A stretch of DNA of 64,000 nt from Deltaproteobacteria bacterium (GTDB lineage: Bacteria; Desulfobacterota; RBG-13-43-22). Both the position numbers and the translations under genes were made by a program. The notes under the pieces were generated by a model. That model did not search any database. It worked only from the letters and a program-made list of their open reading frames with translations, and was not told the DNA's origin. The stretch covers positions 3,944 through 67,943 of the forward strand of contig JACQYK010000175.1 in the NCBI GenBank assembly GCA_016208255.1, read 5' to 3'. This document shows positions 1-64,000 of the stretch, piece by piece (within the stretch, counting starts at the first letter, position 1; each line of letters opens with the position of its first letter).

Positions 1-2
1 GC

Positions 3-287
3 GGACACCAGGTCCTGGCCGGGGTGGGTTATGAGGTGGACCGGGGGCTTCTGCCCCTCTTTTCCAGAAGGGGGAAGACCAAGCAGCTCTATCTGGGTGA
101 TTCCGATTTTTATCTGGAAAAACTGATGCAGGACGTTGAAAAATGGCCCGCACCCGAAAAATTCAGAGGAAAAGCCCTGGGTATTTTTGACATCCCCAGG
201 GAGAAACAGATACCCTACTGGCAGCCCTGGAGGGAACGCTGGGAAGCCATTGAGAAGAGGAAAAAAGAAAGAAAAAAGAAAAAATAA
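3..287 (+). CDS. C-terminal end of an unidentified protein entering from the left edge (Lys-rich tail)
   Basis: The frame is open from nt 3 (GHQVLAGVGYEVDRG...) to TAA at 285-287. ORF-track entry 24..287 is its tail. No family recognised. Confidence 0.4.
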   Translation, partial: GHQVLAGVGYEVDRGLLPLFSRRGKTKQLYLGDSDFYLEKLMQDVEKWPAPEKFRGKALGIFDIPREKQIPYWQPWRERWEAIEKRKKERKKKK

Positions 288-307
288 GGTTCAAGCGAAT
301 CGAAGAA

Positions 308-331
308 GCCGGGTCCTCTGGACCCGGCTTT
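308..331 (+). terminator. Candidate hairpin terminator
   Basis: GCCGGGTCC-tct-GGACCCGGC followed by TTT, 20 nt after the stop of the edge ORF. The T-tract is short. Confidence 0.45.
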
Positions 332-599
332 CCACCTCAATATCTGCTGATTATCCCTCCCAAGAAATTCGACGACCACAAATAGAAGCTATCCCCGTTT
401 GGGAAGAAAGGATGGAAATAAATAACAGAGGTTGACTTTAACCATTTGTTATGGTTAATATTATAAAAATTTGATTTTGGCTTTAATGATTCCGGCAACC
501 CATAACCGAAAGGCTGGTCCATGAAGTAGTTCGACAAGGCATTCTTATTAAAAAGAAGGGCCTGTCCTCCCATTTTCATGTTTTATCTGAAGGTTCTTA

Positions 600-3284
600 A
601 TGACTGAAAATGAATGGAAAACCAGAAAAGAGAGAATCGATAAAAAGCTAAAAGCCCTCAGTCCTGCCTGGAAAATCATCAAATATTTCAATGAACTGGA
701 TACTAAGGGCCTCAACGGATACGCTGTCGAAGAATTTCCTACCGCCAACGGTCCGGCCGATTACGCCCTTTTTGTGAAGGGGATGTGTCTTGGTATCATA
801 GAGGCAAAAAAGGTCGGCGTTGGTCCATACAATGTACTCGAACAGGCCAAGCGGTACGCCAGAGGGGTCTTCCAGGGTATCGGAAATTGGGACGGGTATC
901 GGGTTCCCTTTCTATACGCCACGAATGGAGAGGTGATCTGGCACATTGATGTCAGGGATGAGAAAAACCTATCCCGCCAAATATTCCATTTCCATACCGC
1001 CGAGGCCCTCAAAGAATTCCTGGAGAACGACGGCGCCAACCTATACGTTCTTCTGAGAGATACCCCCATCGACATCGAGGGGATACGACCATATCAGAAA
1101 AAGGCCATCGAGGCCATCGAAACGGCCATCAGCCAAGGCAAGCGGGCCATGCTCGTGGCCATGGCCACCGGAACGGGCAAGACCTTTCTCACCGTCTCTC
1201 AAATCTATCGTCTCCTCCAGGCCAAATGCGCCAGACGGGTTCTTTTTTTGGTCGATCGCCGGGCACTGGCAGCCCAGGCGGTTCGAGAGTTCGCTTCCTT
1301 CAATACCCCTGGAGGGCATAAGTTCGATCAGGAATATGAGGTCTACAGCCAGCGCTTCCGACGTGAAGATTTTGATGAAGACCAACCTTTCGATCCCAAG
1401 GTGCTGCCCAATGCCTATCTGACTGCTCCGCAGGCCTCCCATACCTTTGTCTACGTCTCCACCATCCAGCGGATGGCCATCAATCTCTTTGGGTTTGAAT
1501 CCGCTTTTTCTCAAAGCCGGAGTGATCCCGATTATGAAGACGAGGCGGATAAACTGGACATCCCCATTCATGCTTTTGATCTGATTATCGCCGATGAATG
1601 TCACCGCGGATACACGGCCAGGGATGATGCCGTCTGGCGAGGTGTTATGAATCATTTCGACGCCGTGAAAATCGGCCTAACGGCCACCCCGGCCCTCCAC
1701 ACTCTGTCTCTTTTCAATGAAGTAATCTACCGTTACTCAATGGAAGAGGCCGTGCTTGACGGCTGGCTGGTGGATTATGAGGCGGTAAAGATCAGGTCCG
1801 ACGTGCGTATGCAAGGGGCCTTCCTCAAAGAGGGTGAGCAGGTGGGTTTCATCGACACGGAGACGGGAAAGGAGACTTTCGACCATCTCGAGGATGAGCG
1901 ACAGTTTGGCACGGAAGAAATCGAGGTAAAAATTACTTCCCCGGACAGCAACCGCAAGATTATCAAAGAGCTTGCCCGATATGCTTTTGCTCACGAAAAG
2001 GAAAACGGCCGTTTCCCTAAAACCCTCATCTTTGCCGCCAACGACCTGCCCCACACCTCTCATGCCGACCAAATCGTTCGAATCTGCCGGCAGGAATTCG
2101 GTCAGGGTGACAGTTTTGTTCAGAAAATCACCGGAAGTCCCACGGTGGACAGACCCCTTCAGAAGATACGGGAGTTCAGGAACAGGCCGAATCCCAAAAT
2201 CGTGGTGACTGTTGATATGCTCTCCACCGGTGTCGATATTCCTGCTCTGGAATTCATCGTTTTCCTGCGCCCTGTCAAATCAAGGATCCTTTGGGTGCAG
2301 ATGCTCGGCCGGGGTACGAGAAAATGCGACCTCATCAATAAAGAGAAATTTGTCATCTTCGATTGTTTCGACGGCACATTGATTGAGTATTTCAAGAACA
2401 CTACCGATTTTGACGTCCAGGTATCCAGCCAAGAACCTCTGCCTATCGATCAGGTCATTGAAAACATCTATCAGAACATCGACCGGGACTACTATACCAA
2501 GGTCCTGGTTAAGCGGCTTCACCGCATTGACCGCACCATGAGCGGTCAGGCCCACGAGCAATTCAGAGCTTTCATCCCTGAGGGTGACCTCGGTAAATTT
2601 GCCAAAGAATTGCCGGAAAAGATCAAGAACGATTTTACCAATACTCTGGCCCTTCTTCGTCAGAAAGACTTTCAGGACCTCTTGGTCAATTATGAACGGG
2701 CTAAAAGGACCTTTGTTGTGGGATATGAGGTTGAGGATACCGTGTCATCGGAGGTCATGATCCGTCTCGGCTCCGACTATCAGAAACCGGAAGATTATCT
2801 GGAGGCCTTTGCCCGTTTCGTCAAAGAAAATCCGGAGCAGATCGAGGCCATCAAAATCCTCATGGAAAGGCCGAAACAGTGGAACGCCAAGGCGCTTACC
2901 GAGTTGAGGGCGAAATTAAATCTCAATAAATTTCCTGAGAAGGAGCTACAAAAGGCCCATCAACTGGTTTATAAAAAGGCCCTGGCCGACATCATCTCTA
3001 TGGTAAAACACGCCGCCAGGGAGGAAGAGCCGATTACCTCGGCCCAGGAGCGGGTTGACCGGGCCGTGGCCAAAGTTACAGCAGGGGTTCCCATGACCGA
3101 CGAACAACAAAAATGGCTGGAATATATTCGAAATCATCTTATTGAGAACTTGACCATCGACCTTAATGATTTTGACACCCTGCCTGTCTTTGAACGGCAT
3201 GGTGGACGTAACCGGGCCAATACGGTTTTTAATAATGAATTGGAAAGATGGATAAACGACATCAACTATGCGGTGGCCGCATAG
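600..3284 (+). CDS. hsdR: Type I restriction enzyme R subunit (HsdR)
   Basis: 894 aa. HsdR-type N-terminus (MTENEWKTRKERIDKKL), Walker A MATGTGKT, DEAH-type IIADECHRG and helicase motif VI QMLGRGTR. The C-terminal ~150 aa look like the EcoEI-type R C-terminal domain (from memory). It is the first gene of an R-M-S operon. Confidence 0.93.
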   Translation: MTENEWKTRKERIDKKLKALSPAWKIIKYFNELDTKGLNGYAVEEFPTANGPADYALFVKGMCLGIIEAKKVGVGPYNVLEQAKRYARGVFQGIGNWDGYRVPFLYATNGEVIWHIDVRDEKNLSRQIFHFHTAEALKEFLENDGANLYVLLRDTPIDIEGIRPYQKKAIEAIETAISQGKRAMLVAMATGTGKTFLTVSQIYRLLQAKCARRVLFLVDRRALAAQAVREFASFNTPGGHKFDQEYEVYSQRFRREDFDEDQPFDPKVLPNAYLTAPQASHTFVYVSTIQRMAINLFGFESAFSQSRSDPDYEDEADKLDIPIHAFDLIIADECHRGYTARDDAVWRGVMNHFDAVKIGLTATPALHTLSLFNEVIYRYSMEEAVLDGWLVDYEAVKIRSDVRMQGAFLKEGEQVGFIDTETGKETFDHLEDERQFGTEEIEVKITSPDSNRKIIKELARYAFAHEKENGRFPKTLIFAANDLPHTSHADQIVRICRQEFGQGDSFVQKITGSPTVDRPLQKIREFRNRPNPKIVVTVDMLSTGVDIPALEFIVFLRPVKSRILWVQMLGRGTRKCDLINKEKFVIFDCFDGTLIEYFKNTTDFDVQVSSQEPLPIDQVIENIYQNIDRDYYTKVLVKRLHRIDRTMSGQAHEQFRAFIPEGDLGKFAKELPEKIKNDFTNTLALLRQKDFQDLLVNYERAKRTFVVGYEVEDTVSSEVMIRLGSDYQKPEDYLEAFARFVKENPEQIEAIKILMERPKQWNAKALTELRAKLNLNKFPEKELQKAHQLVYKKALADIISMVKHAAREEEPITSAQERVDRAVAKVTAGVPMTDEQQKWLEYIRNHLIENLTIDLNDFDTLPVFERHGGRNRANTVFNNELERWINDINYAVAA

Positions 3285-3296
3285 AAAGGACCGGTC

Positions 3297-4712
3297 TTGA
3301 CGGATATTGTCAATAAACTCTGGGGATTTTGTCACACTCTACGGCATGACGGCGTGGATTACGGCGATTACATCGAACAGCTTACCTATCTGCTTTTTCT
3401 TAAAATGGCCGACGAAAAAGGGATCACCATCCCTAAGGGTTGTACCTGGGAGGCCTTGAAGAAAGAGTCCGGCCCGGCCCTGATCGATCTCTATTCGGAG
3501 ATACTGCGCAAATTGCGTGATGAAAAGGGCCTGCTCGGCGACATCTTTACCCAGTCAGTGCCCCGCTTTAATAATCCCGTAAATCTAAAACGTCTCATTA
3601 CCATGATCGATGAAGAAGAATGGTCGGCCCTTGATGTCGATGTCAAAGGGGCGGCCTTTGAAGGGCTATTGGAAAAAGCGGCCAGCGAAGGGAAAAAGGG
3701 CGCCGGGCAATACTTCGCCCCCAGGGTCCTGATCAAGTCCATTGTCCGGGTCATGAGGCCCGATCCCCGGACAAACGCGGAATTTACCATCTGCGATCCG
3801 GCCTGCGGCACCGGAGGCTTTCTGATGTGCGCCTATGAGTGGCTGATGGAGATCACCGGCGGGGCCATCGAACGGGATATTGCCAAACGGGTAAAGACCA
3901 AAACCTATTATGGACAGGAACTGGTGCCCCGCCCCAGACGTCTTTCCCTGATGAATCTCTTTCTCCACGGTCTGGAACCCCATATTTATTTGGGCGATGC
4001 CATCTATGAACCCTACCGGGGAAAACTGCATAGTTGCGTCCTGACCAATCCACCCTTCGGCACCAAGGGGGCCAATCAAGCCCCGGAGCGGGATGACTTT
4101 ACCATTGCCACCAGCAACAAACAGCTCAATTTCGTCCAGCACGTCATGAATATCCTCAAGGAAGGAGGCCGGGCGGCCATTGTCCTGCCTGACAACTGTC
4201 TCTTTGAAGACAAAGCGGCCGAGGTCTTTGAAATCCTTATGCAGGACTGCAACCTCCACACGATCCTCCGCCTGCCCAGAGGGACCTTCACCCCCTACAG
4301 CCCCGGCGTGAAAGCCAATGTCATCTTTTTCCAGAAAGGCATGAAAACCGAACAGGTCTGGATATTCGATGCCCGCTCCAATGTGCCGGGCATCACCAAG
4401 AAGGAACGCCCCCTAGGACCCGAACATTTTACCGAATTCGAGGCCGCCTACGGCAAAGACCCCAACGGGCAAAGCAAAAGAAAGGATACCGGCGAACAGG
4501 GCCGGTTCAGACGATTTCATATCAAAGACATCAAAGACCGCTCCTACAAGCTCGACATCACCTGGCTCAGAGACGAATCCCTCGAAGACGCCAATGACTT
4601 GCCCGAGCCGCAGGATTTAGCCGCTGAGGCGATTACGGAATTGGAAGCGGTGGTAGATAGTCTGAGGGATATTGTAGAGTTGCTGGAGAAGGAAGAAGGT
4701 GTGGAGGAGTGA
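3297..4712 (+). CDS. hsdM: Type I R-M N6-adenine DNA methyltransferase (HsdM)
   Basis: 471 aa with a TTG start 12 nt after hsdR. HsdM N-domain (LWGFCHTLRHDG...YLLFLKM), motif I DPACGTGGF and motif IV LTNPPFG. Confidence 0.95.
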   Translation: MTDIVNKLWGFCHTLRHDGVDYGDYIEQLTYLLFLKMADEKGITIPKGCTWEALKKESGPALIDLYSEILRKLRDEKGLLGDIFTQSVPRFNNPVNLKRLITMIDEEEWSALDVDVKGAAFEGLLEKAASEGKKGAGQYFAPRVLIKSIVRVMRPDPRTNAEFTICDPACGTGGFLMCAYEWLMEITGGAIERDIAKRVKTKTYYGQELVPRPRRLSLMNLFLHGLEPHIYLGDAIYEPYRGKLHSCVLTNPPFGTKGANQAPERDDFTIATSNKQLNFVQHVMNILKEGGRAAIVLPDNCLFEDKAAEVFEILMQDCNLHTILRLPRGTFTPYSPGVKANVIFFQKGMKTEQVWIFDARSNVPGITKKERPLGPEHFTEFEAAYGKDPNGQSKRKDTGEQGRFRRFHIKDIKDRSYKLDITWLRDESLEDANDLPEPQDLAAEAITELEAVVDSLRDIVELLEKEEGVEE

Positions 4713-6142
4713 GAGAAGAGTTGCCACGAGGATGGAGTATGGCAGAATTAGAGAGCGTTGCCGAACTTGTCAGCGGGGCTGGTTTTCCTTTGAACCTCCA
4801 AAGCCAGACAGGATTTACTTTCCCGTTTTTTAAAGTTGGAAATTTGAAGGATGTAGCTTCAGGAAAACCTTTAGTCTCTTCCGAACACACGATTTCTGAA
4901 AGAGCCGCCTACTCGCTCCGGGCTAGGATTATCCCAGAGGAAGCCACTGTGTTTGCAAAAATCGGCATGGCTATAAGCTTAAACCGAAGACGTCTGATTG
5001 GAAGGCCTGCTTGTATTGATAACAACATGATGGCTGCTATACCAAACGAGGCTATACATCCCAGTTATCTCTTACGCTTTCTTGAGACGGTTGATTTTAT
5101 GCCTTTAACTCAAGCTACAACAGTTCCGAGTCTTCGGAAGGGCAATATAGCAAAGATTCTGGTTCCACTGGCACCTTTGGAGGAACAGCGCCGTATCGTG
5201 GTAAAGCTGGAAAAACTTTTGGAGAAAGTCGAATCCAGCCGGACACGTCTTGAAAAGATTCCCGTCGTCCTCAAACGCTTTCGCCAATCCGTCCTCGCCG
5301 CCGCCTGCTCTGGCCGTCTCACTGCCGATTGGAGGGAGCAATCAAAACAATCAATCGAACATATCATCAGAGATAACAATACTGCCCTGCCTGAAATTCC
5401 CGAAAGTTGGCGATGGGTAAAACTTCCGGATACAGGGGAAATGAGTCGTGGAAAGTCGCGGCATAGACCAAGAAATGAGCCTTCATTATTTGATGGACAA
5501 TACCCTTTCATCCAAACTGGTGATATTGCCCAGTCAGGGGGTAGAATTACCTCCCATAAGCAAACTTATAATGAGGCAGGTCTTGCCCAGAGCCGTCTTT
5601 GGCCAGCTAACACCATTTGCATCACGATCGCTGCGAACATTGCTGAGTCGGCCATTTTGACCTATCCAGCATGTTTTCCCGACAGCATTGTCGGGATCAT
5701 TGCAAATTCTGTGGTCTGTTTGGCAGAGTATGTTGAATTTTTCATCCGGGTAGCGAAAACAGATCTATCGACATTTGCCCCTGCGACGGCCCAGAAGAAC
5801 ATCAATATTGCCATTTTAAATGAGGTGGCTGTCCCTCTCCCCCCTCTAATAGAACAACATGAAATCGTCCGCCGTGTGGAAGAACTCTTTGCCCTTGCCG
5901 ACCAGATCGAAGCCCGTTACCAGAAAGCAAAAGCCCATGTGGACAAACTCACCCAATCCATCCTGGCCAAAGCCTTCCGTGGCGAACTCGTCCCCCAAGA
6001 CCCAAACGATACACCTGCGATAATTTTGTTGAGTGAAATTGATATTGGCAAGAAATACTTTAAAAACACCCTTCTCAAAAGATCAAAGATGAGAGAAAAA
6101 CATAAAATAAAAACTAGAGAGGGAACACATGGAGGCGAATGA
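4709..6142 (+). CDS. hsdS: Type I R-M specificity subunit (HsdS)
   Basis: 477 aa with a GTG start overlapping the hsdM stop (GTGA). Two variable target-recognition regions are separated by conserved repeats (LAPLEEQRRIVVKLEKLL and LPPLIEQHEIVRRVEELFALADQIE). Confidence 0.9.
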   Translation: MREELPRGWSMAELESVAELVSGAGFPLNLQSQTGFTFPFFKVGNLKDVASGKPLVSSEHTISERAAYSLRARIIPEEATVFAKIGMAISLNRRRLIGRPACIDNNMMAAIPNEAIHPSYLLRFLETVDFMPLTQATTVPSLRKGNIAKILVPLAPLEEQRRIVVKLEKLLEKVESSRTRLEKIPVVLKRFRQSVLAAACSGRLTADWREQSKQSIEHIIRDNNTALPEIPESWRWVKLPDTGEMSRGKSRHRPRNEPSLFDGQYPFIQTGDIAQSGGRITSHKQTYNEAGLAQSRLWPANTICITIAANIAESAILTYPACFPDSIVGIIANSVVCLAEYVEFFIRVAKTDLSTFAPATAQKNINIAILNEVAVPLPPLIEQHEIVRRVEELFALADQIEARYQKAKAHVDKLTQSILAKAFRGELVPQDPNDTPAIILLSEIDIGKKYFKNTLLKRSKMREKHKIKTREGTHGGE

Positions 6143-7016
6143 TAATCTTGAAATTAAATTCAGGCTGGAGGGTCCGATTTTCCAAACTGGTATTCCTTTA
6201 TTAGAGACAATCGTAGCCTTACAAGAATTTCATTTTATTATTGATAAAGCATACTCTGCGAATTTTAATATCGCAAAATTAACAAAGAAAGAGAGACAAC
6301 ATTATAGCATTATTGCACAGAATTTTCAGAAAGGATCATTTGAGGCCGATTTGATGTTCGTCATCGCATCTGGCACTCAATTGCTTCTCCCAAGCATTCA
6401 AGCATTTGGCCCGAAAGAACTGTGGGATCTCGTTAAAGCATCGTTCTCCTTTTTGAAAGCAATTATTACCGCAAGGAATTCAGAGACCGAACCCACTGTC
6501 AATATTGAAGGACACGGCAACCATGTCTATATTATGAACGATAATGTGATTAAAATAAGCCAACATGTTTATAATGCTGCAGACTTGTCAGAACCGCATT
6601 ATAAGAAGCTTACTTCTGTTATTGAAAAAAATAAAATTGATTCTATCACTGGAATGGATTCGTCTGGAGAAGGGATTGAACTGACCGAGAACGAGAAAAA
6701 ACTATTTAACCCTAAGGTTACGGTGGAAAAAGAAGTTCTTAAAGTTCGATGCAGTGTCTTTCGATTCGACAAAGAAGCAAACATCGGTAAATTGCGGGTT
6801 TCTCCGGGAGAACCAGTTCCACCGGGCGAATATAATTTCAAACCTATTGCATCGGGAGATTATAGAAAATTTATAGTTGCGATGATGCATTCCTCGGTAA
6901 CATTAAACATATTGAAAGAAATTGAAGTGCATACCTCAGGCTTAAAACGTATCTCATCTTTACATGTGGTCTCATTTGAAGATTTTCAGCAAGAATCCCT
7001 ATTTTCATTGACATGA
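6129..7016 (+). CDS. Hypothetical protein, 295 aa, coupled to hsdS
   Basis: The ATG at 6129 lies inside the last 14 nt of hsdS, with a purine-rich AGAGAGGG upstream. It is a long uninterrupted ORF that is visibly AT-rich relative to hsdR/hsdM. I recognise no motif. Confidence 0.6.
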   Translation: MEANDNLEIKFRLEGPIFQTGIPLLETIVALQEFHFIIDKAYSANFNIAKLTKKERQHYSIIAQNFQKGSFEADLMFVIASGTQLLLPSIQAFGPKELWDLVKASFSFLKAIITARNSETEPTVNIEGHGNHVYIMNDNVIKISQHVYNAADLSEPHYKKLTSVIEKNKIDSITGMDSSGEGIELTENEKKLFNPKVTVEKEVLKVRCSVFRFDKEANIGKLRVSPGEPVPPGEYNFKPIASGDYRKFIVAMMHSSVTLNILKEIEVHTSGLKRISSLHVVSFEDFQQESLFSLT

Positions 7017-7070
7017 TTATTAAAGGCGGACTATAGGCAGCCCAGAATTTCAGCCGAAAGGAAAAAGGGA

Positions 7071-7099
7071 TAGATATAGTATACTCCGTGTGCTATAAT
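7071..7099 (+). promoter_or_regulatory. Candidate sigma70 promoter/operator of the abiE operon
   Basis: TATAAT at 7094-7099 with a weak -35 (TAGATA, 7071-7076) at 17-nt spacing. The perfect palindrome AGTATACT lies between them. AbiEi proteins are known autorepressors. Confidence 0.35.
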
Positions 7100-7137
7100 T
7101 CCATCCAGATTGGAACTACTGCGCAAAGGATGTACCA

Positions 7138-7947
7138 ATGAAGTCCGTTTCGGGGTTAGGAAAAGAGTCGAGAAAACAATTAACGAAGGTACTACGCGGA
7201 ACGACCGGAACGATATCGGTCGCCCAAGCTGCGAGTATTCTTAATCTCCCTTCGATCAAAGCCGCAAAACTTCTTTGGGGATGGAATGAACAGGGTTGGG
7301 TCTCCCGCGTTATGCGAGGAGTATACGTTCCTGTTCCACTCAATGCTGAATCCCCTGACGTGTCCCTCGAAGACCCTTGGATTATTGCCGAAAAATTATT
7401 CTCACCTTGTTATATCGGAGGGTGGAGCGCCGCTGAACATTGGGGTCTTACCGAGCAAATTTTTCGGACAGTAGTTGTTTTGACAACTCGGAAACCAAGA
7501 AACCGCAGTCCTAAAATCAAGGGAACCGATTTTTTGTTGCGAACCATATCGCCTAAGGCTATGTTCGGCCTCAACCCGGTCTGGAGAGGACAGGTTAAGG
7601 TAGCTGTATCCGATCCGGCACGAACGATTGTTGATATGTTGGATAACCCTCAGCTCGGGGGAGGTATGCGTACAGTTGTCGATATCCTTCGGAACTACCT
7701 GAAGTCTGAGACCGAGGATTCTGCGCGTCTGATTGGATACGCCAAACGATTGGGCAATAGCGCTGTCTTTAAGCGCCTTGGTTTTCTCCTGGAATCTGTC
7801 GCACCGGAAGAGGCGGAAGCCATTAAAACCTGCCTTCTCAACATGAAAACAGGAAAAGTCAAGTTTGACCCAGACCTTCAATCCGAAAGATTGGTCACCC
7901 GATGGAAGTTGTGGGTTCCAAAGAATTGGAAGCAGGCTAAGAAATAG
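7138..7947 (+). CDS. abiEi: AbiEi-family antitoxin/transcriptional regulator (type IV TA)
   Basis: 269 aa. N-terminal wHTH-like segment (ISVAQAASILNLPSIKAAKLLWGWNEQGWVSRVMRGVY) and GGWSAAEHWGLTEQ, typical of the AbiEi_4 type. It sits directly upstream of a DUF1814 NTase. Confidence 0.85.
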   Translation: MKSVSGLGKESRKQLTKVLRGTTGTISVAQAASILNLPSIKAAKLLWGWNEQGWVSRVMRGVYVPVPLNAESPDVSLEDPWIIAEKLFSPCYIGGWSAAEHWGLTEQIFRTVVVLTTRKPRNRSPKIKGTDFLLRTISPKAMFGLNPVWRGQVKVAVSDPARTIVDMLDNPQLGGGMRTVVDILRNYLKSETEDSARLIGYAKRLGNSAVFKRLGFLLESVAPEEAEAIKTCLLNMKTGKVKFDPDLQSERLVTRWKLWVPKNWKQAKK

Positions 7948-7959
7948 AGGATATTTTCG

Positions 7960-9390
7960 TTGATCAGCCGTCAAGAAATAATGGATTTTTCGAGAGAGTT
8001 CGGACTTGCGCCGAATGTGATCGAAAAGGACTATGCCCTCGGATGGGTGCTTGCCGGAATTGCAAATACCGAAGGACTTGGTACTGTCTGGGTTTTTAAA
8101 GGCGGGACCGCTCTCAAGAAATGTTTCTTTGAAACCTATCGATTCTCGGAGGACCTGGATTTTACAGTCACTGAGGAAAAGTATCTGGACCCAGACTCTC
8201 TGACCGAGATATTTCGCAAGATTGGTGATTGGGTATACGAACAGGCAGGCCTTGAGATTCCTAGAGATACAATTCGCTTTGAAAGCTATACTACCCCACG
8301 GGGAAAAACCTCTGTTCAGGGACGCATCGGCTATCGAGGGCCCCTGAAGCCGGGCGGGGATCTGCCTCGTATAAGATTTGACCTAACCAAAGATGAATTG
8401 GTAGTTTTAAATCCGGAGATGAGAGAAGTACACCATCCTCATTCCGATTCACCGACTGATGGTATCCACGTTTTATCCTATTGTTTCGAAGAAGTTTTTG
8501 CCGAGAAGATTCGTGCCTTGGCTGAAAGGGAAAGGCCCCGCGACCTTTATGACGTGATCCATCTCTTCAGACATTCCAATGAAGCGGTGGATAGACCACT
8601 TTTGGTGAAAACGTTGGAGAAGAAGTGCGCATTTAAAGGAATACCTCTGCCTTCCTTTGACACCCTGGCCACCAGTCCTGAGTATAGTGAACTTAAATCG
8701 GAATGGCAAAACATGTTGGCCCATCAATTGCCGGTTTTGCCTCCCTTTGAACAATTTTGGAACGAGCTTCCCGACATGTTTAACTGGCTGTATGGGAAGG
8801 TAGAGAAGGTGGTTCAACCGGTGATTCCGTCCATTGGAATTCCCGGTGATGATCGATGGCGAGCGCCCACTATGGCAACGGCCTGGCACTCCAAAGTGCC
8901 GATTGAAGTCATTCGATATGCCGGGGCGAATCGTCTTTGTGTTGACTTGCAGTATCAAGGAAACAAGAGACTTATTGAGCCCTATTCTTTGCGTCGTTCC
9001 CGCGAAGGGAATTTGCTCCTGTACGCAGCAAAGCATATATCGGGAGAACCAAGAGCATACAGAGTGGATCGTATTGAAGGAGCCGCCGTAACCAATAAAC
9101 CCTTTACTCCTCGTTATACTATTGAATTCTCAGAATCTGGTTCCATTTCCGCACCACCCATTAGCCGAAATCCTGAAATTTATCGCCCAACTAAGACGAG
9201 AAGCCCCTTGACAATTGGTTTTGGAACTAAGCGGCTTGCTTCAGGGTATGGCCCAAAATATATTTTCGAATGTCCAATTTGCGAAAAGAAGTTTACCCAT
9301 AGATCATACGATGCATCACTGCGTCCTCATAAAGATAAGGACGGATATCCATGTGGAGGTCGGCTTGGGATCTACATTGATACGAAATGA
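7960..9390 (+). CDS. abiEii: AbiEii/DUF1814 nucleotidyltransferase toxin with a C-terminal WYL-like domain and Zn-ribbon
   Basis: 476 aa. N-terminus IEKDYALGWVL...FKGGTALKK...RFSEDLDF is the AbiEii hallmark. aa ~313-385 are WYL-like (RLIEPYSLRRSREGNLLLYAAKHISGEPRAYRVDRIEG). aa 434-470 read CPIC...H...CGG. The start may be TTG at 7960 or ATG at 7981. Confidence 0.85.
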   Translation: MISRQEIMDFSREFGLAPNVIEKDYALGWVLAGIANTEGLGTVWVFKGGTALKKCFFETYRFSEDLDFTVTEEKYLDPDSLTEIFRKIGDWVYEQAGLEIPRDTIRFESYTTPRGKTSVQGRIGYRGPLKPGGDLPRIRFDLTKDELVVLNPEMREVHHPHSDSPTDGIHVLSYCFEEVFAEKIRALAERERPRDLYDVIHLFRHSNEAVDRPLLVKTLEKKCAFKGIPLPSFDTLATSPEYSELKSEWQNMLAHQLPVLPPFEQFWNELPDMFNWLYGKVEKVVQPVIPSIGIPGDDRWRAPTMATAWHSKVPIEVIRYAGANRLCVDLQYQGNKRLIEPYSLRRSREGNLLLYAAKHISGEPRAYRVDRIEGAAVTNKPFTPRYTIEFSESGSISAPPISRNPEIYRPTKTRSPLTIGFGTKRLASGYGPKYIFECPICEKKFTHRSYDASLRPHKDKDGYPCGGRLGIYIDTK

Positions 9391-9402
9391 CGAGGAAGAT
9401 AA

Positions 9403-10062
9403 ATGAAACGGGTCAAAGATATTCCAAAAGATGAAAGGCCGAGGGAAAAGCTGGCCAAGAAAGGACCGCAAGCGTTATCCGATGTGGAACTGATTGCTAT
9501 TCTCCTTGGCCGGGGCATAGAAGGGCATGATGTGATGTCCGTGGCAAATCAGGTCTTGATCGCCATTGATTCCAACGGGGGAACGCCCGATTGTGCGGCG
9601 CTTCAGAATATCGCCGGCATGGGACCGGCCAAGGCTACCCTGATTGCCGCTGCCCTTGAGTTTGCCCGAAGAAGGATCAAGCCGGAAGGATTTAAAATAG
9701 CTTTTCCATCTGACGTGCTCCCTTTGATTCAGCATTATGCCGACAGGAAGCAGGAACATTTCCTCTGCGTTTCTCTAAACGGTTCCAATGAAGTCATAGC
9801 CGTGAGGGTCATCTCTGTTGGGCTGGTCAATAAGACCCATGTTCACCCCCGCGAGGTTTTTGCCGATGCCATAACGGACCGGGCCAGCGCGATCATCGTC
9901 GCTCACAACCATCCTTCGGGAAATGTGGAACCAGGCAAGGAAGACCTTGAAATCACCAAACAGCTTAAATCAGCAGGGGAGATCCTGGGCATCAAACTCC
10001 TCGATCATATTATTTTCAATAGGACGAGTTATTACAGCCTTCTTGAAAAGAACGAAATATGA
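9403..10062 (+). CDS. radC: RadC-like JAB/JAMM domain protein
   Basis: 219 aa. HhH-like N-terminus (LSDVELIAILLGRG) and JAMM motif AHNHPSGNVEPGKED. It starts 12 nt after abiEii. Confidence 0.9.
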   Translation: MKRVKDIPKDERPREKLAKKGPQALSDVELIAILLGRGIEGHDVMSVANQVLIAIDSNGGTPDCAALQNIAGMGPAKATLIAAALEFARRRIKPEGFKIAFPSDVLPLIQHYADRKQEHFLCVSLNGSNEVIAVRVISVGLVNKTHVHPREVFADAITDRASAIIVAHNHPSGNVEPGKEDLEITKQLKSAGEILGIKLLDHIIFNRTSYYSLLEKNEI

Positions 10063-10221
10063 CCAGGGAGTAGTGGCTAAGATTAACCGAGGAAGTATTT
10101 ATGCATTGGATTGGAATGGATTCAGATCAGCCAAACGGGTGGAAAAGGGTTGTATGGAATCCCACTTTGCAGGATTGGACCAGGGAATTTCAATAGCATT
10201 TAAAATCCACGAGTTCGATTG

Positions 10222-11506
10222 TCACTTGACTGCCATGATCCGCGCCCAGCAGGGATTGACAACCGGGATGCGGACTTTTCCGCCGCGGATCGGAAACCGG
10301 TCGCCCTGGTTCAGCAGATCAATCAACTGCTTCTTGTCCGGCTCCGGAACCGGTAAATCCAGGGGAACCGGTTTGTCCGCGGCGTTAACGGCCACAATGA
10401 CACATTCTTCCGGCGTCTGCCGGGCAAAGGCCATTTGCTCGGACTTGACTAAGAGGGGGCGATAAAGGCCATAGCGCAGGGCCTGGGAGTGATGCCGGAT
10501 TTGAGCCAGGCGGTTTAGGACACCGGGCAAATCCGGGTGCGGGCTGTTCTGAGAGATCTGGGAATAATCGAGACAGGGTCGAAGGGCCCGGTCGCTTCGG
10601 CTGCTTCTTTTCCCGGCGATTCCCCATTCACTTCCATAGTAAATGGAAGGGATACCCGGCATGGTAAACAACAGGCTGTAAAGCGGGTAGAGATGGGCCG
10701 GGTTTTTGAGCTGGCTGGCCACGCGATGGACATCATGGTTGTCGGCGAATGAATAGAGGAGGAGATCCCGATAGATCCCCTTTTCTCCAAACTGCCGATT
10801 CAGGGTGTGGGCCAGTTCAAAATAATTCCGGTCGGCGTGGCTTGAGTATAAACCCTTGTAACCGACATAGTTGGTGACCGAATCCAGGGTTTCCGGGTTG
10901 ACCCATTTCCGGTAATCGCCGTGGATCACTTCGCCCATCAACCAGAAATCGGCCCGGCGGGTCTTACAAAAAGACCTTAAGTCTTTTAAAAAAGAAAGAT
11001 CGAGACTGTCGGCTACATCCAGTCTCAGTCCATCAATATTAAATTCCCGAATCCATGATTCGATGGCCTGAAAAAGATGGGCCTTAATCGAGGGATTAAG
11101 TAAATTGAGCTTAACCAGGCTGCAATGGCCGTTCCAGTTATCGTAGGTGAAGGGATCATTATAGGGGCTGCGCTTGCTGAAGTCGAGCCCCTGAAACCAG
11201 TCGAATTCCCTTTTGATGGAGACGGGTGCTCAGGTCTGTCAAAGTTTTATTGCTTCCCAGCCGGCGGTCCACCTGAAAATAATCGGCTGTGTCATAGCCA
11301 TGGGAAGTGGATTCAAATAATGGTCCCAGATAAAGGGCATTCACTCCCAATTGCTTTAAATGGTCTATCCAGGGATACAATTGTTCCAGCCGAGGTTCGG
11401 GTGGGGAGCAGAAGTCATTCTCAAAAGGAGCGCCACAGAACCCGAACGGATAAATGTGATAAAAAAACGCATCATATGCCCAATGCGCCAAGAAAAACCT
11501 CCTCAA
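10222..11506 (-). pseudogene. GH13 alpha-amylase-family glycosidase, disrupted by an internal deletion and frameshift
   Basis: The N-terminal fragment 11159..11506 (HWAYDAFFYHIYPFGFCG...NALYLGPLFES..HGYDTADYF) and the C-terminal part (...NIDGLRLDVADSL..., FADNHDVHR) are in different frames. The expected ~30 aa after HQKGIRL (VLDGVFNH...) are missing near 11200. Confidence 0.8.
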
Positions 11507-11653
11507 AAAAGATACTAATTCTATTTGATAATTTCTATTTTTCTCATAGATTATATAAAAAGAAGCCGATCATTCACTACCAGGCATTTTATGGATTCCC
11601 TAAGGATCTTTACACCATTCCGGTCTATTATCAGCAGGCTAAGTCCTCTTTAG

Positions 11654-11735
11654 TTCGAAAATAGGATCCGAGCCTACGAGACTATTTCCATGTCTGGTGG
11701 TGCCACGCCCCAAAAGGCGGGGGATGGCGGTTTAA
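11654..11735 (+). repeat. Family B intergenic repeat, copy B1
   Basis: TTCGAAAATA-N22-TTCCATGTCTGGTGGTGCCACGCCCCAAAAGGCGGGGGATGGCGGTTTA. It overlaps the marR stop codon. Confidence 0.7.
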
Positions 11736-12175
11736 CACAATTTTGGAGCAATGTTTCTAACTGTCTGCAAAGCTTTATATAGGGATTCGATGTCCTCATC
11801 ACTCAATTCCGACAGGTTTATACGAACGATATTTTTTAGGCCCAGCATACTCTCTTTTAAAAACCTAATTCCCTTTTCGGTTATTAGGACATTTATGACT
11901 CGTCTGTCGTTGGCATCGTATCTCCGTTCAACCAGTCCGTCTTTCATAAGTTTGTCGACGATAGTGGTCATGTTTTGTTTGGCAATAATCAGTTGCCTTC
12001 CGACGGCTGACAGAGAAAGCGGACCGCTTCTTTCCAATATTCGAAGGATAGAGTAGGTTTGATTTCTTAATGGGGCAAGCGCTGGGTCACTGGGATCAGC
12101 ATTGAAAAGTCGTTTCAGTAAAGGGAAGAGTTGAAGCGCGCTTTCAGAGATACCGTCGATTTGTTTTTCCCGCAT
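11732..12175 (-). CDS. MarR-family transcriptional regulator
   Basis: 147 aa. wHTH region with LSLSAVGRQLIIAKQNMTTIVDKLMKDGLVERRYDANDRRV, typical of MarR. Confidence 0.9.
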   Translation of the reverse strand: MREKQIDGISESALQLFPLLKRLFNADPSDPALAPLRNQTYSILRILERSGPLSLSAVGRQLIIAKQNMTTIVDKLMKDGLVERRYDANDRRVINVLITEKGIRFLKESMLGLKNIVRINLSELSDEDIESLYKALQTVRNIAPKLC

Positions 12176-12360
12176 AATTACTCCTTAAGTCGAAGTATAA
12201 ACCCCGGCTCTCTGGGCCAGGTCAGAGTCAAACGGCTATGCCGCTTGGGCTTTTTTTGAAATCGCGGCGCTGAAGCCATAAATCGGCCCTATAGCCGGGG
12301 CGAAGAGCCCGGATGGGTTGATTCAAGCGATCTTTTTTCTTTTATAATGGTATATATTTA

Positions 12361-12401
12361 TGATAGTAATATATAATTACCTGTTATTCTTATAAAGTCA
12401 A
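12361..12401 (-). promoter_or_regulatory. Candidate sigma70 promoter with a TACTATCA operator box upstream of marR
   Basis: The minus strand reads TTGACT-N17-AATTAT-atat-TACTATCA. The same architecture recurs at 21167-21221. Confidence 0.4.
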
Positions 12402-12478
12402 ACATTTTTTGATATAAATAGTCGAGAAATAAAATATCTTAATAATTTTTAACATTAGTTATCAATCAAATTGTATTA

Positions 12479-12724
12479 CTATCCATTAGGACAGATTCCT
12501 CTTGCGGAACCCATTCCTTCGGTAGGCCGGTAAAGCTGCAGCACGCCTCGGGCCGTGGTGGATTTCCCGCAGCCGCTTTCCCCGACCACCCCCAGGGATT
12601 CCCCGGGGAAAAGGGCGAAAGAGATATCCCGGACCGCGTTCAATGTGCCATCGCGGAGGTAGAATTTAACATCCAGTCCCTCCACGTCCAGAATGGGTTT
12701 TTTTATGGTTTGTGTCGTTTCCAT
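12479..12724 (-). pseudogene. Truncated ABC ATPase (DppD/OppD-like N-terminal 70 aa only)
   Basis: 81 aa. It reaches Walker A (GESGCGKST) and ...LQLYRPTEG, then diverges and stops. It overlaps the dppC-like stop (ATGA). An AT-rich non-coding region follows. Confidence 0.75.
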
Positions 12725-13707
12725 TATCGCCTGAGTCTCCCCAATCTCCCTAATCTCATTCCGCCGGTCAGCTTGGGATCCAGCAGGTCCCGCAGGGCAT
12801 CTCCCAGCATGTTAAAACCGAATACCCCGGCGCTGATGGCCAGGCCGGGGAAGATGGCCAACCAGGGGCTTTTGAGCATGTAAGCCATCCCGTCTCCGGT
12901 CAACATCCTTCCCCAGGAGGGCGCCGGCGGCGGAACACCCAACCCGAGAAAGCTGAGGGCGGCTTCAGCCAAGATGATATTCCCCAGGCCAAGGGTAGAA
13001 AGAACGATAATAGGGGCGGCCACATTAGGAAGGATATGTCGGACCAGAATCGTTAGATCCTTGCATCCAACTGACTTGGCGGCTGTCAGGTAGTCACTCT
13101 CTTTGATGGCCAGGACCGCGCTGCGGACAACACGGGAGGCCCCGGCAAATCCCCCCAGGGCCAGGGCCAGGATGAGATTGAGCATGCCTGGCCCCAAGAC
13201 GGCCATTACAGTCAGCATGATGACCAGCCAGGGGAAGGACATGACGGCATCCACGATCCTTTGGGTGATCGTATCAAATAGGCCTCCAAAATAGCCGGAC
13301 AAGATTCCGATAAGCGTTGACAAAATTGTACTCAGACCGATAGCGCCTAAGCCTACAGTCAAGGAGACCCGAGCCCCGTAAACAATACGGCTGAAGACGT
13401 CTCGGCCCAGGGAGTCCGTGCCCATATAGAAACTGCCGCCGGGGGGGACGAGAATTTTCTCATCAAGGATATCATTCGGGGAATAGGGGGCAATAATCGG
13501 GGCAAAAAAGGCCATTATCAACATAACCATTATCAGGACTCCGCCAAAAGCCCCCAGAGGCTTGGTTTTTATTAGTTGCAGGAACAGATCGAGGATCCAA
13601 TGGTGCCTGGTTATAGGCTTGTTGGATTGTTCGATGATGTCCGGCGGGGCTCCAGTCAGGTTTTTTTCTATCGGGTTAAAATCCATGCTTTGTCCTTTTC
13701 TTTTCAA
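12724..13707 (-). CDS. ABC transporter permease (DppC/OppC-like)
   Basis: 327 aa, multi-TM. BPD-transporter EAA-type loop (AAKSVGCKDLTILVRHILPN). Confidence 0.9.
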   Translation of the reverse strand: MKRKGQSMDFNPIEKNLTGAPPDIIEQSNKPITRHHWILDLFLQLIKTKPLGAFGGVLIMVMLIMAFFAPIIAPYSPNDILDEKILVPPGGSFYMGTDSLGRDVFSRIVYGARVSLTVGLGAIGLSTILSTLIGILSGYFGGLFDTITQRIVDAVMSFPWLVIMLTVMAVLGPGMLNLILALALGGFAGASRVVRSAVLAIKESDYLTAAKSVGCKDLTILVRHILPNVAAPIIVLSTLGLGNIILAEAALSFLGLGVPPPAPSWGRMLTGDGMAYMLKSPWLAIFPGLAISAGVFGFNMLGDALRDLLDPKLTGGMRLGRLGRLRR

Positions 13708-13719
13708 GCTCGATTTGGA

Positions 13720-14670
13720 TTATTTACGGTAACGGATTCTGGGGTCCAGCAATCCATAGAGTGAGTCCACCAGCAGATTGATGGTGATGATCCAGATACA
13801 GATAAACAGATTGATGCCCTGTATGGCGGGATAATCGCGCCAGATAATGGCATCGAGGAGATATTTCCCCATGCCCGGCAGGACGAAGATACTTTCCATG
13901 ATCACCGTTCCCCCGATTAGATAGGCTATCTGAATACCCATTATGCTTAGAACGGGGATCAGGGCATTTTTCAGGGCATGCCGGGTAATCACCACCCAGC
14001 GGGAAAGCCCCTTGGCCCGGGCCGTTCGTATATAGTCTTCCTTCAACACTTCCAGCATCATGGTTCTGGTCATCCGCATGATGCTGGCCGAAAGGTGAAC
14101 AGCCAAGATCAGTGAGGGAGCCAGAAGCTGAGAAAGACTCTTGACCGGACTTTCCAGGAAAGGGATGTAATCCATGGGTGGGACCCATTTGAACCAGATG
14201 GAGCCGAAAATGAGGACCAAAATGGCGATCCAGAACCCGGGAATGGAAAGTCCGGCTATAGCTAAACTTCGAATTACATAATCCAACCACCTGTCCTGGT
14301 AGAGGGCGGAAATAATTCCTATGGGCACTCCCAGGAGGAAGGTCCAAAAAAGGGCCATGAGCCCAAGACGAATGGTAATAGGCAGACGCCTGAAGATTTC
14401 CTCACGGACCGGTTCCCCGCTCCAAAGAGATATACCCAAGTCGCCTTTTAAGACATTTTTCAGGTAAAAAACATACTGGATGACCAGCGGTTTATTCAGA
14501 CCAAGTATTTCTCTCATTTCTTCTTTGTCTTTGGCAAAGCCATGATCGGCCATCATAATCGTGACCACATCCCCTGGCAGAAGACGCACGATACTGAAGA
14601 CAAAAAAAGAAACCAACAGGAGGGTCGGAATAATCAGCAATATTCTCCTCAAGAGATATCTTCGCAGCAT
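13720..14670 (-). CDS. ABC transporter permease (DppB/OppB-like)
   Basis: 316 aa. N-terminus MLRRYLLRRILLIIPTLLLVSFFVF and YIRTARAKGLS, typical of DppB/OppB. Confidence 0.9.
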   Translation of the reverse strand: MLRRYLLRRILLIIPTLLLVSFFVFSIVRLLPGDVVTIMMADHGFAKDKEEMREILGLNKPLVIQYVFYLKNVLKGDLGISLWSGEPVREEIFRRLPITIRLGLMALFWTFLLGVPIGIISALYQDRWLDYVIRSLAIAGLSIPGFWIAILVLIFGSIWFKWVPPMDYIPFLESPVKSLSQLLAPSLILAVHLSASIMRMTRTMMLEVLKEDYIRTARAKGLSRWVVITRHALKNALIPVLSIMGIQIAYLIGGTVIMESIFVLPGMGKYLLDAIIWRDYPAIQGINLFICIWIITINLLVDSLYGLLDPRIRYRK

Positions 14671-14736
14671 GGATGTTTTCCTTTTAGATTAAAACAGGCT
14701 ATGGGCAACAGGCGATAGTCCGAAACCCGATTTATA

Positions 14737-16395
14737 TTAATGTTTTTCCATCCAAAGATATTCCCCATACAATGGTTGATAATCAAGCTTGTACCGCTTG
14801 AGGGCATGAACATAAGGTTTTCGAACGGAAAACCGGATTGGGGTATAGAGGCAGACGAAAGGGGAGTCCTCCAGGAGTTTCAATTGGATGTTTCTGATCA
14901 GCGCCTTCCGCTTTTTCACATCCAGGATATTGGATTGTTTTTTGATCATCTTCCAGATTTCCGGGTTGCTCCACTTATAGACGGTGGATTCGTTCACCTG
15001 TCCGAAATAGGGGGTCAGCCAATCCTCCGGATCAACCCCGGCGGTGGTGACATGAAAAGATAAATCATAATCGAACCGGTAAGCGCGGTTTAAGTACTGA
15101 GCCAGTTCCAGAAGGGTCAGCTTGGCCTCGATACCGACGTCTTTAAGCATCTTCTGGATAACCTGGACCGGTGCGGTCATATACGGCAGATTCCAGGTCA
15201 AAAGCTCGACCGAAAAACCATTGGGATACCCGGCTTCGGCCAGAAGTTTTTTGGCCATTTGAGGATTGAATTTCACCTGATCGCTTTCTTTGAGGGAATA
15301 CTCCAAAACTGGGGGTATGGGTCCGATCCCAAGTCTTCCATGTCCTCCCATAGCCAATTTCAGTAATTTTTTCTTGTCAATGGACATGGCCAGGGCCTGT
15401 CTTACTTTTTTATTATCAAAAGGTGGCTTGAGGGGTTTTTCCCCTTCGATCCAGGGCTGAATCCGCAAGACGAACATATGGACGCTCGGGAAAGTTTCGA
15501 TAACAGTATCCGGGGCCGCTTTCTTGATTGTTTCAATATTCTGGTGATAGGTCGAGGTTCCATCCAGCCTTCCGGCTATGAAGGCGGAAAGGACACTGGA
15601 GGGATCCGGCATGACCTTGAAATGAATACCGTCCACGAACGGCAATCCTTTTTTCCAATAACCGGGGTTTTTCACCAGGGTAAAGTGCGAGCCTTTGACC
15701 CATTCCTTGAGGATAAAGGGACCGGTCCCAATGGCTCGAGTCTTCAAATCTCCGAACTTGTCGACTACTTCTTTGGGCACAATGGCGCACCAGGGAGAGG
15801 AAAGGTGTCTAAGGAAGGAAGCATAGGGCTCTATGGTTTTAAAAATGATGGTGTATTTATCCGGTGTTTCAATTGACTTGATCTTTCCTGCGAAGTACCA
15901 GTTATGCTTAAAATCATTTTTGCGTCCGTGCACACCGGCCATGCGTTCGATGCTGTATTTAACGTCTTCGGAGGTCAGTTCCCGCCCATTGACCGGAGGA
16001 ATGTTTTGAAAAAATACCCCTTGATGGATCTTGAATTCATAGGTCGTATCGTCGATCTGTTTCATGCTTTTGGCCAAATCCAGTTCCCAGCCGGTCATCT
16101 CCGGGTTGAATCGCAGAAGATTGTTATAGGTATTGGTGGTGACCAGGGTCGTACCGACAGAGACCTCCATATGGGGGTCCAGGGACCTGGGATCGGCGGA
16201 TAAGGCCGACCTGAATATTCCTCCATATTGCGGCTTGATCGCATCGGCAGCCTTGGTTTGTTTCTTGGGCTGGGGTTGTTTGGTGGCTGCCATGGCAACT
16301 GAGACGAGAATCATTAAAAAAATAACACTTAATACCATCGGCCATAAAAACCGTTCCCCAAATTGCAACCCTTGTTTCCTTTTTGTCATTTTCAT
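14737..16395 (-). CDS. ABC transporter substrate-binding protein, family 5 (peptide/nickel type)
   Basis: 552 aa with a signal peptide. Its size and position upstream of the dppBC-like permeases fit the call. Confidence 0.88.
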   Translation of the reverse strand: MKMTKRKQGLQFGERFLWPMVLSVIFLMILVSVAMAATKQPQPKKQTKAADAIKPQYGGIFRSALSADPRSLDPHMEVSVGTTLVTTNTYNNLLRFNPEMTGWELDLAKSMKQIDDTTYEFKIHQGVFFQNIPPVNGRELTSEDVKYSIERMAGVHGRKNDFKHNWYFAGKIKSIETPDKYTIIFKTIEPYASFLRHLSSPWCAIVPKEVVDKFGDLKTRAIGTGPFILKEWVKGSHFTLVKNPGYWKKGLPFVDGIHFKVMPDPSSVLSAFIAGRLDGTSTYHQNIETIKKAAPDTVIETFPSVHMFVLRIQPWIEGEKPLKPPFDNKKVRQALAMSIDKKKLLKLAMGGHGRLGIGPIPPVLEYSLKESDQVKFNPQMAKKLLAEAGYPNGFSVELLTWNLPYMTAPVQVIQKMLKDVGIEAKLTLLELAQYLNRAYRFDYDLSFHVTTAGVDPEDWLTPYFGQVNESTVYKWSNPEIWKMIKKQSNILDVKKRKALIRNIQLKLLEDSPFVCLYTPIRFSVRKPYVHALKRYKLDYQPLYGEYLWMEKH

Positions 16396-16531
16396 CTGGT
16401 TCTCCTTGTCAGGTCCTTAGGGTTATACGCTGCTGGGTTGCTAAACTGCCAGCATCCTCTTTTTAACCAAATACTAACCAAAGATATTTGAAATTTAGGT
16501 GGCCAGGGATCTTGTTTTTGAAATTGTCCAT

Positions 16532-18079
16532 TTAATTCGATTTCTCCCCAGCCGAAGCAGCTTTCTCGTCTTTGTCCTGGCGCCGGTGAGAGTCGAACCA
16601 GTCAAATACCTCTTTAAAAGTCTGCAGCGCTACCGAGTCATGATCTCCGTCGGGAATTTCGAAGTACTTCAATTTTACGTTTAACTTTTGGGCCGCTTCT
16701 ACCATCTGACGGGATCTTTCAACAGAAACGATTTGGTCTTTTTCTCCATGAACGACCAGTTGGGGGATGTGAGCTATCTTACCCATTCGCCCTGGGTTTC
16801 CGCCACCGGCGACCGGTGCCAAGGCAGCAAATACTTGCGGGTGATTCATGGCCACAGACCAGGTTCCAAACCCTCCCATGGAATGTCCGGTCAGATAGAT
16901 TCTGTTTTCATCGATGTGGTAAGCCTTTTTGGCTTCGGCGATCACATCCATTATATCTTGCTCTGCCGGGCCAAGGTACATGGAGGCCGGTTGGCGACCC
17001 TTGGGACAAGCCACCAGGTACCCTCGTTCTTCCGCTTCGATCTTGAAGGCCCCTGAGCCATATTCTTCGAAATAACTGTTCTCATCTCCGCCCACCCCGT
17101 GGAGGGAAATGATCAGGGGAAACGCTTTAGAACCATCATAGGTTGAGGGAATAAATATACGATAGGGCTGCAGCGTATGGTCCACATTGGATAGATAAGC
17201 CTTACGAAAATCTCCCCGACGGGAAGCGAACGGATCGCGCCCGGCTTCAAGTTCGTCGAGGATTGTGTTGGCTTCTCTGAGTTCATTTCTAAAATTCAGT
17301 CGTTCATGGTTGATTTCTCCGGCATTGGCCTTATCGATCAGATCTATTTGATAACGGGCCGATCGCAGGGCCGTTAGAATCGAACCCTTACCGGTGACTG
17401 GCGGCTCCTTTTCGATCTTGACCCATCGGTCCTTGGCGGTCTTTAAAGAGGCGATAAGCCCTCCCTCGATATGAACGATGACGATTTTGGTTATGGACCC
17501 GGCCGAAGTCACTAGTTTCAGCTTGAGCCGAAGGCGGTATTTGCCCGGTTCCATTTCGGGTACGGTCACTTCTATAACCAGAGGATGAGCAAAGAAATCA
17601 GGCTCTAAGGACTCAATGGTTTTTATGGTCTTCAGAGACTTATCTCCTCCCATGGCCAGCAAATCGATCGAACCGCTTATTTTACCTGGAACCTTCTCAT
17701 CCAATACGAAAATCTGCCCCAGATGGAGTTTTAGAGAATCCGATGGTTCGATCACCAGCCGATCCGCCTTGAAGGAAAGTGCACTGGACAGGGCCGATTC
17801 AGGAGTCCACACCGAGCCCCGCAGAAGCGTAATCGCCTGATAGTAATATTTGAGCGCGTCTCCGTACTTGCGGGCGCCGGTGGCTTCCTTAGCCAATTGG
17901 CCAAGTTTTTCAACCTCGGGGCGCTTTTCCGGATCCAGCTTTTCAGCGGTCTTCTTTAAATTGTTATATCCTATTGAAAGGCGGAGCACCTGCCCGGCAT
18001 CCTGGGCGGCGACGGGGGCTACAAAGACCATCAACCCTATTATGGAAAAGACAAGGGGCCGTTTAAATCGTGAAATCAT
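16532..18079 (-). CDS. Secreted alpha/beta hydrolase (esterase/peptidase-type C-terminal domain) with an unknown N-terminal domain
   Basis: 515 aa. Signal peptide, nucleophile elbow LTGHSMGGFGTW and a later HGEKD/GDHD. The first ~250 aa are unassigned. Confidence 0.8.
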   Translation of the reverse strand: MISRFKRPLVFSIIGLMVFVAPVAAQDAGQVLRLSIGYNNLKKTAEKLDPEKRPEVEKLGQLAKEATGARKYGDALKYYYQAITLLRGSVWTPESALSSALSFKADRLVIEPSDSLKLHLGQIFVLDEKVPGKISGSIDLLAMGGDKSLKTIKTIESLEPDFFAHPLVIEVTVPEMEPGKYRLRLKLKLVTSAGSITKIVIVHIEGGLIASLKTAKDRWVKIEKEPPVTGKGSILTALRSARYQIDLIDKANAGEINHERLNFRNELREANTILDELEAGRDPFASRRGDFRKAYLSNVDHTLQPYRIFIPSTYDGSKAFPLIISLHGVGGDENSYFEEYGSGAFKIEAEERGYLVACPKGRQPASMYLGPAEQDIMDVIAEAKKAYHIDENRIYLTGHSMGGFGTWSVAMNHPQVFAALAPVAGGGNPGRMGKIAHIPQLVVHGEKDQIVSVERSRQMVEAAQKLNVKLKYFEIPDGDHDSVALQTFKEVFDWFDSHRRQDKDEKAASAGEKSN

Positions 18080-18106
18080 TTCACCCTCCTTTTTATCAAA
18101 TCGCTT

Positions 18107-19267
18107 TTATCTCTGGTCAAACCTCCTCCCCAGCATGGCCGAGGCGATGTTGATCCGTTGAATCTGAACCGTTCCGCCGGCCAGAGGCCAGCCGCGGCTG
18201 TCCCGCAGCATCCTTTCTATGGGGTACTCTTTCGAGTAGCCATAACCCCCGAAGATCTGCAGGGCCATGTCCGTGACCTCCTTGCCGATCTCATTGGCAA
18301 AGCATTTGGCCACGGAGGATTCGAAGACCGAGGGCAATCCATTACCGGCATTAACTACGGCCCGGTAGATCAGGAGCCGGGCGGCCTCGACCTTCATGGC
18401 CATGTCGGCCAGGAGTAATTGAATAGCCTGAAATTCACAGATGGGTTTTCCGAAAGCCATTCGTTCTTTGGAATATTTTTTGGCCGCTTCCAGGGCCCCC
18501 CAGGCGATCCCCAGAGATTGGGTGGCGTTCCCGCAGCGTTCCACGTCAAAGGCCTGCATCAATTTAGCGAAGCCGCCTTCCGGAATAATCAGATTCTCTT
18601 TGGGGACCAGACAATCCTCGAAGATAAGATCGCAGCTGTGCATGCCGTGGAGTCCCATGAATTCTTCCTGTTTCCCGAAAGTGAATCCCGGGGAGCCCTT
18701 TTCGGCCACAATCCCGCCGATTCCCTTGTGTCCTTTACGATCGCTCAGGCGAACATAAACCATATACCAGTCCGAATGACCTCCTCCGGAAATAAATCTT
18801 TTTTGACCGTTGAGCACATAGTGATCTCCTTTTAGGATAGCCCGAGTTGTTAAATCGGTCAGGGCCGATCCGGCCCCCGGTTCGGTCATGCCTACCGACA
18901 TGAACTTCTCCCCTCGCGCACAGGGGGGAATAAATCGTTGTTTTTGTTCTTCCGTGCCGAATTTCTCTACGGCCCGGATCGGACCGAAACTGCTCTCCAT
19001 GACCACCCCGGAGGCTCGGGTTGTGACCCGGGCCAATTCTTCCATGGCCAAAATGGCATAAATGGCCGGCAGCTCCTGGCCGCCGTATTGTTCCGGCAGA
19101 GTGATGCCTAATAAGCCTAACTCCCGGTATTCGGCGATCAGATCCCTGGGGGCCAGGGAAAGATCTCCTTTTTCCCAGAAATCGACTATTGGTGCGATGC
19201 GGGTATCGGCAAAATCATGTACGGTTTGTTTGAAAATATTTTGTTCTTCGGTCAATTGAAAATCCAT
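18107..19267 (-). CDS. Acyl-CoA dehydrogenase
   Basis: 386 aa. Typical ACAD N-terminus (DFQLTEEQ...), a central MTEPGAGSA and a C-terminal IFGGYGYSKEYPIERMLRD. Confidence 0.93.
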   Translation of the reverse strand: MDFQLTEEQNIFKQTVHDFADTRIAPIVDFWEKGDLSLAPRDLIAEYRELGLLGITLPEQYGGQELPAIYAILAMEELARVTTRASGVVMESSFGPIRAVEKFGTEEQKQRFIPPCARGEKFMSVGMTEPGAGSALTDLTTRAILKGDHYVLNGQKRFISGGGHSDWYMVYVRLSDRKGHKGIGGIVAEKGSPGFTFGKQEEFMGLHGMHSCDLIFEDCLVPKENLIIPEGGFAKLMQAFDVERCGNATQSLGIAWGALEAAKKYSKERMAFGKPICEFQAIQLLLADMAMKVEAARLLIYRAVVNAGNGLPSVFESSVAKCFANEIGKEVTDMALQIFGGYGYSKEYPIERMLRDSRGWPLAGGTVQIQRINIASAMLGRRFDQR

Positions 19268-19300
19268 TTTTTCTCCTTCCTATTTTAAAAAATCTTTGTT

Positions 19301-19463
19301 GACAGGATTAACAGGATTTACATGATTTTTGCTCAGGCTCCAGAAGACCCTGAGCAACTTTAATCCGCTTTCAGCGGAGACTTGGGCTTCGTCTGTAGGA
19401 CGATTCTCCTTTGCCTTTCTTCCGGAAAGGCAAAACAATCCAGATTATCCTGTAAATCCTGTC
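19301..19463 (+). repeat. Family A TIR-bounded multi-hairpin element, copy A1
   Basis: Runs GACAGGATTAACAGGATT ... AATCCTGTAAATCCTGTC and fills the ligase-ACAD intercistronic gap. Confidence 0.85.
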
Positions 19464-19467
19464 TAAA

Positions 19468-21093
19468 TTAGTTCTTTTCCCCAAATTGTTCGACGAGTTT
19501 ATTCTTCATCACCTTTCCCCCCGGATTGGTCGGCATCTCCGATAAAAAGAAAACCTTTTGAGGTATTTTATAAGAGGCTAACTGATCCCGGCAGTACTCC
19601 TTTATTTCTTCCAGGGTAATTTTTCCGGCGCCCGGCCGGGGGACGACGGCACAGGCCACCCTACCGCCCATGACCGGATCGGGCAGGCTGAAAACCGCCA
19701 CATCCAGAATCTTGGGGTGGAGATGGAGGACGTTTTCCACCTCGACCGGATAGACATTTTCCCCTCCACGGTTGATCATCTCCCGGCTGCGTCCCACCAG
19801 ATAGAGGAATCCATCCTTATCCTGATAGGCCATGTCGCCGGTATAAAACCATCCCTGTTGAAATACTTTGGCGGTTTCTTCGGGTACTTTATAATACCCT
19901 TTGGTGACCAGCGCACCGCGCACCGCCAGTTCACCGACGGCATTCGGGCCCAATTCTTTCCTGGTCAGGAGATCGACGATTTTAACTTCGGTACACAAGT
20001 TCGGTTTTCCTACGGAGGTGGGGTGAGTTTCCAGGTATAAATCCGGTAGCGCGCTGATGGAGGGGGCCTCCGTCATCCCATATCCATTCCTGAGGCGGGC
20101 CGAGGGAAAAACTTCTTTAAGTTCTTTTAACAGATCGGGGGCCATGGGGGCCGCACCAAAACCAAGCCTCCGGATACTGTCCACCCTGGAACCGCGAATG
20201 GCCGTTTTATTAAGCAGCAGCCAATACATGGTCGGTGTTCCGGTTAAACCAAAAAGTTCCCCCCGGTTTATGAGATCCATAATTTCCTGGGGGTTGAAAG
20301 AGGCCAGCAGAATACTGCCACGTCCTAGAAATACGGCTGCTACCATCTGCTCAATAGCCATGATGTGAAAAAGGGGAGCGACGATCAACATATATTGCTT
20401 TTGAGGCAGTTCCGGGGCTGGGGAACCTGAAGAGGCCGACAGGGCCAATCCTCGAGCGATCGTTGCCCCGGACCTGAAGGCACAAGTAATGATGTTGCGA
20501 TGAGTGAGCATGACCCCTTTGGGTATTCCGGAGGTCCCGGAGGTGAATAGGATGAAGGCCGTATCTTCTTCGGAAATTAGCTCTGCCGGCCCGGTTTGTT
20601 TCCCGGCAGGCAGGTCCCTTATCCAACCATCTCCAAGTACAAACTGCTGGAAGGTAAGGTTCTCGGAAGGCAGTTCTCTTAACTTTTCCGACATCAGCAG
20701 TGAAGAAATTAACAGCTTAAGATCTGAAAATTGTAACTGTCGTTCCAGTTCCGGAGTGGCTAATCGGGTATTAAAAATGACCGCCGTGGCTCCCAGGTTC
20801 TGGATAGCCCAGAAGGAGATAACAAAACCGATGGAATTCTCCATCAGGATGCCAACTTGGTCCCCTGGACCGGCCTCGGCCTTCTCTTTGATACGGGAGG
20901 CCAGCCTGACCGCCAGGTCCGCAGCCTGGCCGAATGTGATCCGGTTTTGTTCCTCGATCAGATAAATTTCATCCTTATAAGTGATGGTGCTTTGAAGAAA
21001 CATTTCCCACATATTTCGGAAACGGTTCTTGAAGGTCTGTATCGGATAACCTCCCACCTCAACGGTTTCTAATGAAAAATCATCAGTCAACAT
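19468..21093 (-). CDS. AMP-dependent acyl-CoA synthetase/ligase
   Basis: 541 aa. AMP-binding motif FTSGTSGIPKG, plus YGMTE and a C-terminal GKVMK. Confidence 0.92.
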   Translation of the reverse strand: MLTDDFSLETVEVGGYPIQTFKNRFRNMWEMFLQSTITYKDEIYLIEEQNRITFGQAADLAVRLASRIKEKAEAGPGDQVGILMENSIGFVISFWAIQNLGATAVIFNTRLATPELERQLQFSDLKLLISSLLMSEKLRELPSENLTFQQFVLGDGWIRDLPAGKQTGPAELISEEDTAFILFTSGTSGIPKGVMLTHRNIITCAFRSGATIARGLALSASSGSPAPELPQKQYMLIVAPLFHIMAIEQMVAAVFLGRGSILLASFNPQEIMDLINRGELFGLTGTPTMYWLLLNKTAIRGSRVDSIRRLGFGAAPMAPDLLKELKEVFPSARLRNGYGMTEAPSISALPDLYLETHPTSVGKPNLCTEVKIVDLLTRKELGPNAVGELAVRGALVTKGYYKVPEETAKVFQQGWFYTGDMAYQDKDGFLYLVGRSREMINRGGENVYPVEVENVLHLHPKILDVAVFSLPDPVMGGRVACAVVPRPGAGKITLEEIKEYCRDQLASYKIPQKVFFLSEMPTNPGGKVMKNKLVEQFGEKN

Positions 21094-21166
21094 AATGGTA
21101 AACCTCCTAACTCTTTTCTATGGGAAGGTATTATCTTTAGAGATTATCTTTAATAGTTATTATATA

Positions 21167-21221
21167 TGATAGTATGTTTTATTGATAGTAAAAAAATATT
21201 ACTTTAAAAAAATAAAGTCAA
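21167..21221 (-). promoter_or_regulatory. Candidate sigma70 promoter with two TACTATCA boxes upstream of the ligase operon
   Basis: The minus strand reads TTGACT-N17-TATTTT-ttt-TACTATCA-N8-TACTATCA. It shares TTGACTTTAT and the boxes with 12361-12401. Confidence 0.4.
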
Positions 21222-21309
21222 GCGATTTTTTTCAATAATCTTATTGTGGAGAAAAGAACCAGATAGGGACAGCAAGGAGAGAAATGAATGCAGTATGTTA
21301 TTGCAATAA

Positions 21310-21705
21310 TAGAATCCGTGACCAAGAGGGGTTGACAGGATTAATAGGTGCTTTCCCGTCACGGACCGGAAATCAATCACCCTGTTTTAGAAGATCGACC
21401 AACACACCTCCAACCTTTATTGGTAAGATTAATTCTCAGGGAACCGGTTTGTCCGGGGCGTTGACGGCCACGATGACATCTTCTTCGGGGGTTTCCCGGG
21501 CGAAAGCTAATTGCTCGGACTTAACCAGAAGCGGACGATAATCGCCGGGGCGCAGGGCAGGGGAGTGGAGCCGGATATGAGACAGGCGGCTGGTGATCCA
21601 GCCAAGGATTAACGGGAGAGCAAAAGTCATTTTTAGGAGGAGCCCCGCAAAAACCAAACGGATAAATGTGATAGAAAACCGAATCAAAAGCCCAGTGATC
21701 CAATA
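21310..21705 (-). pseudogene. Remnant of a second GH13 paralogue (N-terminal ~40 aa joined to C-terminal ~90 aa)
   Basis: HWAFDSVFYHIYPFGFCGAPPKNDFCSP and YRPLLVKSEQLAFARETPEEDVIVAVNAPDKPVP match the two ends of the 10222-11506 gene. DNA identity is roughly 75-80% by eye over ~100 nt. Confidence 0.7.
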
Positions 21706-21755
21706 TCAATTTCCTTTGTACTATTTTAATGGGACTCCACCACCCCAATACAAAC

Positions 21756-22460
21756 TTACAAATATTCTTCTAACTCTTGTTTGAGTTTGGCAATCTGACT
21801 CATCGCTTCATCCGCTAACGCCTGATGGCTGTGATGATGATTGGCATAAATCGGCTTTCCAAAACTCACAATCAATTTTTTAAATTTTCCGATATGTCCT
21901 GAATTGTGAATGTACATGGGAAGAATAGGGGCGCCGGTTTTTTGGGCCAGGAGACCCAGGCCCGCCTTGGCCGGCTGAAAGTGATCGGTTTTGCCGCGTC
22001 CCCCTTCCGGGAAAATAATCAACGCCCCATTTTTTGAGAGAATTGCCACTGACAACCGAAGGGCCGCGATATCTCCCCCTCGACGCTTCAGCGGATGAGC
22101 ATTGCATTGGGTGATGATCCAACCAAAAGGTCGGAATCTAAAAAGCTCTTCTTTGGCCAGAAAATGAACCGGGCGGGGGATGGTTATTCCAACGACTTGC
22201 GGATCGGCATAGGATTTATGGTTGCTGGCAATAATGAGCGACCCTTTTAGGGGAACACGTTCAGCATGCCTTATTTGCAATCTCCAGACGATTTTATATA
22301 CCCAATAAAAAAGGAAGCGGCTGAGCCGATAGACAAATCTTAATTCATTAGGGTCCCGGTCCAAGACTGACTTTTTCATCACACCGATATTAATTTCCTG
22401 AGATTTGACCAAAATGTCGGAAAAGAAAGGTCGCTGCTTGCCAAGGTTTAATGCCTTCAA
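21756..22460 (-). CDS. plsC: 1-acyl-sn-glycerol-3-phosphate acyltransferase
   Basis: 234 aa. HX4D motif NHKSYADP and FPEGGRG. The TTG start overlaps the upstream stop; an alternative ATG is at 22379. Confidence 0.88.
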   Translation of the reverse strand: MKALNLGKQRPFFSDILVKSQEINIGVMKKSVLDRDPNELRFVYRLSRFLFYWVYKIVWRLQIRHAERVPLKGSLIIASNHKSYADPQVVGITIPRPVHFLAKEELFRFRPFGWIITQCNAHPLKRRGGDIAALRLSVAILSKNGALIIFPEGGRGKTDHFQPAKAGLGLLAQKTGAPILPMYIHNSGHIGKFKKLIVSFGKPIYANHHHSHQALADEAMSQIAKLKQELEEYL

Positions 22461-23455
22461 TGATGAGCGCCTCTTGGTTCTTTTTGATAAAAGAAGATCC
22501 GCCCATTTATTTGACTCCTTCCAATTTTTCCCTCTTTTTCCAGTTGCAGCAAATGAACATAGGTTTCATTGAAGGCCAGGCCCTGGTCAAAACCGGAAAG
22601 GGAGTCCCCGAAAATCCTTTTTGATATTTCGGAGGTCAGTTGGGGAGTATTAGAAACGGATCGCCAGGTCAAATCTTTTCTCTGGATATGATGCTCGATA
22701 ATTTCTTTCACCCGCCCGGGGAGATCCTCAAAAGGCTCCCCATGGGCGGGATAGACCGTCTTGACCGGCAAGGCCCTGATCCGCTCCAACGACCCTATGA
22801 AATTTTCCAGGGGGAGGAAGGTCGGACAGGCCGGGTCCGGACTCAGGTTTGGGGTTATATGGGGCAGGATACAATCCCCGGAGAGAAAGATTTGTTCTTC
22901 CGGTAAATAAAAGGAAAGATGACCCCGGGTGTGGCCCGGAGTAAAGAGGGCGCAAAAGGTCCTGCCTCCAATTTTTATCAATGCTCCGTCATTCAAAAAA
23001 TGATTGGTGAGGAATGGGGCAGTGGCCGAAGTGAAAGCGTCTAATACGGTGCTAAAGGCAACGATGGTTTTTTCATCCAGTCCATACTGCCGCCAAAAGT
23101 TTCCGATTGACTCAATTTTTCGATGATCCCGATGAGCCCGGGTAATGGCCTCGAATTCTACCTCAGACAAAAAGATACGGGCTTCTGAGATTTCTTTGAT
23201 TCGTCCGGCGAATCCGCAATGGTCCACATGGGAATGGGTGATGAAAATCCGGTCCACATCCTCGATAGACCGCCCGATGCGGGCTAAAGCGCTTTTATAC
23301 ATGGAAAAGCTGGAAGGGAGGGAGGGCCCGGTATCGAAAAGGGCGACCCGATCCTGTTCCAAAGCGGCATAGGTATGGACAAAATCAAGTCCAAAGGCCA
23401 GTGGGATGCTGATCCGGTATAGCCCCGGGGCGATTTCTTGAACGGTTTCTTTCAA
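22457..23455 (-). CDS. MBL-fold metallo-hydrolase
   Basis: 332 aa. HxHxDH motif THSHVDHCG, and a later GHTRGH. Confidence 0.85.
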   Translation of the reverse strand: MKETVQEIAPGLYRISIPLAFGLDFVHTYAALEQDRVALFDTGPSLPSSFSMYKSALARIGRSIEDVDRIFITHSHVDHCGFAGRIKEISEARIFLSEVEFEAITRAHRDHRKIESIGNFWRQYGLDEKTIVAFSTVLDAFTSATAPFLTNHFLNDGALIKIGGRTFCALFTPGHTRGHLSFYLPEEQIFLSGDCILPHITPNLSPDPACPTFLPLENFIGSLERIRALPVKTVYPAHGEPFEDLPGRVKEIIEHHIQRKDLTWRSVSNTPQLTSEISKRIFGDSLSGFDQGLAFNETYVHLLQLEKEGKIGRSQINGRIFFYQKEPRGAHH

Positions 23456-23482
23456 TGGGTACCTTTATTGCGCAGGTCGTTG

Positions 23483-24304
23483 TTATTTTTTCCCGCCTCT
23501 AAGTCTGGTCATGGACGCTTTCATGGCATCTTGACTGTCTTGGGTGGTACGAATCACTCCCATATGGGATGAGATCATATCCAGGGCCGTCCGCAAATCA
23601 ACACGACTGCTCTGATAGACGGCGCGTTTGATCAGTTGAATGACCTTGGTCGGTCCGTCGGCCAACTGCCGGGCAAATTGGTAGGTCTCTTCCATCAATT
23701 GGTTGTCGGGGAAGACCTTATTGACCATTCCGATACGCTCCGCCTCCGGCGCGAAAATAAAGTCACCGGTCATCAGAAGCTCCAGGGCTTTGGCAACCCC
23801 GACCAGTCTGGGCAGATAGTAAGCCCCTCCGTCTCCGGGGACAAATCCGACCTTGACGTATCCTTCCGAAAACCTGGCCGACTCGGCGGCAAAGCGGATA
23901 TCGCACATCAGGGCCATGTCCAGCCCGGCGCCGACGGCCACACCGTTTAAGGCGGCGATGACCGGTTTATCCGTATCCTCCAGGGTCAGGGGAATACGGT
24001 GGATCCGTTCCCATAAGTTGCTTTTGTGATCAAAGGCCGTCGGGGCCGCGGTGGCCCCCTCTTGAGCCGGCGCAAAATAGGCACCGGCGCAGAAAGAATC
24101 GCCGCTCCCCGTCAGGACAATGACCTTGACCTCCGGGTCGGTACGCCATTCCTGCAGGGCATTGGCCCATTGGTCAATCATGTCCATGGAAAAGGAGTTT
24201 TTCCTCTCGGGGCAATTTAAAGTAATCGTGGCAATCCCATTCTCTTTTTTAAATAAAATCTCCGGCTTGTTCATGATTAGTCCTTTCTCTCTTGATTTGA
24301 CCAT
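23483..24304 (-). CDS. Enoyl-CoA hydratase/isomerase (crotonase family)
   Basis: 273 aa. Crotonase pattern ITLNCPERKN...FCAGAY...AALNGVAVGAGLDMALMCD. Confidence 0.9.
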   Translation of the reverse strand: MVKSREKGLIMNKPEILFKKENGIATITLNCPERKNSFSMDMIDQWANALQEWRTDPEVKVIVLTGSGDSFCAGAYFAPAQEGATAAPTAFDHKSNLWERIHRIPLTLEDTDKPVIAALNGVAVGAGLDMALMCDIRFAAESARFSEGYVKVGFVPGDGGAYYLPRLVGVAKALELLMTGDFIFAPEAERIGMVNKVFPDNQLMEETYQFARQLADGPTKVIQLIKRAVYQSSRVDLRTALDMISSHMGVIRTTQDSQDAMKASMTRLRGGKK

Positions 24305-24434
24305 TCAAATTTTCTTTAGGCCTTGCCGTCTCACCTGCAAAAATTTTATTTACCTTATAACTACCTCAGATTGAATTTATGTCAAGTGATTCTTGAACGG
24401 CCCGCAAAAGAGGAACAGGGGCTGATCATAATTT

Positions 24435-24464
24435 TTGACATTAGTGCGGGTCTCATTGTAATAT
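24435..24464 (+). promoter_or_regulatory. Candidate sigma70 promoter
   Basis: TTGACA (24435-24440), an 18-nt spacer, then TAATAT (24459-24464). It lies ~120 nt upstream of the MoaD/ThiS-like reading frame. Confidence 0.45.
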
Positions 24465-24583
24465 CAAGCGGAACCGGAACATGATCATCCCCCTCTTTTT
24501 CCCTTTAGGATACCTGGTTGGATACATCTGACTGGTAAAAGGGGATCAGGGAGGCAACCTCTTTTTCAGGCGAAGTCTTCTTT

Positions 24584-24822
24584 ACGAACGTCACCGTTAA
24601 ATTATTCGGGACCTTGAGTGACCTTTTCCCGGAGTATGATTTTGAGAAAGGTCTGGAATTGGATCTGCCCGAAGGCTCGAAAGTGGCCGATCTTTTAACC
24701 CTTCTGGATATTTCCGATGACCGGGGGGAACGGTATTGATGGGCAGCCGGTTTTTGTCCAGGGAGGAAAAGGTGTTCCCCGGATCACAGGTCCTCATTTT
24801 TCAAGCCCTGAATGGGGGGTGA
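24584..24822 (+). pseudogene. MoaD/ThiS-family sulfur-carrier (beta-grasp, C-terminal GG), frameshifted with no start codon
   Basis: (T)NVTVKLFGTLSDLFPEYDFEKGLELDLPEGSKVADLLTLLDISDDRG is in one frame. TVLMGSRFLSREEKVFPGSQVLIFQALNGG* is in the -1 frame. The junction is the G6 run at 24723-24728. ACG occupies the position where ATG is expected. Confidence 0.6.
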
Positions 24823-24829
24823 AATCCTA

Positions 24830-25100
24830 ACCCACCCTGACCCTCCCAACTTGGAGGTTGTGTCGCAATGGCAATTCTTTCATTCCTTGCAGCGAAGCGC
24901 GAGACGGAATCCTGTATTTTTAGGAAGTTCTGGATACCGGCTTTCGCTCGACCTCCTTTGGAGGTCTCTTAATTGAGGTCGGTATTCGGCATCCGAATGG
25001 ATGCCTCTTCAAAAGCTCGATGAAATCGAGCGGCCCGACCGACCGGTATGACGGTTTTGCTGGCACTTTTAGTATTTACGGCACACCCTCTTGCGGGGGA
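24830..25100. repeat. Composite repeat-rich spacer
   Basis: Contains the module CCTCTTCAAAAGCTCGATGAAATCGAGCGGCCCGACC (25004-25040), which recurs at 48758-48794, and a degenerate family-C-like CTGGATACCGGCTTTCGC. Confidence 0.5.
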
Positions 25101-25130
25101 GGGAGGTAATGGCAGTTATGGAGTTAAGGT

Positions 25131-26024
25131 ATGTTAGGTGCCGGTATTGCGCTGCTCACGTCGCTGGCCTGGTCGATAAGCAGTATCTGTGTCAAGCTGG
25201 TGGCTGACAGAGTTGAGTCGCTGATCATCAACACCCTTCGCACCTGGGTCGGTTCGGCCCTGCTCATCTCCTTAGTCATGGTTACCGGCCGCTATGAGAC
25301 TCTTTCCCAAATTTCTTGGGAATCATTCGTCTATGTGGTCAGCTCCGGTATTCTGGCCATGGCCATCGGGGACACGATCTATATTAAAAGTGTATCCCTT
25401 TTGGACGTCTCCATCGCCTTTCCTCTCTCCCAGTGCGCTTTCATCCTTTTAACGGTCCTGTCGGCGATTTTATTTTTAGGAGAACAGTTTACCTGGATCA
25501 CCATCACCGGGGGCGTTTTGGTGGTTCTGGGCATTTACTTGATGACCTCATCCCGGGGCCGGGGAGGCGTCCCAACGGATAGAAAACGGGTCAATCCCAA
25601 GGGTTTGTTTTTCATTCTGATCGCCATTCTGGCCTGGACCGGGGCCACCCTCTTATTGAAAATCGGGGTCACTGGAGTGGACCCTTTTATCGCCGCCTGT
25701 TTGAGAATATCCACTTCGGCGATTGTTTTATTCTTTTTTTTCCATTCCAGGCCGAACAAGGAAAACACCCCATTGAGGCAGATCAGCAAAAAAAACCTGG
25801 CCCTGGTGGCCTCCGCCGGGTTTCTCACTTACGGTGTGGCGGCGGTAGGATACATATCGGCCATTCAATTGATCGGCGCGGGGAAAACGGTGCTTCTGAC
25901 CGCCATTGCCCCCATCTTCGCCTTGCCTTTTGCCATCTTCATCCTCGGTGAAAAACCTACGAGATATACCCTGTTGGGAGTCATGATCAGTGTCATCGGT
26001 GTTTGGCTGGTGGTGGTTAAATAA
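25131..26024 (+). CDS. EamA/DMT-family transporter
   Basis: 297 aa with ~10 predicted TM helices in two EamA-like halves. Confidence 0.85.
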   Translation: MLGAGIALLTSLAWSISSICVKLVADRVESLIINTLRTWVGSALLISLVMVTGRYETLSQISWESFVYVVSSGILAMAIGDTIYIKSVSLLDVSIAFPLSQCAFILLTVLSAILFLGEQFTWITITGGVLVVLGIYLMTSSRGRGGVPTDRKRVNPKGLFFILIAILAWTGATLLLKIGVTGVDPFIAACLRISTSAIVLFFFFHSRPNKENTPLRQISKKNLALVASAGFLTYGVAAVGYISAIQLIGAGKTVLLTAIAPIFALPFAIFILGEKPTRYTLLGVMISVIGVWLVVVK

Positions 26025-26047
26025 CGGCTCTGAAAAGAAGTGACTTG

Positions 26048-26386
26048 TTATCCCTGCAGATCTTGAATATCCAAAGCAATACTGAGGGCACGATTAAGCT
26101 CTTCGATCTTTTGCGGGGAAAGCGACCCAACGAAGTTCGTTAGAATCGACTTGGGCAGACTTACCAGTTCATCACAATGGATACTGCTGTCGTGCTTTAA
26201 CCCATCTTTTACACCAACCGAGACTTGAGTGGAAAGGCTGTCATGAACAGAATAAATTGGAGCACAGACAACCGTGGAGAAACGCGAATCTATGAGAACT
26301 TGGCGGCTAACAATAACAAATACTCTGGATTTTTTGGGATCCTTGGCTGAAGGATTAGCCACACGATACAGTTCCCCACGTTTCAC
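26048..26386 (-). CDS. mazF: MazF/PemK-family type II toxin (endoribonuclease)
   Basis: 112 aa. MKRGELYRV...RVFVIVSRQ...VVCAPIYS is typical of PemK/MazF. It overlaps the upstream RHH gene by 4 nt. Confidence 0.88.
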
Positions 26387-26613
26387 AGATCCACCTGATA
26401 GCCAAGGACTTCCTTTGCTTCCTGATTTAGATAATCCGCGCGTCGATCGATTATTTCAAGGTCTCTGGCTTCCTGCTGACGACGAATCAACAGCTTGATA
26501 AAAAACCTGATCGCCTCCTCGATGAACTCGGAGCGATTATTGTACTCCCTTGCGTATTCATCAATCGCTTTCAATAAGTCCCCAGATAGTGTTATAGATG
26601 TCTTTACTTTCAT
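26383..26613 (-). CDS. Ribbon-helix-helix (CopG/MazE-like) antitoxin
   Basis: An internal ATG at 26613 gives 76 aa beginning [38 protein letters not shown] (RHH fold pattern). The longer track ORF (to 26712) would overlap purA. Confidence 0.75.
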
Positions 26614-26708
26614 ACTACTTTTATACTCCGTTAAGAATACTTTGTCAAAGAGAAAAATTAATATTGTTTTTCGCCCGTTTTTATTTGTCTCAAGGATAAA
26701 AGTCCTCT

Positions 26709-28019
26709 TCACACACAGGCCTTGTTCTGAAAGATGGCTTCCCGTTCAGGTCCGACTGAAATCCAGCGAATGGGCACTTCGATCAGCGCCTCGATGCGTC
26801 GGATATAGGTTCTAGCTTCAGTTGGAAGATCCCTTAAAGACCTCGCTCCGGAAATATCTGTTTTCCAACCGGACAGAAATTCATAGAGCGGCTTAGCCCT
26901 TTCCAGAATCGCCGAAGGGGGAAAGTCATTTGTTGTCTGGCCGTCTATGGCATAGGCGGTACAGATGGGTATTTCATCCAGAAAACCCAGGACATCCAAC
27001 ATAGAAAGGGCGACCTCGGTCGCCCCCTGGAGGCGGCAGCCATAGCGAGTAGCCACGACATCGAACCAGCCTATCCGTCTGGGCCGTCCGGTAGTGGCCC
27101 CGTATTCCCCGGCATCGCCGCCGCGCTCTCTAAGCCTTTCCGCCTCGGAACCGAATATTTCCGTAATAAAAGGGCCGTCTCCCACACAGGTTGAATAGGC
27201 TTTGGTGACCGCGACAACCTCCCCGATAGCCCCGGCCGGCAGCCCCGCTCCCACGCTGGCGAATCCGGCCAGGGTCGAAGAGGAGGTGGTGAAAGGATAG
27301 ATGCCGTGATCGGGATCTCTGAGGGCTCCCAGTTGTCCTTCAAGAAGGATGCTTCTGTTTTGCGCCAAGGCTTCATCAAGCAGAGATGAGCTGTCACAGA
27401 CAAAAGGAGCCAGCTTTTCCCCGGCCTGGATCAAATCAGATATCAGTTCATCGGCGGAAAGAGTGGGGCGGCCGTAAAGATATTTTAGGAGGATATTTTT
27501 GGGGGTCAGACTCTGATCGATCCGCCGCCGGAGCCTTTTCCTATCGAATAAATCCGCTACCTGGATTCCCAACTTCCCGTATTTATCGCTATAAAAGGGG
27601 GCTATACCGGCTAAAGTGGATCCGAAACAATTTCGTCCCAGACGTTCTTCTTCATATTGGTCAAGCAGGACATGATAGGGCATGACAATCTGGGCCCGGT
27701 TGGATACCTGAACCTTGGGCTGGGGTACTCCCTGTGCCGCCAGATCGGCCAGTTCATCAAAAAAACACTGAAGGTCCAGGGCCATTCCCGATCCTAATAT
27801 ATTCCTCACCTGGGGATAAAAGACCCCGGATGGCAGAAGATGCAGAACGTTCTTTCCGTATTGGTTGATGATCGTGTGTCCGGCGTTGCGCCCTCCCTGA
27901 TAGCGAACGACGAAGTTCACCTGACCGGCTAAAAAATCGGTTATTTTCCCTTTGCCCTCATCCCCCCAATTGGCTCCGACCACCGCTTGAACCGGCATGG
28001 TTGCACCTCCTAAGGTCAT
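26709..28019 (-). CDS. purA: Adenylosuccinate synthase
   Basis: 436 aa. P-loop GANWGDEGKGK, plus GATTGRPRR. The start may instead be the ATG at 27998. Confidence 0.95.
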   Translation of the reverse strand: MTLGGATMPVQAVVGANWGDEGKGKITDFLAGQVNFVVRYQGGRNAGHTIINQYGKNVLHLLPSGVFYPQVRNILGSGMALDLQCFFDELADLAAQGVPQPKVQVSNRAQIVMPYHVLLDQYEEERLGRNCFGSTLAGIAPFYSDKYGKLGIQVADLFDRKRLRRRIDQSLTPKNILLKYLYGRPTLSADELISDLIQAGEKLAPFVCDSSSLLDEALAQNRSILLEGQLGALRDPDHGIYPFTTSSSTLAGFASVGAGLPAGAIGEVVAVTKAYSTCVGDGPFITEIFGSEAERLRERGGDAGEYGATTGRPRRIGWFDVVATRYGCRLQGATEVALSMLDVLGFLDEIPICTAYAIDGQTTNDFPPSAILERAKPLYEFLSGWKTDISGARSLRDLPTEARTYIRRIEALIEVPIRWISVGPEREAIFQNKACV

Positions 28020-28129
28020 TCCTGGATAAAGCCATTCTGGTTAAGAAAAATTCACTTGCATTGTGAAAATAAACCGGTTTATAGTATAAATCAAATTAAT
28101 AATTATTATAGAATAGATAAGAAAAAATT

Positions 28130-29035
28130 ATGATAATTAGTACCGAACAACTCAACACTTTTTACGCCGTCGCCCTGGAAAAAAACTTTTCCCGGGCTGC
28201 TGAAAAGTTGTTTCGAACCCAGCCTGCGGTGAGCCAGTCCATCCATTCCCTGGAAGATCAATTAGGCCAGCCCTTGTTTTTGAGACAAGGCCGGACCACT
28301 ACCCTGACCCAGGCCGGGCAGATCTTATTGGAACATGTGGAAGAGGTTTTTGAAACTCTGGAAAGAGGGCGTTTTCGCCTGGAGACCTTGAAGGACCTTA
28401 AGGGAGGGCGGCTGACCATCAGTACCAGTGACACCACTGCCTGCTATCTTTTGCCCGAAGTGCTGTCTGCTTTCCGGAAAGGTTATCCGGAAGTGGAGGT
28501 CAACATCCGCTGTAAGCCGTCGCCCCTGGTCGCCGAACAGGTCTTGTCCCATGAAGCCGATATCGGAATTGTCACCCTACCTTTAGAACATCCCAAGCTG
28601 GCCTCGGAGCATTTGATCATCCGGGAAGATGTAGCGATTTGCTCGCCGGATAATCCGCTGCGCGGTCGGAGCAGGATATCCTTTGCCGAACTGGTCCATT
28701 ACCCTCTTCTGCTTCTGGATCGAGGATCGAATACCCGGTCTTATATTGACCAACGACTTAATGAAACCGGGCTTAAACCGAGAATTACCATGGAATTAGG
28801 CAGTATCGAGGTCGTCAAAAGGCTGGTTCAGCTTGACTTTGGGGTTTCCATTGTCCCCCGCATTTCAGTGAGGGAGGAATTAGAGAGGGGAACACTCGCG
28901 GCCATGACTATTTTTAAAAAAAAAGAATGCCGTACCCTGGGAATGGTCTATCCGGCCAAAGGTATTTTCTCCCCGGCGGCTCAAGTTTTCGTGAATATGC
29001 TGAAAGATTATTTCCGGCAAAAAGACTCGACTTGA
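28130..29035 (+). CDS. LysR-family transcriptional regulator
   Basis: 301 aa. N-terminal HTH (LNTFYAVALEKNFSRAAEKLFRTQPAVSQSIHSLE) and a LysR substrate-binding domain. It is divergent from purA. Confidence 0.92.
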   Translation: MIISTEQLNTFYAVALEKNFSRAAEKLFRTQPAVSQSIHSLEDQLGQPLFLRQGRTTTLTQAGQILLEHVEEVFETLERGRFRLETLKDLKGGRLTISTSDTTACYLLPEVLSAFRKGYPEVEVNIRCKPSPLVAEQVLSHEADIGIVTLPLEHPKLASEHLIIREDVAICSPDNPLRGRSRISFAELVHYPLLLLDRGSNTRSYIDQRLNETGLKPRITMELGSIEVVKRLVQLDFGVSIVPRISVREELERGTLAAMTIFKKKECRTLGMVYPAKGIFSPAAQVFVNMLKDYFRQKDST

Positions 29036-29352
29036 GAAAAGATATATTAGTTGGTGACGGCATCTTTCCCCACATTTTTTAAAGAAAAATATTCCTCTTC
29101 GTTTTTTCTTTCATTTTCTTTGAATTCTTGAACCCTGGATCGCCTGCAACTCTTTTGGAGAGGATCCATAAATAACAGGTTACCGGTTAACGGAATTTTA
29201 AAAATTAATGGTAGAAAAAATATTGCAGGCCTGATAACATCAGGCTGAATAGATAAGAAGTTGAAAAAAATAAATAATCCAATTCGGCAAATGGGCTTTG
29301 TTTAAAAGCCGGCGAACTGACCGGCAAAAGGGGACGAAGGGGTTAAGAGTTT

Positions 29353-30399
29353 ATGAAGAAATGGAAATTTCGGGGATTGGTACTATTGGTAGTCCTGGCC
29401 GGGGGAATTTATCTGGCCCATTATTTTATCCGTTCCCTTTCTCACGAGAAGGTGGACGACGCCCATGTGGCCGGGACTATTGTCCCCATCGCCTCCGAGG
29501 TCAGAGGACGAGTGGTTAAAATTCACTTTAAAGATCACCAATCGGTCGAAACCGGAACCCCTTTGTTCGAAATAGCCCCTGATGATTTCACTTCGGTATT
29601 TCAGGAAAAAAAGGAAACGGTTGCCCGCTTGAAAGCGGAAGAACAGGAAATCAAGGCAGCTATTGAGGAAAAAAAACGGGGTCTTTTACAGGCCCAGGCC
29701 AGTTTGAATGCCAGTCTATCCGAGGAAATTCTGGCCGGTAAAGAATTGGGACGGAGTAAAAATCTGTATAAAGAAGGGTTGGTCACTACCAGTCAATTTG
29801 AACACGCAGAGTCCCTTTTGAATGTGGCCCGGGCCCGAAAAGAAGCAGCGGCAGCGGCGGTGGCCGGAGCGGAAACCGCGATCAAAACCCTGGAGTCCCG
29901 CTTGATCACCCAGAATTTCAGGATCAGGGAGGCCGCCATAACCCGGAGCAGGGCCGAATCGGATTTATCAAAAACGGTGGTCATGGCCCCCATTTCGGGT
30001 ATCATCGCCATGAAAAATATTGATGTGGGGAAATACGTTCAAGCCGGCCAGACCCTGCTTTCCATCATCCAGGAGAACACCTGGGTGGTGGCCAATTTTA
30101 AGGAAACCCAAATTAAAAAAATGGCGGTTGGCCAGCCGGTCCGGATAAAAGTCGATGCCTACCCCGGGAAGATTTTTAAGGGACATGTCGAAAGTCTCCA
30201 ACCCGGTACCGGGTCGGTCTTCAGCCTGCTCCCCCCTGAGAATGCGACCGGAAATTTTATCAAGGTCGTTCAGCGCAGCCCGGTGAAAATCGTTAGCGAA
30301 ACCCCCTTTGACCCTGATTATCCCCTGTGGCCAGGCATGTCCGTTGTTCCGGATGTGGATGTGAGCCGTCAAACCGGTTCCAAACTTACCCAAAAATAG
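29353..30399 (+). CDS. HlyD/EmrA-family membrane fusion protein
   Basis: 348 aa. N-terminal TM helix, a coiled-coil and a barrel-sandwich hybrid pattern (VAPISGIIAMKNIDVGKYV). It lies upstream of an MFS pump. Confidence 0.9.
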   Translation: MKKWKFRGLVLLVVLAGGIYLAHYFIRSLSHEKVDDAHVAGTIVPIASEVRGRVVKIHFKDHQSVETGTPLFEIAPDDFTSVFQEKKETVARLKAEEQEIKAAIEEKKRGLLQAQASLNASLSEEILAGKELGRSKNLYKEGLVTTSQFEHAESLLNVARARKEAAAAAVAGAETAIKTLESRLITQNFRIREAAITRSRAESDLSKTVVMAPISGIIAMKNIDVGKYVQAGQTLLSIIQENTWVVANFKETQIKKMAVGQPVRIKVDAYPGKIFKGHVESLQPGTGSVFSLLPPENATGNFIKVVQRSPVKIVSETPFDPDYPLWPGMSVVPDVDVSRQTGSKLTQK

Positions 30400-30406
30400 A
30401 GATCTC

Positions 30407-31960
30407 GTGGACGAAAAACAGGAAAGTCCGATTCAGAAGTGGATGATCGCCCTGTCGATGATGACCGGCAGCCTCATGGTGGGCATCAACGGCAGTATTG
30501 TCAATGTGGCCTTGCCCCATATGCGGGGAACACTGGGGGCCTCGGTTGAGGAAATTGCCTGGGTCCCAACCGGTTTCATTATCTCCAGCGTCCTCATCAT
30601 GCCCCTCGTGGCCATGTTGAGTTCCCGGTTCGGAAGGAAACGGTTCCTCATTTTTTCGGCCATGCTCTTTGCCTTCTCTTCCATGCTTTGCGGATTGGCC
30701 TGGAATCTGGAATCCCTGATATTTTTCCGGGTTTTTCAAGGGTTAGGCGGCGGCCCCTTGATGCCGCTGGCCCAGGCCATTCTTAGAGAGACTTTTCCTC
30801 CTAAAGAACAGGCCCGAGCTATGGGTATCTACGGGCTGGGGGTTATTCTGGGGCCGGCTTTCGCCCCCACCCTGGGAGGGTGGATAACCGACAACTATTC
30901 CTGGCCCTGGGTCTTTTATGTCAGCGTGCCGGTCAGTATCATCAATATCCTTCTGGTTACCCGCTTCATCAAAGACCCGCCTTATCTTATCCGGGAAAAA
31001 GGAAAAATGGACTTCAGCGGCCTGTTCTTCCTCTGCGCCGGTCTGGGGGGGCTTCAGATCCTGTTGGAAAGAGGCCAGCAGAAAGATTGGTTTTCATCCG
31101 ATTTTATCATCCTGCTGGCCATTGTTTCCGGTTTAGGCCTCATCCTTTTCATCTGGAGGGAGTTGACCACTGATAAACCGGCCGTTAACCTGCGCATTAT
31201 GAAGGACCTTAATTTCACCGCGGGCGCCCTACTGATGGCAGTCCTCAGTCTGGCCTTTATGGGCGGTCTTTTCATCCTGCCCCTCTTTTTGCAGCAGCTC
31301 CTGAATTACCCGGCCTATCATTCCGGACTGGCGGTTCTTCCCAGAAGTATTGCCATGGCCTTCGCTATGCCGGTCAGCGGCCGTCTTTACAATCATATAG
31401 GACCGCGATGGCTGGTCGGAACCGGTCTTTTTGTGGTGGCGGTTTCCTTATACCAATTTTCCCGCCTTTCGCTGGTGGTCGGGTATTGGGATATTTTTTC
31501 CATCCAGTTCCTGCAGGGGGCCGGATTCGGGTTTATTTTTGTTTCGCTGAGCACGGCCTCTCTGTCGACGATCGCCAATCCCATCATGACCCAAGCCACC
31601 GGTCTTTTCAATGTCATCCGCCAGGTATTCGGGAGTATCGGCATTGCCGTTTCCGCCACCCTGTTATCCTGGGGGCAGACCCGGAACCGGTCCGTGCTGA
31701 TAGAACACATTAATCCTTTCAGGGACATCACCGGTGATCTGTTAAACAACCTTTCATCTTACTTTATGTTACGGGGGTTTGACCAGATAGGTGCGGAAAA
31801 ACGGGCCTTAAAATTACTGGAAGGGATCATCCTCCGCCAATCAACTATGATGGCTTATAATTACATCTATCTGATCCTGGCGGTCATGTTCCTGTTTTCT
31901 ATTCCTTTGGTCTTTTTTATTAAAGATATAAGAATTTCCGGTTTTAAGGAGGATTTATGA
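30407..31960 (+). CDS. MFS transporter, DHA2/EmrB type (14 TM)
   Basis: 517 aa. MFS motif A-like LSSRFGRKR, and the length fits a 14-TMS drug/H+ antiporter. Confidence 0.9.
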   Translation: MDEKQESPIQKWMIALSMMTGSLMVGINGSIVNVALPHMRGTLGASVEEIAWVPTGFIISSVLIMPLVAMLSSRFGRKRFLIFSAMLFAFSSMLCGLAWNLESLIFFRVFQGLGGGPLMPLAQAILRETFPPKEQARAMGIYGLGVILGPAFAPTLGGWITDNYSWPWVFYVSVPVSIINILLVTRFIKDPPYLIREKGKMDFSGLFFLCAGLGGLQILLERGQQKDWFSSDFIILLAIVSGLGLILFIWRELTTDKPAVNLRIMKDLNFTAGALLMAVLSLAFMGGLFILPLFLQQLLNYPAYHSGLAVLPRSIAMAFAMPVSGRLYNHIGPRWLVGTGLFVVAVSLYQFSRLSLVVGYWDIFSIQFLQGAGFGFIFVSLSTASLSTIANPIMTQATGLFNVIRQVFGSIGIAVSATLLSWGQTRNRSVLIEHINPFRDITGDLLNNLSSYFMLRGFDQIGAEKRALKLLEGIILRQSTMMAYNYIYLILAVMFLFSIPLVFFIKDIRISGFKEDL

Positions 31961-32598
31961 AGGAGAAAAAACCTGTGGTTATTACCGTATCGAGACAAAT
32001 AGGCAGCGGGGGTTCTTATATCGGCTATTTGGCGGCCAAAGAACTCGGGTTCAACTACATTGACCGCGAAATTTTACGCCAGGCCGCTGAACGTCTGGGC
32101 ACGGATCCCGGGGCCTTGGAATATCTGGATGAAAGATCTCCCGGCCTGATCGAGAAGCTTACCAAAGGGTTTTCTTTCGGCATGCCGGAAATATCCGTCC
32201 CCCTTCCCCAGAAACGAACGGTGGATCATAGGGAATTGTTTGCACTGGAGGGTAAAATCATGAATGAAATTGCCGACCGGTATAATGCCGTGATCGTCGG
32301 CCGGGGAGGATTTTATGCCCTGAAAGATCGGCCGGAGGTGTTGCGGATCTTTATCCATGCTCCTCAGGAATTTCGGGTCAAAAGAATCCTGGAAGCCCAA
32401 AAAAATAACGATATAAAGAAAATACAGGCCAGAGTTAAAGAATCGGATCAGATCCGGGCAAGATTTATTCGAGAAATGACCGGAGTGGATTGGACAGACG
32501 CACGGAATTATCACCTGTGTATCGACTCCAGCAGTCTGGATTTTTCCTCCATAACGGCCATGATCATCAAGTTGGTTGAGCAGAAGAATACCTCTTAG
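31957..32598 (+). CDS. Cytidylate-kinase-like family protein
   Basis: 213 aa. VITVSRQIGSGGSYIGYLAAKELGFNYIDREILRQAAERLG is characteristic of the Cytidylate_kin2 family. The ATGA start overlaps the MFS gene stop. Confidence 0.75.
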   Translation: MKEKKPVVITVSRQIGSGGSYIGYLAAKELGFNYIDREILRQAAERLGTDPGALEYLDERSPGLIEKLTKGFSFGMPEISVPLPQKRTVDHRELFALEGKIMNEIADRYNAVIVGRGGFYALKDRPEVLRIFIHAPQEFRVKRILEAQKNNDIKKIQARVKESDQIRARFIREMTGVDWTDARNYHLCIDSSSLDFSSITAMIIKLVEQKNTS

Positions 32599-32613
32599 GA
32601 ATTCTCGATCCTT

Positions 32614-34856
<2,243 letters not shown>

Positions 34857-34910
34857 CAAACTGTGAAAGTGACGAATGACGAGTTAGGTCATCGTCTGAC
34901 TATTTAAGAG

Positions 34911-34950
34911 AAAAACCCCGGCGGTCGGATGACCACCGGGGTTTTGTTAT
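34911..34950 (+). terminator. Rho-independent terminator after ahcY
   Basis: AAAACCCCGGCGGT-cggatga-CCACCGGGGTTTT followed by GTTATTT. Confidence 0.7.
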
Positions 34951-34984
34951 TTAGTAATACTTTAGACGTATGAAAAGATTTTCT

Positions 34985-35146
34985 GACAGGATAACAGGAT
35001 TTACACGTTTATTACTCAGGCTCCGGTGATACTGAGCACCTTAGCTCCATCCCAGCGGAAGGAAGGGCCTTTCTCCGCAGGATGATTTGGTTTGTGCCTT
35101 TCTTCTGGAAAGGCACAAAAATCCAGGTAATCCGGTAAATCCTGTC
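34985..35146 (+). repeat. Family A element, copy A2
   Basis: GACAGGATAACAGGATTT ... AATCCGGTAAATCCTGTC, with the same internal hairpin modules as A1. Confidence 0.85.
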
Positions 35147-35261
35147 GGATAAAAGATTGGATGTTCAAAGAGCTAAATTGACACGTTATTTATTAGATTG
35201 AAAAAATGAGTGGCTGAATTCGATTTATGATCCCCACTGCTGCTTCAAAGTAAAATCTATT

Positions 35262-35432
35262 TCAACATGGCTCGGAGGCCGGAGAGCAGACCGTAAATCC
35301 TTCACCATACCAGGAATCTTTATAGTCTATAAGAGTTTGATTAAATAGATCTTTCTCCTGTTTATTATAAACGAACTCGATGCCTTGTAAATGCAAGATT
35401 TCATCTTCTTCTCTTGGTTCATCCAGAACCAT
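35262..35432 (-). CDS. Small ORF (56 aa) resembling the C-terminal half of HesB/IscA-like proteins; possibly a fragment
   Basis: My own translation, below the ORF-track cutoff: MVLDEPREEDEILHLQGIEFVYNKQEKDLFNQTLIDYKDSWYGEGFTVCSPASEPC. The LDE...G..FV......L....IDY....G.GF pattern is IscA/HesB-like. The upstream part is AT-rich and does not continue the fold. Confidence 0.3.
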   Translation of the reverse strand: MVLDEPREEDEILHLQGIEFVYNKQEKDLFNQTLIDYKDSWYGEGFTVCSPASEPC

Positions 35433-35617
35433 TGCCAATCTAAGGATAGAAATCAGGTGTTGAACAACTAAATTAAAATAATAATATCAAATAAATATGG
35501 TTGAATTATTTATGGTTGAATGATCAATATTAAAATTTCTTGGTAATTGAAAAGAAACTATTCAATATATTGTTGGGCTGCTTGCCAATACGATTTTGTT
35601 CACGGAGGATGAATTAA

Positions 35618-36184
35618 ATGAGTGAAATTGATAAAGACGAGATTGTTCGCCTGACAGAAGAATATGGAGGACAATGGGGCATCAACCACACACGTCGACT
35701 TTTGGAATTGATTTCAGTTATTGGTAAAGACCGGCAATATAATGCCGAAGTGATTTGGGTTGCAGCTCATTTGCATGATTGGGGAGGCTATCCCAAGTGG
35801 ATGCAAGCAGGCGTGGATCATGCATTACGATCCCGGCAAGTCGCTGAAGGGTTTCTGGTAGAAAGGAGTTTTGCTCCCGAACTCTTGACGCCAACCTTGG
35901 AGTGCATCGAATATCATCATGGCAGCGATCCAACCCGCCGGATAGAAACTATTCTGCTGAGCGATGCTGATGCGCTGGACTTCTTAGGAGTCGTTGGTGT
36001 GTTGCGTGATTTTTCAAAGAAGCCCAGTGATTTACGGAAAGCCTATGAAGTAGTGCAAAACCGAAAAGAGAAGCTGCGCCAGTCCATCTGCCTGGAGACA
36101 TCCAAGACAATCGCAGTGCAGCGATTGGAGAAGATGGAAAGACTGTTGGAAGCTTTTGAAGAAGAAACCTTTGGATACTTCTGA
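35618..36184 (+). CDS. HD-domain phosphohydrolase
   Basis: 188 aa. HLHDWGGY, EYHHGSDP and LSDADALDF form an H...HD...D arrangement. Confidence 0.85.
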   Translation: MSEIDKDEIVRLTEEYGGQWGINHTRRLLELISVIGKDRQYNAEVIWVAAHLHDWGGYPKWMQAGVDHALRSRQVAEGFLVERSFAPELLTPTLECIEYHHGSDPTRRIETILLSDADALDFLGVVGVLRDFSKKPSDLRKAYEVVQNRKEKLRQSICLETSKTIAVQRLEKMERLLEAFEEETFGYF

Positions 36185-36199
36185 GTAACAAGGTGGGCG

Positions 36200-36332
36200 G
36201 CAGCCCAACACAGCCTGCACCTGACTGGCGGGTACGTGCCGCGTTTTCAAGCATTTTCTTGGCTTCAGGCCTATACTGCTCCCAAGCGTTATCTCACCAA
36301 TCCCGCCAGCAGGTAACGCATACCGTTATAGC
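36200..36332 (+). other. attC-like imperfect palindrome downstream of the HD gene
   Basis: GCAGCCCAAC (36200-36209) is the inverse of GTTGGGCTGC (35572-35581). A 12-bp stem pairs 36220-36232 with 36302-36313, with one bulged base (A36224). The structure ends ...ACCGTTATAG (36326-36332). Confidence 0.4.
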
Positions 36333-36349
36333 AAAAGCGAAGAGGAATT

Positions 36350-36900
36350 ATGGATGTTAAACTGATTCCGGTGATTTCAATCATAATATCTGCTTTGGCA
36401 TTTGTCGTGTCCGCTTTGACGGCTTGGGTTTCTTTGTTTCATCGAGGCACGATTAGGATGACCCAACCCACAATATTCTTTTTCGGCCCCGACGGTCTTC
36501 TGATCCTCCGAAGATATTTCTGAGAACCTTGCTCTTTAGCACCTCGAAGAAAGGCCGCATTTTAGAAAACATGTTTGTCAGGCTTCAGAGAGGAGAGTCC
36601 GTGCAAAATTTCAACATCTGGGTATATGGTGATAAAGAAACTCTCGCACGGGGTAGCGGTCTGTTTGTAGGCAGAGAGGGAATAGCCTGCAATCACCACT
36701 TCTTGCTTCCCAAAGACGGCACCAAATATACTTTCCTGCCCGGCGAATATAGTCTGGAGCTCTTCGGCTCATTGCTTGGAGAAGGACGCGCCGTGCCTCT
36801 TTTCGCACAGAAGCTTTTTCTTTCGAAGGAATTCGCTGAAGAGATTAACAACGAGAAATCGGGTATGACGCTTGCTATGCCGCCCTGGCCCAGGATATGA
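36350..36900 (+). pseudogene. Membrane-anchored hypothetical protein split by a frameshift near 36490-36500
   Basis: A 57-aa ORF at 36350..36523 (MDVKLIPVIISIIISALAFVVSALTAW..., one TM helix) continues in another frame as ...SSDPPKIFLRTLLFSTSKKGRILENMF... (track ORF 36529..36900). Confidence 0.5.
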
Positions 36901-37101
36901 AAGGAGTCTGGCTAACCTTTGACTCTAAAGCCCATAAGACGATACAACGGGAGAAGGTTTCCTTTTTTCTGAAAAAGGGCATGCCTCCTTATTGGGCGGA
37001 GGCCTGATAAGATTGGTATGTTTAATGTTTGGTTTTTAATCTTGATTTCTTAATTTCCCCTGAATAGTATGTAAAAAAGTCATTTAACCAGGAGGTGGGT
37101 T

Positions 37102-37371
37102 ATGGATGCTAAACTGACGGTCAAGTCGGTAAAGGGATTTTGCGCGGCCGGATACCAGGTGGGGGATTTTTTTCAGGTCAAAGGCGGGTTGATGATTGAA
37201 GCGGGCAAACCGCAGGGGATTTGTATGTATGCTCTGCCGGCCCTTATTCCTTACCTGACTGCCTATTGCCGCGAAACCTCTCCGGATGATTGGATCAATC
37301 TGAAAAAAGAACTCCAATGCCCGGATAATACCAATACGGTTATTTTCGGATTGGAACGCGTAAAGGGTTAA
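37102..37371 (+). CDS. TIGR04076-family small Cys-containing protein
   Basis: 89 aa. C..G..VGD.F......... P.GIC..AL..L.P......... CPD pattern recalled for TIGR04076. Confidence 0.7.
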   Translation: MDAKLTVKSVKGFCAAGYQVGDFFQVKGGLMIEAGKPQGICMYALPALIPYLTAYCRETSPDDWINLKKELQCPDNTNTVIFGLERVKG

Positions 37372-37406
37372 TCTTGAATGAATCCTAAATAACCGGCACT
37401 TTTTTT

Positions 37407-37500
37407 CGTCATTCCCGAACGTCTTTATCGGGAATCCAGTTTTAAAAAAATGAGCAATCAAAATCCCTGGATTCCGGCTAAGAACTTGCCGGAATGACGG
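37407..37500. repeat. Family C paired hairpin repeat (CGTCATTCC...GGAATCCAG type)
   Basis: CGTCATTCCCGAacgtctttaTCGGGAATCCAG, ~35 nt, then CCTGGATTCCGGCtaagaacttGCCGGAATGACG. The two units are mutually inverted. Confidence 0.75.
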
Positions 37501-37568
37501 ATAAGGAAGCGCATTAGAAAATAACCATCGATAAAATTTTTATCGATGTACATTTAACATGCGATTTT

Positions 37569-39521
37569 TTGATCACTGAAAGGATGAATTCTGTGGAAAA
37601 TGAATATGGTTATGCTGGTAAAATTTTGAGAGTCAACCTGTCCACAGGACAGATCAGCACCATTCCCACAGCCCAATATGCCGACCGTTTTATCGGAGGT
37701 CGAGGCCTGGCCGCCAAAATCTATTGGGACCTGGTGCCGCCGGAAGCGGATGCTTTCGATCCCAGGAATTGTCTGATATTTGTCACCGGACCCCTGGCCG
37801 GCTTCGGCGGCCTGTCCGGATCACGCTGGCAGGTCTGCTCAAAATCACCGTCTGCCGATCCCCATACTTTCAGCTATTCCAATATGGGGGGACACTGGGG
37901 GGCCCAGCTCAAGTTCGCCGGATATGATGGATTGGTGGTAGAAGGGGCTGCCGATAAACCGGTCTTTATGGTGATCGAAAACGGTAAAGCGGAAATTAAA
38001 GATGCCTCTAATCTGTGGTTGAAAACAGCCCTGGAGGTTCGTCAAACCCTCAAAGAGGATTTGGGCCGGGAAGTACGGGTCCTGGCCACCGGGCCGGCCG
38101 GGGATAACCGGGTGGTCTTTGCCGGTCTCCTGGCCGACAATGACGCCAGTGGTTCCAGCGGATTCGGAGCGATCATGGGCTCAAAGAAGCTGAAGGCCAT
38201 TGTCGTTCATGGTGAACAGAGGGTCCGGGCCGCGGACCCGGAAAAACTAAAGGAACTGACCGACTATGTGCGGCAGCTTAAAAAATTGAAACCCGGAACT
38301 CTCGAAAAACTGATGCCGGAGGGCTCCGGGTTGAAAAGGGAGGCCTGTTTCGGTTGTATCGGGTCCTGCATCGGAAGGATGGTGTATCGGGCCGAGGACG
38401 GCACACGGGGAAAGGTCATGTGTCAATCGGGGATGTATTACGCCCGGGCGGCCTGGAAATATTATGGGAAACGGACGGAAGTCCCCTTCTTCGCCAACCG
38501 TATCGCTGACCGTTACGGATTTGACACGATGGTTGTGGATTCGATCATCACTCTACTTTTTAAAGGCCACAGGACCGGTATATTTACGGATGAAAACACC
38601 GGTCTGCCCCTGGCTCAAATCGGCAGCCTGGAATTCATGGAAGCTCTGGCTAAAAAAATTTCTTTTCGTGAAGGAATCGGGGATATCCTGGCCCAGGGAA
38701 CTACCCGGGCGGCGAAAATAATAGGGCAGGGGGCACCGGAGTTGATAGCCGACCAGATTTCTATTGCCGATCATGGTCCGGCTTATTGCCCCCGCATGTA
38801 TATCACCACCGGGATTTTTTATGCCACCGAACCCCGGCAGCCGATTCAAAACCTTCATGCTATCAGCCGTCCCACCCTCAAATGGGTGAGCTGGCTGGGG
38901 GGCAATCCCGATTCCCATATGACCACCGATCTGGTCCGCTGGATCGGAAAGAACTTTTGGGGTGGTGAAGAAGGGGCCGATTTTTCGACTTATGAAGGGA
39001 AAGCGCTGGCGGCCAAAAAAATCCAGGACCGGGAATATGCCAAGGAAAGCCTGATCCTTTGCGATTTCGCCTGGCCGATCACCGATGTGGATTGTTCAGA
39101 AGATCATAAAGGTGATCCTGCAGTGGAGAGTCGGCTTTACTCGGCGGTGACCGGCCGGGAAACCGACGAGGCCGGTTTGAATGAAATCGGAGAGCGGGTC
39201 TTTAACTTACAAAGGGCCATTTTGACCCGGGAAGGGCATGTTGGCCGGGATGCCGACCGGGTCCACGAAATGTTTTACACAGTGCCTTTAAAAGAGGCCT
39301 TCCTGAACCCCGAATGCCTGGTCCCCGGCCCGGGAGGTGAAACGATCAGCAAAAAAGGGGCTGTTTTCGACCGGGAGAAATTCGAGTCTATGAAAACGGA
39401 GTATTACCGGTTGCGGGGCTGGGATCCGGATACCGGACTACAGACCAGGGATAAACTTAATCAACTGGGGTTGGAGGATATCACCGGGGATCTGGCGGTA
39501 AGAAAAGTTTTGGCTGTTTAG
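37569..39521 (+). CDS. aor: Aldehyde:ferredoxin oxidoreductase family (tungstopterin enzyme)
   Basis: 650 aa. AOR N-domain GYAGKILRVNLSTGQIS...RFIGGRGLAAKIYWD and the 4Fe-4S motif CFGCIGSC (CxxCxxxC). The start is uncertain (TTG 37569 or ATG 37584). Confidence 0.9.
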   Translation: MITERMNSVENEYGYAGKILRVNLSTGQISTIPTAQYADRFIGGRGLAAKIYWDLVPPEADAFDPRNCLIFVTGPLAGFGGLSGSRWQVCSKSPSADPHTFSYSNMGGHWGAQLKFAGYDGLVVEGAADKPVFMVIENGKAEIKDASNLWLKTALEVRQTLKEDLGREVRVLATGPAGDNRVVFAGLLADNDASGSSGFGAIMGSKKLKAIVVHGEQRVRAADPEKLKELTDYVRQLKKLKPGTLEKLMPEGSGLKREACFGCIGSCIGRMVYRAEDGTRGKVMCQSGMYYARAAWKYYGKRTEVPFFANRIADRYGFDTMVVDSIITLLFKGHRTGIFTDENTGLPLAQIGSLEFMEALAKKISFREGIGDILAQGTTRAAKIIGQGAPELIADQISIADHGPAYCPRMYITTGIFYATEPRQPIQNLHAISRPTLKWVSWLGGNPDSHMTTDLVRWIGKNFWGGEEGADFSTYEGKALAAKKIQDREYAKESLILCDFAWPITDVDCSEDHKGDPAVESRLYSAVTGRETDEAGLNEIGERVFNLQRAILTREGHVGRDADRVHEMFYTVPLKEAFLNPECLVPGPGGETISKKGAVFDREKFESMKTEYYRLRGWDPDTGLQTRDKLNQLGLEDITGDLAVRKVLAV

Positions 39522-39552
39522 TTCGAAAATATTTAAAAACTCAAAGTCGTTT

Positions 39553-39766
39553 ATCTCTCGCCCGCTTCGCTCGAGAGCGCAGAGGACCCAGAGAGACCAT
39601 TAACAGGTCTGAATCCCTGAGAAGGGGATTAAGACCCCGGACTCAGCCTCCGGTAAAGATCGCAGCAGCGCTGGACCGGTTTTTCATTGCGGTCCTCTCA
39701 ACCGCAATGAAAAAATTAATTCGTCCTCAGTGATCTCTGTGGGCTCTAGCGGAGCGGGCGAGAGAT
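39553..39766. repeat. Family D: 214-bp element bounded by ~24-bp terminal inverted repeats
   Basis: ATCTCTCGCCCGCTTCGCTCGAGAGC (left) versus GCTCTAGCGGAGCGGGCGAGAGAT (right). An internal 8-bp-stem hairpin is CATTGCGGtcctctcaaCCGCAATG. Confidence 0.75.
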
Positions 39767-39777
39767 CGAGCTTTAGT

Positions 39778-39850
39778 TGGGAGTTCGGAGAACCCCAATT
39801 TTCATGTTTCGTGGTGCCCCCCAGGGGCATGAGGGCTTAATACGAAAATA
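39778..39850 (+). repeat. Family B repeat, copy B2
   Basis: GGGAGTTCGGAGAACCCCAATTTTCATGTTTCGTGGTGCCCCCCAGGGGCATGAGGGCTTAATACGAAAATA. Confidence 0.7.
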
Positions 39851-39874
39851 TTTCCGGAAGGGATATGATTTAAT

Positions 39875-40336
39875 ATGGAGAAGAGTATCGGTTTCCTGGA
39901 GGGGGTCAGCGGACATACGTACGATATAATTTACGATCTTCTTTTCACAACGGAAAGGGTCATAGCCCTCAATATCCAACACCCATCCGAGGTACCTTAC
40001 AATTTTGGGGTCAAAGAGTTACTTTTTGGCGGACTGCTGACCAAGCAAAGGGAGCGATTTGATAGGAAGAAATCTGCTGAGGAACGATTGCGCGCTTACG
40101 AGGAAAAGGGTTTTGATGAGTTATTGGCCGGCCATCGTTTCAACTTCGAGATTCCCTACCAGGTGGTTAATTCTGTTGAAGTAAACCGTGGATGGTTTCA
40201 AACGCGTTTGAAATTCCATCTCAACAGTCCATCCCTCGCCGGGCCCACCCTCCATTTCACCCTCACCAAAGATCAGGTTCCCGATGCCCAAAAGCTGTTA
40301 AAGCTGGCCTTGCCTTTAAAGATCAAGGGGAAATAA
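39875..40336 (+). CDS. Hypothetical protein (153 aa)
   Basis: Long ORF with an ATG start and no recognised motif. It is convergent with the PEP-CTERM gene. Confidence 0.55.
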   Translation: MEKSIGFLEGVSGHTYDIIYDLLFTTERVIALNIQHPSEVPYNFGVKELLFGGLLTKQRERFDRKKSAEERLRAYEEKGFDELLAGHRFNFEIPYQVVNSVEVNRGWFQTRLKFHLNSPSLAGPTLHFTLTKDQVPDAQKLLKLALPLKIKGK

Positions 40337-40369
40337 ATCCTTTTGATTAGAATTTACTTTTTGATGGTA

Positions 40370-40403
40370 AAATAAAAAAGGCCGGGTTGTCTCTTACCCG
40401 GCC
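40370..40403 (-). terminator. Rho-independent terminator of the PEP-CTERM gene
   Basis: The minus strand reads GGCCGGGTaagagacaACCCGGCC followed by TTTTTTATTT. Confidence 0.65.
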
Positions 40404-40430
40404 TGCTTGAAACTATAAGGTCCCCTGTTT

Positions 40431-41135
40431 TTACTTCCTGAATTTCCTGCTAAGTGCCGCCAAACCGATTAAGCCGGAACCGAGAAGGAGCATAGTAAGG
40501 GGTTCGGGGACTCCCAAAGGGGGATCACTTTGGGCGTCGTGCGAAAAAGGAGCAAAAACCTTATCGTTTTTAAAAAGGTCAAAATGAAGGGTAACATCGT
40601 TGCTCAAGTCGGTTGTATCAATAGTGAACGCGGCAAAATAGAGACCGGTACTCGTGGAAAAGCTGCTGAACTGGCCGGGTTTATCCTGAGTGTTATATAC
40701 ACCGGCCTGATCATGGGGATTAAAATTAAACTCGTAGGTCAGGAAATAAGTATCGAATACCCCATGGCCGGGGAGGCCCGGATCACCATAGCGCATGTCT
40801 TGGGTATTCTTTACTGTTCCATTAAGACTGAAAGACCCGTAGTCGGGGACCGGGGATGCTCCTTCAAGGCCCGGATACAAGGCTATACTCAAATAGTAAT
40901 CATTAGACAAAGAAGTCTTTTGGCTTTTCTGCATCAGGGCATAAAGAGTGAATACGTTTCCGGGAGCCACAATCGTTTCAGGATCAAAGAGAGGATTATA
41001 CGCCGGATGATTAGAGGCCGGATTATAATACCCTCCCTCGATATCCAGTTGTAAAACCGGAACGGCCAAAACAGGCAGACTCCATCCAAACAGAAATAAA
41101 CAGATCAGTGAAATTAATCTTTTTTTCAAAAGCAT
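40431..41135 (-). CDS. PEP-CTERM sorting-domain secreted protein
   Basis: 234 aa. Signal peptide, with a C-terminal VPEPLTMLLLGSGLIGLAALSRKFRK (PEP motif, TM helix and basic tail). Confidence 0.88.
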   Translation of the reverse strand: MLLKKRLISLICLFLFGWSLPVLAVPVLQLDIEGGYYNPASNHPAYNPLFDPETIVAPGNVFTLYALMQKSQKTSLSNDYYLSIALYPGLEGASPVPDYGSFSLNGTVKNTQDMRYGDPGLPGHGVFDTYFLTYEFNFNPHDQAGVYNTQDKPGQFSSFSTSTGLYFAAFTIDTTDLSNDVTLHFDLFKNDKVFAPFSHDAQSDPPLGVPEPLTMLLLGSGLIGLAALSRKFRK

Positions 41136-41167
41136 TCCTTTCTTTAATTTCTTTTTACCTGTATAGT

Positions 41168-41183
41168 TGCAATTTTTAAGCCA
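41168..41183 (-). promoter_or_regulatory. Candidate sigma54 (-24/-12) promoter
   Basis: The minus strand reads TGGCTTAAAAATTGCA, matching TGGCAC-N5-TTGCW with correct GG/GC spacing. It lies 33-48 nt upstream of the PEP-CTERM ATG. Confidence 0.55.
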
Positions 41184-41425
41184 ATCAAATTTTTTTAATC
41201 AGAACATAAAAATATATAGTTATTTAATTTAGTTATATATCATAAGCGTTTGTTTCCCCCAAAGGCCTCTTGATTGTTTCGTGCCAAAAATTGCTCTATT
41301 TATTACATTACTTTACTAATTTAATTTACTCTTAACTTCCCTTCCCTTTCTCTTATTGGAAAGGCCCCGTTAAGCTATTCCGGCTTTTGGGCCTCGGGCA
41401 GGATTCGACCTGAGGGCCCCCCAAT

Positions 41426-42721
41426 TCAGGCTGATTTATCTGAATGCCAGAGGGTCATATGGTTGGCATGGGTCTCCAAGTAAGCTCCGGGCTTGTAGAA
41501 ATGGTCATAAAAATCCAGGTCCAGGTGATGCGCCTGCAGATACATGATGAGGAACATGGAGGGTACGGTACCAGGGAACTTGCCAAAGGTGTCATATACA
41601 TACTGGGCTTGTAAGGCGACACACTCCCTGAATCTTTCGTCGTGTAATTGCGCGGCCGAACGAACTTTGCGACTGTCTTTCCACGGACCGGGAGTGTCGG
41701 GATGAAAAGGCCCTCCGGGGCCGAACTTGCGCTCGCAAAGCGCCTCCACGGCGGCTCGCATATCCGGGTGATGGGGCGGGCAGTAGCCTTCCATCACTCC
41801 TTCCAGTCCAGTGGGATTCGGGTAAGGCCAGCGTTCATCCTGGTCATAGCGGAATCCCAAGCCCGGCAAATCGGGATTGCCGCTGGCGCCAAGCAGGGAA
41901 AAGGAATCAATCCCGTTGAACATCCAGCCACCAAGACCCATGGCCTGAAGCATCAACGCACCGGCATAACAGCTGGTCCCCAGTTCCACGGTCAGCTCTG
42001 AAAGTGACCATTGTTCCAAAAAGGTGATAGGCCAGGCGTTGGCACTGTCTACCATTTCTCCAAACTGCTCGATGCCCGGAATGGAGCATTGGTTGATGTC
42101 ATCGCGCAGTACCAGACCGTTCTGAAGCATATAACAAATATTGAGCAGGACGTGCTGCGAAAGATCTCCAACGGGGATGACAACCAGGGTAGACGGTTTG
42201 TTAAATACCCAGGTGTTATGGGCCTCGGTGTACGGAACTTCGGAAGAAAACCGAAGGCGCCTGTCCCGGAGTTTACGTATCCGTTTTTGGACATTAGCAA
42301 CAAAGGCCTCCGCACTCAATGATCCGTCTTCGGCACGGTCATCAAAGGCCGGCGCGTCACGCATATCCAACAGGTATAGGCCTTCGTCATCCGTAAAGAA
42401 GGTCTGGCTGGTGTGAAATCCCGCTGATGATGGAAAGACCCGACCGCCGGCAGATCCGGCGTAATTGGCCAGGTGGGGGGCGTAGCGGGCTGCACGGGAA
42501 ATCAGGTGATGCCAGGAGGTATTGCCCCCGCAAGCGGAAACCACCAGCATTTTTTCAAGATCGGTTAACGGTAATGCTTTGTGGCCCGACTTATAAGCGA
42601 ACACTCCGTCGGGAATTTCTGCTCCCATAAAGAATCTGCGGGACCGACGGCCCAAAAGGGCTTCCAGGAGAGGAAAGGATAGCAGGCTCTGAAAACCCGG
42701 GGGAGTTGTTATTTTTTTCAT
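41426..42721 (-). CDS. Hypothetical protein with a nitroreductase-like N-terminus (431 aa)
   Basis: LLEALLGRRSRRFF...PLTDLEKMLVVSACGG resembles the start of nitroreductase/SagB-type folds. The remainder is unassigned. Confidence 0.55.
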   Translation of the reverse strand: MKKITTPPGFQSLLSFPLLEALLGRRSRRFFMGAEIPDGVFAYKSGHKALPLTDLEKMLVVSACGGNTSWHHLISRAARYAPHLANYAGSAGGRVFPSSAGFHTSQTFFTDDEGLYLLDMRDAPAFDDRAEDGSLSAEAFVANVQKRIRKLRDRRLRFSSEVPYTEAHNTWVFNKPSTLVVIPVGDLSQHVLLNICYMLQNGLVLRDDINQCSIPGIEQFGEMVDSANAWPITFLEQWSLSELTVELGTSCYAGALMLQAMGLGGWMFNGIDSFSLLGASGNPDLPGLGFRYDQDERWPYPNPTGLEGVMEGYCPPHHPDMRAAVEALCERKFGPGGPFHPDTPGPWKDSRKVRSAAQLHDERFRECVALQAQYVYDTFGKFPGTVPSMFLIMYLQAHHLDLDFYDHFYKPGAYLETHANHMTLWHSDKSA

Positions 42722-42999
42722 AGGTTTCTCCTTTCATGGCCAGGAGGTTTTGTGGCCCTGCCTATCTATAGCGTTTAGAAATTTTTTCTCCAGGCTCAAT
42801 TTATTTTAAAAAATTGGTAAAATAAATAATAGGGAACGGGTATCTTGCTCAAAAAAAGACAGTATTTTTACCTGAGCCGAATGGACCAGGCTGTCCGGAA
42901 GAAAGGGGGGTGGCGAGGATAGATGACAGGAATGGCTTCCCGGGAAAGACCAAGTGAGAACTTGATCGATTTTGAATTTTATTTAAGAAAACAGGACTG

Positions 43000-43930
43000 T
43001 TAATTTACAGGAAATAACCAATCTTTGAATCGGGCATCCTTTCCTCTGACGATAGTATCGAGGAGTGCCGCCATCTTTTGGGTTACTGGTCCCGGTACCT
43101 TGGGCAGCACCCGGTCCTCGATTTTTCTGATGGGCAAAACTTTCAGGGGGCTGCATGAAAAAAACATTTCTTCAGCCTCGTAAAGCAGCTCGGGATCCAG
43201 CCGGCCTTCAAAGGTCGGGATACCATCGGCTTCCGCAGCCTGAAGGATAGACCTGCGGCTGATGCCTGCCAGCACCGTCCCCAGGGACGGGGTCATCAGT
43301 TGACCGGCTTTAACCAGAAAGAAAGATTCAGCAGCGCCTTCGGCGATAAACCCCTGGGTATCGAGCAGAAGGGCATATTCAAATCCACGTTTTCCGGAAT
43401 CCACGTTTTCCGGCTTCAATCCGAGCCACCATGCCGTTGAGATAATTGGCGGCGGCCTTGGCCGGCACCGGGACCGTTTGAGGGTCAAGCTTACGCCATT
43501 TACTGATAGCGACCGTTGTTGAGGGTCCTTTCTTAAATCCTTCCGCTATATCCTGGGCCGGATCGAGGGAAAAGATGGAGACATCCAGTAGCTGGTGGGG
43601 GGGAAGGACTTGAACGGAAAACTGAGGATAAAAACAGATGATCTTTATGAAGCCCTGGTTGAGTTGGTTGCGCTTAACCGTCTCCGCCGCCGCCTGGTAG
43701 AATTCCGCCGGGGACAGGGGAAGCTTCATATCCAGAAACTCCGCGGTTTTAAAAAGTCGTTTGATGTGTTCCTCGAGTCGAAAAATGACCGGTCCGGAAT
43801 CGGTGGCGTGGAAGCTGATAACTTCAAAAATAGCCGATCCCCGGCCAAAACTGTGAGACATAATGTGAACCGTGGCCTGCTGCCAGGCAATAAATTCCCC
43901 ATTCAGGTAAACGATACGGGTTTCAAGCAT
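43000..43930 (-). pseudogene. Class IV (branched-chain/D-amino-acid) aminotransferase, frameshifted by a 16-bp tandem duplication
   Basis: Track ORFs 43379..43930 (YLNGEFIAWQQATVHIMSHSFGRGSAIFEVI...) and 43000..43488 (...GFEYALLLDTQGFIAEGAAESFFLVK...) overlap at the duplicated GKRGF codons. Confidence 0.85.
43382..43413. repeat. Perfect 16-bp tandem duplication AATCCACGTTTTCCGG x2
   Basis: Read directly: 43382-43397 equals 43398-43413. Confidence 0.95.
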
Positions 43931-43992
43931 TTTCTCTCCTGCCTTTCACGGAAATTAAGAAATCACTTCATTCTTATGAAAATAAATTATCT

Positions 43993-44188
43993 GACAGGAT
44001 TAACAGGATTGACATCTACTTTGCTCAGGCTCCGGACGACCCTGAGCAAACTCAATCCGCTCTCAGCGAAAATTAAGACCGTCCGAAGGACGATTCATTT
44101 TGTGCCTTTCTTCCCTATGCTTGTCTGTTTTATTGCATGCAGACAAGTCGAAAGGTACAAAAATCATAGTAATCCTGTAAATCCTGTC
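43993..44188 (+). repeat. Family A element, copy A3 (with an extra nested hairpin)
   Basis: GACAGGATTAACAGGATT ... AATCCTGTAAATCCTGTC. The last hairpin is expanded by CTTGTCTGttttattgcatgCAGACAAG. Confidence 0.85.
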
Positions 44189-44302
44189 TAAGATAAGTAT
44201 TTAAATTTCAAAAAGCAAAACTGATATGAAAAAAAATCCCCTGAAAAAAAACCAAAAATGTAGGTAAAGGCCCGGGTAAATTTTCCCTGGGCCTGGTTGG
44301 GG

Positions 44303-45844
44303 CTATTTCTTGGCCGTCAAAGCGATACTTTCATAGGACGTATCGATAGGGGGCATTTTTACGAAATCCGTCCTCAGCGGCAGCTTTCCATAGACGGGAT
44401 GATCCTGCCAACCGTCAACGCGGGCCGCCCGTTTGGCCGCGGATTGGAATCTTTTCCAATCGGCGCTGGTATAGAGAAACATCTCCTGGGCGGCCATGGA
44501 TCCTTCGCCGTGAATGGTATCGACCTCCCAGTGATTCCCGGTGTAGTCCTTGATCAGGCGCAATATGCGAATCCGGTCCTCGGTCGACACCCCGTCCTTG
44601 GCCGCCAGATATTTTTCGATGTAGGGCTGCAGGGCCGGATTTTTCCAGTCCCGGTAGGCCGGCACCGTGGTGGTCAATCCCCCTCCGATATCCTGCATGT
44701 GCTGGACCATCTGGTGAAAGTTGCTGGCATAGGTGAACTTCGAGGCATTAATGGCCATGCGGTTAGGCATCATGACGTCCATTCCGAATTCGGTCACCGG
44801 GTCCTGACAGGCCTGTTTCCCCAACATCTGTACCGTTTCGGTGATCATGGCCATCCAGGCCAGCTTTTTCCGGACGTGCGGGACATTCTGGACCCCGTTA
44901 TATTCGGCGATCAGACTCGCCGCCCCGGTCATGGTCTCGAGCGTTCCGGTCATCTTGCAGGTGCCGAAGAGGCGGTGATAACTGGCGAAGGCATAGGCCA
45001 GGATCTGGGAGAATTCCCATTCTCCGCACATGAAAACCCGTTCCCAGGGCACAAAGACGTTATCGAAGATGATTAAAGATTCCGAAGGCTGCATATGGTC
45101 CGACATAGGATAGTCGAATTCACATTCCTCCCCATAGAGCCGGACATTCGGCTCGACCCCCAAAAGCTTGACCCCGGGCGTGCTGACCGGTACGGCAAAA
45201 CCCAGGGCATAGTCCTGGTCGGCTTCCCCGTGGGTGCGGCAGGGCAGGCAGAGCAACTCATTGGCGCAGGGAGAGGCGCTGATATGCACCTTGGCGCCCC
45301 GGACCACGATGCCGTCTTTCTGCCGATCCACGACCTTCAGGTAAAAGTCCTGGTGCTGTTTCTGTTTGGAGGGATGAAGGCTTCGGTCCCCCTTGACATC
45401 GGTAATGGCCCCGGTGATGGCCAGGTCGTTCTTTTGCAGATGCTTGCGGTACTGTTCGACACGCTCCCTATACCGGGTTCCCAGCTTGCTGTCCATAACC
45501 TGGGCGGCCACGCTAAAGGCGGCCAGGGCGTCGGCGCCCATGCAGTGGACGATGACTCCTCCGCCGGATCTGATCCCGACCGTATAGCATTCCCGCCGGC
45601 GCAGGAGGTCTTCCGGCGTTTTCGGAGAGGTCAGTAAAAAATTGATGTCTTCGCCGTCTTCATTCCGGGTCACAAAGAGGTCCCGATAATCCGGATGATT
45701 GGGCAGGACGTAATCCATGCAGGCCGTTCTGATGATGGTGCTCACCGTCGGATGGGTCCGGACATCCTTCACTTTCTCGCCCAGGCACCAGACTTCCCGT
45801 CCGTCATCCAAGCTTTCCAGATACTGTTCCACTGTTTTTATCAT
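44303..45844 (-). CDS. 4-hydroxybutyryl-CoA dehydratase / HpaB-family protein
   Basis: 513 aa. The N-terminus TVEQYLESLDDGREVWCLGEKVKDVRTHP and overall length are typical of the AbfD/4-HPA-hydroxylase superfamily. I cannot separate the subfamily by eye. Confidence 0.8.
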   Translation of the reverse strand: MIKTVEQYLESLDDGREVWCLGEKVKDVRTHPTVSTIIRTACMDYVLPNHPDYRDLFVTRNEDGEDINFLLTSPKTPEDLLRRRECYTVGIRSGGGVIVHCMGADALAAFSVAAQVMDSKLGTRYRERVEQYRKHLQKNDLAITGAITDVKGDRSLHPSKQKQHQDFYLKVVDRQKDGIVVRGAKVHISASPCANELLCLPCRTHGEADQDYALGFAVPVSTPGVKLLGVEPNVRLYGEECEFDYPMSDHMQPSESLIIFDNVFVPWERVFMCGEWEFSQILAYAFASYHRLFGTCKMTGTLETMTGAASLIAEYNGVQNVPHVRKKLAWMAMITETVQMLGKQACQDPVTEFGMDVMMPNRMAINASKFTYASNFHQMVQHMQDIGGGLTTTVPAYRDWKNPALQPYIEKYLAAKDGVSTEDRIRILRLIKDYTGNHWEVDTIHGEGSMAAQEMFLYTSADWKRFQSAAKRAARVDGWQDHPVYGKLPLRTDFVKMPPIDTSYESIALTAKK

Positions 45845-46035
45845 TTTGATCTCTCCTTTTCTTTATAAATAAAAAAATTTCCTTCTGACGCCGAATTATA
45901 AAATAATGGTAGCTGGTATGTCAAAAGGGAAAACCGATTCAAATTGCTTTTTAATGTGGAGAGTATAAAATAAGAATAAAAGGATCAAGAAGAAAATCGA
46001 GGAAATCCTGATTGAGAAAAGAAAGTTTGAAAACC

Positions 46036-46064
46036 CCTGGACCCCGGTTTTCACCGGGGTGACG
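46036..46064. repeat. Family C-like single hairpin unit
   Basis: CCTGGACCCCGGTtttcACCGGGGTGACG. Confidence 0.5.
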
Positions 46065-46100
46065 ACTTATTAGGATGCCGTCTTAAAAAAGGAGATAAAC

Positions 46101-47540
46101 ATGGGGAATTTAGAAGAATTATGGTGGCTGGACGCCACCGCCCTGGCGGGACTGATCAGCAAAAAGGAGATCACTCCTCTGGAACTGGTGGACATCGCCA
46201 TCCGGCGTATAGAACGGCTGAATCCAAGATTAAACGCGGTGGTCACCCCCCTCTTTGATCAAGCCCGGAAAACCGCCTCCGCCGATATTCCGGCCGGGCC
46301 TTTTAAGGGGGTGCCTTTTCTCATGAAGGATATCGGGGCCGGGCTGGCCGGCGTCCCCATGTCTATGGGTACGGCCTTATTAAAAGACTACATCCCGGAC
46401 CATGACAGCGAACTGACCATTCGCTATAAAAAGGCCGGTTTAATAATTTTAGGAAAAACCAATACCCCCGAGTTGGGATTGATTCCGACCACGGAACCCC
46501 GGCTTTTCGGCCCGACCCGAAATCCCTGGAATACGGAAAGGACTACCGGCGGTTCCAGTGGCGGGGCGGCCGCGGCGGTCGCCTCCGGAATGGTGCCTTT
46601 GGCGCATGGGAATGACGGGGGCGGTTCCATACGAATTCCTTCCTCCTGCTGTGGGTTGTTCGGGCTAAAACCAACCAGGGCCCGTAATTCATTAAGCCCT
46701 GATTTTGGTGACATTTTCTCCGGTCTGGTTTGTGAGCATGTCCTGACCCGATCGGTGAGAGACAGTGCGGCCATGCTCGATTGGACCGCCGGACCGGTCA
46801 GCGGCGATCCCTACTGGGCCCCCCCTCAGCAGAGACCTTTCCTGCAGGAGGTGGGAGCTGATCCCGGACAGTTGCGCATTGCTTATTCCAGATATTCCGC
46901 TATGGAAGAATTTCTCCATCCTGACTGTAGACATGCCGTGGAGGAAACGGCCAGACTTCTTGAAGGCCTGGGTCATATAGTAGAGGAGGCAACACCGGAA
47001 TTAACGCTGGAACCGGAAGCGATAGGGCAGGCTTTTACGGCGGTCTGGCAAGCCGGTTGCGCCTCAACCATCGACCTGATCATGCAGGTTGCCGGGATAC
47101 CGGCTCAACCCGATCTTTTTGAACCCCTGACCTGGTTTCTATATGAACGCGGCCGAAAGGTCACGGCCTCGGAATATTTGCGGGCTGTTACTATCATCCA
47201 ACGCCTGACCCGCGAAATCGCCGCCTTTCATCAGAAATATGAAGTAATGCTGACTCCTGTTCTGGCACAGCCGCCAGTGCCTATAGGGACCTTCGATGTC
47301 CGGGAGGGCGAAGATCCCGCGGAGGCTTGGGGACGTATTGCGGCTTTTGCCCCCATTACACCTTTGCAGAACTCTACCGGCCAACCGGCCCTGTCGATTC
47401 CCCTGTTTTGGAACCAGGATGGGCTTCCCATCGGTTCCCATCTGGTCGGTCGGTTCGGTGACGAAGCCACACTTTTTCGATTGGCCGCGCAGCTTGAAGA
47501 AGCACAGCCCTGGGCCGACAGACGACCTCTGATATCCTGA
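46101..47540 (+). CDS. Amidase (amidase-signature family)
   Basis: 479 aa. [12 protein letters not shown] and [12 protein letters not shown]. Confidence 0.92.
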
Positions 47541-47602
47541 CTTTTAATAAAGTCTGAAAGGCTTGTCCCATTTATTGGTTAGGAGTAATTCTGCAGTTTA
47601 AT

Positions 47603-47693
47603 CTCAAACTAAGCCTTCATGCCCCCGCGGGGAGCGATGAATCATGAAAAAGGGGTTCGCCTTACGCTAACGCCTAACGTATTTTCGTATTAA
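47603..47693 (-). repeat. Family B repeat, copy B3 (inverted)
   Basis: The reverse complement reads CTTAATACGAAAATAcgttaggcgttagcgtaaggcgaaccccTTTTTCATGATTCATCGCTCCCCGCGGGGGCATGAAGGCTTAG. Confidence 0.7.
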
Positions 47694-47710
47694 GAAAGGA
47701 GATCAAAATC

Positions 47711-48517
47711 ATGGAAACATATGGCCATTATGAATTCATTAAGGTCGAAAAAGAGGGCAAGCTGGTTACCTTAACCCTAAACCGTCCGGACTCCCTGAAC
47801 GCCATCCACTCTCAATTTCACCGCGAGCTTGAAAACATTTGGATCGATGTGGCCCGGGATGGTGATGTCAACGCCATTATTCTGACCGGCGCCGGAAAAG
47901 CATTCAGTGCCGGTGGAGATGTGAAGGGAATGGATTCCCGAAGTGATCCCGACCAAGCCAAGCGCTATTCCCTGATGACCGTGGCCAATGCCCGCAGACT
48001 GATTCAAAATATGTTGGCGGTCGAACAGCCGATCATCGGGGCCATCAACGGGGATGCGGTGGGGCTGGGGGCCACCATCGCCCTCTTCTGTGATGTGGTG
48101 ATAGCAGCGGAAAAGGCCCGTTTTGGAGACCCCCACGTCAAGGTCGGCATCGTTGCCGGAGATGGAGGAGCGATTATTTGGCCGGCACTGATCGGCGTTT
48201 CCAGGGCCAAAGAGTTTCTAATGACCGGAAAACTGATTAATGCGGTTGAAGCGGAGCGGATCGGCCTGGTCAACCACGCCGTTCCCCAGAGTGAGGTCCT
48301 TCCCAAAGCCAGGGATCTGGCCCAGGAACTGGCCGAGGGGCCCACCTGGGCCATTCGCTACACCAAAATAGCGGTCAATAAATGGTTAAGTCATCAAGTC
48401 AATTTGATCCTTGACGCTTCGCTCGGCCTGGAAATGCTCACTTTTAACACCGAGGATCACAAAGAGGCCACCCGCGCCTGGGTGGAGAAAAGAAAACCCC
48501 AATTTAAAGGATTCTAA
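47711..48517 (+). CDS. Enoyl-CoA hydratase/isomerase
   Basis: 268 aa. LTLNRPDSLNA...FSAGGD...GAINGDAVGLGATIALFCD. Confidence 0.92.
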   Translation: METYGHYEFIKVEKEGKLVTLTLNRPDSLNAIHSQFHRELENIWIDVARDGDVNAIILTGAGKAFSAGGDVKGMDSRSDPDQAKRYSLMTVANARRLIQNMLAVEQPIIGAINGDAVGLGATIALFCDVVIAAEKARFGDPHVKVGIVAGDGGAIIWPALIGVSRAKEFLMTGKLINAVEAERIGLVNHAVPQSEVLPKARDLAQELAEGPTWAIRYTKIAVNKWLSHQVNLILDASLGLEMLTFNTEDHKEATRAWVEKRKPQFKGF

Positions 48518-48544
48518 ACCGTCAGGCCACGCTATTTGTGGCCT

Positions 48545-48833
48545 GACAGGATTTATCGGATTACCCGGATTTTTGTGCCTTTCGACTTGTCTGCATGCAA
48601 GCAGACAAGCAAGGGGAAGAAGGGCACAAGCCAAATCGTCCTGCGGGTCAAGCATTGGTTCCGGCTGAAAATGGATTGAGGTTGCTCAGGGTCTTCAGGA
48701 GCCTGAGCCAGGTATCTGAAAATCCGTTCGGTCGGCTCATTGGCTCCCCAAGGGGAGCCTCTTCGAAAGCTCGGCAAAGCCGAGCGGCCCGACCTCAAAA
48801 AAGGTTCCCTTTTGGGAACCGCTTGATCCTGTC
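48545..48833 (-). repeat. Family A element, copy A4 (inverted, with a ~100-bp composite insertion)
   Basis: Begins GACAGGATTTATCGGATTAC and ends GATCCTGTC. It is collinear with the reverse complement of A3 up to ~48720, then carries extra hairpins including the 48758-48794 module shared with 25004-25040. Confidence 0.8.
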
Positions 48834-48840
48834 AAATTAT

Positions 48841-48882
48841 TTTTTCATATTTCGTAGTGCCTCGAAAGGGAATAAGCCTTAT
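48841..48882 (+). repeat. Family B repeat, partial copy B5
   Basis: TTTTTCATATTTCGTAGTGCCTCGAAAGGGAATAAGCCTTA, abutting the SDR stop codon. Confidence 0.5.
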
Positions 48883-49646
48883 TATAACCCATGCCACTGG
48901 ATGATCTCTTCGTCCCGGGCCACACATCCGGTAACGCCCCGGGCGTCTTGTTGAGCCAGGAAGAGAGCCGCTTTGACCATTTTCTCCGGCCCTATCAACC
49001 GTGACTTGTCATAGTCGGGTGGCAAATTGAACACAAACCCTTCTGTGGCCACTCCCTGGGCCGGTTTATAGCAGTTGACGGCAATATTATAGGGTCCAAG
49101 TTCAGCGGCCAAACTGCAAGTGAAATGTTCGATCGCCGCCTTGGCCGTGCCGTAGGCAATGCCGGTGACCCCGTAGACCCTGCTGTCAGCCGCTCCGGAA
49201 CTGGTATTGATAATGCTCCCGCTTCTTTCCTCCATCATAGAGGGAAGGACGGCTTTAGTACAAAGGAAAGTTCCCAGAAGGTTAACCCCGATGACCAGAT
49301 TCCAACGGCGGGTCGTGGTCTCGACCAAGGGGCCGGGGGCGGCTACTGCTGCATTGTTAACCAGGATATCGATCTTGCCCCACTCTCTCAGCACCTTTTG
49401 GACCATGTCCTGGACTTCGCCTTCGATCAAGACATTAGTTGGTATGGCTAAAACCTTACCGCCGGCGGCTTTAAGTAGATCGGCGGTTTCAAGAATGGTG
49501 CCGGATAAACCGGTCTTGAGCGGCTCGACCGTTCTCCCGATAACCGCTACGCTGGCCCCTTCCCTGGCGAATTCAACGGCGACCGCCTTGCCGATCCCCC
49601 TGCTGGCGCCTGTGACTATCGCCACTTTTCCATTAAGTTTTCCCAT
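48882..49646 (-). CDS. SDR-family oxidoreductase
   Basis: 254 aa. TGASRGIGKA, NNAA and YGTAK (YxxxK). Confidence 0.92.
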   Translation of the reverse strand: MGKLNGKVAIVTGASRGIGKAVAVEFAREGASVAVIGRTVEPLKTGLSGTILETADLLKAAGGKVLAIPTNVLIEGEVQDMVQKVLREWGKIDILVNNAAVAAPGPLVETTTRRWNLVIGVNLLGTFLCTKAVLPSMMEERSGSIINTSSGAADSRVYGVTGIAYGTAKAAIEHFTCSLAAELGPYNIAVNCYKPAQGVATEGFVFNLPPDYDKSRLIGPEKMVKAALFLAQQDARGVTGCVARDEEIIQWHGL

Positions 49647-49670
49647 GGTGAACTCCTTTCTCCCTCAGGT

Positions 49671-49719
49671 TTACGTATTAAGGGTTTCATATAGTCTCGA
49701 ACATTTTGGTTTGCCTTAG
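49671..49719 (+). repeat. Degenerate family B-like copy (B6)
   Basis: TTACGTATTAAGGGTTTCATATAGTCTCGAACATTTTGGTTTGCCTTAG. The CTTAATACG motif (gene sense) lies ~25 nt upstream of the SDR ATG. Confidence 0.4.
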
Positions 49720-49820
49720 ATTGGAGACGAGGGGAATTTATCTTAGTCAATATTCTGTGGAGACCCTTAATACAGCAGTGAAAATGAAAAGAATATAGAG
49801 ACACTTTTTATTTTAAATAG

Positions 49821-51272
49821 TTATTTCGAATAGCTCGCTTTTCGGTCCAGGAATTCGTGATAGCCGATAAACCGGCTGAGGGCTTTGGCCGCCGAAGGGA
49901 CGCTGGGATAGACCGGGATCCCTGCCTCCAGGCATTTTTGTTGGGCCTGAAGAACGGCATTGATCGTTTCCGCCCGTCCCCCGGCATAAAGGACGATGAC
50001 CAGGGGCTTGGACAGTTGTTTGGACAGCTTGAGGAGGATGCTGATGGTTTCGTCCAGAGACTGATTTAATCGCTGACCGGTCCCCCCATAGATATCGATC
50101 CCGAGATGGGTTAATATGATATCAATACCCGGATCCCTTTCAATGGCTTTCAGTCCTTCTTCATAAAAGGCGGCCCAGGCGGCCAATCCCTTGTCCGGTT
50201 CCACCGGATTCCGCGCGCTGGTCCCGGCGTCAGGGATCCGCTGCTCCAAGCGGGTTTGGGTGTCCGGGTGAAAGGGAGGGACCTTTAATCCCGCTTTTTC
50301 GCACATGTCCGTAGCCACCACCCCCAGTCCCCCGCCCCGGCCGACAATGCCAACGCGCCGCCCGGCCGGACGATGGAGATGGATGAAGGCCATGGCCACA
50401 TCCAGCAGTTCTTCCAGATCGTCGACCCGGATAACTCCGGTCTGTCTGAAAAAGGCCTCCCAGATGATTTCCGAACCGGCCAGGACCGCGGTGTGAGAGG
50501 CCGCTGCCCGGCTGCCGCCTTCGGTGATACCGGCTTTTAAGGCTATGACCGGTTTCCGTTCGGTGCATTCCCGGAGTACCTTGAGGTATCGCCGGCCATC
50601 CTTAACCCCTTCAAGATAAGAGGTGATCAAACGGGTCTCCGGATCGGTCGACAGATATTCGACGAAATCCGTTCCGTCGAGGTCAATGGCGTTTCCGTAA
50701 CTGACCACCTTGCTGAAATAAATACCCCTTTCATTCCCCTGGGCCACCACCCGGGAAGCCGAAGCCCCACTCTGGGAGACAAAGGCTACCGTACCCGGTT
50801 TCCTGGACAGGAACCGGCCGAAGGTGAGCCCCCCCTGGGGATAATAAAGACCCATACAATTGGGCCCGATCACCCTTATCCCCGCTTCCCTGGCAATCCT
50901 TTCTATTTCGTTCTGGAGCCTGATCCCTTCCGGCTTTCCGGTCTCACTGAAGCCGGCGGTGTAAACATGCACAAACTTGACCCCCTTGGAGGCACAATCA
51001 GACATGACCTGGTCCGACACCCGGAAGGGGACATTAAAGATAGCCAGATCCACCGGGCCGGGAACATCCTTTATGTTTGGATAAGCTTTGAGGCCCATGA
51101 TTTCGCCGGCTTTAGGATTGATCGGAAAGATTTTTCCGGAATAACCAAAGTCGATCAAGCGGGACACCCAGCCGTCGTTTTCCAGCGATTCGTTCGACCG
51201 GGCGCCAATGACAGCAATCGATCCGGGGTGAAATATTTCATCGATTACATCTTTCGATTCTGAAATAGTCAT
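49821..51272 (-). CDS. ADP-forming acyl-CoA synthetase, alpha part (CoA-binding plus CoA-ligase domains)
   Basis: 483 aa. SIAVIGARSN..., GPNCMG and FVSQSGA motifs are typical of the NDP-forming acyl-CoA synthetase/SucD-like superfamily. No ATP-grasp part is present. Confidence 0.82.
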   Translation of the reverse strand: MTISESKDVIDEIFHPGSIAVIGARSNESLENDGWVSRLIDFGYSGKIFPINPKAGEIMGLKAYPNIKDVPGPVDLAIFNVPFRVSDQVMSDCASKGVKFVHVYTAGFSETGKPEGIRLQNEIERIAREAGIRVIGPNCMGLYYPQGGLTFGRFLSRKPGTVAFVSQSGASASRVVAQGNERGIYFSKVVSYGNAIDLDGTDFVEYLSTDPETRLITSYLEGVKDGRRYLKVLRECTERKPVIALKAGITEGGSRAAASHTAVLAGSEIIWEAFFRQTGVIRVDDLEELLDVAMAFIHLHRPAGRRVGIVGRGGGLGVVATDMCEKAGLKVPPFHPDTQTRLEQRIPDAGTSARNPVEPDKGLAAWAAFYEEGLKAIERDPGIDIILTHLGIDIYGGTGQRLNQSLDETISILLKLSKQLSKPLVIVLYAGGRAETINAVLQAQQKCLEAGIPVYPSVPSAAKALSRFIGYHEFLDRKASYSK

Positions 51273-51383
51273 GATCTTCCTCTTGTTTGGTTATTAATAA
51301 TTATCATAGGGTAATTAAAAGTGTCAAGGCAGCCAAAGGTCTACCCGGCCCCTTAGGGTTCCCATATATTGTCTTATATCACA

Positions 51384-51470
51384 TTTAATACGAAAATAGA
51401 GTTCGGCGTCAAATGAACTCTGTTTTCATGTCTGGTGGTGTCACGTCCCTGTCGGGGCATGACGGTTTAG
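51384..51470 (+). repeat. Family B repeat, copy B4
   Basis: TTTAATACGAAAATAgagttcggcgtcaaatgaactctgTTTTCATGTCTGGTGGTGTCACGTCCCTGTCGGGGCATGACGGTTTAG. Confidence 0.7.
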
Positions 51471-51561
51471 GTTTGACTTGTCAGTCTAAGGAAGATATAC
51501 AAAAAGATAATCCGATCGGGCCAGATACAGCCTGATCACCAAAACACAATGGAGGAAAACG

Positions 51562-52761
51562 ATGACCGACCACCTGCCTTTTGCCAATCCTCAGGAAGTG
51601 GGGATGTCTGCGGAACGTTTGAAACTTATCCGGCCTATGATCCAAAAATATAAGGATCTGCAGTGGATCCCCGGCGCGGTCACCATGGTTGCCCGTCAGG
51701 GGAAAATCGTTCATTTTGAGGTTCAGGGTTTTCAGAATATTGAAAAGCAGATCCCCATGACCAGGGACACCATTTTTCGCATGGCTTCGATGACCAAGCC
51801 GATAACTTCCGTGGCCTTGATGATGTTGTATGAACAGGGCAAATTTCAGCTGGGAGATCCCATTTCCAAATGGCTTCCGGCTTTTAAGGAAATGAAAGTG
51901 GCCGTTTATAAAAATGGAAGAGGGTATGATCTGGTGCCGGCCGACCCTCCCATCAATGTCTGGCATATCCTGACCCACACGGCCGGTTTTGCCACCGAAT
52001 ACAATCCTAAAAACCTGGAGATTTACAAGGAAGCCACAAAATTCCGCAGCCGTAAAGAGGTCATCGGCGATTTTGTGGACCGGATGGCCACGGTTCCCCT
52101 TAACAATCACCCCGGGACTATGTGGGATTATTCCCGGGCAACCTGTGTGGTGGGCCGCCTGGTCGAGGTATTATCCGGACAAACCCTGGCCGATTTTTTT
52201 AAAGAGCATATTTTCGAGCCATTGGGCATGGTGGATTCTTATTTTTTTCTGCCGGAAGAAAAACTGTCCCGCTTTGCCGTGGCCTACACGCCGGGGGAGG
52301 ATAAAAAAATCATCGTGACCGATCCTGATACGACGGAGAGTTTTTGGCTCAGCAAACCCGGCATTTATTATATGGGCTCCGGCGGACTGGTCTCGACCGC
52401 CTCAGATTATTTTCGCTTCGCCAATATGCTGATGAACTGGGGAAAGCACGGAGAGAAGCGGATTCTGGGCCGGAAAACCATTGAATTGATGACCAGGAAT
52501 CATATCGGGAATAGACCGATCTGGCTGACAGGCCCGGGGCATGGCTTCGGCCTGGGGTTCGGGGTTTCTTTGGACCGGGGGGAAACCCATAATATGGTCA
52601 GCGAAGGCACCTATACCTGGGGCGGCGCCTTTTGTACCTATTGGTGGAACGATCCCCAAGAAAAATTATTCGGCATGGTTCTTACCCAGGTGCGCCCCTA
52701 CGATCATCTTAATATCCGGGCGGATATGCAGACGATGGCCACCCAGGCCATAGATGATTGA
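51562..52761 (+). CDS. Serine hydrolase, beta-lactamase/esterase (class C-like) family
   Basis: 399 aa. The S-x-x-K motif is ASMTKPITS, and a G-x-G-G occurs later. Confidence 0.88.
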   Translation: MTDHLPFANPQEVGMSAERLKLIRPMIQKYKDLQWIPGAVTMVARQGKIVHFEVQGFQNIEKQIPMTRDTIFRMASMTKPITSVALMMLYEQGKFQLGDPISKWLPAFKEMKVAVYKNGRGYDLVPADPPINVWHILTHTAGFATEYNPKNLEIYKEATKFRSRKEVIGDFVDRMATVPLNNHPGTMWDYSRATCVVGRLVEVLSGQTLADFFKEHIFEPLGMVDSYFFLPEEKLSRFAVAYTPGEDKKIIVTDPDTTESFWLSKPGIYYMGSGGLVSTASDYFRFANMLMNWGKHGEKRILGRKTIELMTRNHIGNRPIWLTGPGHGFGLGFGVSLDRGETHNMVSEGTYTWGGAFCTYWWNDPQEKLFGMVLTQVRPYDHLNIRADMQTMATQAIDD

Positions 52762-52933
52762 ATGTTTCGGGCCGGAGCGCTGCATGTTCGAAAGCAATTT
52801 CCCGGTGGATAAGCTTTCTCTGTCTTACCCGGTGGTCTGGAATGCCTTCAAAAAAATGGTAGCCGACTTTACCGAGCCAGAAAAAGACGCCCTTTTCCGG
52901 GGGACGGCAACAAAGGTTTATCGTCTAGCTTAG
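52754..52933 (+). pseudogene. 3' remnant of an amidohydrolase-2 family gene (last ~55 codons)
   Basis: My own translation: FGPERCMFESNFPVDKLSLSYPVVWNAFKKMVADFTEPEKDALFRGTATKVYRLA*. This is the typical C-terminus of PF04909-type amidohydrolases. No upstream body is present. Confidence 0.6.
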
Positions 52934-52967
52934 GAAGCTCGGGATCATCTTTTTTTAATATTTATCA

Positions 52968-53030
52968 GACAGGATTTACAGGATTACCTTGATTTTGTGC
53001 CTTTCGACTTTTCTGCCTGAAAGCCGCAGT
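52968..53030 (-). repeat. Family A element, truncated copy A5
   Basis: GACAGGATTTACAGGATTACCTTGATTTTGTGCCTTTCGACTT... matches the same end of A3/A4, but the rest is missing. Confidence 0.7.
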
Positions 53031-53065
53031 CCTCTAACCCATTTTTTTCTTTAGACTGATGATTA

Positions 53066-55852
53066 TTACTTTTTCTTTTTCTTATCCATCTTTTCTTGGA
53101 TGGCCGCCTGGGCCGCGGCCAGGCGGGCGATGGGTACCCGGAAGGGGGAACAGCTCACATAATCCAAATTGAGGGAATGGCAGAAGGCTACCGATTTCGG
53201 TTCTCCTCCGTGTTCCCCGCAGATCCCGATTTTCAGAGTCTTCTTGACCTTCCGGCCTTTTTCAACGGCTATTTTCATAAAGGCTCCAACCCCATCCAGG
53301 TCGATGGTGATAAAGGGATCATCGGGGAGAATCCGCTGTTCCTGGTAAAAGGGCAGGAACCGGCCGGCATCGTCCCTGGACAACCCGTATACGGTTTGAG
53401 TCAGGTCATTGGTGCCGAAGGAATAAAAGTCGGCCTGAACAGCCACTTCATCAGAGGTGATGCAGGCCCTGGGAAGCTCGATCATGGTTCCCACCAGGTA
53501 GTTGACCTTGACCTTGCTTTCTTTCCGGACGGCTTCGGCGGTCTGGATGGTCAGCTTGCGCATGGATTCCAGTTCATTGACATGACCGACCAGGGGAATC
53601 ATGATTTCCGGAATGACTTTGGTCTTTTTTTGAGTCAATTCGCAGGCCGCCTCCATAATGGCCTGGACCTGCATTTCATAAATTTCCGGGAAGGTAATAC
53701 CCAGCCGGCAGCCCCGGTGGCCGAGCATGGGATTGAATTCGTGGAGGGATTCATTTTTGGCCTTCAGTTGCGTAAAGGGGATATTCATTTCCCGGGACAG
53801 TTCCTGGAGTTCCTCACTGGTTTTGGGCAAAAATTCGTGCAAGGGCGGGTCCAAAAGCCGGATGGTCACCGGAAGGCCCTCCATGGCCTGGAAGATCCCG
53901 ATAAAATCCCCTCTTTGCATGGGCAGAAGTTTGGCCAGGGCCTTTTGGCGCCCTTCCAAGGTATCGGACAGGATCATCTCCCGTACCGACCGAATCCTTT
54001 CGGTGTCGAAAAACATATGTTCCGTACGGCACAACCCGATGCCTTCGGCCCCGAAAGAGCGGGCGATACTGGCGTCCTCCGGCCGGTCGGCATTGGTCCT
54101 GATTTTTAATTTTCGGTTTTGATCGGCCCATTTCATCATTTTCAGATACCAGGGATTACTGGCCGGATCGGCCGGCAATAATTTGAGCTGGCCTTCAAAG
54201 ACCCGACCCCTGGTGCCGTCCATGGTGATCCAATCCCCTTCCCGGAGTATTCGGCCGTTGACTCGAATTATTTTTTCATGGGCATCGATATCCAAGGCAT
54301 TGGCCCCGACCACGCAGCATTTTCCCCAACCCCGGGCCACCAGGGCGGCATGACTGGTCATACCCCCTTTGGCGGTCAGAATGGCCTGGGCGGCATGCAT
54401 CCCGTGGACATCCTCGGGAGAGGTTTCATTTCGGACCAGGATCACCTTTTTCCCCTGTTTGTTCCAGGCCTCGGCGGCATCGGCGGTAAAAACGATCTGC
54501 CCGACGGCCCCACCCGGACCGGCCGGGAGCCCCTTGACTAATTCCAGGGCCTTTTTTCCGGCTTCCGAATCAACACTGGGATGCAGGAGCTCGTCGATCT
54601 GATCGGGATTGACCCGGAGAAGGGCCGTTTCCTTGCTGATCAACCGGGACTCAGCCATTTCCACGGCCATTCGGATGGCCGCCTGACCGTTTCTTTTTCC
54701 GGTACGGGTTTGAAGCATCCAGAGTTTGCCATCTTCGATGGTGAACTCGATATCCTGCATATCGGTATAATGTTTTTCCAGCCTCTTCTCAATTTTGAAT
54801 AATTGTCGGTATATATCCGGCATCATTTCTTCCAGGGAAGTAAGATGGCGGGTATCCGAGGTCTTTCCCGCCTTATTGACCGGATTGGGGGTACGGATGC
54901 CGGCTACCACATCTTCTCCCTGGGCATTGGGCAGCCACTCGCCGTAGAACATATCTTCACCGGTGGCCGGATTCCTGGTAAAGGCCACCCCCGTCGCCGA
55001 AGTATCACCGGTATTGCCGAAGACCATGGCCTGGACATTAACCGCCGTCCCCCAGTCTTCCGGAATCCCCTCAATCTTACGATAAGAAACCGCCCTTTTC
55101 CCCATCCAGGATTGAAAGACCGCTCCTATGCCACCCATCAGTTGCTTTTGGGGATCATCGGGAAATTCCTCTTTAAGAGTATCCTTGATGATGGTTTTGA
55201 AGTCTTCACACAATATTTTAAGGTCCTCTGAAGTCAGGTCCGTATCCTGATGGACCCCTTTCTTATCCTTCATCCGGTCCATGGCCTGGTCCAATTGGTG
55301 TCGGATTCCCTGTCCATCGGCCGGTTCGATGCCGGCGGCCTTTTCCATGACCACATCGGCATACATCATCAACAGGCGGCGATAAGCATCGTAGACAAAG
55401 CGCGGGTTCCGGGTTCTTTTGATCAGGCCGGGAATAGTTCTGGTGGTCAGCCCCAGGTTAAGGACGGTTTCCATCATGCCGGGCATGGATCTTCTGGCCC
55501 CGGAGCGGACGGACAGCAGTAGAGGGTCTTCAGGGTCTCCGTATTTCCGGCCCATAATCTTTTCCACCCTGGCCAGGGCGGTATTGATTTGTTGAGGCAG
55601 TTCCCTGGGATAAGTTTGTTGGTGTTGATAGTAATAAGTGCAGACCTCGGTCGTTAAGGTAAACCCGGCCGGAACCGTGACCCCCAGGTTGGTCATCTCA
55701 GCCAGATTGGCCCCTTTGCCTCCCAGCAGGTTTTTCATATCGGCATTCCCGTCGGCCTTGCCATTCCCGAAGAAATAGACATATTTTTTAGATCTGACGG
55801 GCTTGGATGATTTCTTAGCTATGTTTTTTCCTTTTCCTTTGTTTTTAATCAT
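53066..55852 (-). CDS. ppdK: Pyruvate, phosphate dikinase
   Basis: 928 aa. N-terminal GGKGANLAEM, phospho-His loop GGMTSHAALVARGWG and a C-terminal PEP-utilising TIM-barrel motif (GICGEHGG). Confidence 0.96.
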   Translation of the reverse strand: MIKNKGKGKNIAKKSSKPVRSKKYVYFFGNGKADGNADMKNLLGGKGANLAEMTNLGVTVPAGFTLTTEVCTYYYQHQQTYPRELPQQINTALARVEKIMGRKYGDPEDPLLLSVRSGARRSMPGMMETVLNLGLTTRTIPGLIKRTRNPRFVYDAYRRLLMMYADVVMEKAAGIEPADGQGIRHQLDQAMDRMKDKKGVHQDTDLTSEDLKILCEDFKTIIKDTLKEEFPDDPQKQLMGGIGAVFQSWMGKRAVSYRKIEGIPEDWGTAVNVQAMVFGNTGDTSATGVAFTRNPATGEDMFYGEWLPNAQGEDVVAGIRTPNPVNKAGKTSDTRHLTSLEEMMPDIYRQLFKIEKRLEKHYTDMQDIEFTIEDGKLWMLQTRTGKRNGQAAIRMAVEMAESRLISKETALLRVNPDQIDELLHPSVDSEAGKKALELVKGLPAGPGGAVGQIVFTADAAEAWNKQGKKVILVRNETSPEDVHGMHAAQAILTAKGGMTSHAALVARGWGKCCVVGANALDIDAHEKIIRVNGRILREGDWITMDGTRGRVFEGQLKLLPADPASNPWYLKMMKWADQNRKLKIRTNADRPEDASIARSFGAEGIGLCRTEHMFFDTERIRSVREMILSDTLEGRQKALAKLLPMQRGDFIGIFQAMEGLPVTIRLLDPPLHEFLPKTSEELQELSREMNIPFTQLKAKNESLHEFNPMLGHRGCRLGITFPEIYEMQVQAIMEAACELTQKKTKVIPEIMIPLVGHVNELESMRKLTIQTAEAVRKESKVKVNYLVGTMIELPRACITSDEVAVQADFYSFGTNDLTQTVYGLSRDDAGRFLPFYQEQRILPDDPFITIDLDGVGAFMKIAVEKGRKVKKTLKIGICGEHGGEPKSVAFCHSLNLDYVSCSPFRVPIARLAAAQAAIQEKMDKKKKK

Positions 55853-55982
55853 GCTTTGGCACCTCCTTAAGTTGAATAATTAGAAAACAAAAAAAGGCAG
55901 GGAAAGTGACGGATGTTAAGCGGCAAGAAAGGCTGAAAAAAGTCCATCAATGGTTATCTCGTCACCGTCACCTTTTATTTCT

Positions 55983-56966
55983 TTACCACCGAATAAGGGC
56001 GCTGCCCCAGGTCAGGCCTCCGCCAAAGGCGGTCAGCAAAACCAGGTGTCCTTTGTGAATGGCCCCGCTGCGGACGGCCTCATCCAGGGCAATGGCTATG
56101 GAGGCCGAAGAGATGTTGCCGTACTTCTGGATGGTCATGAAAAATTTCTCCATCGGCAGGTCCAGACGTTTGGCCAAAGACTGGATCATGCGCAGATTGG
56201 CCTGATGAGGAATGACCCAATCCACGTCTTTAATGGAAAATCCATTGGCCTCCACCGCCTCATGACAGGCATCGGCAAAATGCTTGACCGCCACCCGAAC
56301 CGAAGCGCTGGCTTCGATCAGTTTGAGGGTATGAAGATCTTTGTCCACACTTTCGTGAGAGATAGGGGTGGTCTTGGAACCCCCTCCGGGCATCAATAGA
56401 TTGGTTCCATTGGCCCCATCGGTATGGATGTGGCTGGAAAGGATTTCGGAACCGGTTCCCTTTCCTGAAAGTAAGACCGCCCCGGCCCCGTCCCCCCAAA
56501 GGATGGCGGTGGCCCGATCTTTCCAGTTCAAAGTCCTGGTCATAATTTCCGAGGCCACGACCAGGACGTTGTTGACTGTTCCGGCCTTTAAATATTGTTC
56601 GGCCACGTTGAGGCCAAAAATAAAACCGGAGCAGGCCGCGGTGACATCAAAAGTGACCGCCTGGGGGGCGTCCATTTTAGCCTGAAGCCAGTTGGCGCCG
56701 GCCGGACAATGGGTATCGGGGGTTATGGTGGCCATAATGATCAACTGGACTTCTTCGACTTTTACCTGAGCCATTTCCAAGGCTGAGCGGGAGGCCTCCA
56801 GGGCCAGGTCGGAAGCGGCAATCTCCGGCTCGGCCATTCGTCTTTCATGGATCCCTGTTCGTTGGGAAATCCATTCATCCGTGGTGTCTAAAATAGCTTC
56901 AATATCTCGGTTGTGAAGGATTCGGGGCGGCAAATAGCTTCCTGTTCCCAGGATATGAATCGACAT
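55983..56966 (-). CDS. fabH: Beta-ketoacyl-ACP synthase III
   Basis: 327 aa. Active-site AACSGF, plus HQAN and AFGGGLTWG. Confidence 0.94.
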   Translation of the reverse strand: MSIHILGTGSYLPPRILHNRDIEAILDTTDEWISQRTGIHERRMAEPEIAASDLALEASRSALEMAQVKVEEVQLIIMATITPDTHCPAGANWLQAKMDAPQAVTFDVTAACSGFIFGLNVAEQYLKAGTVNNVLVVASEIMTRTLNWKDRATAILWGDGAGAVLLSGKGTGSEILSSHIHTDGANGTNLLMPGGGSKTTPISHESVDKDLHTLKLIEASASVRVAVKHFADACHEAVEANGFSIKDVDWVIPHQANLRMIQSLAKRLDLPMEKFFMTIQKYGNISSASIAIALDEAVRSGAIHKGHLVLLTAFGGGLTWGSALIRW

Positions 56967-57135
56967 AGCGCGTTAACTCCTTAACAGATAGAGACGTTTT
57001 GGCCTGTTGAATTACAATGATCGGTTAGGCCCCGACTTTGAAAGACCAGGAAAATAACGAATTGATTGAGATTACAGAATCATGGGTAATCTGTCAACAC
57101 CCTAATCGTTAAATTATTTTTATTTTTTGTCTGAA

Positions 57136-58239
57136 TTACCAGCGGGCCTTGAATCCCCTGGTGTCGATGTGGATCGAAGGGCCGTCCCTTCCCCGGTCAA
57201 AAATTCCCACTCCTCCCGGCAAGCCGGTTATTATTTCAATTTCCTCAATAAATTTGAACAGGACCATGAGGTCATCCCGGTCCAGGCGACCATCCCGATT
57301 CAAGTCATCCATCCGGTTGTCCTTAGGTGAGAGGTCGACAATAATATCGGCGGCATCGCCGTAAATATGCCTGCTCCAAAGGGCTCCGGAAACCGATTGA
57401 TTGTAGCGGGGAGGGCGAAATCCGCTGAGAATGGTTAAACGGGCCTCCGGGTTTTGAGAATAATGTTTCAGAAATAAGGTCATCCATTCCAATTTCAGCA
57501 GAAGGGCAGGGGAAAGGGCGATAAATTGAGGGAAAGGAAGGCTGAGGTGGCAGATAAAATCCTGCAAACGATAATGTTGAGAAAGGAACGCTTCCCGGTT
57601 TAAGTTTGTGACTTCGATAAATCCTTTTGGGGGCAGATAACAGGATCGGGCGGTTTTGGGGATAACCTTCTCCGGGGCCCCTTCGGGATTGGGGTAGAAA
57701 CCTAAAGGGTACTGATCAAGAAACCCGTTTTTGATTCTGGAAAAAGGGTGAAGGACGATGACCAGCAGGGTAGGCCCGGTTTTTTCTCCTTCGGTCCTTT
57801 GGCTGAAATCAGAAGATCCGGATTTCTGATTCAGGATCTGCCGGCTTATAATTTTCAAGGGATAAAAACCAGGATCTTTGGGAACGGTCCCTGAATAGCG
57901 GTTATTGGCTTCCGGTTTCATGGGATTCCCGTTAAAAAAAACGGACCAGTATTCGGTTTCCGACCGAAAATTGAACTGATTTCCGCCCGCCGTTGGAATT
58001 TCAGTCTGGATTCGGATGACCAGGGGATCTCCGGGAAGCAAAAACAGCGTGGGAACCAGAGGAGAAATCTTCTGGCCGTTAACCTCTATTCGCATACCGG
58101 GAAATTCCGGCAGCGGAAGACCCTGAGGAAGCGGAATCGGTGGAGGTTTATAGGCCACTTTTTTTTTGGCGCAGCCGATCAATAAAAATAAAAAGAAGAA
58201 GGGCAATAAAAGAAGGATGCTTTTGGATTGCTTGGGCAT
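57136..58239 (-). CDS. Lipoprotein with a C-terminal peptidase M15A (YcbK/DUF882-like) domain
   Basis: 367 aa. Lipobox LLIGCA, then SGFRPPRYN...SRHIYGDAADI...IHIDTRG (H/D/H zinc pattern). An inserted EF-hand/dockerin-like loop reads DLNRDGRLDRDD. Confidence 0.72.
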   Translation of the reverse strand: MPKQSKSILLLLPFFFLFLLIGCAKKKVAYKPPPIPLPQGLPLPEFPGMRIEVNGQKISPLVPTLFLLPGDPLVIRIQTEIPTAGGNQFNFRSETEYWSVFFNGNPMKPEANNRYSGTVPKDPGFYPLKIISRQILNQKSGSSDFSQRTEGEKTGPTLLVIVLHPFSRIKNGFLDQYPLGFYPNPEGAPEKVIPKTARSCYLPPKGFIEVTNLNREAFLSQHYRLQDFICHLSLPFPQFIALSPALLLKLEWMTLFLKHYSQNPEARLTILSGFRPPRYNQSVSGALWSRHIYGDAADIIVDLSPKDNRMDDLNRDGRLDRDDLMVLFKFIEEIEIITGLPGGVGIFDRGRDGPSIHIDTRGFKARW

Positions 58240-58538
58240 ATGGACTATCGGTTCTAAAATCGCTCGGATGCCTAAGTCTAAAATATGAAAAATTTGAGGT
58301 CAAGCCGAAAACAACTTACAAAAAAGTTTTCATATTTTTAGCGCGTGGCTTATAATAGCCAGCAGGTCTGAAAAAAAGGTGACCCGCCCTCCGACCCCAG
58401 GCCCGACCTTATCTTGTTTACCTTACAGAGGATCGGCAATAAGGAGGATATTGGACTTACGGATAGCGGACGGCTATCAGCCAATAGTAGACAGCTTAAA
58501 GCACTATAAAAAAGGTTTCGCTAAAAGCTGAGCGCTAA

Positions 58539-59176
58539 TTGCTGATGGCTGAAGTAAGGCAGGGAGCAATGCCGATGAACAATCACCCGGGGTACAGCAG
58601 AGGACCGTGGAGAAAAATAATCTTCTTTATTTATTGTTTCTGCCCGGTTACGGCCTGGGTTTTTCTTTTAAGTGCCTGTCCGGTCCGGGCCGAAATAAGG
58701 CTGGAGACCATCAAACTCCCGAAGGGCTTTTTAATCGAGCTCTATGCCGGGAAAGTTGAAGGGGCCCGTTCCCTGACCCTGGGACCCAAAGGGGTCGTCT
58801 TTGTCGGCAGCCACAGGCCGGGTAAGGTTTACGCCCTGCTGGACCGGAACGCCGATCAGCGGGTCGAGGAAGTGATTACCCTGGCTGAGGGTCTGGAATC
58901 GCCCAACGGGGTGGCCTTTCGCCAGGGGTCCCTTTACGTAGCCGAGATTTCCAGGATACTTAGATTTGAGGATATCGTTAATCGCCTCCATAATCCCCCC
59001 AAGCCGGTTGTGGTCAATGACACTTTTCCCAGAGACAGACACCACGGCTGGAAATTCATCGCCTTCTGGCCTGGGGAAGGCCGGTGGATATCCTGGTTAT
59101 GCCCGACGGCGCCCTCCTGGTCTCCGACGACAAGGCCGGTGCCGTTTATCGCATCAGCTATAAAAAACCCCGTTAA
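58539..59176 (+). pseudogene. PQQ-dependent sugar/sorbosone dehydrogenase family gene with a large internal deletion
   Basis: The N-terminal ~175 aa (...LESPNGVAFRQGSLYVAEI...RHHGWKFIAF) are joined out of frame near 59066-59080 to the last ~31 codons (PVDILVMPDGALLVSDDKAGAVYRISYKKPR*, stop at 59174-59176). About 200 aa of the beta-propeller are missing. Confidence 0.72.
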
Positions 59177-59236
59177 CTTTTCAATGGGGGTGCTGTGAAC
59201 TGAGCCAGGTCAGCCAGGCCTAATTCACCCTCGATT

Positions 59237-59863
59237 TCACTTATCTGCCTCGACCTTTTCAAAGCCGTCTTCGCCAAACTGCTGGTGCTCGATATCTTCA
59301 AATTTTTCATTCATCTCATCGAGTTGTTTGGCGGTCAGAATCTGCTTCCAGGCCGGAAAAACGATGGTATCTTCTCTGGCCGCATGGGGCCGGTACATTC
59401 GCGCCAGGGACTCCAGGGCCAGGGCCAATGGCTTTGTATTGTTAGCCTCCAATTTGGTTCCCTGTGTTAATTCAAGAATATAATCGGTTATCTCGCGTCC
59501 TCGTTGATGTTGCGTGATAAGGATGTCAGGGTAGTTGGCTGCTTCACCGCCTGCATTCTTGACTGCCGGGAAGATGTAGGCCTCTTCCAATTTCTTTTCG
59601 TGATACTCTTCACCGAAGTCACAAAAGAGCCTGGCGGTTTTCTGGAGGCTCGCAGGTGAAACAGAGGAGGAATCGTTCCGGAGTCTAAGGGCTGCCTCAC
59701 TGTAAATGAATAAGGCCCTCCGCAAGATCCCATGCTCACGCATGAGATCTTCACTCGCGGTAACCTCTTCGCTCCCTTCCTTCTTTGCACACCCTCCCAG
59801 AATAACCCCGAGGCTTGATGCACCAGCACCTGCTATGAATTGTCGTCTTGAAAGTTTACCCAT
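59237..59863 (-). CDS. Hemerythrin-like domain protein with a Tat/lipoprotein signal
   Basis: 208 aa. SRRQFIAGAG...LGGCAKK, then MREHGILRRAL and an HHE-type helical repeat. Confidence 0.78.
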   Translation of the reverse strand: MGKLSRRQFIAGAGASSLGVILGGCAKKEGSEEVTASEDLMREHGILRRALFIYSEAALRLRNDSSSVSPASLQKTARLFCDFGEEYHEKKLEEAYIFPAVKNAGGEAANYPDILITQHQRGREITDYILELTQGTKLEANNTKPLALALESLARMYRPHAAREDTIVFPAWKQILTAKQLDEMNEKFEDIEHQQFGEDGFEKVEADK

Positions 59864-59928
59864 GTCGTGTCCCTCCTTTCGTCAGATTGGGATTGTGGAA
59901 TTCTGTCTTTTTGTTATTGACCCATCCT

Positions 59929-60261
59929 CTATCTCAGTATCCATTGATGAACCAAGGCCGCTCCCGTCCACACACCAAAACTCACAGCCAGAACGAAAGT
60001 CAGGGGAAGTTGCTTCTTGAAACAAATAAAAGCCACCAGAAAGAAAAGGATGCTTGGCAGAATCCCCCAAAGAGCACCCTTGGTAAATTCCTGCATGACC
60101 GCAGGATCCCCTTTGTTTTCCAGATACATCCATACAAGAATCAGGGCGCCTGTAAGAGGCATGACACCGATGAGGCCGGAGGCGGAGGGGATTTTCTTCC
60201 CGATGGCCGTGGCAACAAGAATGACGGCTACGCTGATCAGCGTTTTAATCAGAATCTGCAT
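59929..60261 (-). CDS. Small 4-TM membrane protein (DUF3147-like)
   Basis: 110 aa and very hydrophobic. The family is recalled from the MQILIKTLISVAVILVATAIGKK pattern. Confidence 0.65.
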   Translation of the reverse strand: MQILIKTLISVAVILVATAIGKKIPSASGLIGVMPLTGALILVWMYLENKGDPAVMQEFTKGALWGILPSILFFLVAFICFKKQLPLTFVLAVSFGVWTGAALVHQWILR

Positions 60262-60309
60262 TTCATTCCTTCCTGCCCGACGAACGAGGAATTTAAAAAT
60301 TCTTCTCTC

Positions 60310-61821
60310 TTAAAAAACATATTGAAAACGGGAAAAAACCATATCTTCCTTATCCAGGTTCACACCGTTGACGGTGATCTGGTCTTCAAACCAGGTATGA
60401 GAATAATTGATCTGAAAACGGACATGCTTATTCCAATACCAATTGAGCCCTAAGGTGGCGATCTGGGCCCGGTCCGTCCCCACGGCCAATCCTTTATTGA
60501 GCAGATCGGAATCGGTTTCAATAAACTGGTAACGGCCTAAAGCCTGGAAGGCCCCCCAGCCTCCTTTGGCCGGATCAAAATCGCGCCTGGGCTTTATGGA
60601 GGAATTTTGCGGCCAGTCCTCTCCGGTCAAAACATAACCGGCGGTTAAGTATCCGCCCCGGAGATCGAGCTTGGCCCGGGCCGTATCTTTGTTAATCCGG
60701 TCGAATTGTCCTTGCAAATATTCCGCCTTTAACCCGAAGGGACCGACTCCATAGTCCAGCTCCAGGCCCCAGCGGGTCAGGCGGCCGTCCTGATTTACCC
60801 CGGATTGAATGTCAAGAAAGGTAGATGTCCCCTCGGTTTTGAGATCAAAACCGCTTAAGTCCTGCTTGTTGTCTCCGGTGCTGAAGGAGCCTCCGAAATT
60901 AAATTTTTTTAAAGCCGGTAAGGAGGCAGTGTGAATAAAGGGGGAAAAGGATAGACGAACGGTGAAATCCTTATCATCGACCACAGCCTCCCGGTTGCGT
61001 CCCTGGCCGTTAAAAAATCCCAGGCCGTATTCCAGCCGGTTATCAAGAACCTTGCCCAAGAACATGATGCCGATATCTGTCTGGGGGGAAAGGGTGTTGA
61101 CGATCAGTGCCCGCTCCATAAAATCGAGCCACAAGATGGAGTAGTTGGCTTCTAAGCTGAAGGGCTCAAAGACCTGACCGGCCCGGACCCGGAAGGAAGG
61201 GTATTTCCGATATTCCAACCAGCCTTCCTGCAGGACGCCGGTTCCGACGAAGGTGGCGTAGAGACGGTAGGCCCAGTCGTTTTCCAGGACCCCCCGGATA
61301 TCCAAACGGGCATTGCGGATAAGAAAGGTATTGCTTTTATGTTGATCGCTATCCAAAAACCAGCGGACGTCGCCCTGGAGCCAGCCGCCGATCCGCAACT
61401 GGTCGTCCTTTCCCTTTAAATAAAATCCTTCATCATAAACGGTCATGGCTTCTTTGTCGGCCGGGGTTTCCTTGGCCTCAGTTAAGCGGTAATCCGACAT
61501 TATATCCCGAATCAAGGCATGGTGCTCGGGCTGATTAATGACATTCTGGACCTTGGCCTCGACGGCCTCGTTTTGCCTTTTGAGTTCGGTTTTTACCTGA
61601 TTCAGTTCCTTTTCATACCCCTCGAGCAATCGTTTTTGTTCCTGGATGATCCCCTCCAGTTTTTCGACGCGCTGACTCAAGTCCTTGTCCGGTCCCTGGG
61701 CCAGTGCCCAAAGGGGGCATTGAAAAAATAAAAAAGTCGAAATTAAATAAAGTCTTAGAGCCAATCTTTTCGGAATATCTTTTTTCATAAGGAATGCCTC
61801 TTTAATCAATTTATGAATCAA
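60310..61821 (-). CDS. Outer-membrane porin, OprO/OprP (phosphate-selective) family with an N-terminal coiled-coil
   Basis: 503 aa. Signal peptide, a coiled-coil (EKLEGIIQEQKRLLEGYEKELNQVK), beta-strand-rich body and a C-terminal ...SRFQYVF. Confidence 0.82.
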   Translation of the reverse strand: MIHKLIKEAFLMKKDIPKRLALRLYLISTFLFFQCPLWALAQGPDKDLSQRVEKLEGIIQEQKRLLEGYEKELNQVKTELKRQNEAVEAKVQNVINQPEHHALIRDIMSDYRLTEAKETPADKEAMTVYDEGFYLKGKDDQLRIGGWLQGDVRWFLDSDQHKSNTFLIRNARLDIRGVLENDWAYRLYATFVGTGVLQEGWLEYRKYPSFRVRAGQVFEPFSLEANYSILWLDFMERALIVNTLSPQTDIGIMFLGKVLDNRLEYGLGFFNGQGRNREAVVDDKDFTVRLSFSPFIHTASLPALKKFNFGGSFSTGDNKQDLSGFDLKTEGTSTFLDIQSGVNQDGRLTRWGLELDYGVGPFGLKAEYLQGQFDRINKDTARAKLDLRGGYLTAGYVLTGEDWPQNSSIKPRRDFDPAKGGWGAFQALGRYQFIETDSDLLNKGLAVGTDRAQIATLGLNWYWNKHVRFQINYSHTWFEDQITVNGVNLDKEDMVFSRFQYVF

Positions 61822-62008
61822 GCATTTTTTGAGGAAGCTTAGATTTCACCTTCTTTCTGCAACTATAATCGGCCGAGTAAGTGGAGATAGTAGGTAGTGG
61901 CCAAGGCGGCTGAGAATGAAAAAAATAATGTGATTTGTAGAGCGTCCTTGGGCAACTATCTTTTTAAGATTTTTAAACTATATTCTACGAAGTGGAATAA
62001 TAGAAAGA

Positions 62009-62284
62009 ATGTATTTTCAGGTCGTAAAGTATGTATTTTCCGGGGCTCTTAGGTCTGAATAGGAAATCAGTCCGGGGACTTTATACCCGCTACTGGCAAG
62101 GCTTGAAGTGCTTGGCTGGCTTGATTGCAAAACTGATCCTGATGGCGGACTTCGGGCAAAAAAGGAGTACGTTTTGACCCGCAAAGGCAAAAAGGCGCTT
62201 TCTTTCCTGAAAAATCAGATTGAAGAACTCCACGGCGAGGTGGTTGTGGGCGAAGGCAAAGAGGGACCGCTCCATGGACTATGA
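62009..62284 (+). pseudogene. PadR-family regulator remnant with an in-frame TAG
   Basis: My own translation: MYFQVVKYVFSGALRSE-TAG(62060-62062)-EISPGTLYPLLARLEVLGWLDCKTDPDGGLRAKKEYVLTRKGKKALSFLKNQIEEL... The winged-helix core is clearly PadR-like. The helix-1 region lacks a start codon. Confidence 0.5.
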
Positions 62285-62317
62285 GTTCATGACAAGACAT
62301 CCCTTTAAACAATAAAA

Positions 62318-63121
62318 GTGATAGGAATATCTATGGACTTTTTTATCGTTGCCTTAGCCGCGGTTTTCGTCTCAGGCCTGACGCTTTTCTCGGGCTTCGG
62401 TCTGGGTACACTCCTCATGCCTGTCTTTGCTCTATTCTTCCCGGTAGAGGTTGCCATCGCCTCCACTGCGATTGTCCACAGCGCGAATAGCATCTTCAAA
62501 ATCAGTCTGGTTGGGAAAAAAGCAGACAAAACACTGGTTATTCTTTTCGGCCTCCCTGCCATTATCGCTGCCTTCGCCGGTGCCGTCACACTGGGTTTTG
62601 TATCACACTTTGGAGAGATCGCCAGGTACCCCATAGGATCACGGACAGCGGTGATTACTCCCATCAAGCTCATCATGGGGGTGCTGATGCTTATTTTTTC
62701 TTTTTTCGAGCTATTACCAGGATTGCGAGAACTGAAATTCGACAGGAAATACTTGTTGATAGGTGGTATCCTATCTGGATTTTTCGGGGGTTTCTCCGGG
62801 CATCAAGGCGCTCTTCGCTCGGCTTTCCTCGCTAAAACGGGAGTCTCAACCCAGGCCTTTGTGGGAACAAATGCCGTTATCAGCTTCTTGGTGGATATAG
62901 CGCGAATCGCAACTTACGCGGGCACCTTCCTGGTGGCAAAGACAACCAGCCCTCTCGGCCCCAACCAATGGCCGCTGGTTTTTACCGGCGTTCTTGCAGC
63001 CTTCACCGGCGTTATGATCGGTAAGCAATTCCTGCACCAGATTACCATGAAGGTGGTTCAGAACCTGACCGGCCTTCTTTTACTGGGAATCGCCTTGGCT
63101 CTGGGTACAGGAATCGTCTGA
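62318..63121 (+). CDS. TauE/SafE-family anion exporter (DUF81)
   Basis: 267 aa, 7-8 TM. GLTLFSGFGLGTLLMP is typical. A likelier start is the ATG at 62333. Confidence 0.86.
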   Translation: MIGISMDFFIVALAAVFVSGLTLFSGFGLGTLLMPVFALFFPVEVAIASTAIVHSANSIFKISLVGKKADKTLVILFGLPAIIAAFAGAVTLGFVSHFGEIARYPIGSRTAVITPIKLIMGVLMLIFSFFELLPGLRELKFDRKYLLIGGILSGFFGGFSGHQGALRSAFLAKTGVSTQAFVGTNAVISFLVDIARIATYAGTFLVAKTTSPLGPNQWPLVFTGVLAAFTGVMIGKQFLHQITMKVVQNLTGLLLLGIALALGTGIV

Positions 63122-63139
63122 ATCAATTTTTATGATAAG

Positions 63140-63976
63140 TTACCAGGTGATATAAGGGCTGTTGATCAATCCGCCGAAGAGCAGAAACAGTCCCACGGCC
63201 ATGGCGGCAAAGCCGATGAGATAAAAGACGATCTGCCGGGCCGGAACGGCCTCGGAAACCGTCAAGGTCTGGAGGACCCCTTTGCTTTCCAGTCGGCTGA
63301 TCCAGGCCGGTTTTTCATGGCGGGCGGCGGTCAGATCGGCGCTTCCTTCGAAGATGGTCCGATCCATGGGAAAATTATGGCGGCGTAAGTGGCCGATAAA
63401 AAAATGGATAATAAAGACATGGCCCATGGCCAGGATGGCCTCGATCCGGTGGATCCAAAATAGAACGTTCAGAGTCCATCCCGGTAAAAGACGACTGGCG
63501 GCCAGGGGATAGGCCATTAGCAGCCCGCTGCCACCCAAAATGACCATCCCCCAAAAGACGGCCCAATAATCGAATTTTTCCCAATAGCCCCAACGGTCGA
63601 ACTCCGGGGCCCGGGACAGGCCCAGGAACCAGCCTATATGTTGAAAAAACTGACTCAGATCCGCCCAGCGGGGGAGCAGGGAATCGGGGCTGTCCAAAAG
63701 CTTATGCAAGTTTTTCCAGTCGATAGCGAAAGAAAGATAAATTAGGTGCCCGAGAAACAGGAGTAATAGAAAAATTCCTATCCAGATATGGATGGTCAGG
63801 GCCTTTTCATAACCGCCGAAACAGGCGGCCAAAAATTGACCCCATCCGGTTTCAATATACATACGGGACAGGCCCGTTGCCCCCTGGATCAAAAAAAACA
63901 ACAGGAGAAGGAAATGGAAAAGACGCTGGGGCGGGGTGAAACGTTTAATCCTCATTCTTGGCGGTTGTCCGGCCAT
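63140..63976 (-). CDS. Cytochrome b-type membrane protein (Ni/Fe-hydrogenase/FDH gamma-like)
   Basis: 278 aa. KRFTPPQRLFHFLLLL, TM helices with conserved His (HIWIG, HRIEAILAMGHVFIH). Confidence 0.72.
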   Translation of the reverse strand: MAGQPPRMRIKRFTPPQRLFHFLLLLFFLIQGATGLSRMYIETGWGQFLAACFGGYEKALTIHIWIGIFLLLLFLGHLIYLSFAIDWKNLHKLLDSPDSLLPRWADLSQFFQHIGWFLGLSRAPEFDRWGYWEKFDYWAVFWGMVILGGSGLLMAYPLAASRLLPGWTLNVLFWIHRIEAILAMGHVFIIHFFIGHLRRHNFPMDRTIFEGSADLTAARHEKPAWISRLESKGVLQTLTVSEAVPARQIVFYLIGFAAMAVGLFLLFGGLINSPYITW

Positions 63977-64000
63977 TTTTTTTCTCCCTGCTTAAAAACT

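Follow-up and report, generated by a model that had tools for sequence, protein, structure and literature searches.

Nonamer-armed palindromic repeats in a deltaproteobacterial contig: non-coding mobile DNA with arms shared among more than ten bacterial phyla

Results and discussion

Family A repeats in the window

We have analyzed a 64,000-nucleotide stretch of a deltaproteobacterial contig (the window), in which an earlier note had described five copies of a hairpin-rich intergenic repeat, Family A. All five were found where that note had placed them, and a 15-member Family A profile gave exactly five matches in the window, A1 to A5, and nothing else. The units are 163-318 bp in size, free of ORFs and contained within 34 kb. 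They occur in both orientations relative to the neighbouring genes, with A4 and A5 lying between convergent genes. The terminal 18-mer, GACAGGATTWACAGGATT, has 9 matches in the window when up to 3 mismatches are allowed, compared to 0.11 expected from shuffled sequence, and none of 100 shuffles reached 9. The hairpins that had been described, four in the interior and an additional nested one in A3 and A4, were likewise found.

A1 (19301-19463, plus strand) consists of the arm-bounded core alone, with 3+2 nonamers and four hairpins. It begins 4 nt past the ligase stop codon and nearly fills the ligase-ACAD gap, as had been pointed out (163 of 200 nt are occupied); both outer MITE ends and a target-site duplication (TSD) are absent from this copy. 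The nonamer-armed core of A2 (34985-35146, plus strand) lies within a full unit at 34954-35184, in which it is preceded by an outer left end (34954-34984) and followed by an outer right end (35147-35184). This unit is flanked by two copies of the 8-bp duplication GTTATTTA, at 34946-34953 and 35185-35192, the left copy overlapping the T-tract of a terminator hairpin 3' of the AdoHcyase gene. The core of A3 (43993-44188, plus strand) is part of a full unit at 43960-44227, the outer left end of which (43960-43992) is degraded; the outer right end is at 44189-44227, and a TSD is not recognisable around this unit. In A3 the loop of the last hairpin contains the nested hairpin as a 35-nt insert, CTTGTCTG...CAGACAAG (44115-44149, plus strand). 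A4 is inverted: its core (48545-48833, minus strand) and a remnant of the outer left end (48834-48862) together span 48545-48862. The outer right end is absent here, and the terminal GAC of the copy is part of a hairpin, GTCAGGCCAC...GTGGCCTGAC, located 3' of the enoyl-CoA hydratase stop codon. A multi-hairpin module of 99 nt (48726-48824, minus strand) separates nonamer 1 from nonamer 2 of the A4 arm. A5 (52968-53028, minus strand) is truncated: a single arm remains, with part of a last hairpin of the A3/A4 subtype.

A nonamer-armed core within a MITE

The ends of the core had been described as terminal inverted repeats. They are inverted, but they are tandem nonamer arrays, and the true transposon ends lie further out. 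Each arm contains 2-3 tandem nonamers, ACAGGATTW, in inverted orientation with T-n in front, and in this lineage (Syntrophales-like Thermodesulfobacteriota) the four hairpins form the interior of the core. The core is found within a second, classical MITE, which is intact in A2 and degraded in A3 and A4. The inverted ends of this outer MITE are 24-38 bp long, read GTAAYAC.TTAGAC... and ...GCTAAAYWGATAC, and are present on A2, A3 and three metagenomic copies (L129, L139 and L141) that have the MITE architecture and TSDs seen in A2. Duplications of 8 bp flank four of the five units retaining both outer ends; they are perfect in A2, L129 (CGATTTGC) and L141 (AAAAATGC), and match at 7 of 8 positions in L139. 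A sister MITE with these outer ends, but without the nonamer core, is also flanked by a perfect 8-bp duplication (GAATATAA). The earlier statement that no target-site duplication is obvious thus holds at the arm boundaries and fails at the ends of the A2 full unit. Given the small unit size, the arms and outer ends and the 8-bp duplications, Family A has the generic attributes of MITEs, which are small (under ~600 bp), dispersed, non-coding multicopy elements with inverted ends and TSDs of fixed length. The earlier description as MITE-like is therefore strengthened by the outer ends, the duplications and the polymorphism of nested modules, with the correction that the full unit extends beyond the boundaries first given.

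The outer layer is not common to all copies. A1, L126 and L136 are arm-only copies that lack outer ends entirely, and L138 is also without one or both of them. Module polymorphism is seen in the comparison of L132 and L140, which represent one locus with and without a 48-nt module; the insertion point matches that of the 99-nt module of A4. At the nonamer arms neither a TSD nor a fixed target was found. Among the flanks of 182 arms, 73% have T at position -2 and the base at position -1 varies; a TA duplication is absent, with TA flanking just 63 of the 182. No transposase gene was located between the arms or between the outer ends at ~200 loci, plasmids and phages yielded nothing beyond unannotated copies, and an empty site was recovered for none of the arm-bounded copies. 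We take Family A to be mobile repeated DNA without coding capacity, and not an RNA gene.

The repeat is not restricted to the window, a possibility that had been raised earlier. Its interior is also present in one related MAG and ~12 metagenome contigs, and is confined to these. Two relatives, whose ACAD proteins are 96% and 90% identical to that encoded here, are free of Family A over 42 kb. In relatives the ligase-ACAD gap is occupied by another palindrome, the arms of which are (CTGAAGR)n.

Distribution of the arms

The exact 18-mer arm has matches in at least 119 GTDB genome stretches; a solo match can also be due to chance, where coding repeats are of the collagen-like Gly-X-Y type. In the GTDB sample we delimited 87 palindromes bounded by the arms and 49-464 bp in size, in Acidobacteriota, Verrucomicrobiota, Kiritimatiellota, Chloroflexota, Bacteroidota, Pseudomonadota, Desulfobacterota, Calditrichota, Armatimonadota and Bacillota. 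Overall, the identical arm is present in more than 10 bacterial phyla and on one archaeal contig (Methanoperedens), where it likewise bounds palindromes; this contig is truly archaeal, as it carries RLI/ABCE1 (925 bits) and an archaeal RecJ. Conservation within this superfamily is limited to the nonamer arms, and the interior ranges from ~10 nt to a complete gene of ~125 aa of the GxxExxY family. The outer MITE ends, unlike the inner nonamers, which are kept across more than 10 phyla, are specific to the lineage. In the literature searched, the arm sequence is absent and no description of the element superfamily was found.

GxxExxY nuclease genes between the arms

Two of the arm-bounded elements carry a GxxExxY gene as cargo (E = 1.7e-37 and 1e-42), with scores of 128 and 145 bits against TIGR04256 (cut-off 35). 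All eight subfamily-1 GxxExxY genes that were inspected as DNA (L016, L073, L120, L121, L124, L151, L152 and L154) are bracketed by one plus and one minus arm; they come from three phyla and occupy four gene contexts. C-terminal peptides encoded by the arm (NPVN, QDLQ, KSCK and similar), such as only perfect arm dimers encode, are found in 46 of 120 homologues, compared to 0 of 120 in subfamily 2 and 0 of 120 in ACAD, which served as a control. Subfamily 2 has a different tandem-repeat arm, GAATCTGGAAACCAGGAAACCAGG, the translation of which (MNLETRKP) is present in 109 of 120 members; the mirror image of this arm is seen at the 3' end. GxxExxY genes are abundant (6,600-7,100 matches per search); the corresponding family, PF13366, is of unknown function, and multiple transfers between bacteria and archaea are on record for it (PMC3424549). 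The AF2 model (pLDDT 91) displays a minimal nuclease core that resembles Cas4, lambda exonuclease and Hjc, and the catalytic D...ExK residues (D65, E75 and K77) are the same in all of 45 sequences. Since the gene is present in only 2 of the 87 arm-bounded elements, leaving ~85 gene-less, it could be a frequent passenger and not the driver. The window, ~110 kb of metagenome contigs bearing Family A and the two related loci contain no GxxExxY gene; thus a trans-acting nuclease in the Family A lineage is hypothetical.

Nature of the Family A element

A structured RNA family had been offered in the earlier note as the other reading of these repeats. On such a reading they would act as a non-coding RNA or in cis on an mRNA, perhaps as a stabiliser or as a site of RNase III processing; the host would benefit, and the hairpins would be functional. 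The predicted RNA folds are indeed very stable: the mRNA (minus) strand of A1 folds at -74.3 kcal/mol, with z = -7.8, and A2 has z = -4.9. A1 is likely to be within the ligase-ACAD transcript, and a terminator-like site was not found on its mRNA strand. Among 15 sequences, base pairing is kept in 89.6% of cells, and mean pairwise identity is higher in stems (0.87) than in unpaired columns (0.69). Such stem conservation could reflect constraint at the host or RNA level, which is not separable here from a constraint of mobility. Against this reading, Rfam 15 at the gathering threshold gave 0 matches across the window, and tRNA alone in ten related loci. Covariation is not significant: the RNAalifold covariation term is +0.69, and in the 15 sequences double changes affect four of 46 pairs, compared to 2.6 in shuffles, with 96 of 500 shuffles giving as many. 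A covariation score of 0.052 (0.045 in shuffles) was attained in 20 of the 500. The compensatory exchange that had been reported at the base of the last hairpin (T-A in A1 versus G-C) is real, but it is one of these four double changes and represents no excess over shuffles. G-U-type mismatches are about as frequent as those of A-C type, which gives no preference for either strand. With covariation not significant and strand bias lacking, a structured-RNA gene is not supported. Moreover, the copies lie in both orientations, a need for transcription is not expected for A4 and A5 between convergent genes, and truncation (A5), nested insertions and TSDs are typical marks of mobile DNA. We regard a function of this type as very improbable.

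Two further readings take the repeats as mobile DNA or as the target of it. Family A might be an ordinary MITE of one layer, with a DDE transposase acting on the outer ends, the nonamers merely internal and the copies without ends decayed. This would fit the perfect or near-perfect 8-bp TSDs of four of the five complete units and of the sister MITE, as well as the small size, non-coding nature and multiple copies of the elements. It is nevertheless quite unlikely. Lineage-specific outer ends and nonamers kept across more than 10 phyla are the reverse of what is expected if the outer ends were the functional part, and the sister MITE has the outer ends without the nonamers. A1 cannot have lost ends of 32-38 bp by decay, as the ligase stop codon lies only 4 nt from its arm; L126, L136 and L138 are also without one or both ends, and elsewhere nonamer arms bracket nuclease genes. 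Alternatively, the GxxExxY gene may resemble a homing endonuclease that cuts intact nonamer palindromes and is copied into them by repair, in which case gene-less palindromes such as Family A would serve as targets or persist as relics, without being mobilised themselves. Small PD-(D/E)XK homing endonucleases are known, for example I-Ssp6803I; a dimeric nuclease would suit a palindromic site, and the genes are exactly central between the plus and minus arms, in different contexts and phyla. Homing offers no account, however, of how gene-less palindromes with unrelated interiors reached five copies in 34 kb or crossed phyla. Gene-less units outnumber gene-bearing ones by ~85 to 2, and Family A variants at separate loci (A4 and L132) share nested inserts, which suggests copying of the gene-less units themselves. 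We therefore judge homing to be unlikely.

The reading that we favour, and consider probable, is that Family A is a gene-less, nested, selfish member of a superfamily of palindromic elements associated with a nuclease, with a logic like that of REP/RAYT; the link to the nuclease is one that we infer. The first layer would be the palindromic nonamer-armed core, a gene-less representative of the cross-phylum superfamily. Its nonamer arrays are putative binding or cleavage sites for a GxxExxY nuclease supplied in trans. This nuclease would transfer or copy the arm-bounded core, with no TSD being made, to intergenic sites that are AT-rich and often lie a few nt past stop codons. Mobilisation would thus follow the logic of REP sequences and the RAYT transposase, but with another nuclease fold. 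The second layer would be a classical MITE, presumably moved by a putative DDE transposase and making 8-bp TSDs, in which some cores are embedded. The composite of core and MITE appears to have been copied whole in A2, and A3 and A4 would be degraded composites. In transcribed copies, of which A1 is likely to be one, the 17-bp arm stem would form strong double-stranded RNA, probably as a side effect and not as the reason for the existence of the element.

Comparison with known systems

REP and REPIN sequences reportedly go together with RAYT transposases (TnpA-REP), which are said to be IS200/IS605-like Y1 enzymes (Nunvar 2010; Ton-Hoang 2012). The arm-bounded elements have in common with this system their nature as short, multicopy intergenic palindromes with two inverted arms, a variable spacer and no TSD, the single small nuclease gene itself flanked by the repeats, the variation of arm sequence with nuclease subfamily, and the location inside operons of housekeeping genes (Bertels & Rainey 2011, PMC3116915). 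They differ from it in that the gene encodes a PD-(D/E)XK protein (TIGR04256/PF13366), with AF2 matches to Cas4, lambda exonuclease and Hjc and not to HUH/Y1 enzymes. The arm is a tandem array of 9-mers, whereas a REP is a single imperfect palindrome with a GTAG head; it is common to phyla and domains, while REPs are specific to a species or genus; and the nuclease genes are numerous, compared to one RAYT per genome. Membership of the REP/REPIN-RAYT system is ruled out by the non-RAYT gene that is flanked and by the presence of the 18-mer arm in more than 10 phyla.

The outer layer resembles classical MITEs (Correia of Neisseria, RUP, ERIC/IRU and Chunjie): it is 231-240 bp long and non-coding, has TIRs and a fixed 8-bp TSD, and is found beside terminators and between cistrons with strong RNA hairpins. 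In contrast to these MITEs, the conserved part is internal (the nonamers) and not terminal, and at least three kinds of hairpin module are nested within the element. No parent IS was identified for the outer MITE. The Correia element itself, with a 26-bp TIR of TATAG(C/T)GGATTAAC..., a TA duplication and a distribution limited to Neisseria, was rejected on the basis of the different arm, the low frequency of TA flanks and the other taxa involved.

In cyanobacteria, very small mobile repeats and heptamer STRR repeats have reportedly been described (Elhai 2008; Mazel 1990). Modules inserted in the loops or arms of other repeats and intergenic tandem 7-9-mers are features common to both systems, which differ in sequence, taxa and architecture; we know of no report of a nuclease association for the cyanobacterial repeats. 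The 23S rRNA intervening sequences with an S23p/four-helix-bundle ORF (PF05635) are similar in having a small, selfish-looking ORF in long inverted repeats and, if transcribed, an RNase III-type stem; unlike these, the elements described here lie in intergenic regions of protein genes and not in rRNA. A PF05635 gene adjoins the arm-bracketed GxxExxY cassette at L152, and this PF05635 gene is preceded by tandem 7-mers.

Family A copies in the window

Family A is a palindromic repeat whose arms consist of two or three tandem copies of the nonamer ACAGGATTW, with a core of four hairpins between the plus arm and the inverted minus arm. Direct reading, BLASTN searches of the window with each copy and a profile from 15 members all place the same copies: A1 (19301-19463), A2 (34985-35146) and A3 (43993-44188) on the forward strand, and A4 (48545-48833) and the truncated A5 (52968-53028) on the reverse strand. 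The five copies of the earlier note are thus confirmed, and neither BLASTN of each copy nor the profile detected a sixth place in the window. The 18-mer GACAGGATTWACAGGATT has 9 matches in the window at up to 3 mismatches, compared to 0.11 in shuffled sequences, and none of 100 shuffles reached 9. Their neighbours are ordinary metabolic genes (AMP-ligase/ACAD, AdoHcyase/HD, aminotransferase/HpaB, enoyl-CoA hydratase/SDR and beta-lactamase/PPDK, respectively), and the copies occur in both directions relative to them. The window has a G+C content of 49.8%. Its ACAD shares 96% and 90% identity with proteins encoded on two metagenome contigs, and about 79% with proteins from Smithellaceae, which places the source among Syntrophales-like Thermodesulfobacteriota.

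The architecture of Family A is nested. The extra hairpin described previously for A3 and A4 is present as a module inserted in the loop of the last hairpin, which is also an insertion point in the metagenome contigs L133 and L143. A4 carries in addition a 99-nt multi-hairpin module between nonamers 1 and 2. One locus was recovered from two populations (L132 and L140, flanks about 91% identical) with Family A in both; a 48-nt module sits in L132 exactly at the A4 insert position and is absent from L140. The terminal GAC of A4 is also the end of a 10-bp hairpin, GTCAGGCCAC-GCTATTT-GTGGCCTGAC (48519-48553), 3' of the enoyl-CoA hydratase stop codon; A4 abuts or overlaps a pre-existing hairpin.

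Outer ends and target-site duplications

Alignment of the flanks revealed, in many Family A copies, extensions beyond the arms of about 32 bp on the left (GTAACACGTTAGACTTATGAAAAAAATTATCT) and about 38 bp on the right (TAAAAAAGTTTTGAATTTCAAAAAGCTAAACAGATAC), which are inverted repeats of one another. These belong to an enclosing layer with the outer ends GTAYYNNTTTAGCTTTTTGAAA and an 8-bp target-site duplication (TSD). Both outer ends are kept in five units, four of which have an 8-bp direct repeat directly outside. The repeats match at 8 of 8 positions in L129 (CGATTTGC), L141 (AAAAATGC) and window copy A2, whose full unit spans 34954-35184 (GTTATTTA at 34946-34953 and 35185-35192), and at 7 of 8 in L139 (AAATATAG / AACTATAG); A3, with a degraded left end, has no such repeat. 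At L141 5293-5619, 317 bp from the Family A unit of that contig, lies a 327-bp MITE with the same outer ends as extended Family A (GTACTATTTTAGCTTTTTGAAAAA ... TTTTTCAAAAAGCTAAAATGATAC), a perfect 8-bp duplication (GAATATAA) and an unrelated interior without the nonamer core. The outer ends therefore define a conventional MITE family making 8-bp duplications, one branch of which contains the nonamer-armed core as a nested unit. The description of Family A as MITE-like is borne out by these ends. The remark that no TSD was obvious holds for the arms, where a systematic search of 87 elements found nothing consistent, but not for the outer ends.

The outer ends are absent from A1, L126 and L136, and only the right one is found in L128, L135 and L138. 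At A1 just 4 nt lie between the ligase stop codon and the arm. Hence the arm-bounded core has in some cases been placed independently of the outer MITE, without a TSD.

Nonamer arms across phyla

An exact 18-mer of the arm was searched in one genome per GTDB species and found in at least 119 stretches, to be compared with a chance expectation of roughly 100 or more matches for 17 specified bases in 596 Gb. Among the matches listed, most have an inverted partner within 600 bp once up to 3 mismatches are allowed, and 87 arm-bounded palindromes of 49-464 bp were delimited. Matches recur at +9 offsets, reflecting arms of 2-4 tandem nonamers, and the interiors of the palindromes are mutually unrelated. 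Carriers belong to the Acidobacteriota, Verrucomicrobiota, Kiritimatiellota, Chloroflexota, Bacteroidota, Pseudomonadota, Desulfobacterota, Calditrichota, Armatimonadota and Clostridiales, and include the cultured Thioalkalivibrio denitrificans ALJD, in which elements flank the ubiE-ubiJ-ubiB operon (L008), and Spirosoma terrae. The arms reach the archaea as well: they occur on a Methanoperedens contig whose RLI/ABCE1 (925 bits) and archaeal RecJ-like genes show it to be genuinely archaeal. BLAST searches of plasmids and phages gave as sole matches unannotated copies on plasmids of Spirosoma oryzicola and Thiodictyon syntrophicum. The nonamer arms are thus conserved across phyla and not restricted to the window.

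In other phyla the palindrome runs on for 5-34 bp past the nonamers in lineage-specific sequence, for example GCAATG|GACAGG in Beta- and Gammaproteobacteria, GAAGAAATA|GACAGG in Acidobacteriota and GGAATGGATTCTAT... in Desulfobacterales. A TA target duplication of the IS630 or Correia type was considered and rejected: TA flanks only 63 of 182 outer arms. Position -2 is T in 73% of these arms and position -1 is mixed, which indicates that the palindrome simply continues outwards.

A scan of viral contigs gave 48 exact arm matches, only about ten of them paired. Solo matches in such scans can come by chance from Gly-X-Y coding repeats such as L157 4180-5340, where a collagen-like repeat of about 1 kb (TGF, TGY etc., reverse strand) gives many nonamer matches. 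At L019 370-5540, toxin-antitoxin cassettes (PIN/VapC, Phd, RelE/ParE) occur with solo arms at 788, 2539, 4393 and 5510, in a layout that looks like a cassette array.

Several known element types were compared with the arms and rejected. No transposase lies between arms among the matches listed for the at least 119 genome loci, so the search for one flanked by the same inverted repeats, proposed in the earlier note, came back empty; the loci read contain, for example, ubiE-ubiJ-ubiB (L008), toxin-antitoxin cassettes (L019) or ordinary genes (L020). By reading, GTTAATC / GATTAAC do not fit the GTTRRRY / RYYYAAC of integron attC sites, with the window copies outside cassette arrays, and only 5 of 9 positions agree with the DnaA box TTATCCACA. 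The 5' flank is T-rich and the 3' flank A-rich in both orientations, the opposite of what an intrinsic terminator needs, and no terminator-like site was found on the mRNA strand of A1. A single outward promoter match at A1 (TTGACA-16-CATGAT) is antisense to the neighbouring genes and not above shuffles. In the literature searched, 14-17-mers of the arm matched only unrelated Bacillus primers.

Spread and turnover of the Family A core

The interior with its four hairpins is lineage-specific. Among the matches listed from the genome loci, only L035, a Thermodesulfobacteriota MAG from a peat bog, shares it. A pattern taken from the 3' portion of Family A matched 20 metagenome contigs, of which about 12 have the same core and 7 another interior with only the last hairpin in common. 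A second element type of 280-330 bp, with the same nonamer arms and last hairpin and a different interior, was seen in L127, L130, L131, L134, L142 and L143; its flanks, about 80-90% identical from contig to contig, suggest a single orthologous locus kept across related populations.

No Family A copy occurs in the 42 kb covered by L148 and L149, which come from two close relatives of the window organism. In both, the ligase-ACAD gap, the site of A1, is filled by a different palindrome with tandem CTGAAGR arms, GGCTGAAGACTGAAGAC ... GTCTTCAGCCTTCAGCC (L148 9740-10000 and L149 9887-10000), and because of it no clean empty site was obtained from these two contigs. The comparison shows lineage-specific turnover, and the presence of five nested copies within 34 kb of the window, when 42 kb from close relatives has none, marks a lineage-specific expansion.

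RNA or DNA

Any transcripts of the elements would be strongly folded, with -74.3 kcal/mol (z = -7.8) for A1 on the mRNA strand and z = -4.9 for the full A2 unit. Evidence of selection for RNA pairing is weak. RNAalifold gave a covariation term of +0.69, with double changes in only 3 of 34 pairs. When the hairpins were written by hand, 89.6% of cells pair and double changes occur in only 4 of 46 pairs, against 2.6 in shuffles (96 of 500 shuffles reach the observed value). Mismatches of the plus-strand G-U type are about as frequent as those of the minus-strand G-U type. Pairwise identity averages 0.92 in the arms, 0.87 in internal stems and 0.69 in unpaired columns. The stems are thus under some constraint, which could equally well concern DNA hairpins during mobility or RNA. 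Rfam has no family match in the window or in ten arm-bearing loci, save one tRNA. The structured RNA family proposed earlier was therefore not supported by the covariation and Rfam searches suggested for it. Given this weak pairing evidence together with mixed orientations, truncation, nesting and TSDs, Family A is very probably a mobile non-coding DNA repeat and not an RNA gene.

Association with GxxExxY nuclease genes

In two of the 87 delimited elements, L016 and L073, the interior contains an ORF with matches to TIGR04256 (GxxExxY) / PF13366 (PDDEXK_3) at E = 1.7e-37 and 1e-42. With the L073 protein as query, 6,600 relatives were found. Among the best 120 of these (at least 68% identity), 46 end in tetrapeptides encodable only by two perfect adjacent nonamers (NPVN, QDLQ, KSCK, TGFT etc.), in several frames and both orientations; such ends are found in none of 120 proteins of a second subfamily and none of 120 ACAD proteins. 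All eight genes of the first subfamily that were read as DNA are bracketed, with a plus arm upstream and a minus arm downstream. In the Acidobacteriota contigs L120 and L121 (about 2960-3400) and L151 (about 2460-2910) the cassette lies directly 3' of thiC, and the TAG stop codon of thiC forms the beginning of TAGACAGG. In L124 (about 2960-3400, also Acidobacteriota) it follows thiC by about 290 nt, with a small arm-bounded palindrome in between. Beyond the cassette, these four contigs have different genes. Other cassettes lie between yceI and an aldehyde dehydrogenase gene (L152) and in an Anaerolineae contig (L154), and L016 and L073 complete the eight. The complete Acidobacteriota chromosome OY969111.1 harbours a gene-less element (L007) together with the gene-bearing L120.

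A third GxxExxY gene, L115 1399-1917, occupies the gap between the preceding ORF and a nuoG-like gene, close upstream of the latter. It is enclosed by an inverted repeat of another tandem-repeat type, GAATCTGGAAACCAGGAAACCAGGAAG ... CTTCCTGGTTTCCTGGCTTCCAGATTC (GGAAACCAG-type arms). Its left arm encodes the conserved N-terminus MNLETRKPG, and 109 of the 120 closest relatives (Chthoniobacterales/Verrucomicrobiota, 68-99% identity) start with the translated arm, MNLETRKP; in one relative the reading frame runs on through the mirror arm at the end. GxxExxY genes are thus systematically bracketed by arms, and the arm type differs between, and tracks, the nuclease subfamilies. In L152, two genes downstream of the cassette, there is a gene for a four-helix-bundle PF05635 "23S rRNA intervening sequence protein" (4490-5200), preceded by tandem GATTGGA heptamers.

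An AlphaFold model of the nuclease (pLDDT 91.4) is a minimal nuclease core in which D65, E75 and K77 are invariant. Its best structural matches in the PDB are Cas4 SSO0001, lambda exonuclease, LHK-Exo, splicing endonucleases and Hjc (TM about 0.5-0.6), and its sequence has no match among solved structures there. A 2012 survey of PD-(D/E)XK nucleases gave PF13366 no known function and recorded it from both prokaryotes and viruses, with repeated transfer between Bacteria and Archaea (PMC3424549). In viral contigs GxxExxY relatives occur at only two loci, both giant-virus-like and armless.

A possible mechanism and its alternatives

The 9-bp arrays are conserved from Acidobacteriota to Methanoperedens, with the sequences inside and outside them free to vary, which points to a transferable array-reading protein. 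We tentatively propose that ACAGGATTW palindromes and their sister arm types are non-autonomous partners of a previously unrecognised class of mobile elements, spread across bacterial phyla and into archaea, whose only gene is the ~125-aa GxxExxY/PF13366 nuclease. The nuclease would read the tandem nonamer arrays and move or copy in trans whatever lies between two inverted arrays, without target duplication; gene-less units such as Family A would be its non-autonomous derivatives, and horizontal transfer would carry the elements across bacterial phyla and into archaea. That the nuclease drives the arm-bounded units is possible, at somewhat less than even chances, as neither the window nor about 150 kb of related DNA contains a GxxExxY gene, and only 2 of 87 arm-bounded units among the matches listed bear the gene.

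Three alternatives are less likely. A one-layer DDE MITE would account for the outer ends and their 8-bp duplications; cores placed alone, with no duplication, speak against it. A host-selected RNA element would agree with the stable fold of A1 and the conserved stems, and has against it the scarcity of double changes and the occurrence of Family A in both orientations. In a homing-site model the palindromes would be targets, not passengers, of the nuclease; the rarity of gene-bearing units among the 87 delimited speaks against it. The proposed nuclease-driven class resembles the REP/RAYT relationship in linking a small nuclease gene to arm-bounded repeats, but the nuclease fold, the arm architecture and the sequence conservation across phyla are different, and the superfamily falls outside the definition of REP/RAYT. 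Neither the nonamer-armed superfamily nor its link to PF13366 is described in the literature searched, and prior mention elsewhere, as in IS and repeat catalogues or curated family comments, is possible.

Small intergenic repeats are usually regarded as species-specific clutter. If the proposal is correct, these would form a REP/RAYT-like system on a different catalytic fold and provide a function for one of the large "unknown" nuclease families; the bracketing of GxxExxY/PF13366 genes, with a second subfamily having its own arm type, offers a concrete hypothesis for this very large family. For annotation, arms create spurious protein tails and heads (NPVNPV, QDLQD, MNLETRKPG), insert in housekeeping operons a few nt past stop codons, and form double-stranded RNA stems of at least 17 bp that may affect mRNA processing.

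Other palindromic modules

A second palindromic element in the window (39553-39766), between two plus-strand genes, has 41-nt arms that are 78% complementary and contain CAGAG-type short repeats (GCGCAGAGGACCCAGAG / CTCAGTGATCTCTGTGGGCTC); similar CAGAG/CTCTG repeat arms lie beside nonamer arms in L057, L071 and L078. Two adjoining hairpins, GTCATTCCCGA...TCGGGAATCCAG and CTGGATTCCGGC...GCCGGAATGAC, occupy 37402-37504. Their GGAATGAC/CTGGATTCC module also sits in the last-hairpin loop of L143, and on a Spirosoma plasmid (L150, about 3070-3560) a small gene for a GIY-YIG nuclease has a related module, GTCATCCCGAGGAACGAGGGATC, in its flanks.

Follow-up and report, generated by a model that had tools for sequence, protein, structure and literature searches.

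The HD-domain gene that lies within an AT-rich patch of the window (the whole 64,000-nt stretch of DNA analysed here) is a genuine integron gene cassette with its own attC, situated at the attI of an integron that lacks an integrase. We estimate at about 0.9 the probability that the locus as a whole is a decayed integron platform that has lost its intI and consists of an attI followed by two cassettes, the first intact and the second dead. The source genome is a 6.3 Mb, 96%-complete metagenome-assembled genome (MAG). The original prediction had proposed a cassette and attC here from an inverted repeat and a bulged palindrome; the letters of the sequence alone are suggestive of this, not decisive, and the model has since been borne out by homology breakpoints that fall exactly at G↓TTGGGC (the arrow marking the crossover), and by membership of the hairpin in an attC family that has tandem arrays and strong covariation. 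The AT-richness of the patch was also correctly described (GC 0.32-0.49, versus 0.50-0.60 in the flanks). Dispersed repeats occur nearby, at 34945-35190 (>150 copies) and 37382-37527 (~15-25 matches).

The left boundary of the cassette was located by blastn, in which homology to three metagenome contigs (L079, L080 and L081) begins at window position 35572 in 3/3 cases. Each contig has the 3' end of a different attC just before that point, with ...ACC standing before GTTGGGCAAC, ...GTC before GTTGGGCTGC and ...GGC before GTTGGGCAGC, respectively; in L079, moreover, the HD gene has on either side a member of the 130-nt attC family to which the attC in the window belongs. As the breakpoints coincide at 35572 in three independent contigs, the cassette spans 35573-36325 on the forward strand (753 bp), running from TTGGGC... 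to the G of its attC. The composite core site GTTGGGC (35572-35578, forward strand; consensus GTTRRRY) is supported by both the blastn breakpoints and the point at which attI conservation ends, and these comparisons place the predicted crossover between G35572, the last base of attI, and T35573, the first base of the cassette. The same three contigs settle whether homologues of the HD gene occur as cassettes elsewhere, a question raised with the original prediction: they do.

The gene carried by the cassette is intact (35618-36184, forward strand, 188 aa), with an ATG at 35618, a GGAGG ribosome-binding site 8 nt upstream, and a stop codon at 36182-36184. Its product matches Pfam PF01966 at 33.5 bits (cut-off 22), contains in translation the motifs AAHLHDWGG, EYHHG and SDADALD (the H...HD...D metal-binding motif), and has matches in the PDB to 2pq7 and 3dto, both uncharacterised HD hydrolases; a PADLOC search with the protein gave no defence-family match. 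We regard the product as a plain HD-domain hydrolase, and predict it to be a phosphohydrolase. Among ~800 homologues the closest have 88-89% identity. On long contigs (L074, L075 and L077) the homologues, at 82-86% identity, were rejected as further cassettes; they are ordinary chromosomal genes, and DNA homology to the window is limited to the ORF.

Immediately upstream of the cassette, positions 35451-35574 (forward strand) contain an AT-rich element which we identify by homology as the probable attI of a decayed integron. It is a copy of a subtype that we term 'type B', and is itself an nhmmer match (C132:39394-39517 in contig coordinates, E = 6e-21). The element contains repeated GATATTGA-like boxes and an inverted repeat, (T)ATTGAA-N9-TTCAATA, and ends in ...GAAACTATTCAATATATTG↓TT. 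There are 8-10 copies in the source genome, and 1-3 copies in 15/20 other genomes of the family; its 21-nt end, GAAACTATTCAATAWATTGTT, occurs in 16/21 family genomes, while the reversed control gave 0 matches. In all copies conservation ends at GTT, and unrelated genes or cassettes follow. The bases after this GTT are enriched for RRRY, and the boundary heptamer GTTNNNN has an exact downstream reverse complement at 15/35 loci, while cross-locus controls give 11% (p = 1.7e-6); in a GTDB set, some of whose members are among these 35 loci, the figure is 21/42, again versus 11% (p = 7e-10). At no fewer than 10 loci, including C70 and C106 of the source genome, the complement of GTTNNNN serves as R'' in a bulged hairpin that has GTT at its end. 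The pair at C70 reads GTTAGAGC / GCTCTAAC, and the attC at that locus has a GCCGACGCC...GGCGCGGC core which we take to be aadA-like. An interpretation of the upstream element as itself an attC or ORF-less cassette was rejected, given that it has no R'' partner and no hairpin, and that its second GTT is not conserved.

Identification of the element as an attI was not immediate. A first test, which asked whether it is the attI used by the integrases of the genus, failed: in none of 21 family genomes does the element share a contig with an integrase above cut-off, and nhmmer did not find it near the intI genes of the other lineage in the genus. The identity was settled by extension of the conserved region upstream, into intI stubs and an intact IntI. 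Upstream conservation runs into a divergent gene starting MPMLPVPxPVLTRFDAILEKRAVAP..., which in L116 (a Desulfatiglandaceae MAG, JBGSUA010000103.1) is an intact IntI of 453 aa that directly and divergently adjoins the element and scores 384 bits against TIGR02249 (cut-off 265). Other copies are flanked by decayed stubs of the same intI N-terminus, of 30-180 codons. Comparison with the second IntI lineage of the genus points the same way, as its integrase-proximal sites end ...AAAACTTTAGAATAACTTG↓TT, with the core end AATAACTTG↓TT, at which the contigs break; 16/21 bases are identical between this site and the core of the attI element, and the last 11 nt are equal.

The window copy has a degenerate -35/-10-like pair directed toward the cassettes (TGATCA-N17-TAATTG), the counterpart of TTGACA/TTGAAA-N17-TATTGA/TATTAA/TATTAT in other copies. 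A consensus promoter scan of the window copy found no promoter; by comparison with the other copies, the window attI may nonetheless carry an outward promoter toward the cassettes. The -35/-10-like pair, with its constant 17-nt spacing, would equally suit an account in which the cassette and attC are real and the upstream element is not an attI, being instead a shared promoter/operator, for which the palindrome TATTGAA-N9-TTCAATA could be the operator, or an attG-like GTT target. The failure to find the element on a contig with an above-cut-off integrase in the 21 family genomes, or by nhmmer beside the other IntI lineage, is also in keeping with this account. We nevertheless consider it improbable. 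It does not explain why the element lies directly and divergently beside an intact IntI in L116, and beside stubs of that N-terminus elsewhere; why the genes that follow are unrelated in every copy, with divergence starting at the same G↓TT; why the bases past GTT, besides favouring RRRY, match the R'' of the first cassette; or why its last 11 nt are those of an integrase-proximal site in a sister lineage.

Taken as an attI, the element belongs to a family that is apparently undescribed and is conserved across several phyla. Relatives have it 1-8 times per genome. The full element (~125-175 nt conserved) is present in ~45 GTDB species, most of them Thermodesulfobacteriota, with others in Nitrospirota, Brocadiaceae and other Planctomycetota, and one Bacteroidota MAG; our literature search found no mention of its sequence. 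In the 'type B' subtype the upstream ~230 nt is the decayed 5' region of intI, and two relatives each have 3 such copies, with a different first cassette in every copy. In the window copy this decayed intI region is cut off at 35441, and a 5'-truncated gene fragment of the IscA/HesB family stands there instead (35262-35438, reverse strand, 58 codons). We describe this ORF as a fragment because its match to NCBIfam NF038090 is partial (positions 39-90 of 101) and, at 28 bits, under the cut-off; the match to PF01521 is weak. A 90%-identical copy of the IscA/HesB stretch occurs in one related genome (G015), between ahcY and the orthologous attI, in the order metK-ahcY-...-HesB-like-...-attI, and this genome is the sole sharer of the ahcY-HesB-attI neighbourhood. 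Its first cassette differs from that in the window, encoding a methyltransferase which is also found in the source genome, in the array beside the IntI fragment described below.

At the other end of the cassette, 18 nt past the HD stop codon and on the same strand, lies a 129-nt palindrome (36203-36331) that we assign to attC on the basis of a covariance model, a second genomic copy and a metagenomic family. Its length is within the range of about 57-141 nt known for attC sites. The R'' box, GCCCAAC (36203-36209, forward strand), fits RYYYAAC. It is followed by an L-box helix (36213-36216 with 36316-36319), an asymmetric 2-versus-1 loop (36217-36218 against 36315), and a main stem (36219-36232 with 36302-36314) that has an extra-helical A at 36224. 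Within this stem, the pairing of CCTG[A]CTGGCGGG at 36220-36232 with CCCGCCAGCAGG at 36302-36313 was originally predicted exactly as we find it, including the bulged base. The extra bases of both the bulge and the asymmetric loop are in the 5' arm of the attC (T and G or C on the bottom strand). The terminal R' box, GTTATAG (forward strand), was likewise correctly recognised, but is at 36325-36331 rather than 36326-36332, and thus 18 nt, not 17, before the next ATG. In the linear site this box is two RRRY positions off the consensus GTTRRRY, while the core rebuilt from the first bases of the cassette itself reads GTTGGGC and complements R'' perfectly, in a pairing that reaches 10 bp.

Folding of the bottom strand, which had been suggested as a check, did not support the structure: the DNA fold is no better than shuffles (z = -1.17), and the RNA fold is also not significant (z = -1.65). 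Our argument for the structure is based on covariation instead. A second genomic copy, at the end of contig C215, is ~75% identical to the window attC, with R'' GCCCAAC, a perfect R' (GTTGGGC), and the stem CCCG[A]CGTGTGGG / CCCACACGCGGG, so that the two differ by 4 compensatory stem pairs and have the bulged A at the same place. A covariance model (R1) built from these two copies had no further match in the genome; searches of 20 family genomes were likewise empty, by which we rejected the notion of a lineage repeat. Metagenome contigs scanned with a 17-nt R''-L'' motif, GCCCAACAYRGCSTGCA, yielded at least 120 stretches, and R1 searches of the 80 loci listed from among these gave at least 132 further matches, most of them full-length. 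On the 80 listed fragments the family forms tandem, same-strand arrays of up to 9 per contig, at a spacing of ~0.7-1.4 kb. Across 134 rows of an alignment fitted to the model structure (A4), which inflates pairing somewhat, 93.7% of cells are paired, versus 78.5% in shuffles and 28-45% in slid controls. Compensatory changes occur in 18/24 attC pairs, 400 cells have double changes, and 0/500 shuffles reach the observed values; in the inner helix, which is outside the search pattern, 8/8 pairs covary. In 119-122 of the 134 rows the AAC-GTT pairs form. Conservation is lowest for the four outer R-box pairs (88% for that helix), which also covary less than those further in; this would be expected were the distal R' bases supplied by the adjoining cassette. 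These comparisons identify the 129-nt palindrome, to judge from its predicted structure, as a member of a large attC family of ~130 nt. The 80 fragments were also searched for a window-type attI or IntI, and none was found, which indicates that the family occurs independently of this integrase lineage. The site is also the top-ranked one in the window for a crude attC scanner, which looks for RYYYAAC...GTT and scores the pairing of the arms; genome-wide this scanner is noisy, and serves as a lead only.

The position of the palindrome after a stop codon, together with its RNA fold of -53 kcal/mol, might be thought to favour an RNA element, such as a terminator, a 3'-UTR structure or a small RNA; equally, a short peptide ORF (36193-36360) might account for conservation, as the two genomic copies share a frame of 55-62 codons in which 6/10 central codon differences are synonymous (read by eye). 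We find either interpretation highly improbable. The palindrome has no T-tract and no Rfam match (a scan of 34000-38000 at E <= 10 found nothing at either the hairpin or the attI), its family occurs in tandem arrays between unrelated ORFs, and the weaker covariation of the outer pairs of its RYYYAAC/GTT cores is that expected for hybrid R' boxes. Further, two different cassettes have their homology breakpoints exactly where such sites read G↓TT.

The inverted repeat from which the original prediction set out is real, and its two arms are placed as first reported: GTTGGGCTGC at 35572-35581, 36 nt 5' of the HD ATG, and GCAGCCCAAC at 36200-36209, 15 nt 3' of the stop. Its extent was underestimated, as the perfect complementarity covers 11 nt rather than 10 (TGTTGGGCTGC, 35571-35581, with GCAGCCCAACA, 36200-36210). 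The observation that the cassette begins with a sequence, TTGGGCTGC, able to pair with the R'' side of the same cassette, GCAGCCCAA, also holds, and is the rule for the junction of a circular cassette. With 15 occurrences in 6.3 Mb of genome, the number expected by chance, the 10-mer is not a dispersed repeat; derivation of the inverted repeat from such a family, named at the outset as grounds for rejecting the cassette, is thereby dismissed. A pair of 10-mers confined to the 60 nt flanking each gene end is expected 0.0025 times. A chance inverted repeat beside an unrelated REP/MITE-type hairpin, which might be entertained in a neighbourhood rich in dispersed repeats and where an 11-mer inverted repeat is expected ~0.74 times anywhere in 2.5 kb, has next to no probability and is refuted by the breakpoints with which the repeat coincides, by recurrence of the same rule at dozens of loci, by the tandem attC arrays and their covariation, and by the rarity of the hairpin, which unlike the local MITE-like repeats is present just twice in the source genome and is absent from 20 related ones.

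Beyond the attC lie the remains of a second cassette (36326-36864, forward strand), a pseudogene that begins TTATAGC and was delimited by blastn and its intact homologues. Its ORF is split into 36350-36523 and 36529-36900, with a frameshift near 36490-36500, relative to a widespread hypothetical protein of 205 aa at 78-89% identity. Homology runs from 36336 to 36864 and then stops, such that the cassette is 3'-truncated at ~36864, with its last ~33 codons and its attC missing. Intact cassettes of this type (L140, L142 and L144) start with GTTATAGC and end in the R'' (G/A)CTATAAC followed by a short attC, and in these homologues the stop codon is inside R''. This accounts for the weak R' that had been counted against the attC model from the outset: GTTATAG is, as read from these homologues, best understood as the G of the HD attC joined to TTATAGC, the conserved 5' end of the next cassette, whose intact homologues end in the complementary GCTATAAC. 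In 36865-37100, where a second attC was sought, there are no more than some short hairpins of terminator type and one weak candidate, GGCTAAC...GTTTCCT, and neither R1 nor the crude scanner found another attC in 35000-37600; that the locus has no second attC is explained by the truncation evident from homology.

The locus has no intI, and is not a complete integron. The original prediction had noted this absence, and indeed TIGR02249 has no match on the window's contig; a search of the 96%-complete MAG with the same model found no intact integrase. All that the genome retains is a 205-aa, N-terminally truncated IntI fragment on contig C102 (247-249 bits, cut-off 265), 89% identical to the L116 integrase. 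Other attC sites are also present in the genome, among them the C215 copy (C215:15473-15601) and short sites on C70, C330, C163 and C106, so that the further attC and integrase sequences which were to be looked for do exist. As this fragment is the only integrase sequence left, the HD cassette is probably immobile at present, unless an integrase acts in trans. The description of the locus as a remnant was right insofar as it is an integron remnant, but it is not an anonymous one, since the AT-rich stretch upstream, which went unrecognised, is the attI/promoter region.

We suggest the following course of events. An integron integrase would have recombined the attC of a circular HD cassette with the attI at G↓TT, and so inserted the cassette. 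As a result the cassette would start with TTGGGCTGC, which pairs with the R'' side of the same cassette, and the former first cassette (TTATAGC...) would come to lie behind the final G of the HD attC. The intI gene, normally divergent beside attI, has been deleted from this locus, and the IscA/HesB fragment marks the left junction of that deletion. If the attI element defines an undescribed integron lineage, spread over Thermodesulfobacteriota, Nitrospirota, anammox Planctomycetota and a Bacteroidota MAG, with integrases that bear a ~140-aa N-terminal extension and integrase-less docking sites that are still loaded in trans, then the arrangement would amount to a distributed integron, in which many landing pads are served by an integrase encoded elsewhere. 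We offer this as a tentative proposal, which is rather doubtful in its entirety.

The cassette is of a type ordinary for integrons. It is the conserved, multi-copy and mostly integrase-less attI family, a side result, that deserves follow-up. Most integrons have no known attI, and there is no way to search for one (Cury et al., 2016, PMC4889954). A long attI element that is recognisable by sequence in ~45 species from several anaerobic phyla can therefore serve as a marker for integron platforms in MAGs, including those that lack an integrase, and could be of use in testing whether orphan attI sites are loaded in trans, and in cloning cognate IntI/attI/attC triplets from uncultured anaerobes. 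Every part of the locus itself can now be labelled, from the attI and the loss of intI to the HD-hydrolase cassette, its attC and the second cassette, which is dead; and it demonstrates that an isolated single attC, of the kind discarded by genome surveys, can be a real and fully delimited cassette. The HD family offers the same gene both inside and outside a cassette (chromosomal homologues are up to 89% identical), which bears on how cassettes form.

Among known systems, the cassette most resembles those of sedentary chromosomal integrons, such as that of Vibrio, whose VCR attC sites are about 120-130 nt long. It shares with these a promoterless ORF followed by an imperfect palindrome of ~130 nt, an R'' of the form RYYYAAC, extra-helical bases on the R''-L'' arm, a hybrid R' composed of G and the TTRRRY of the next cassette, and a cassette 5' end that is complementary to its own R''. 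The attC family also forms tandem arrays, and its members are similar over their whole length. The window differs in having a single member of the family, behind an attI without an integrase. This absence of a neighbouring intI is a likeness to CALINs, which are clusters of attC without an integron-integrase, defined as having >=2 attC (PMC4889954; IntegronFinder 2.0, PMC9024848), and loss of intI from a complete integron is one proposed origin of a CALIN (PMC4889954). Isolated single attC sites have been set aside as possible false positives or degraded cassettes (PMC4889954). The 'CALIN-like' label attached to the locus in the original prediction does not hold in the strict sense, as fewer than two attC survive here; unlike a CALIN, the window has a single validated attC together with a surviving attI, which IntegronFinder cannot search for.

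The attG sites, for their part, are short and loosely defined targets. They have been described as non-canonical genomic sites of cassette integration (bioRxiv 10.1101/2022.09.11.507474), and the likeness is that cassettes lie in chromosomes away from a functional integron. As the site in the window is long, conserved and integrase-associated, we class it as an attI and not as an attG. In class 1 integrons, attI1 has two integrase-binding direct repeats (DR1 and DR2) and a simple site ending GTTRRRY, with the promoter Pc nearby. The element described here resembles attI1 in lying between a divergent intI and the first cassette, in having short repeated boxes upstream, in a crossover at G↓TT, and in a predicted promoter directed into the cassettes. 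It differs in sharing no sequence similarity with attI1, in being longer (~125-175 nt conserved) and very AT-rich, and in being conserved across phyla, in several copies per genome, most of which stand without an intI.

The AT-rich attI element of about 125 nt that adjoins the HD-domain cassette in the window is present at further sites in the source genome, where it stands without an integrase and is followed each time by different cassettes. The copy at C70:23121-23900 precedes a GNAT cassette, that at C330:13469-15060 NUDIX and GNAT cassettes, that at C163:21046-22900 an amidase cassette, and that at C106:5313-6100 a cassette for an uncharacterised protein; membrane and unknown proteins follow the copy that begins at C4:28482, and a ParE/RelE-type toxin-antitoxin pair follows the one that begins at C7:3965 (minus strand), while a further integrase-less copy lies at C117:5041-5119. 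Several of these copies are followed by short hairpins of the classic attC type that carry a bulged A. A second copy of the 130-nt attC lies on another contig of this genome, within the stretch C215:13762-15647 (L018), 3' of a DUF2804 gene that is itself 3'-truncated (Pfam positions 7-260 of 339). Upstream of that gene are an amidohydrolase, also truncated, and part of the MITE-like repeat described below for 34945-35190; the contig ends 46 nt past the attC.

The same genome holds a degenerate integron at C102:14600-24000 (L017, approximately 4400-9240), in which an N-terminally truncated IntI of 205 aa, scoring 249 bits on the integron integrase profile TIGR02249 (cut-off 265 bits), stands opposite a divergently oriented series of small genes on the minus strand, among them genes for a methyltransferase, for toxin-antitoxin pairs of VapBC-like and RelE-like type and for a SnoaL-like protein. 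In a related genome, G015, the methyltransferase cassette occupies the first position after the orthologous attI.

In type B attI copies (e.g. L134, L115, L099 and L126), a decayed intI region lies upstream of the attI core and extends over about 230 nt. On the cassette strand, this region carries a conserved predicted promoter (TTTGCAA-N17-TATAAT) and a conserved ORF of 54 codons (MAQIHISKDPLNKTPVSGKIQIF...NQVLNN), which terminates at GTTGAACAACTAA, the left edge of attI. The copy in the window is without this upstream promoter and ORF region.

Dispersed repeats flank the locus in the window. The first (34945-35190) is a MITE- or REP-like element of about 240 nt, with well over 150 genome copies at 67-91% identity, which includes the palindrome TTTGTGCCTTTC/GAAAGGCACAAA together with CAGGTAATCCGGTAAATCCTGTC motifs and encloses a 50-codon ORF (35016-35168, minus strand). 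The second (37382-37527), with some 15-25 genome matches, forms a hairpin of about 95 nt, each arm 33 nt long (CGTCATTCCCGAAC...GGAATGACG), and is situated between the TIGR04076 gene and an aldehyde:ferredoxin oxidoreductase gene. Separately, an 18-nt direct repeat (36348-36365 and 37100-37117; 17/18 identical; TTATGGATG[T/C]TAAACTGA) has one copy over the start codon of the second, dead cassette (MDVKL...) and the other over that of the TIGR04076-family gene (MDAKL...). On our own estimate such a pair is expected by chance about 0.003 times per 2.5 kb, and it may mark a rearrangement behind the truncation of the array.

The sister lineage has intact intI genes on G014:C14, G011:C47, G010:C166 and G020:C210 in related genomes (L052, L054, L057 and L056, respectively). 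As each of these contigs ends 0.1-2 kb from the intI start, and G014:C14 stops precisely at the crossover point (...GAATAACTTG), we suggest that heterogeneity of the cassette arrays beside these genes has broken the assemblies. The attI-linked IntI lineage (L116:2713-4071, with homologous stubs in L087, L092, L132 and L104) is extended at the N-terminus by about 140 aa (MPMLPVP..LTRFDAILEKRAVAP.QRADYKKWLRYFLDFCAKYPVP...), which precede the part of the protein that TIGR02249 covers, residues 144-452.
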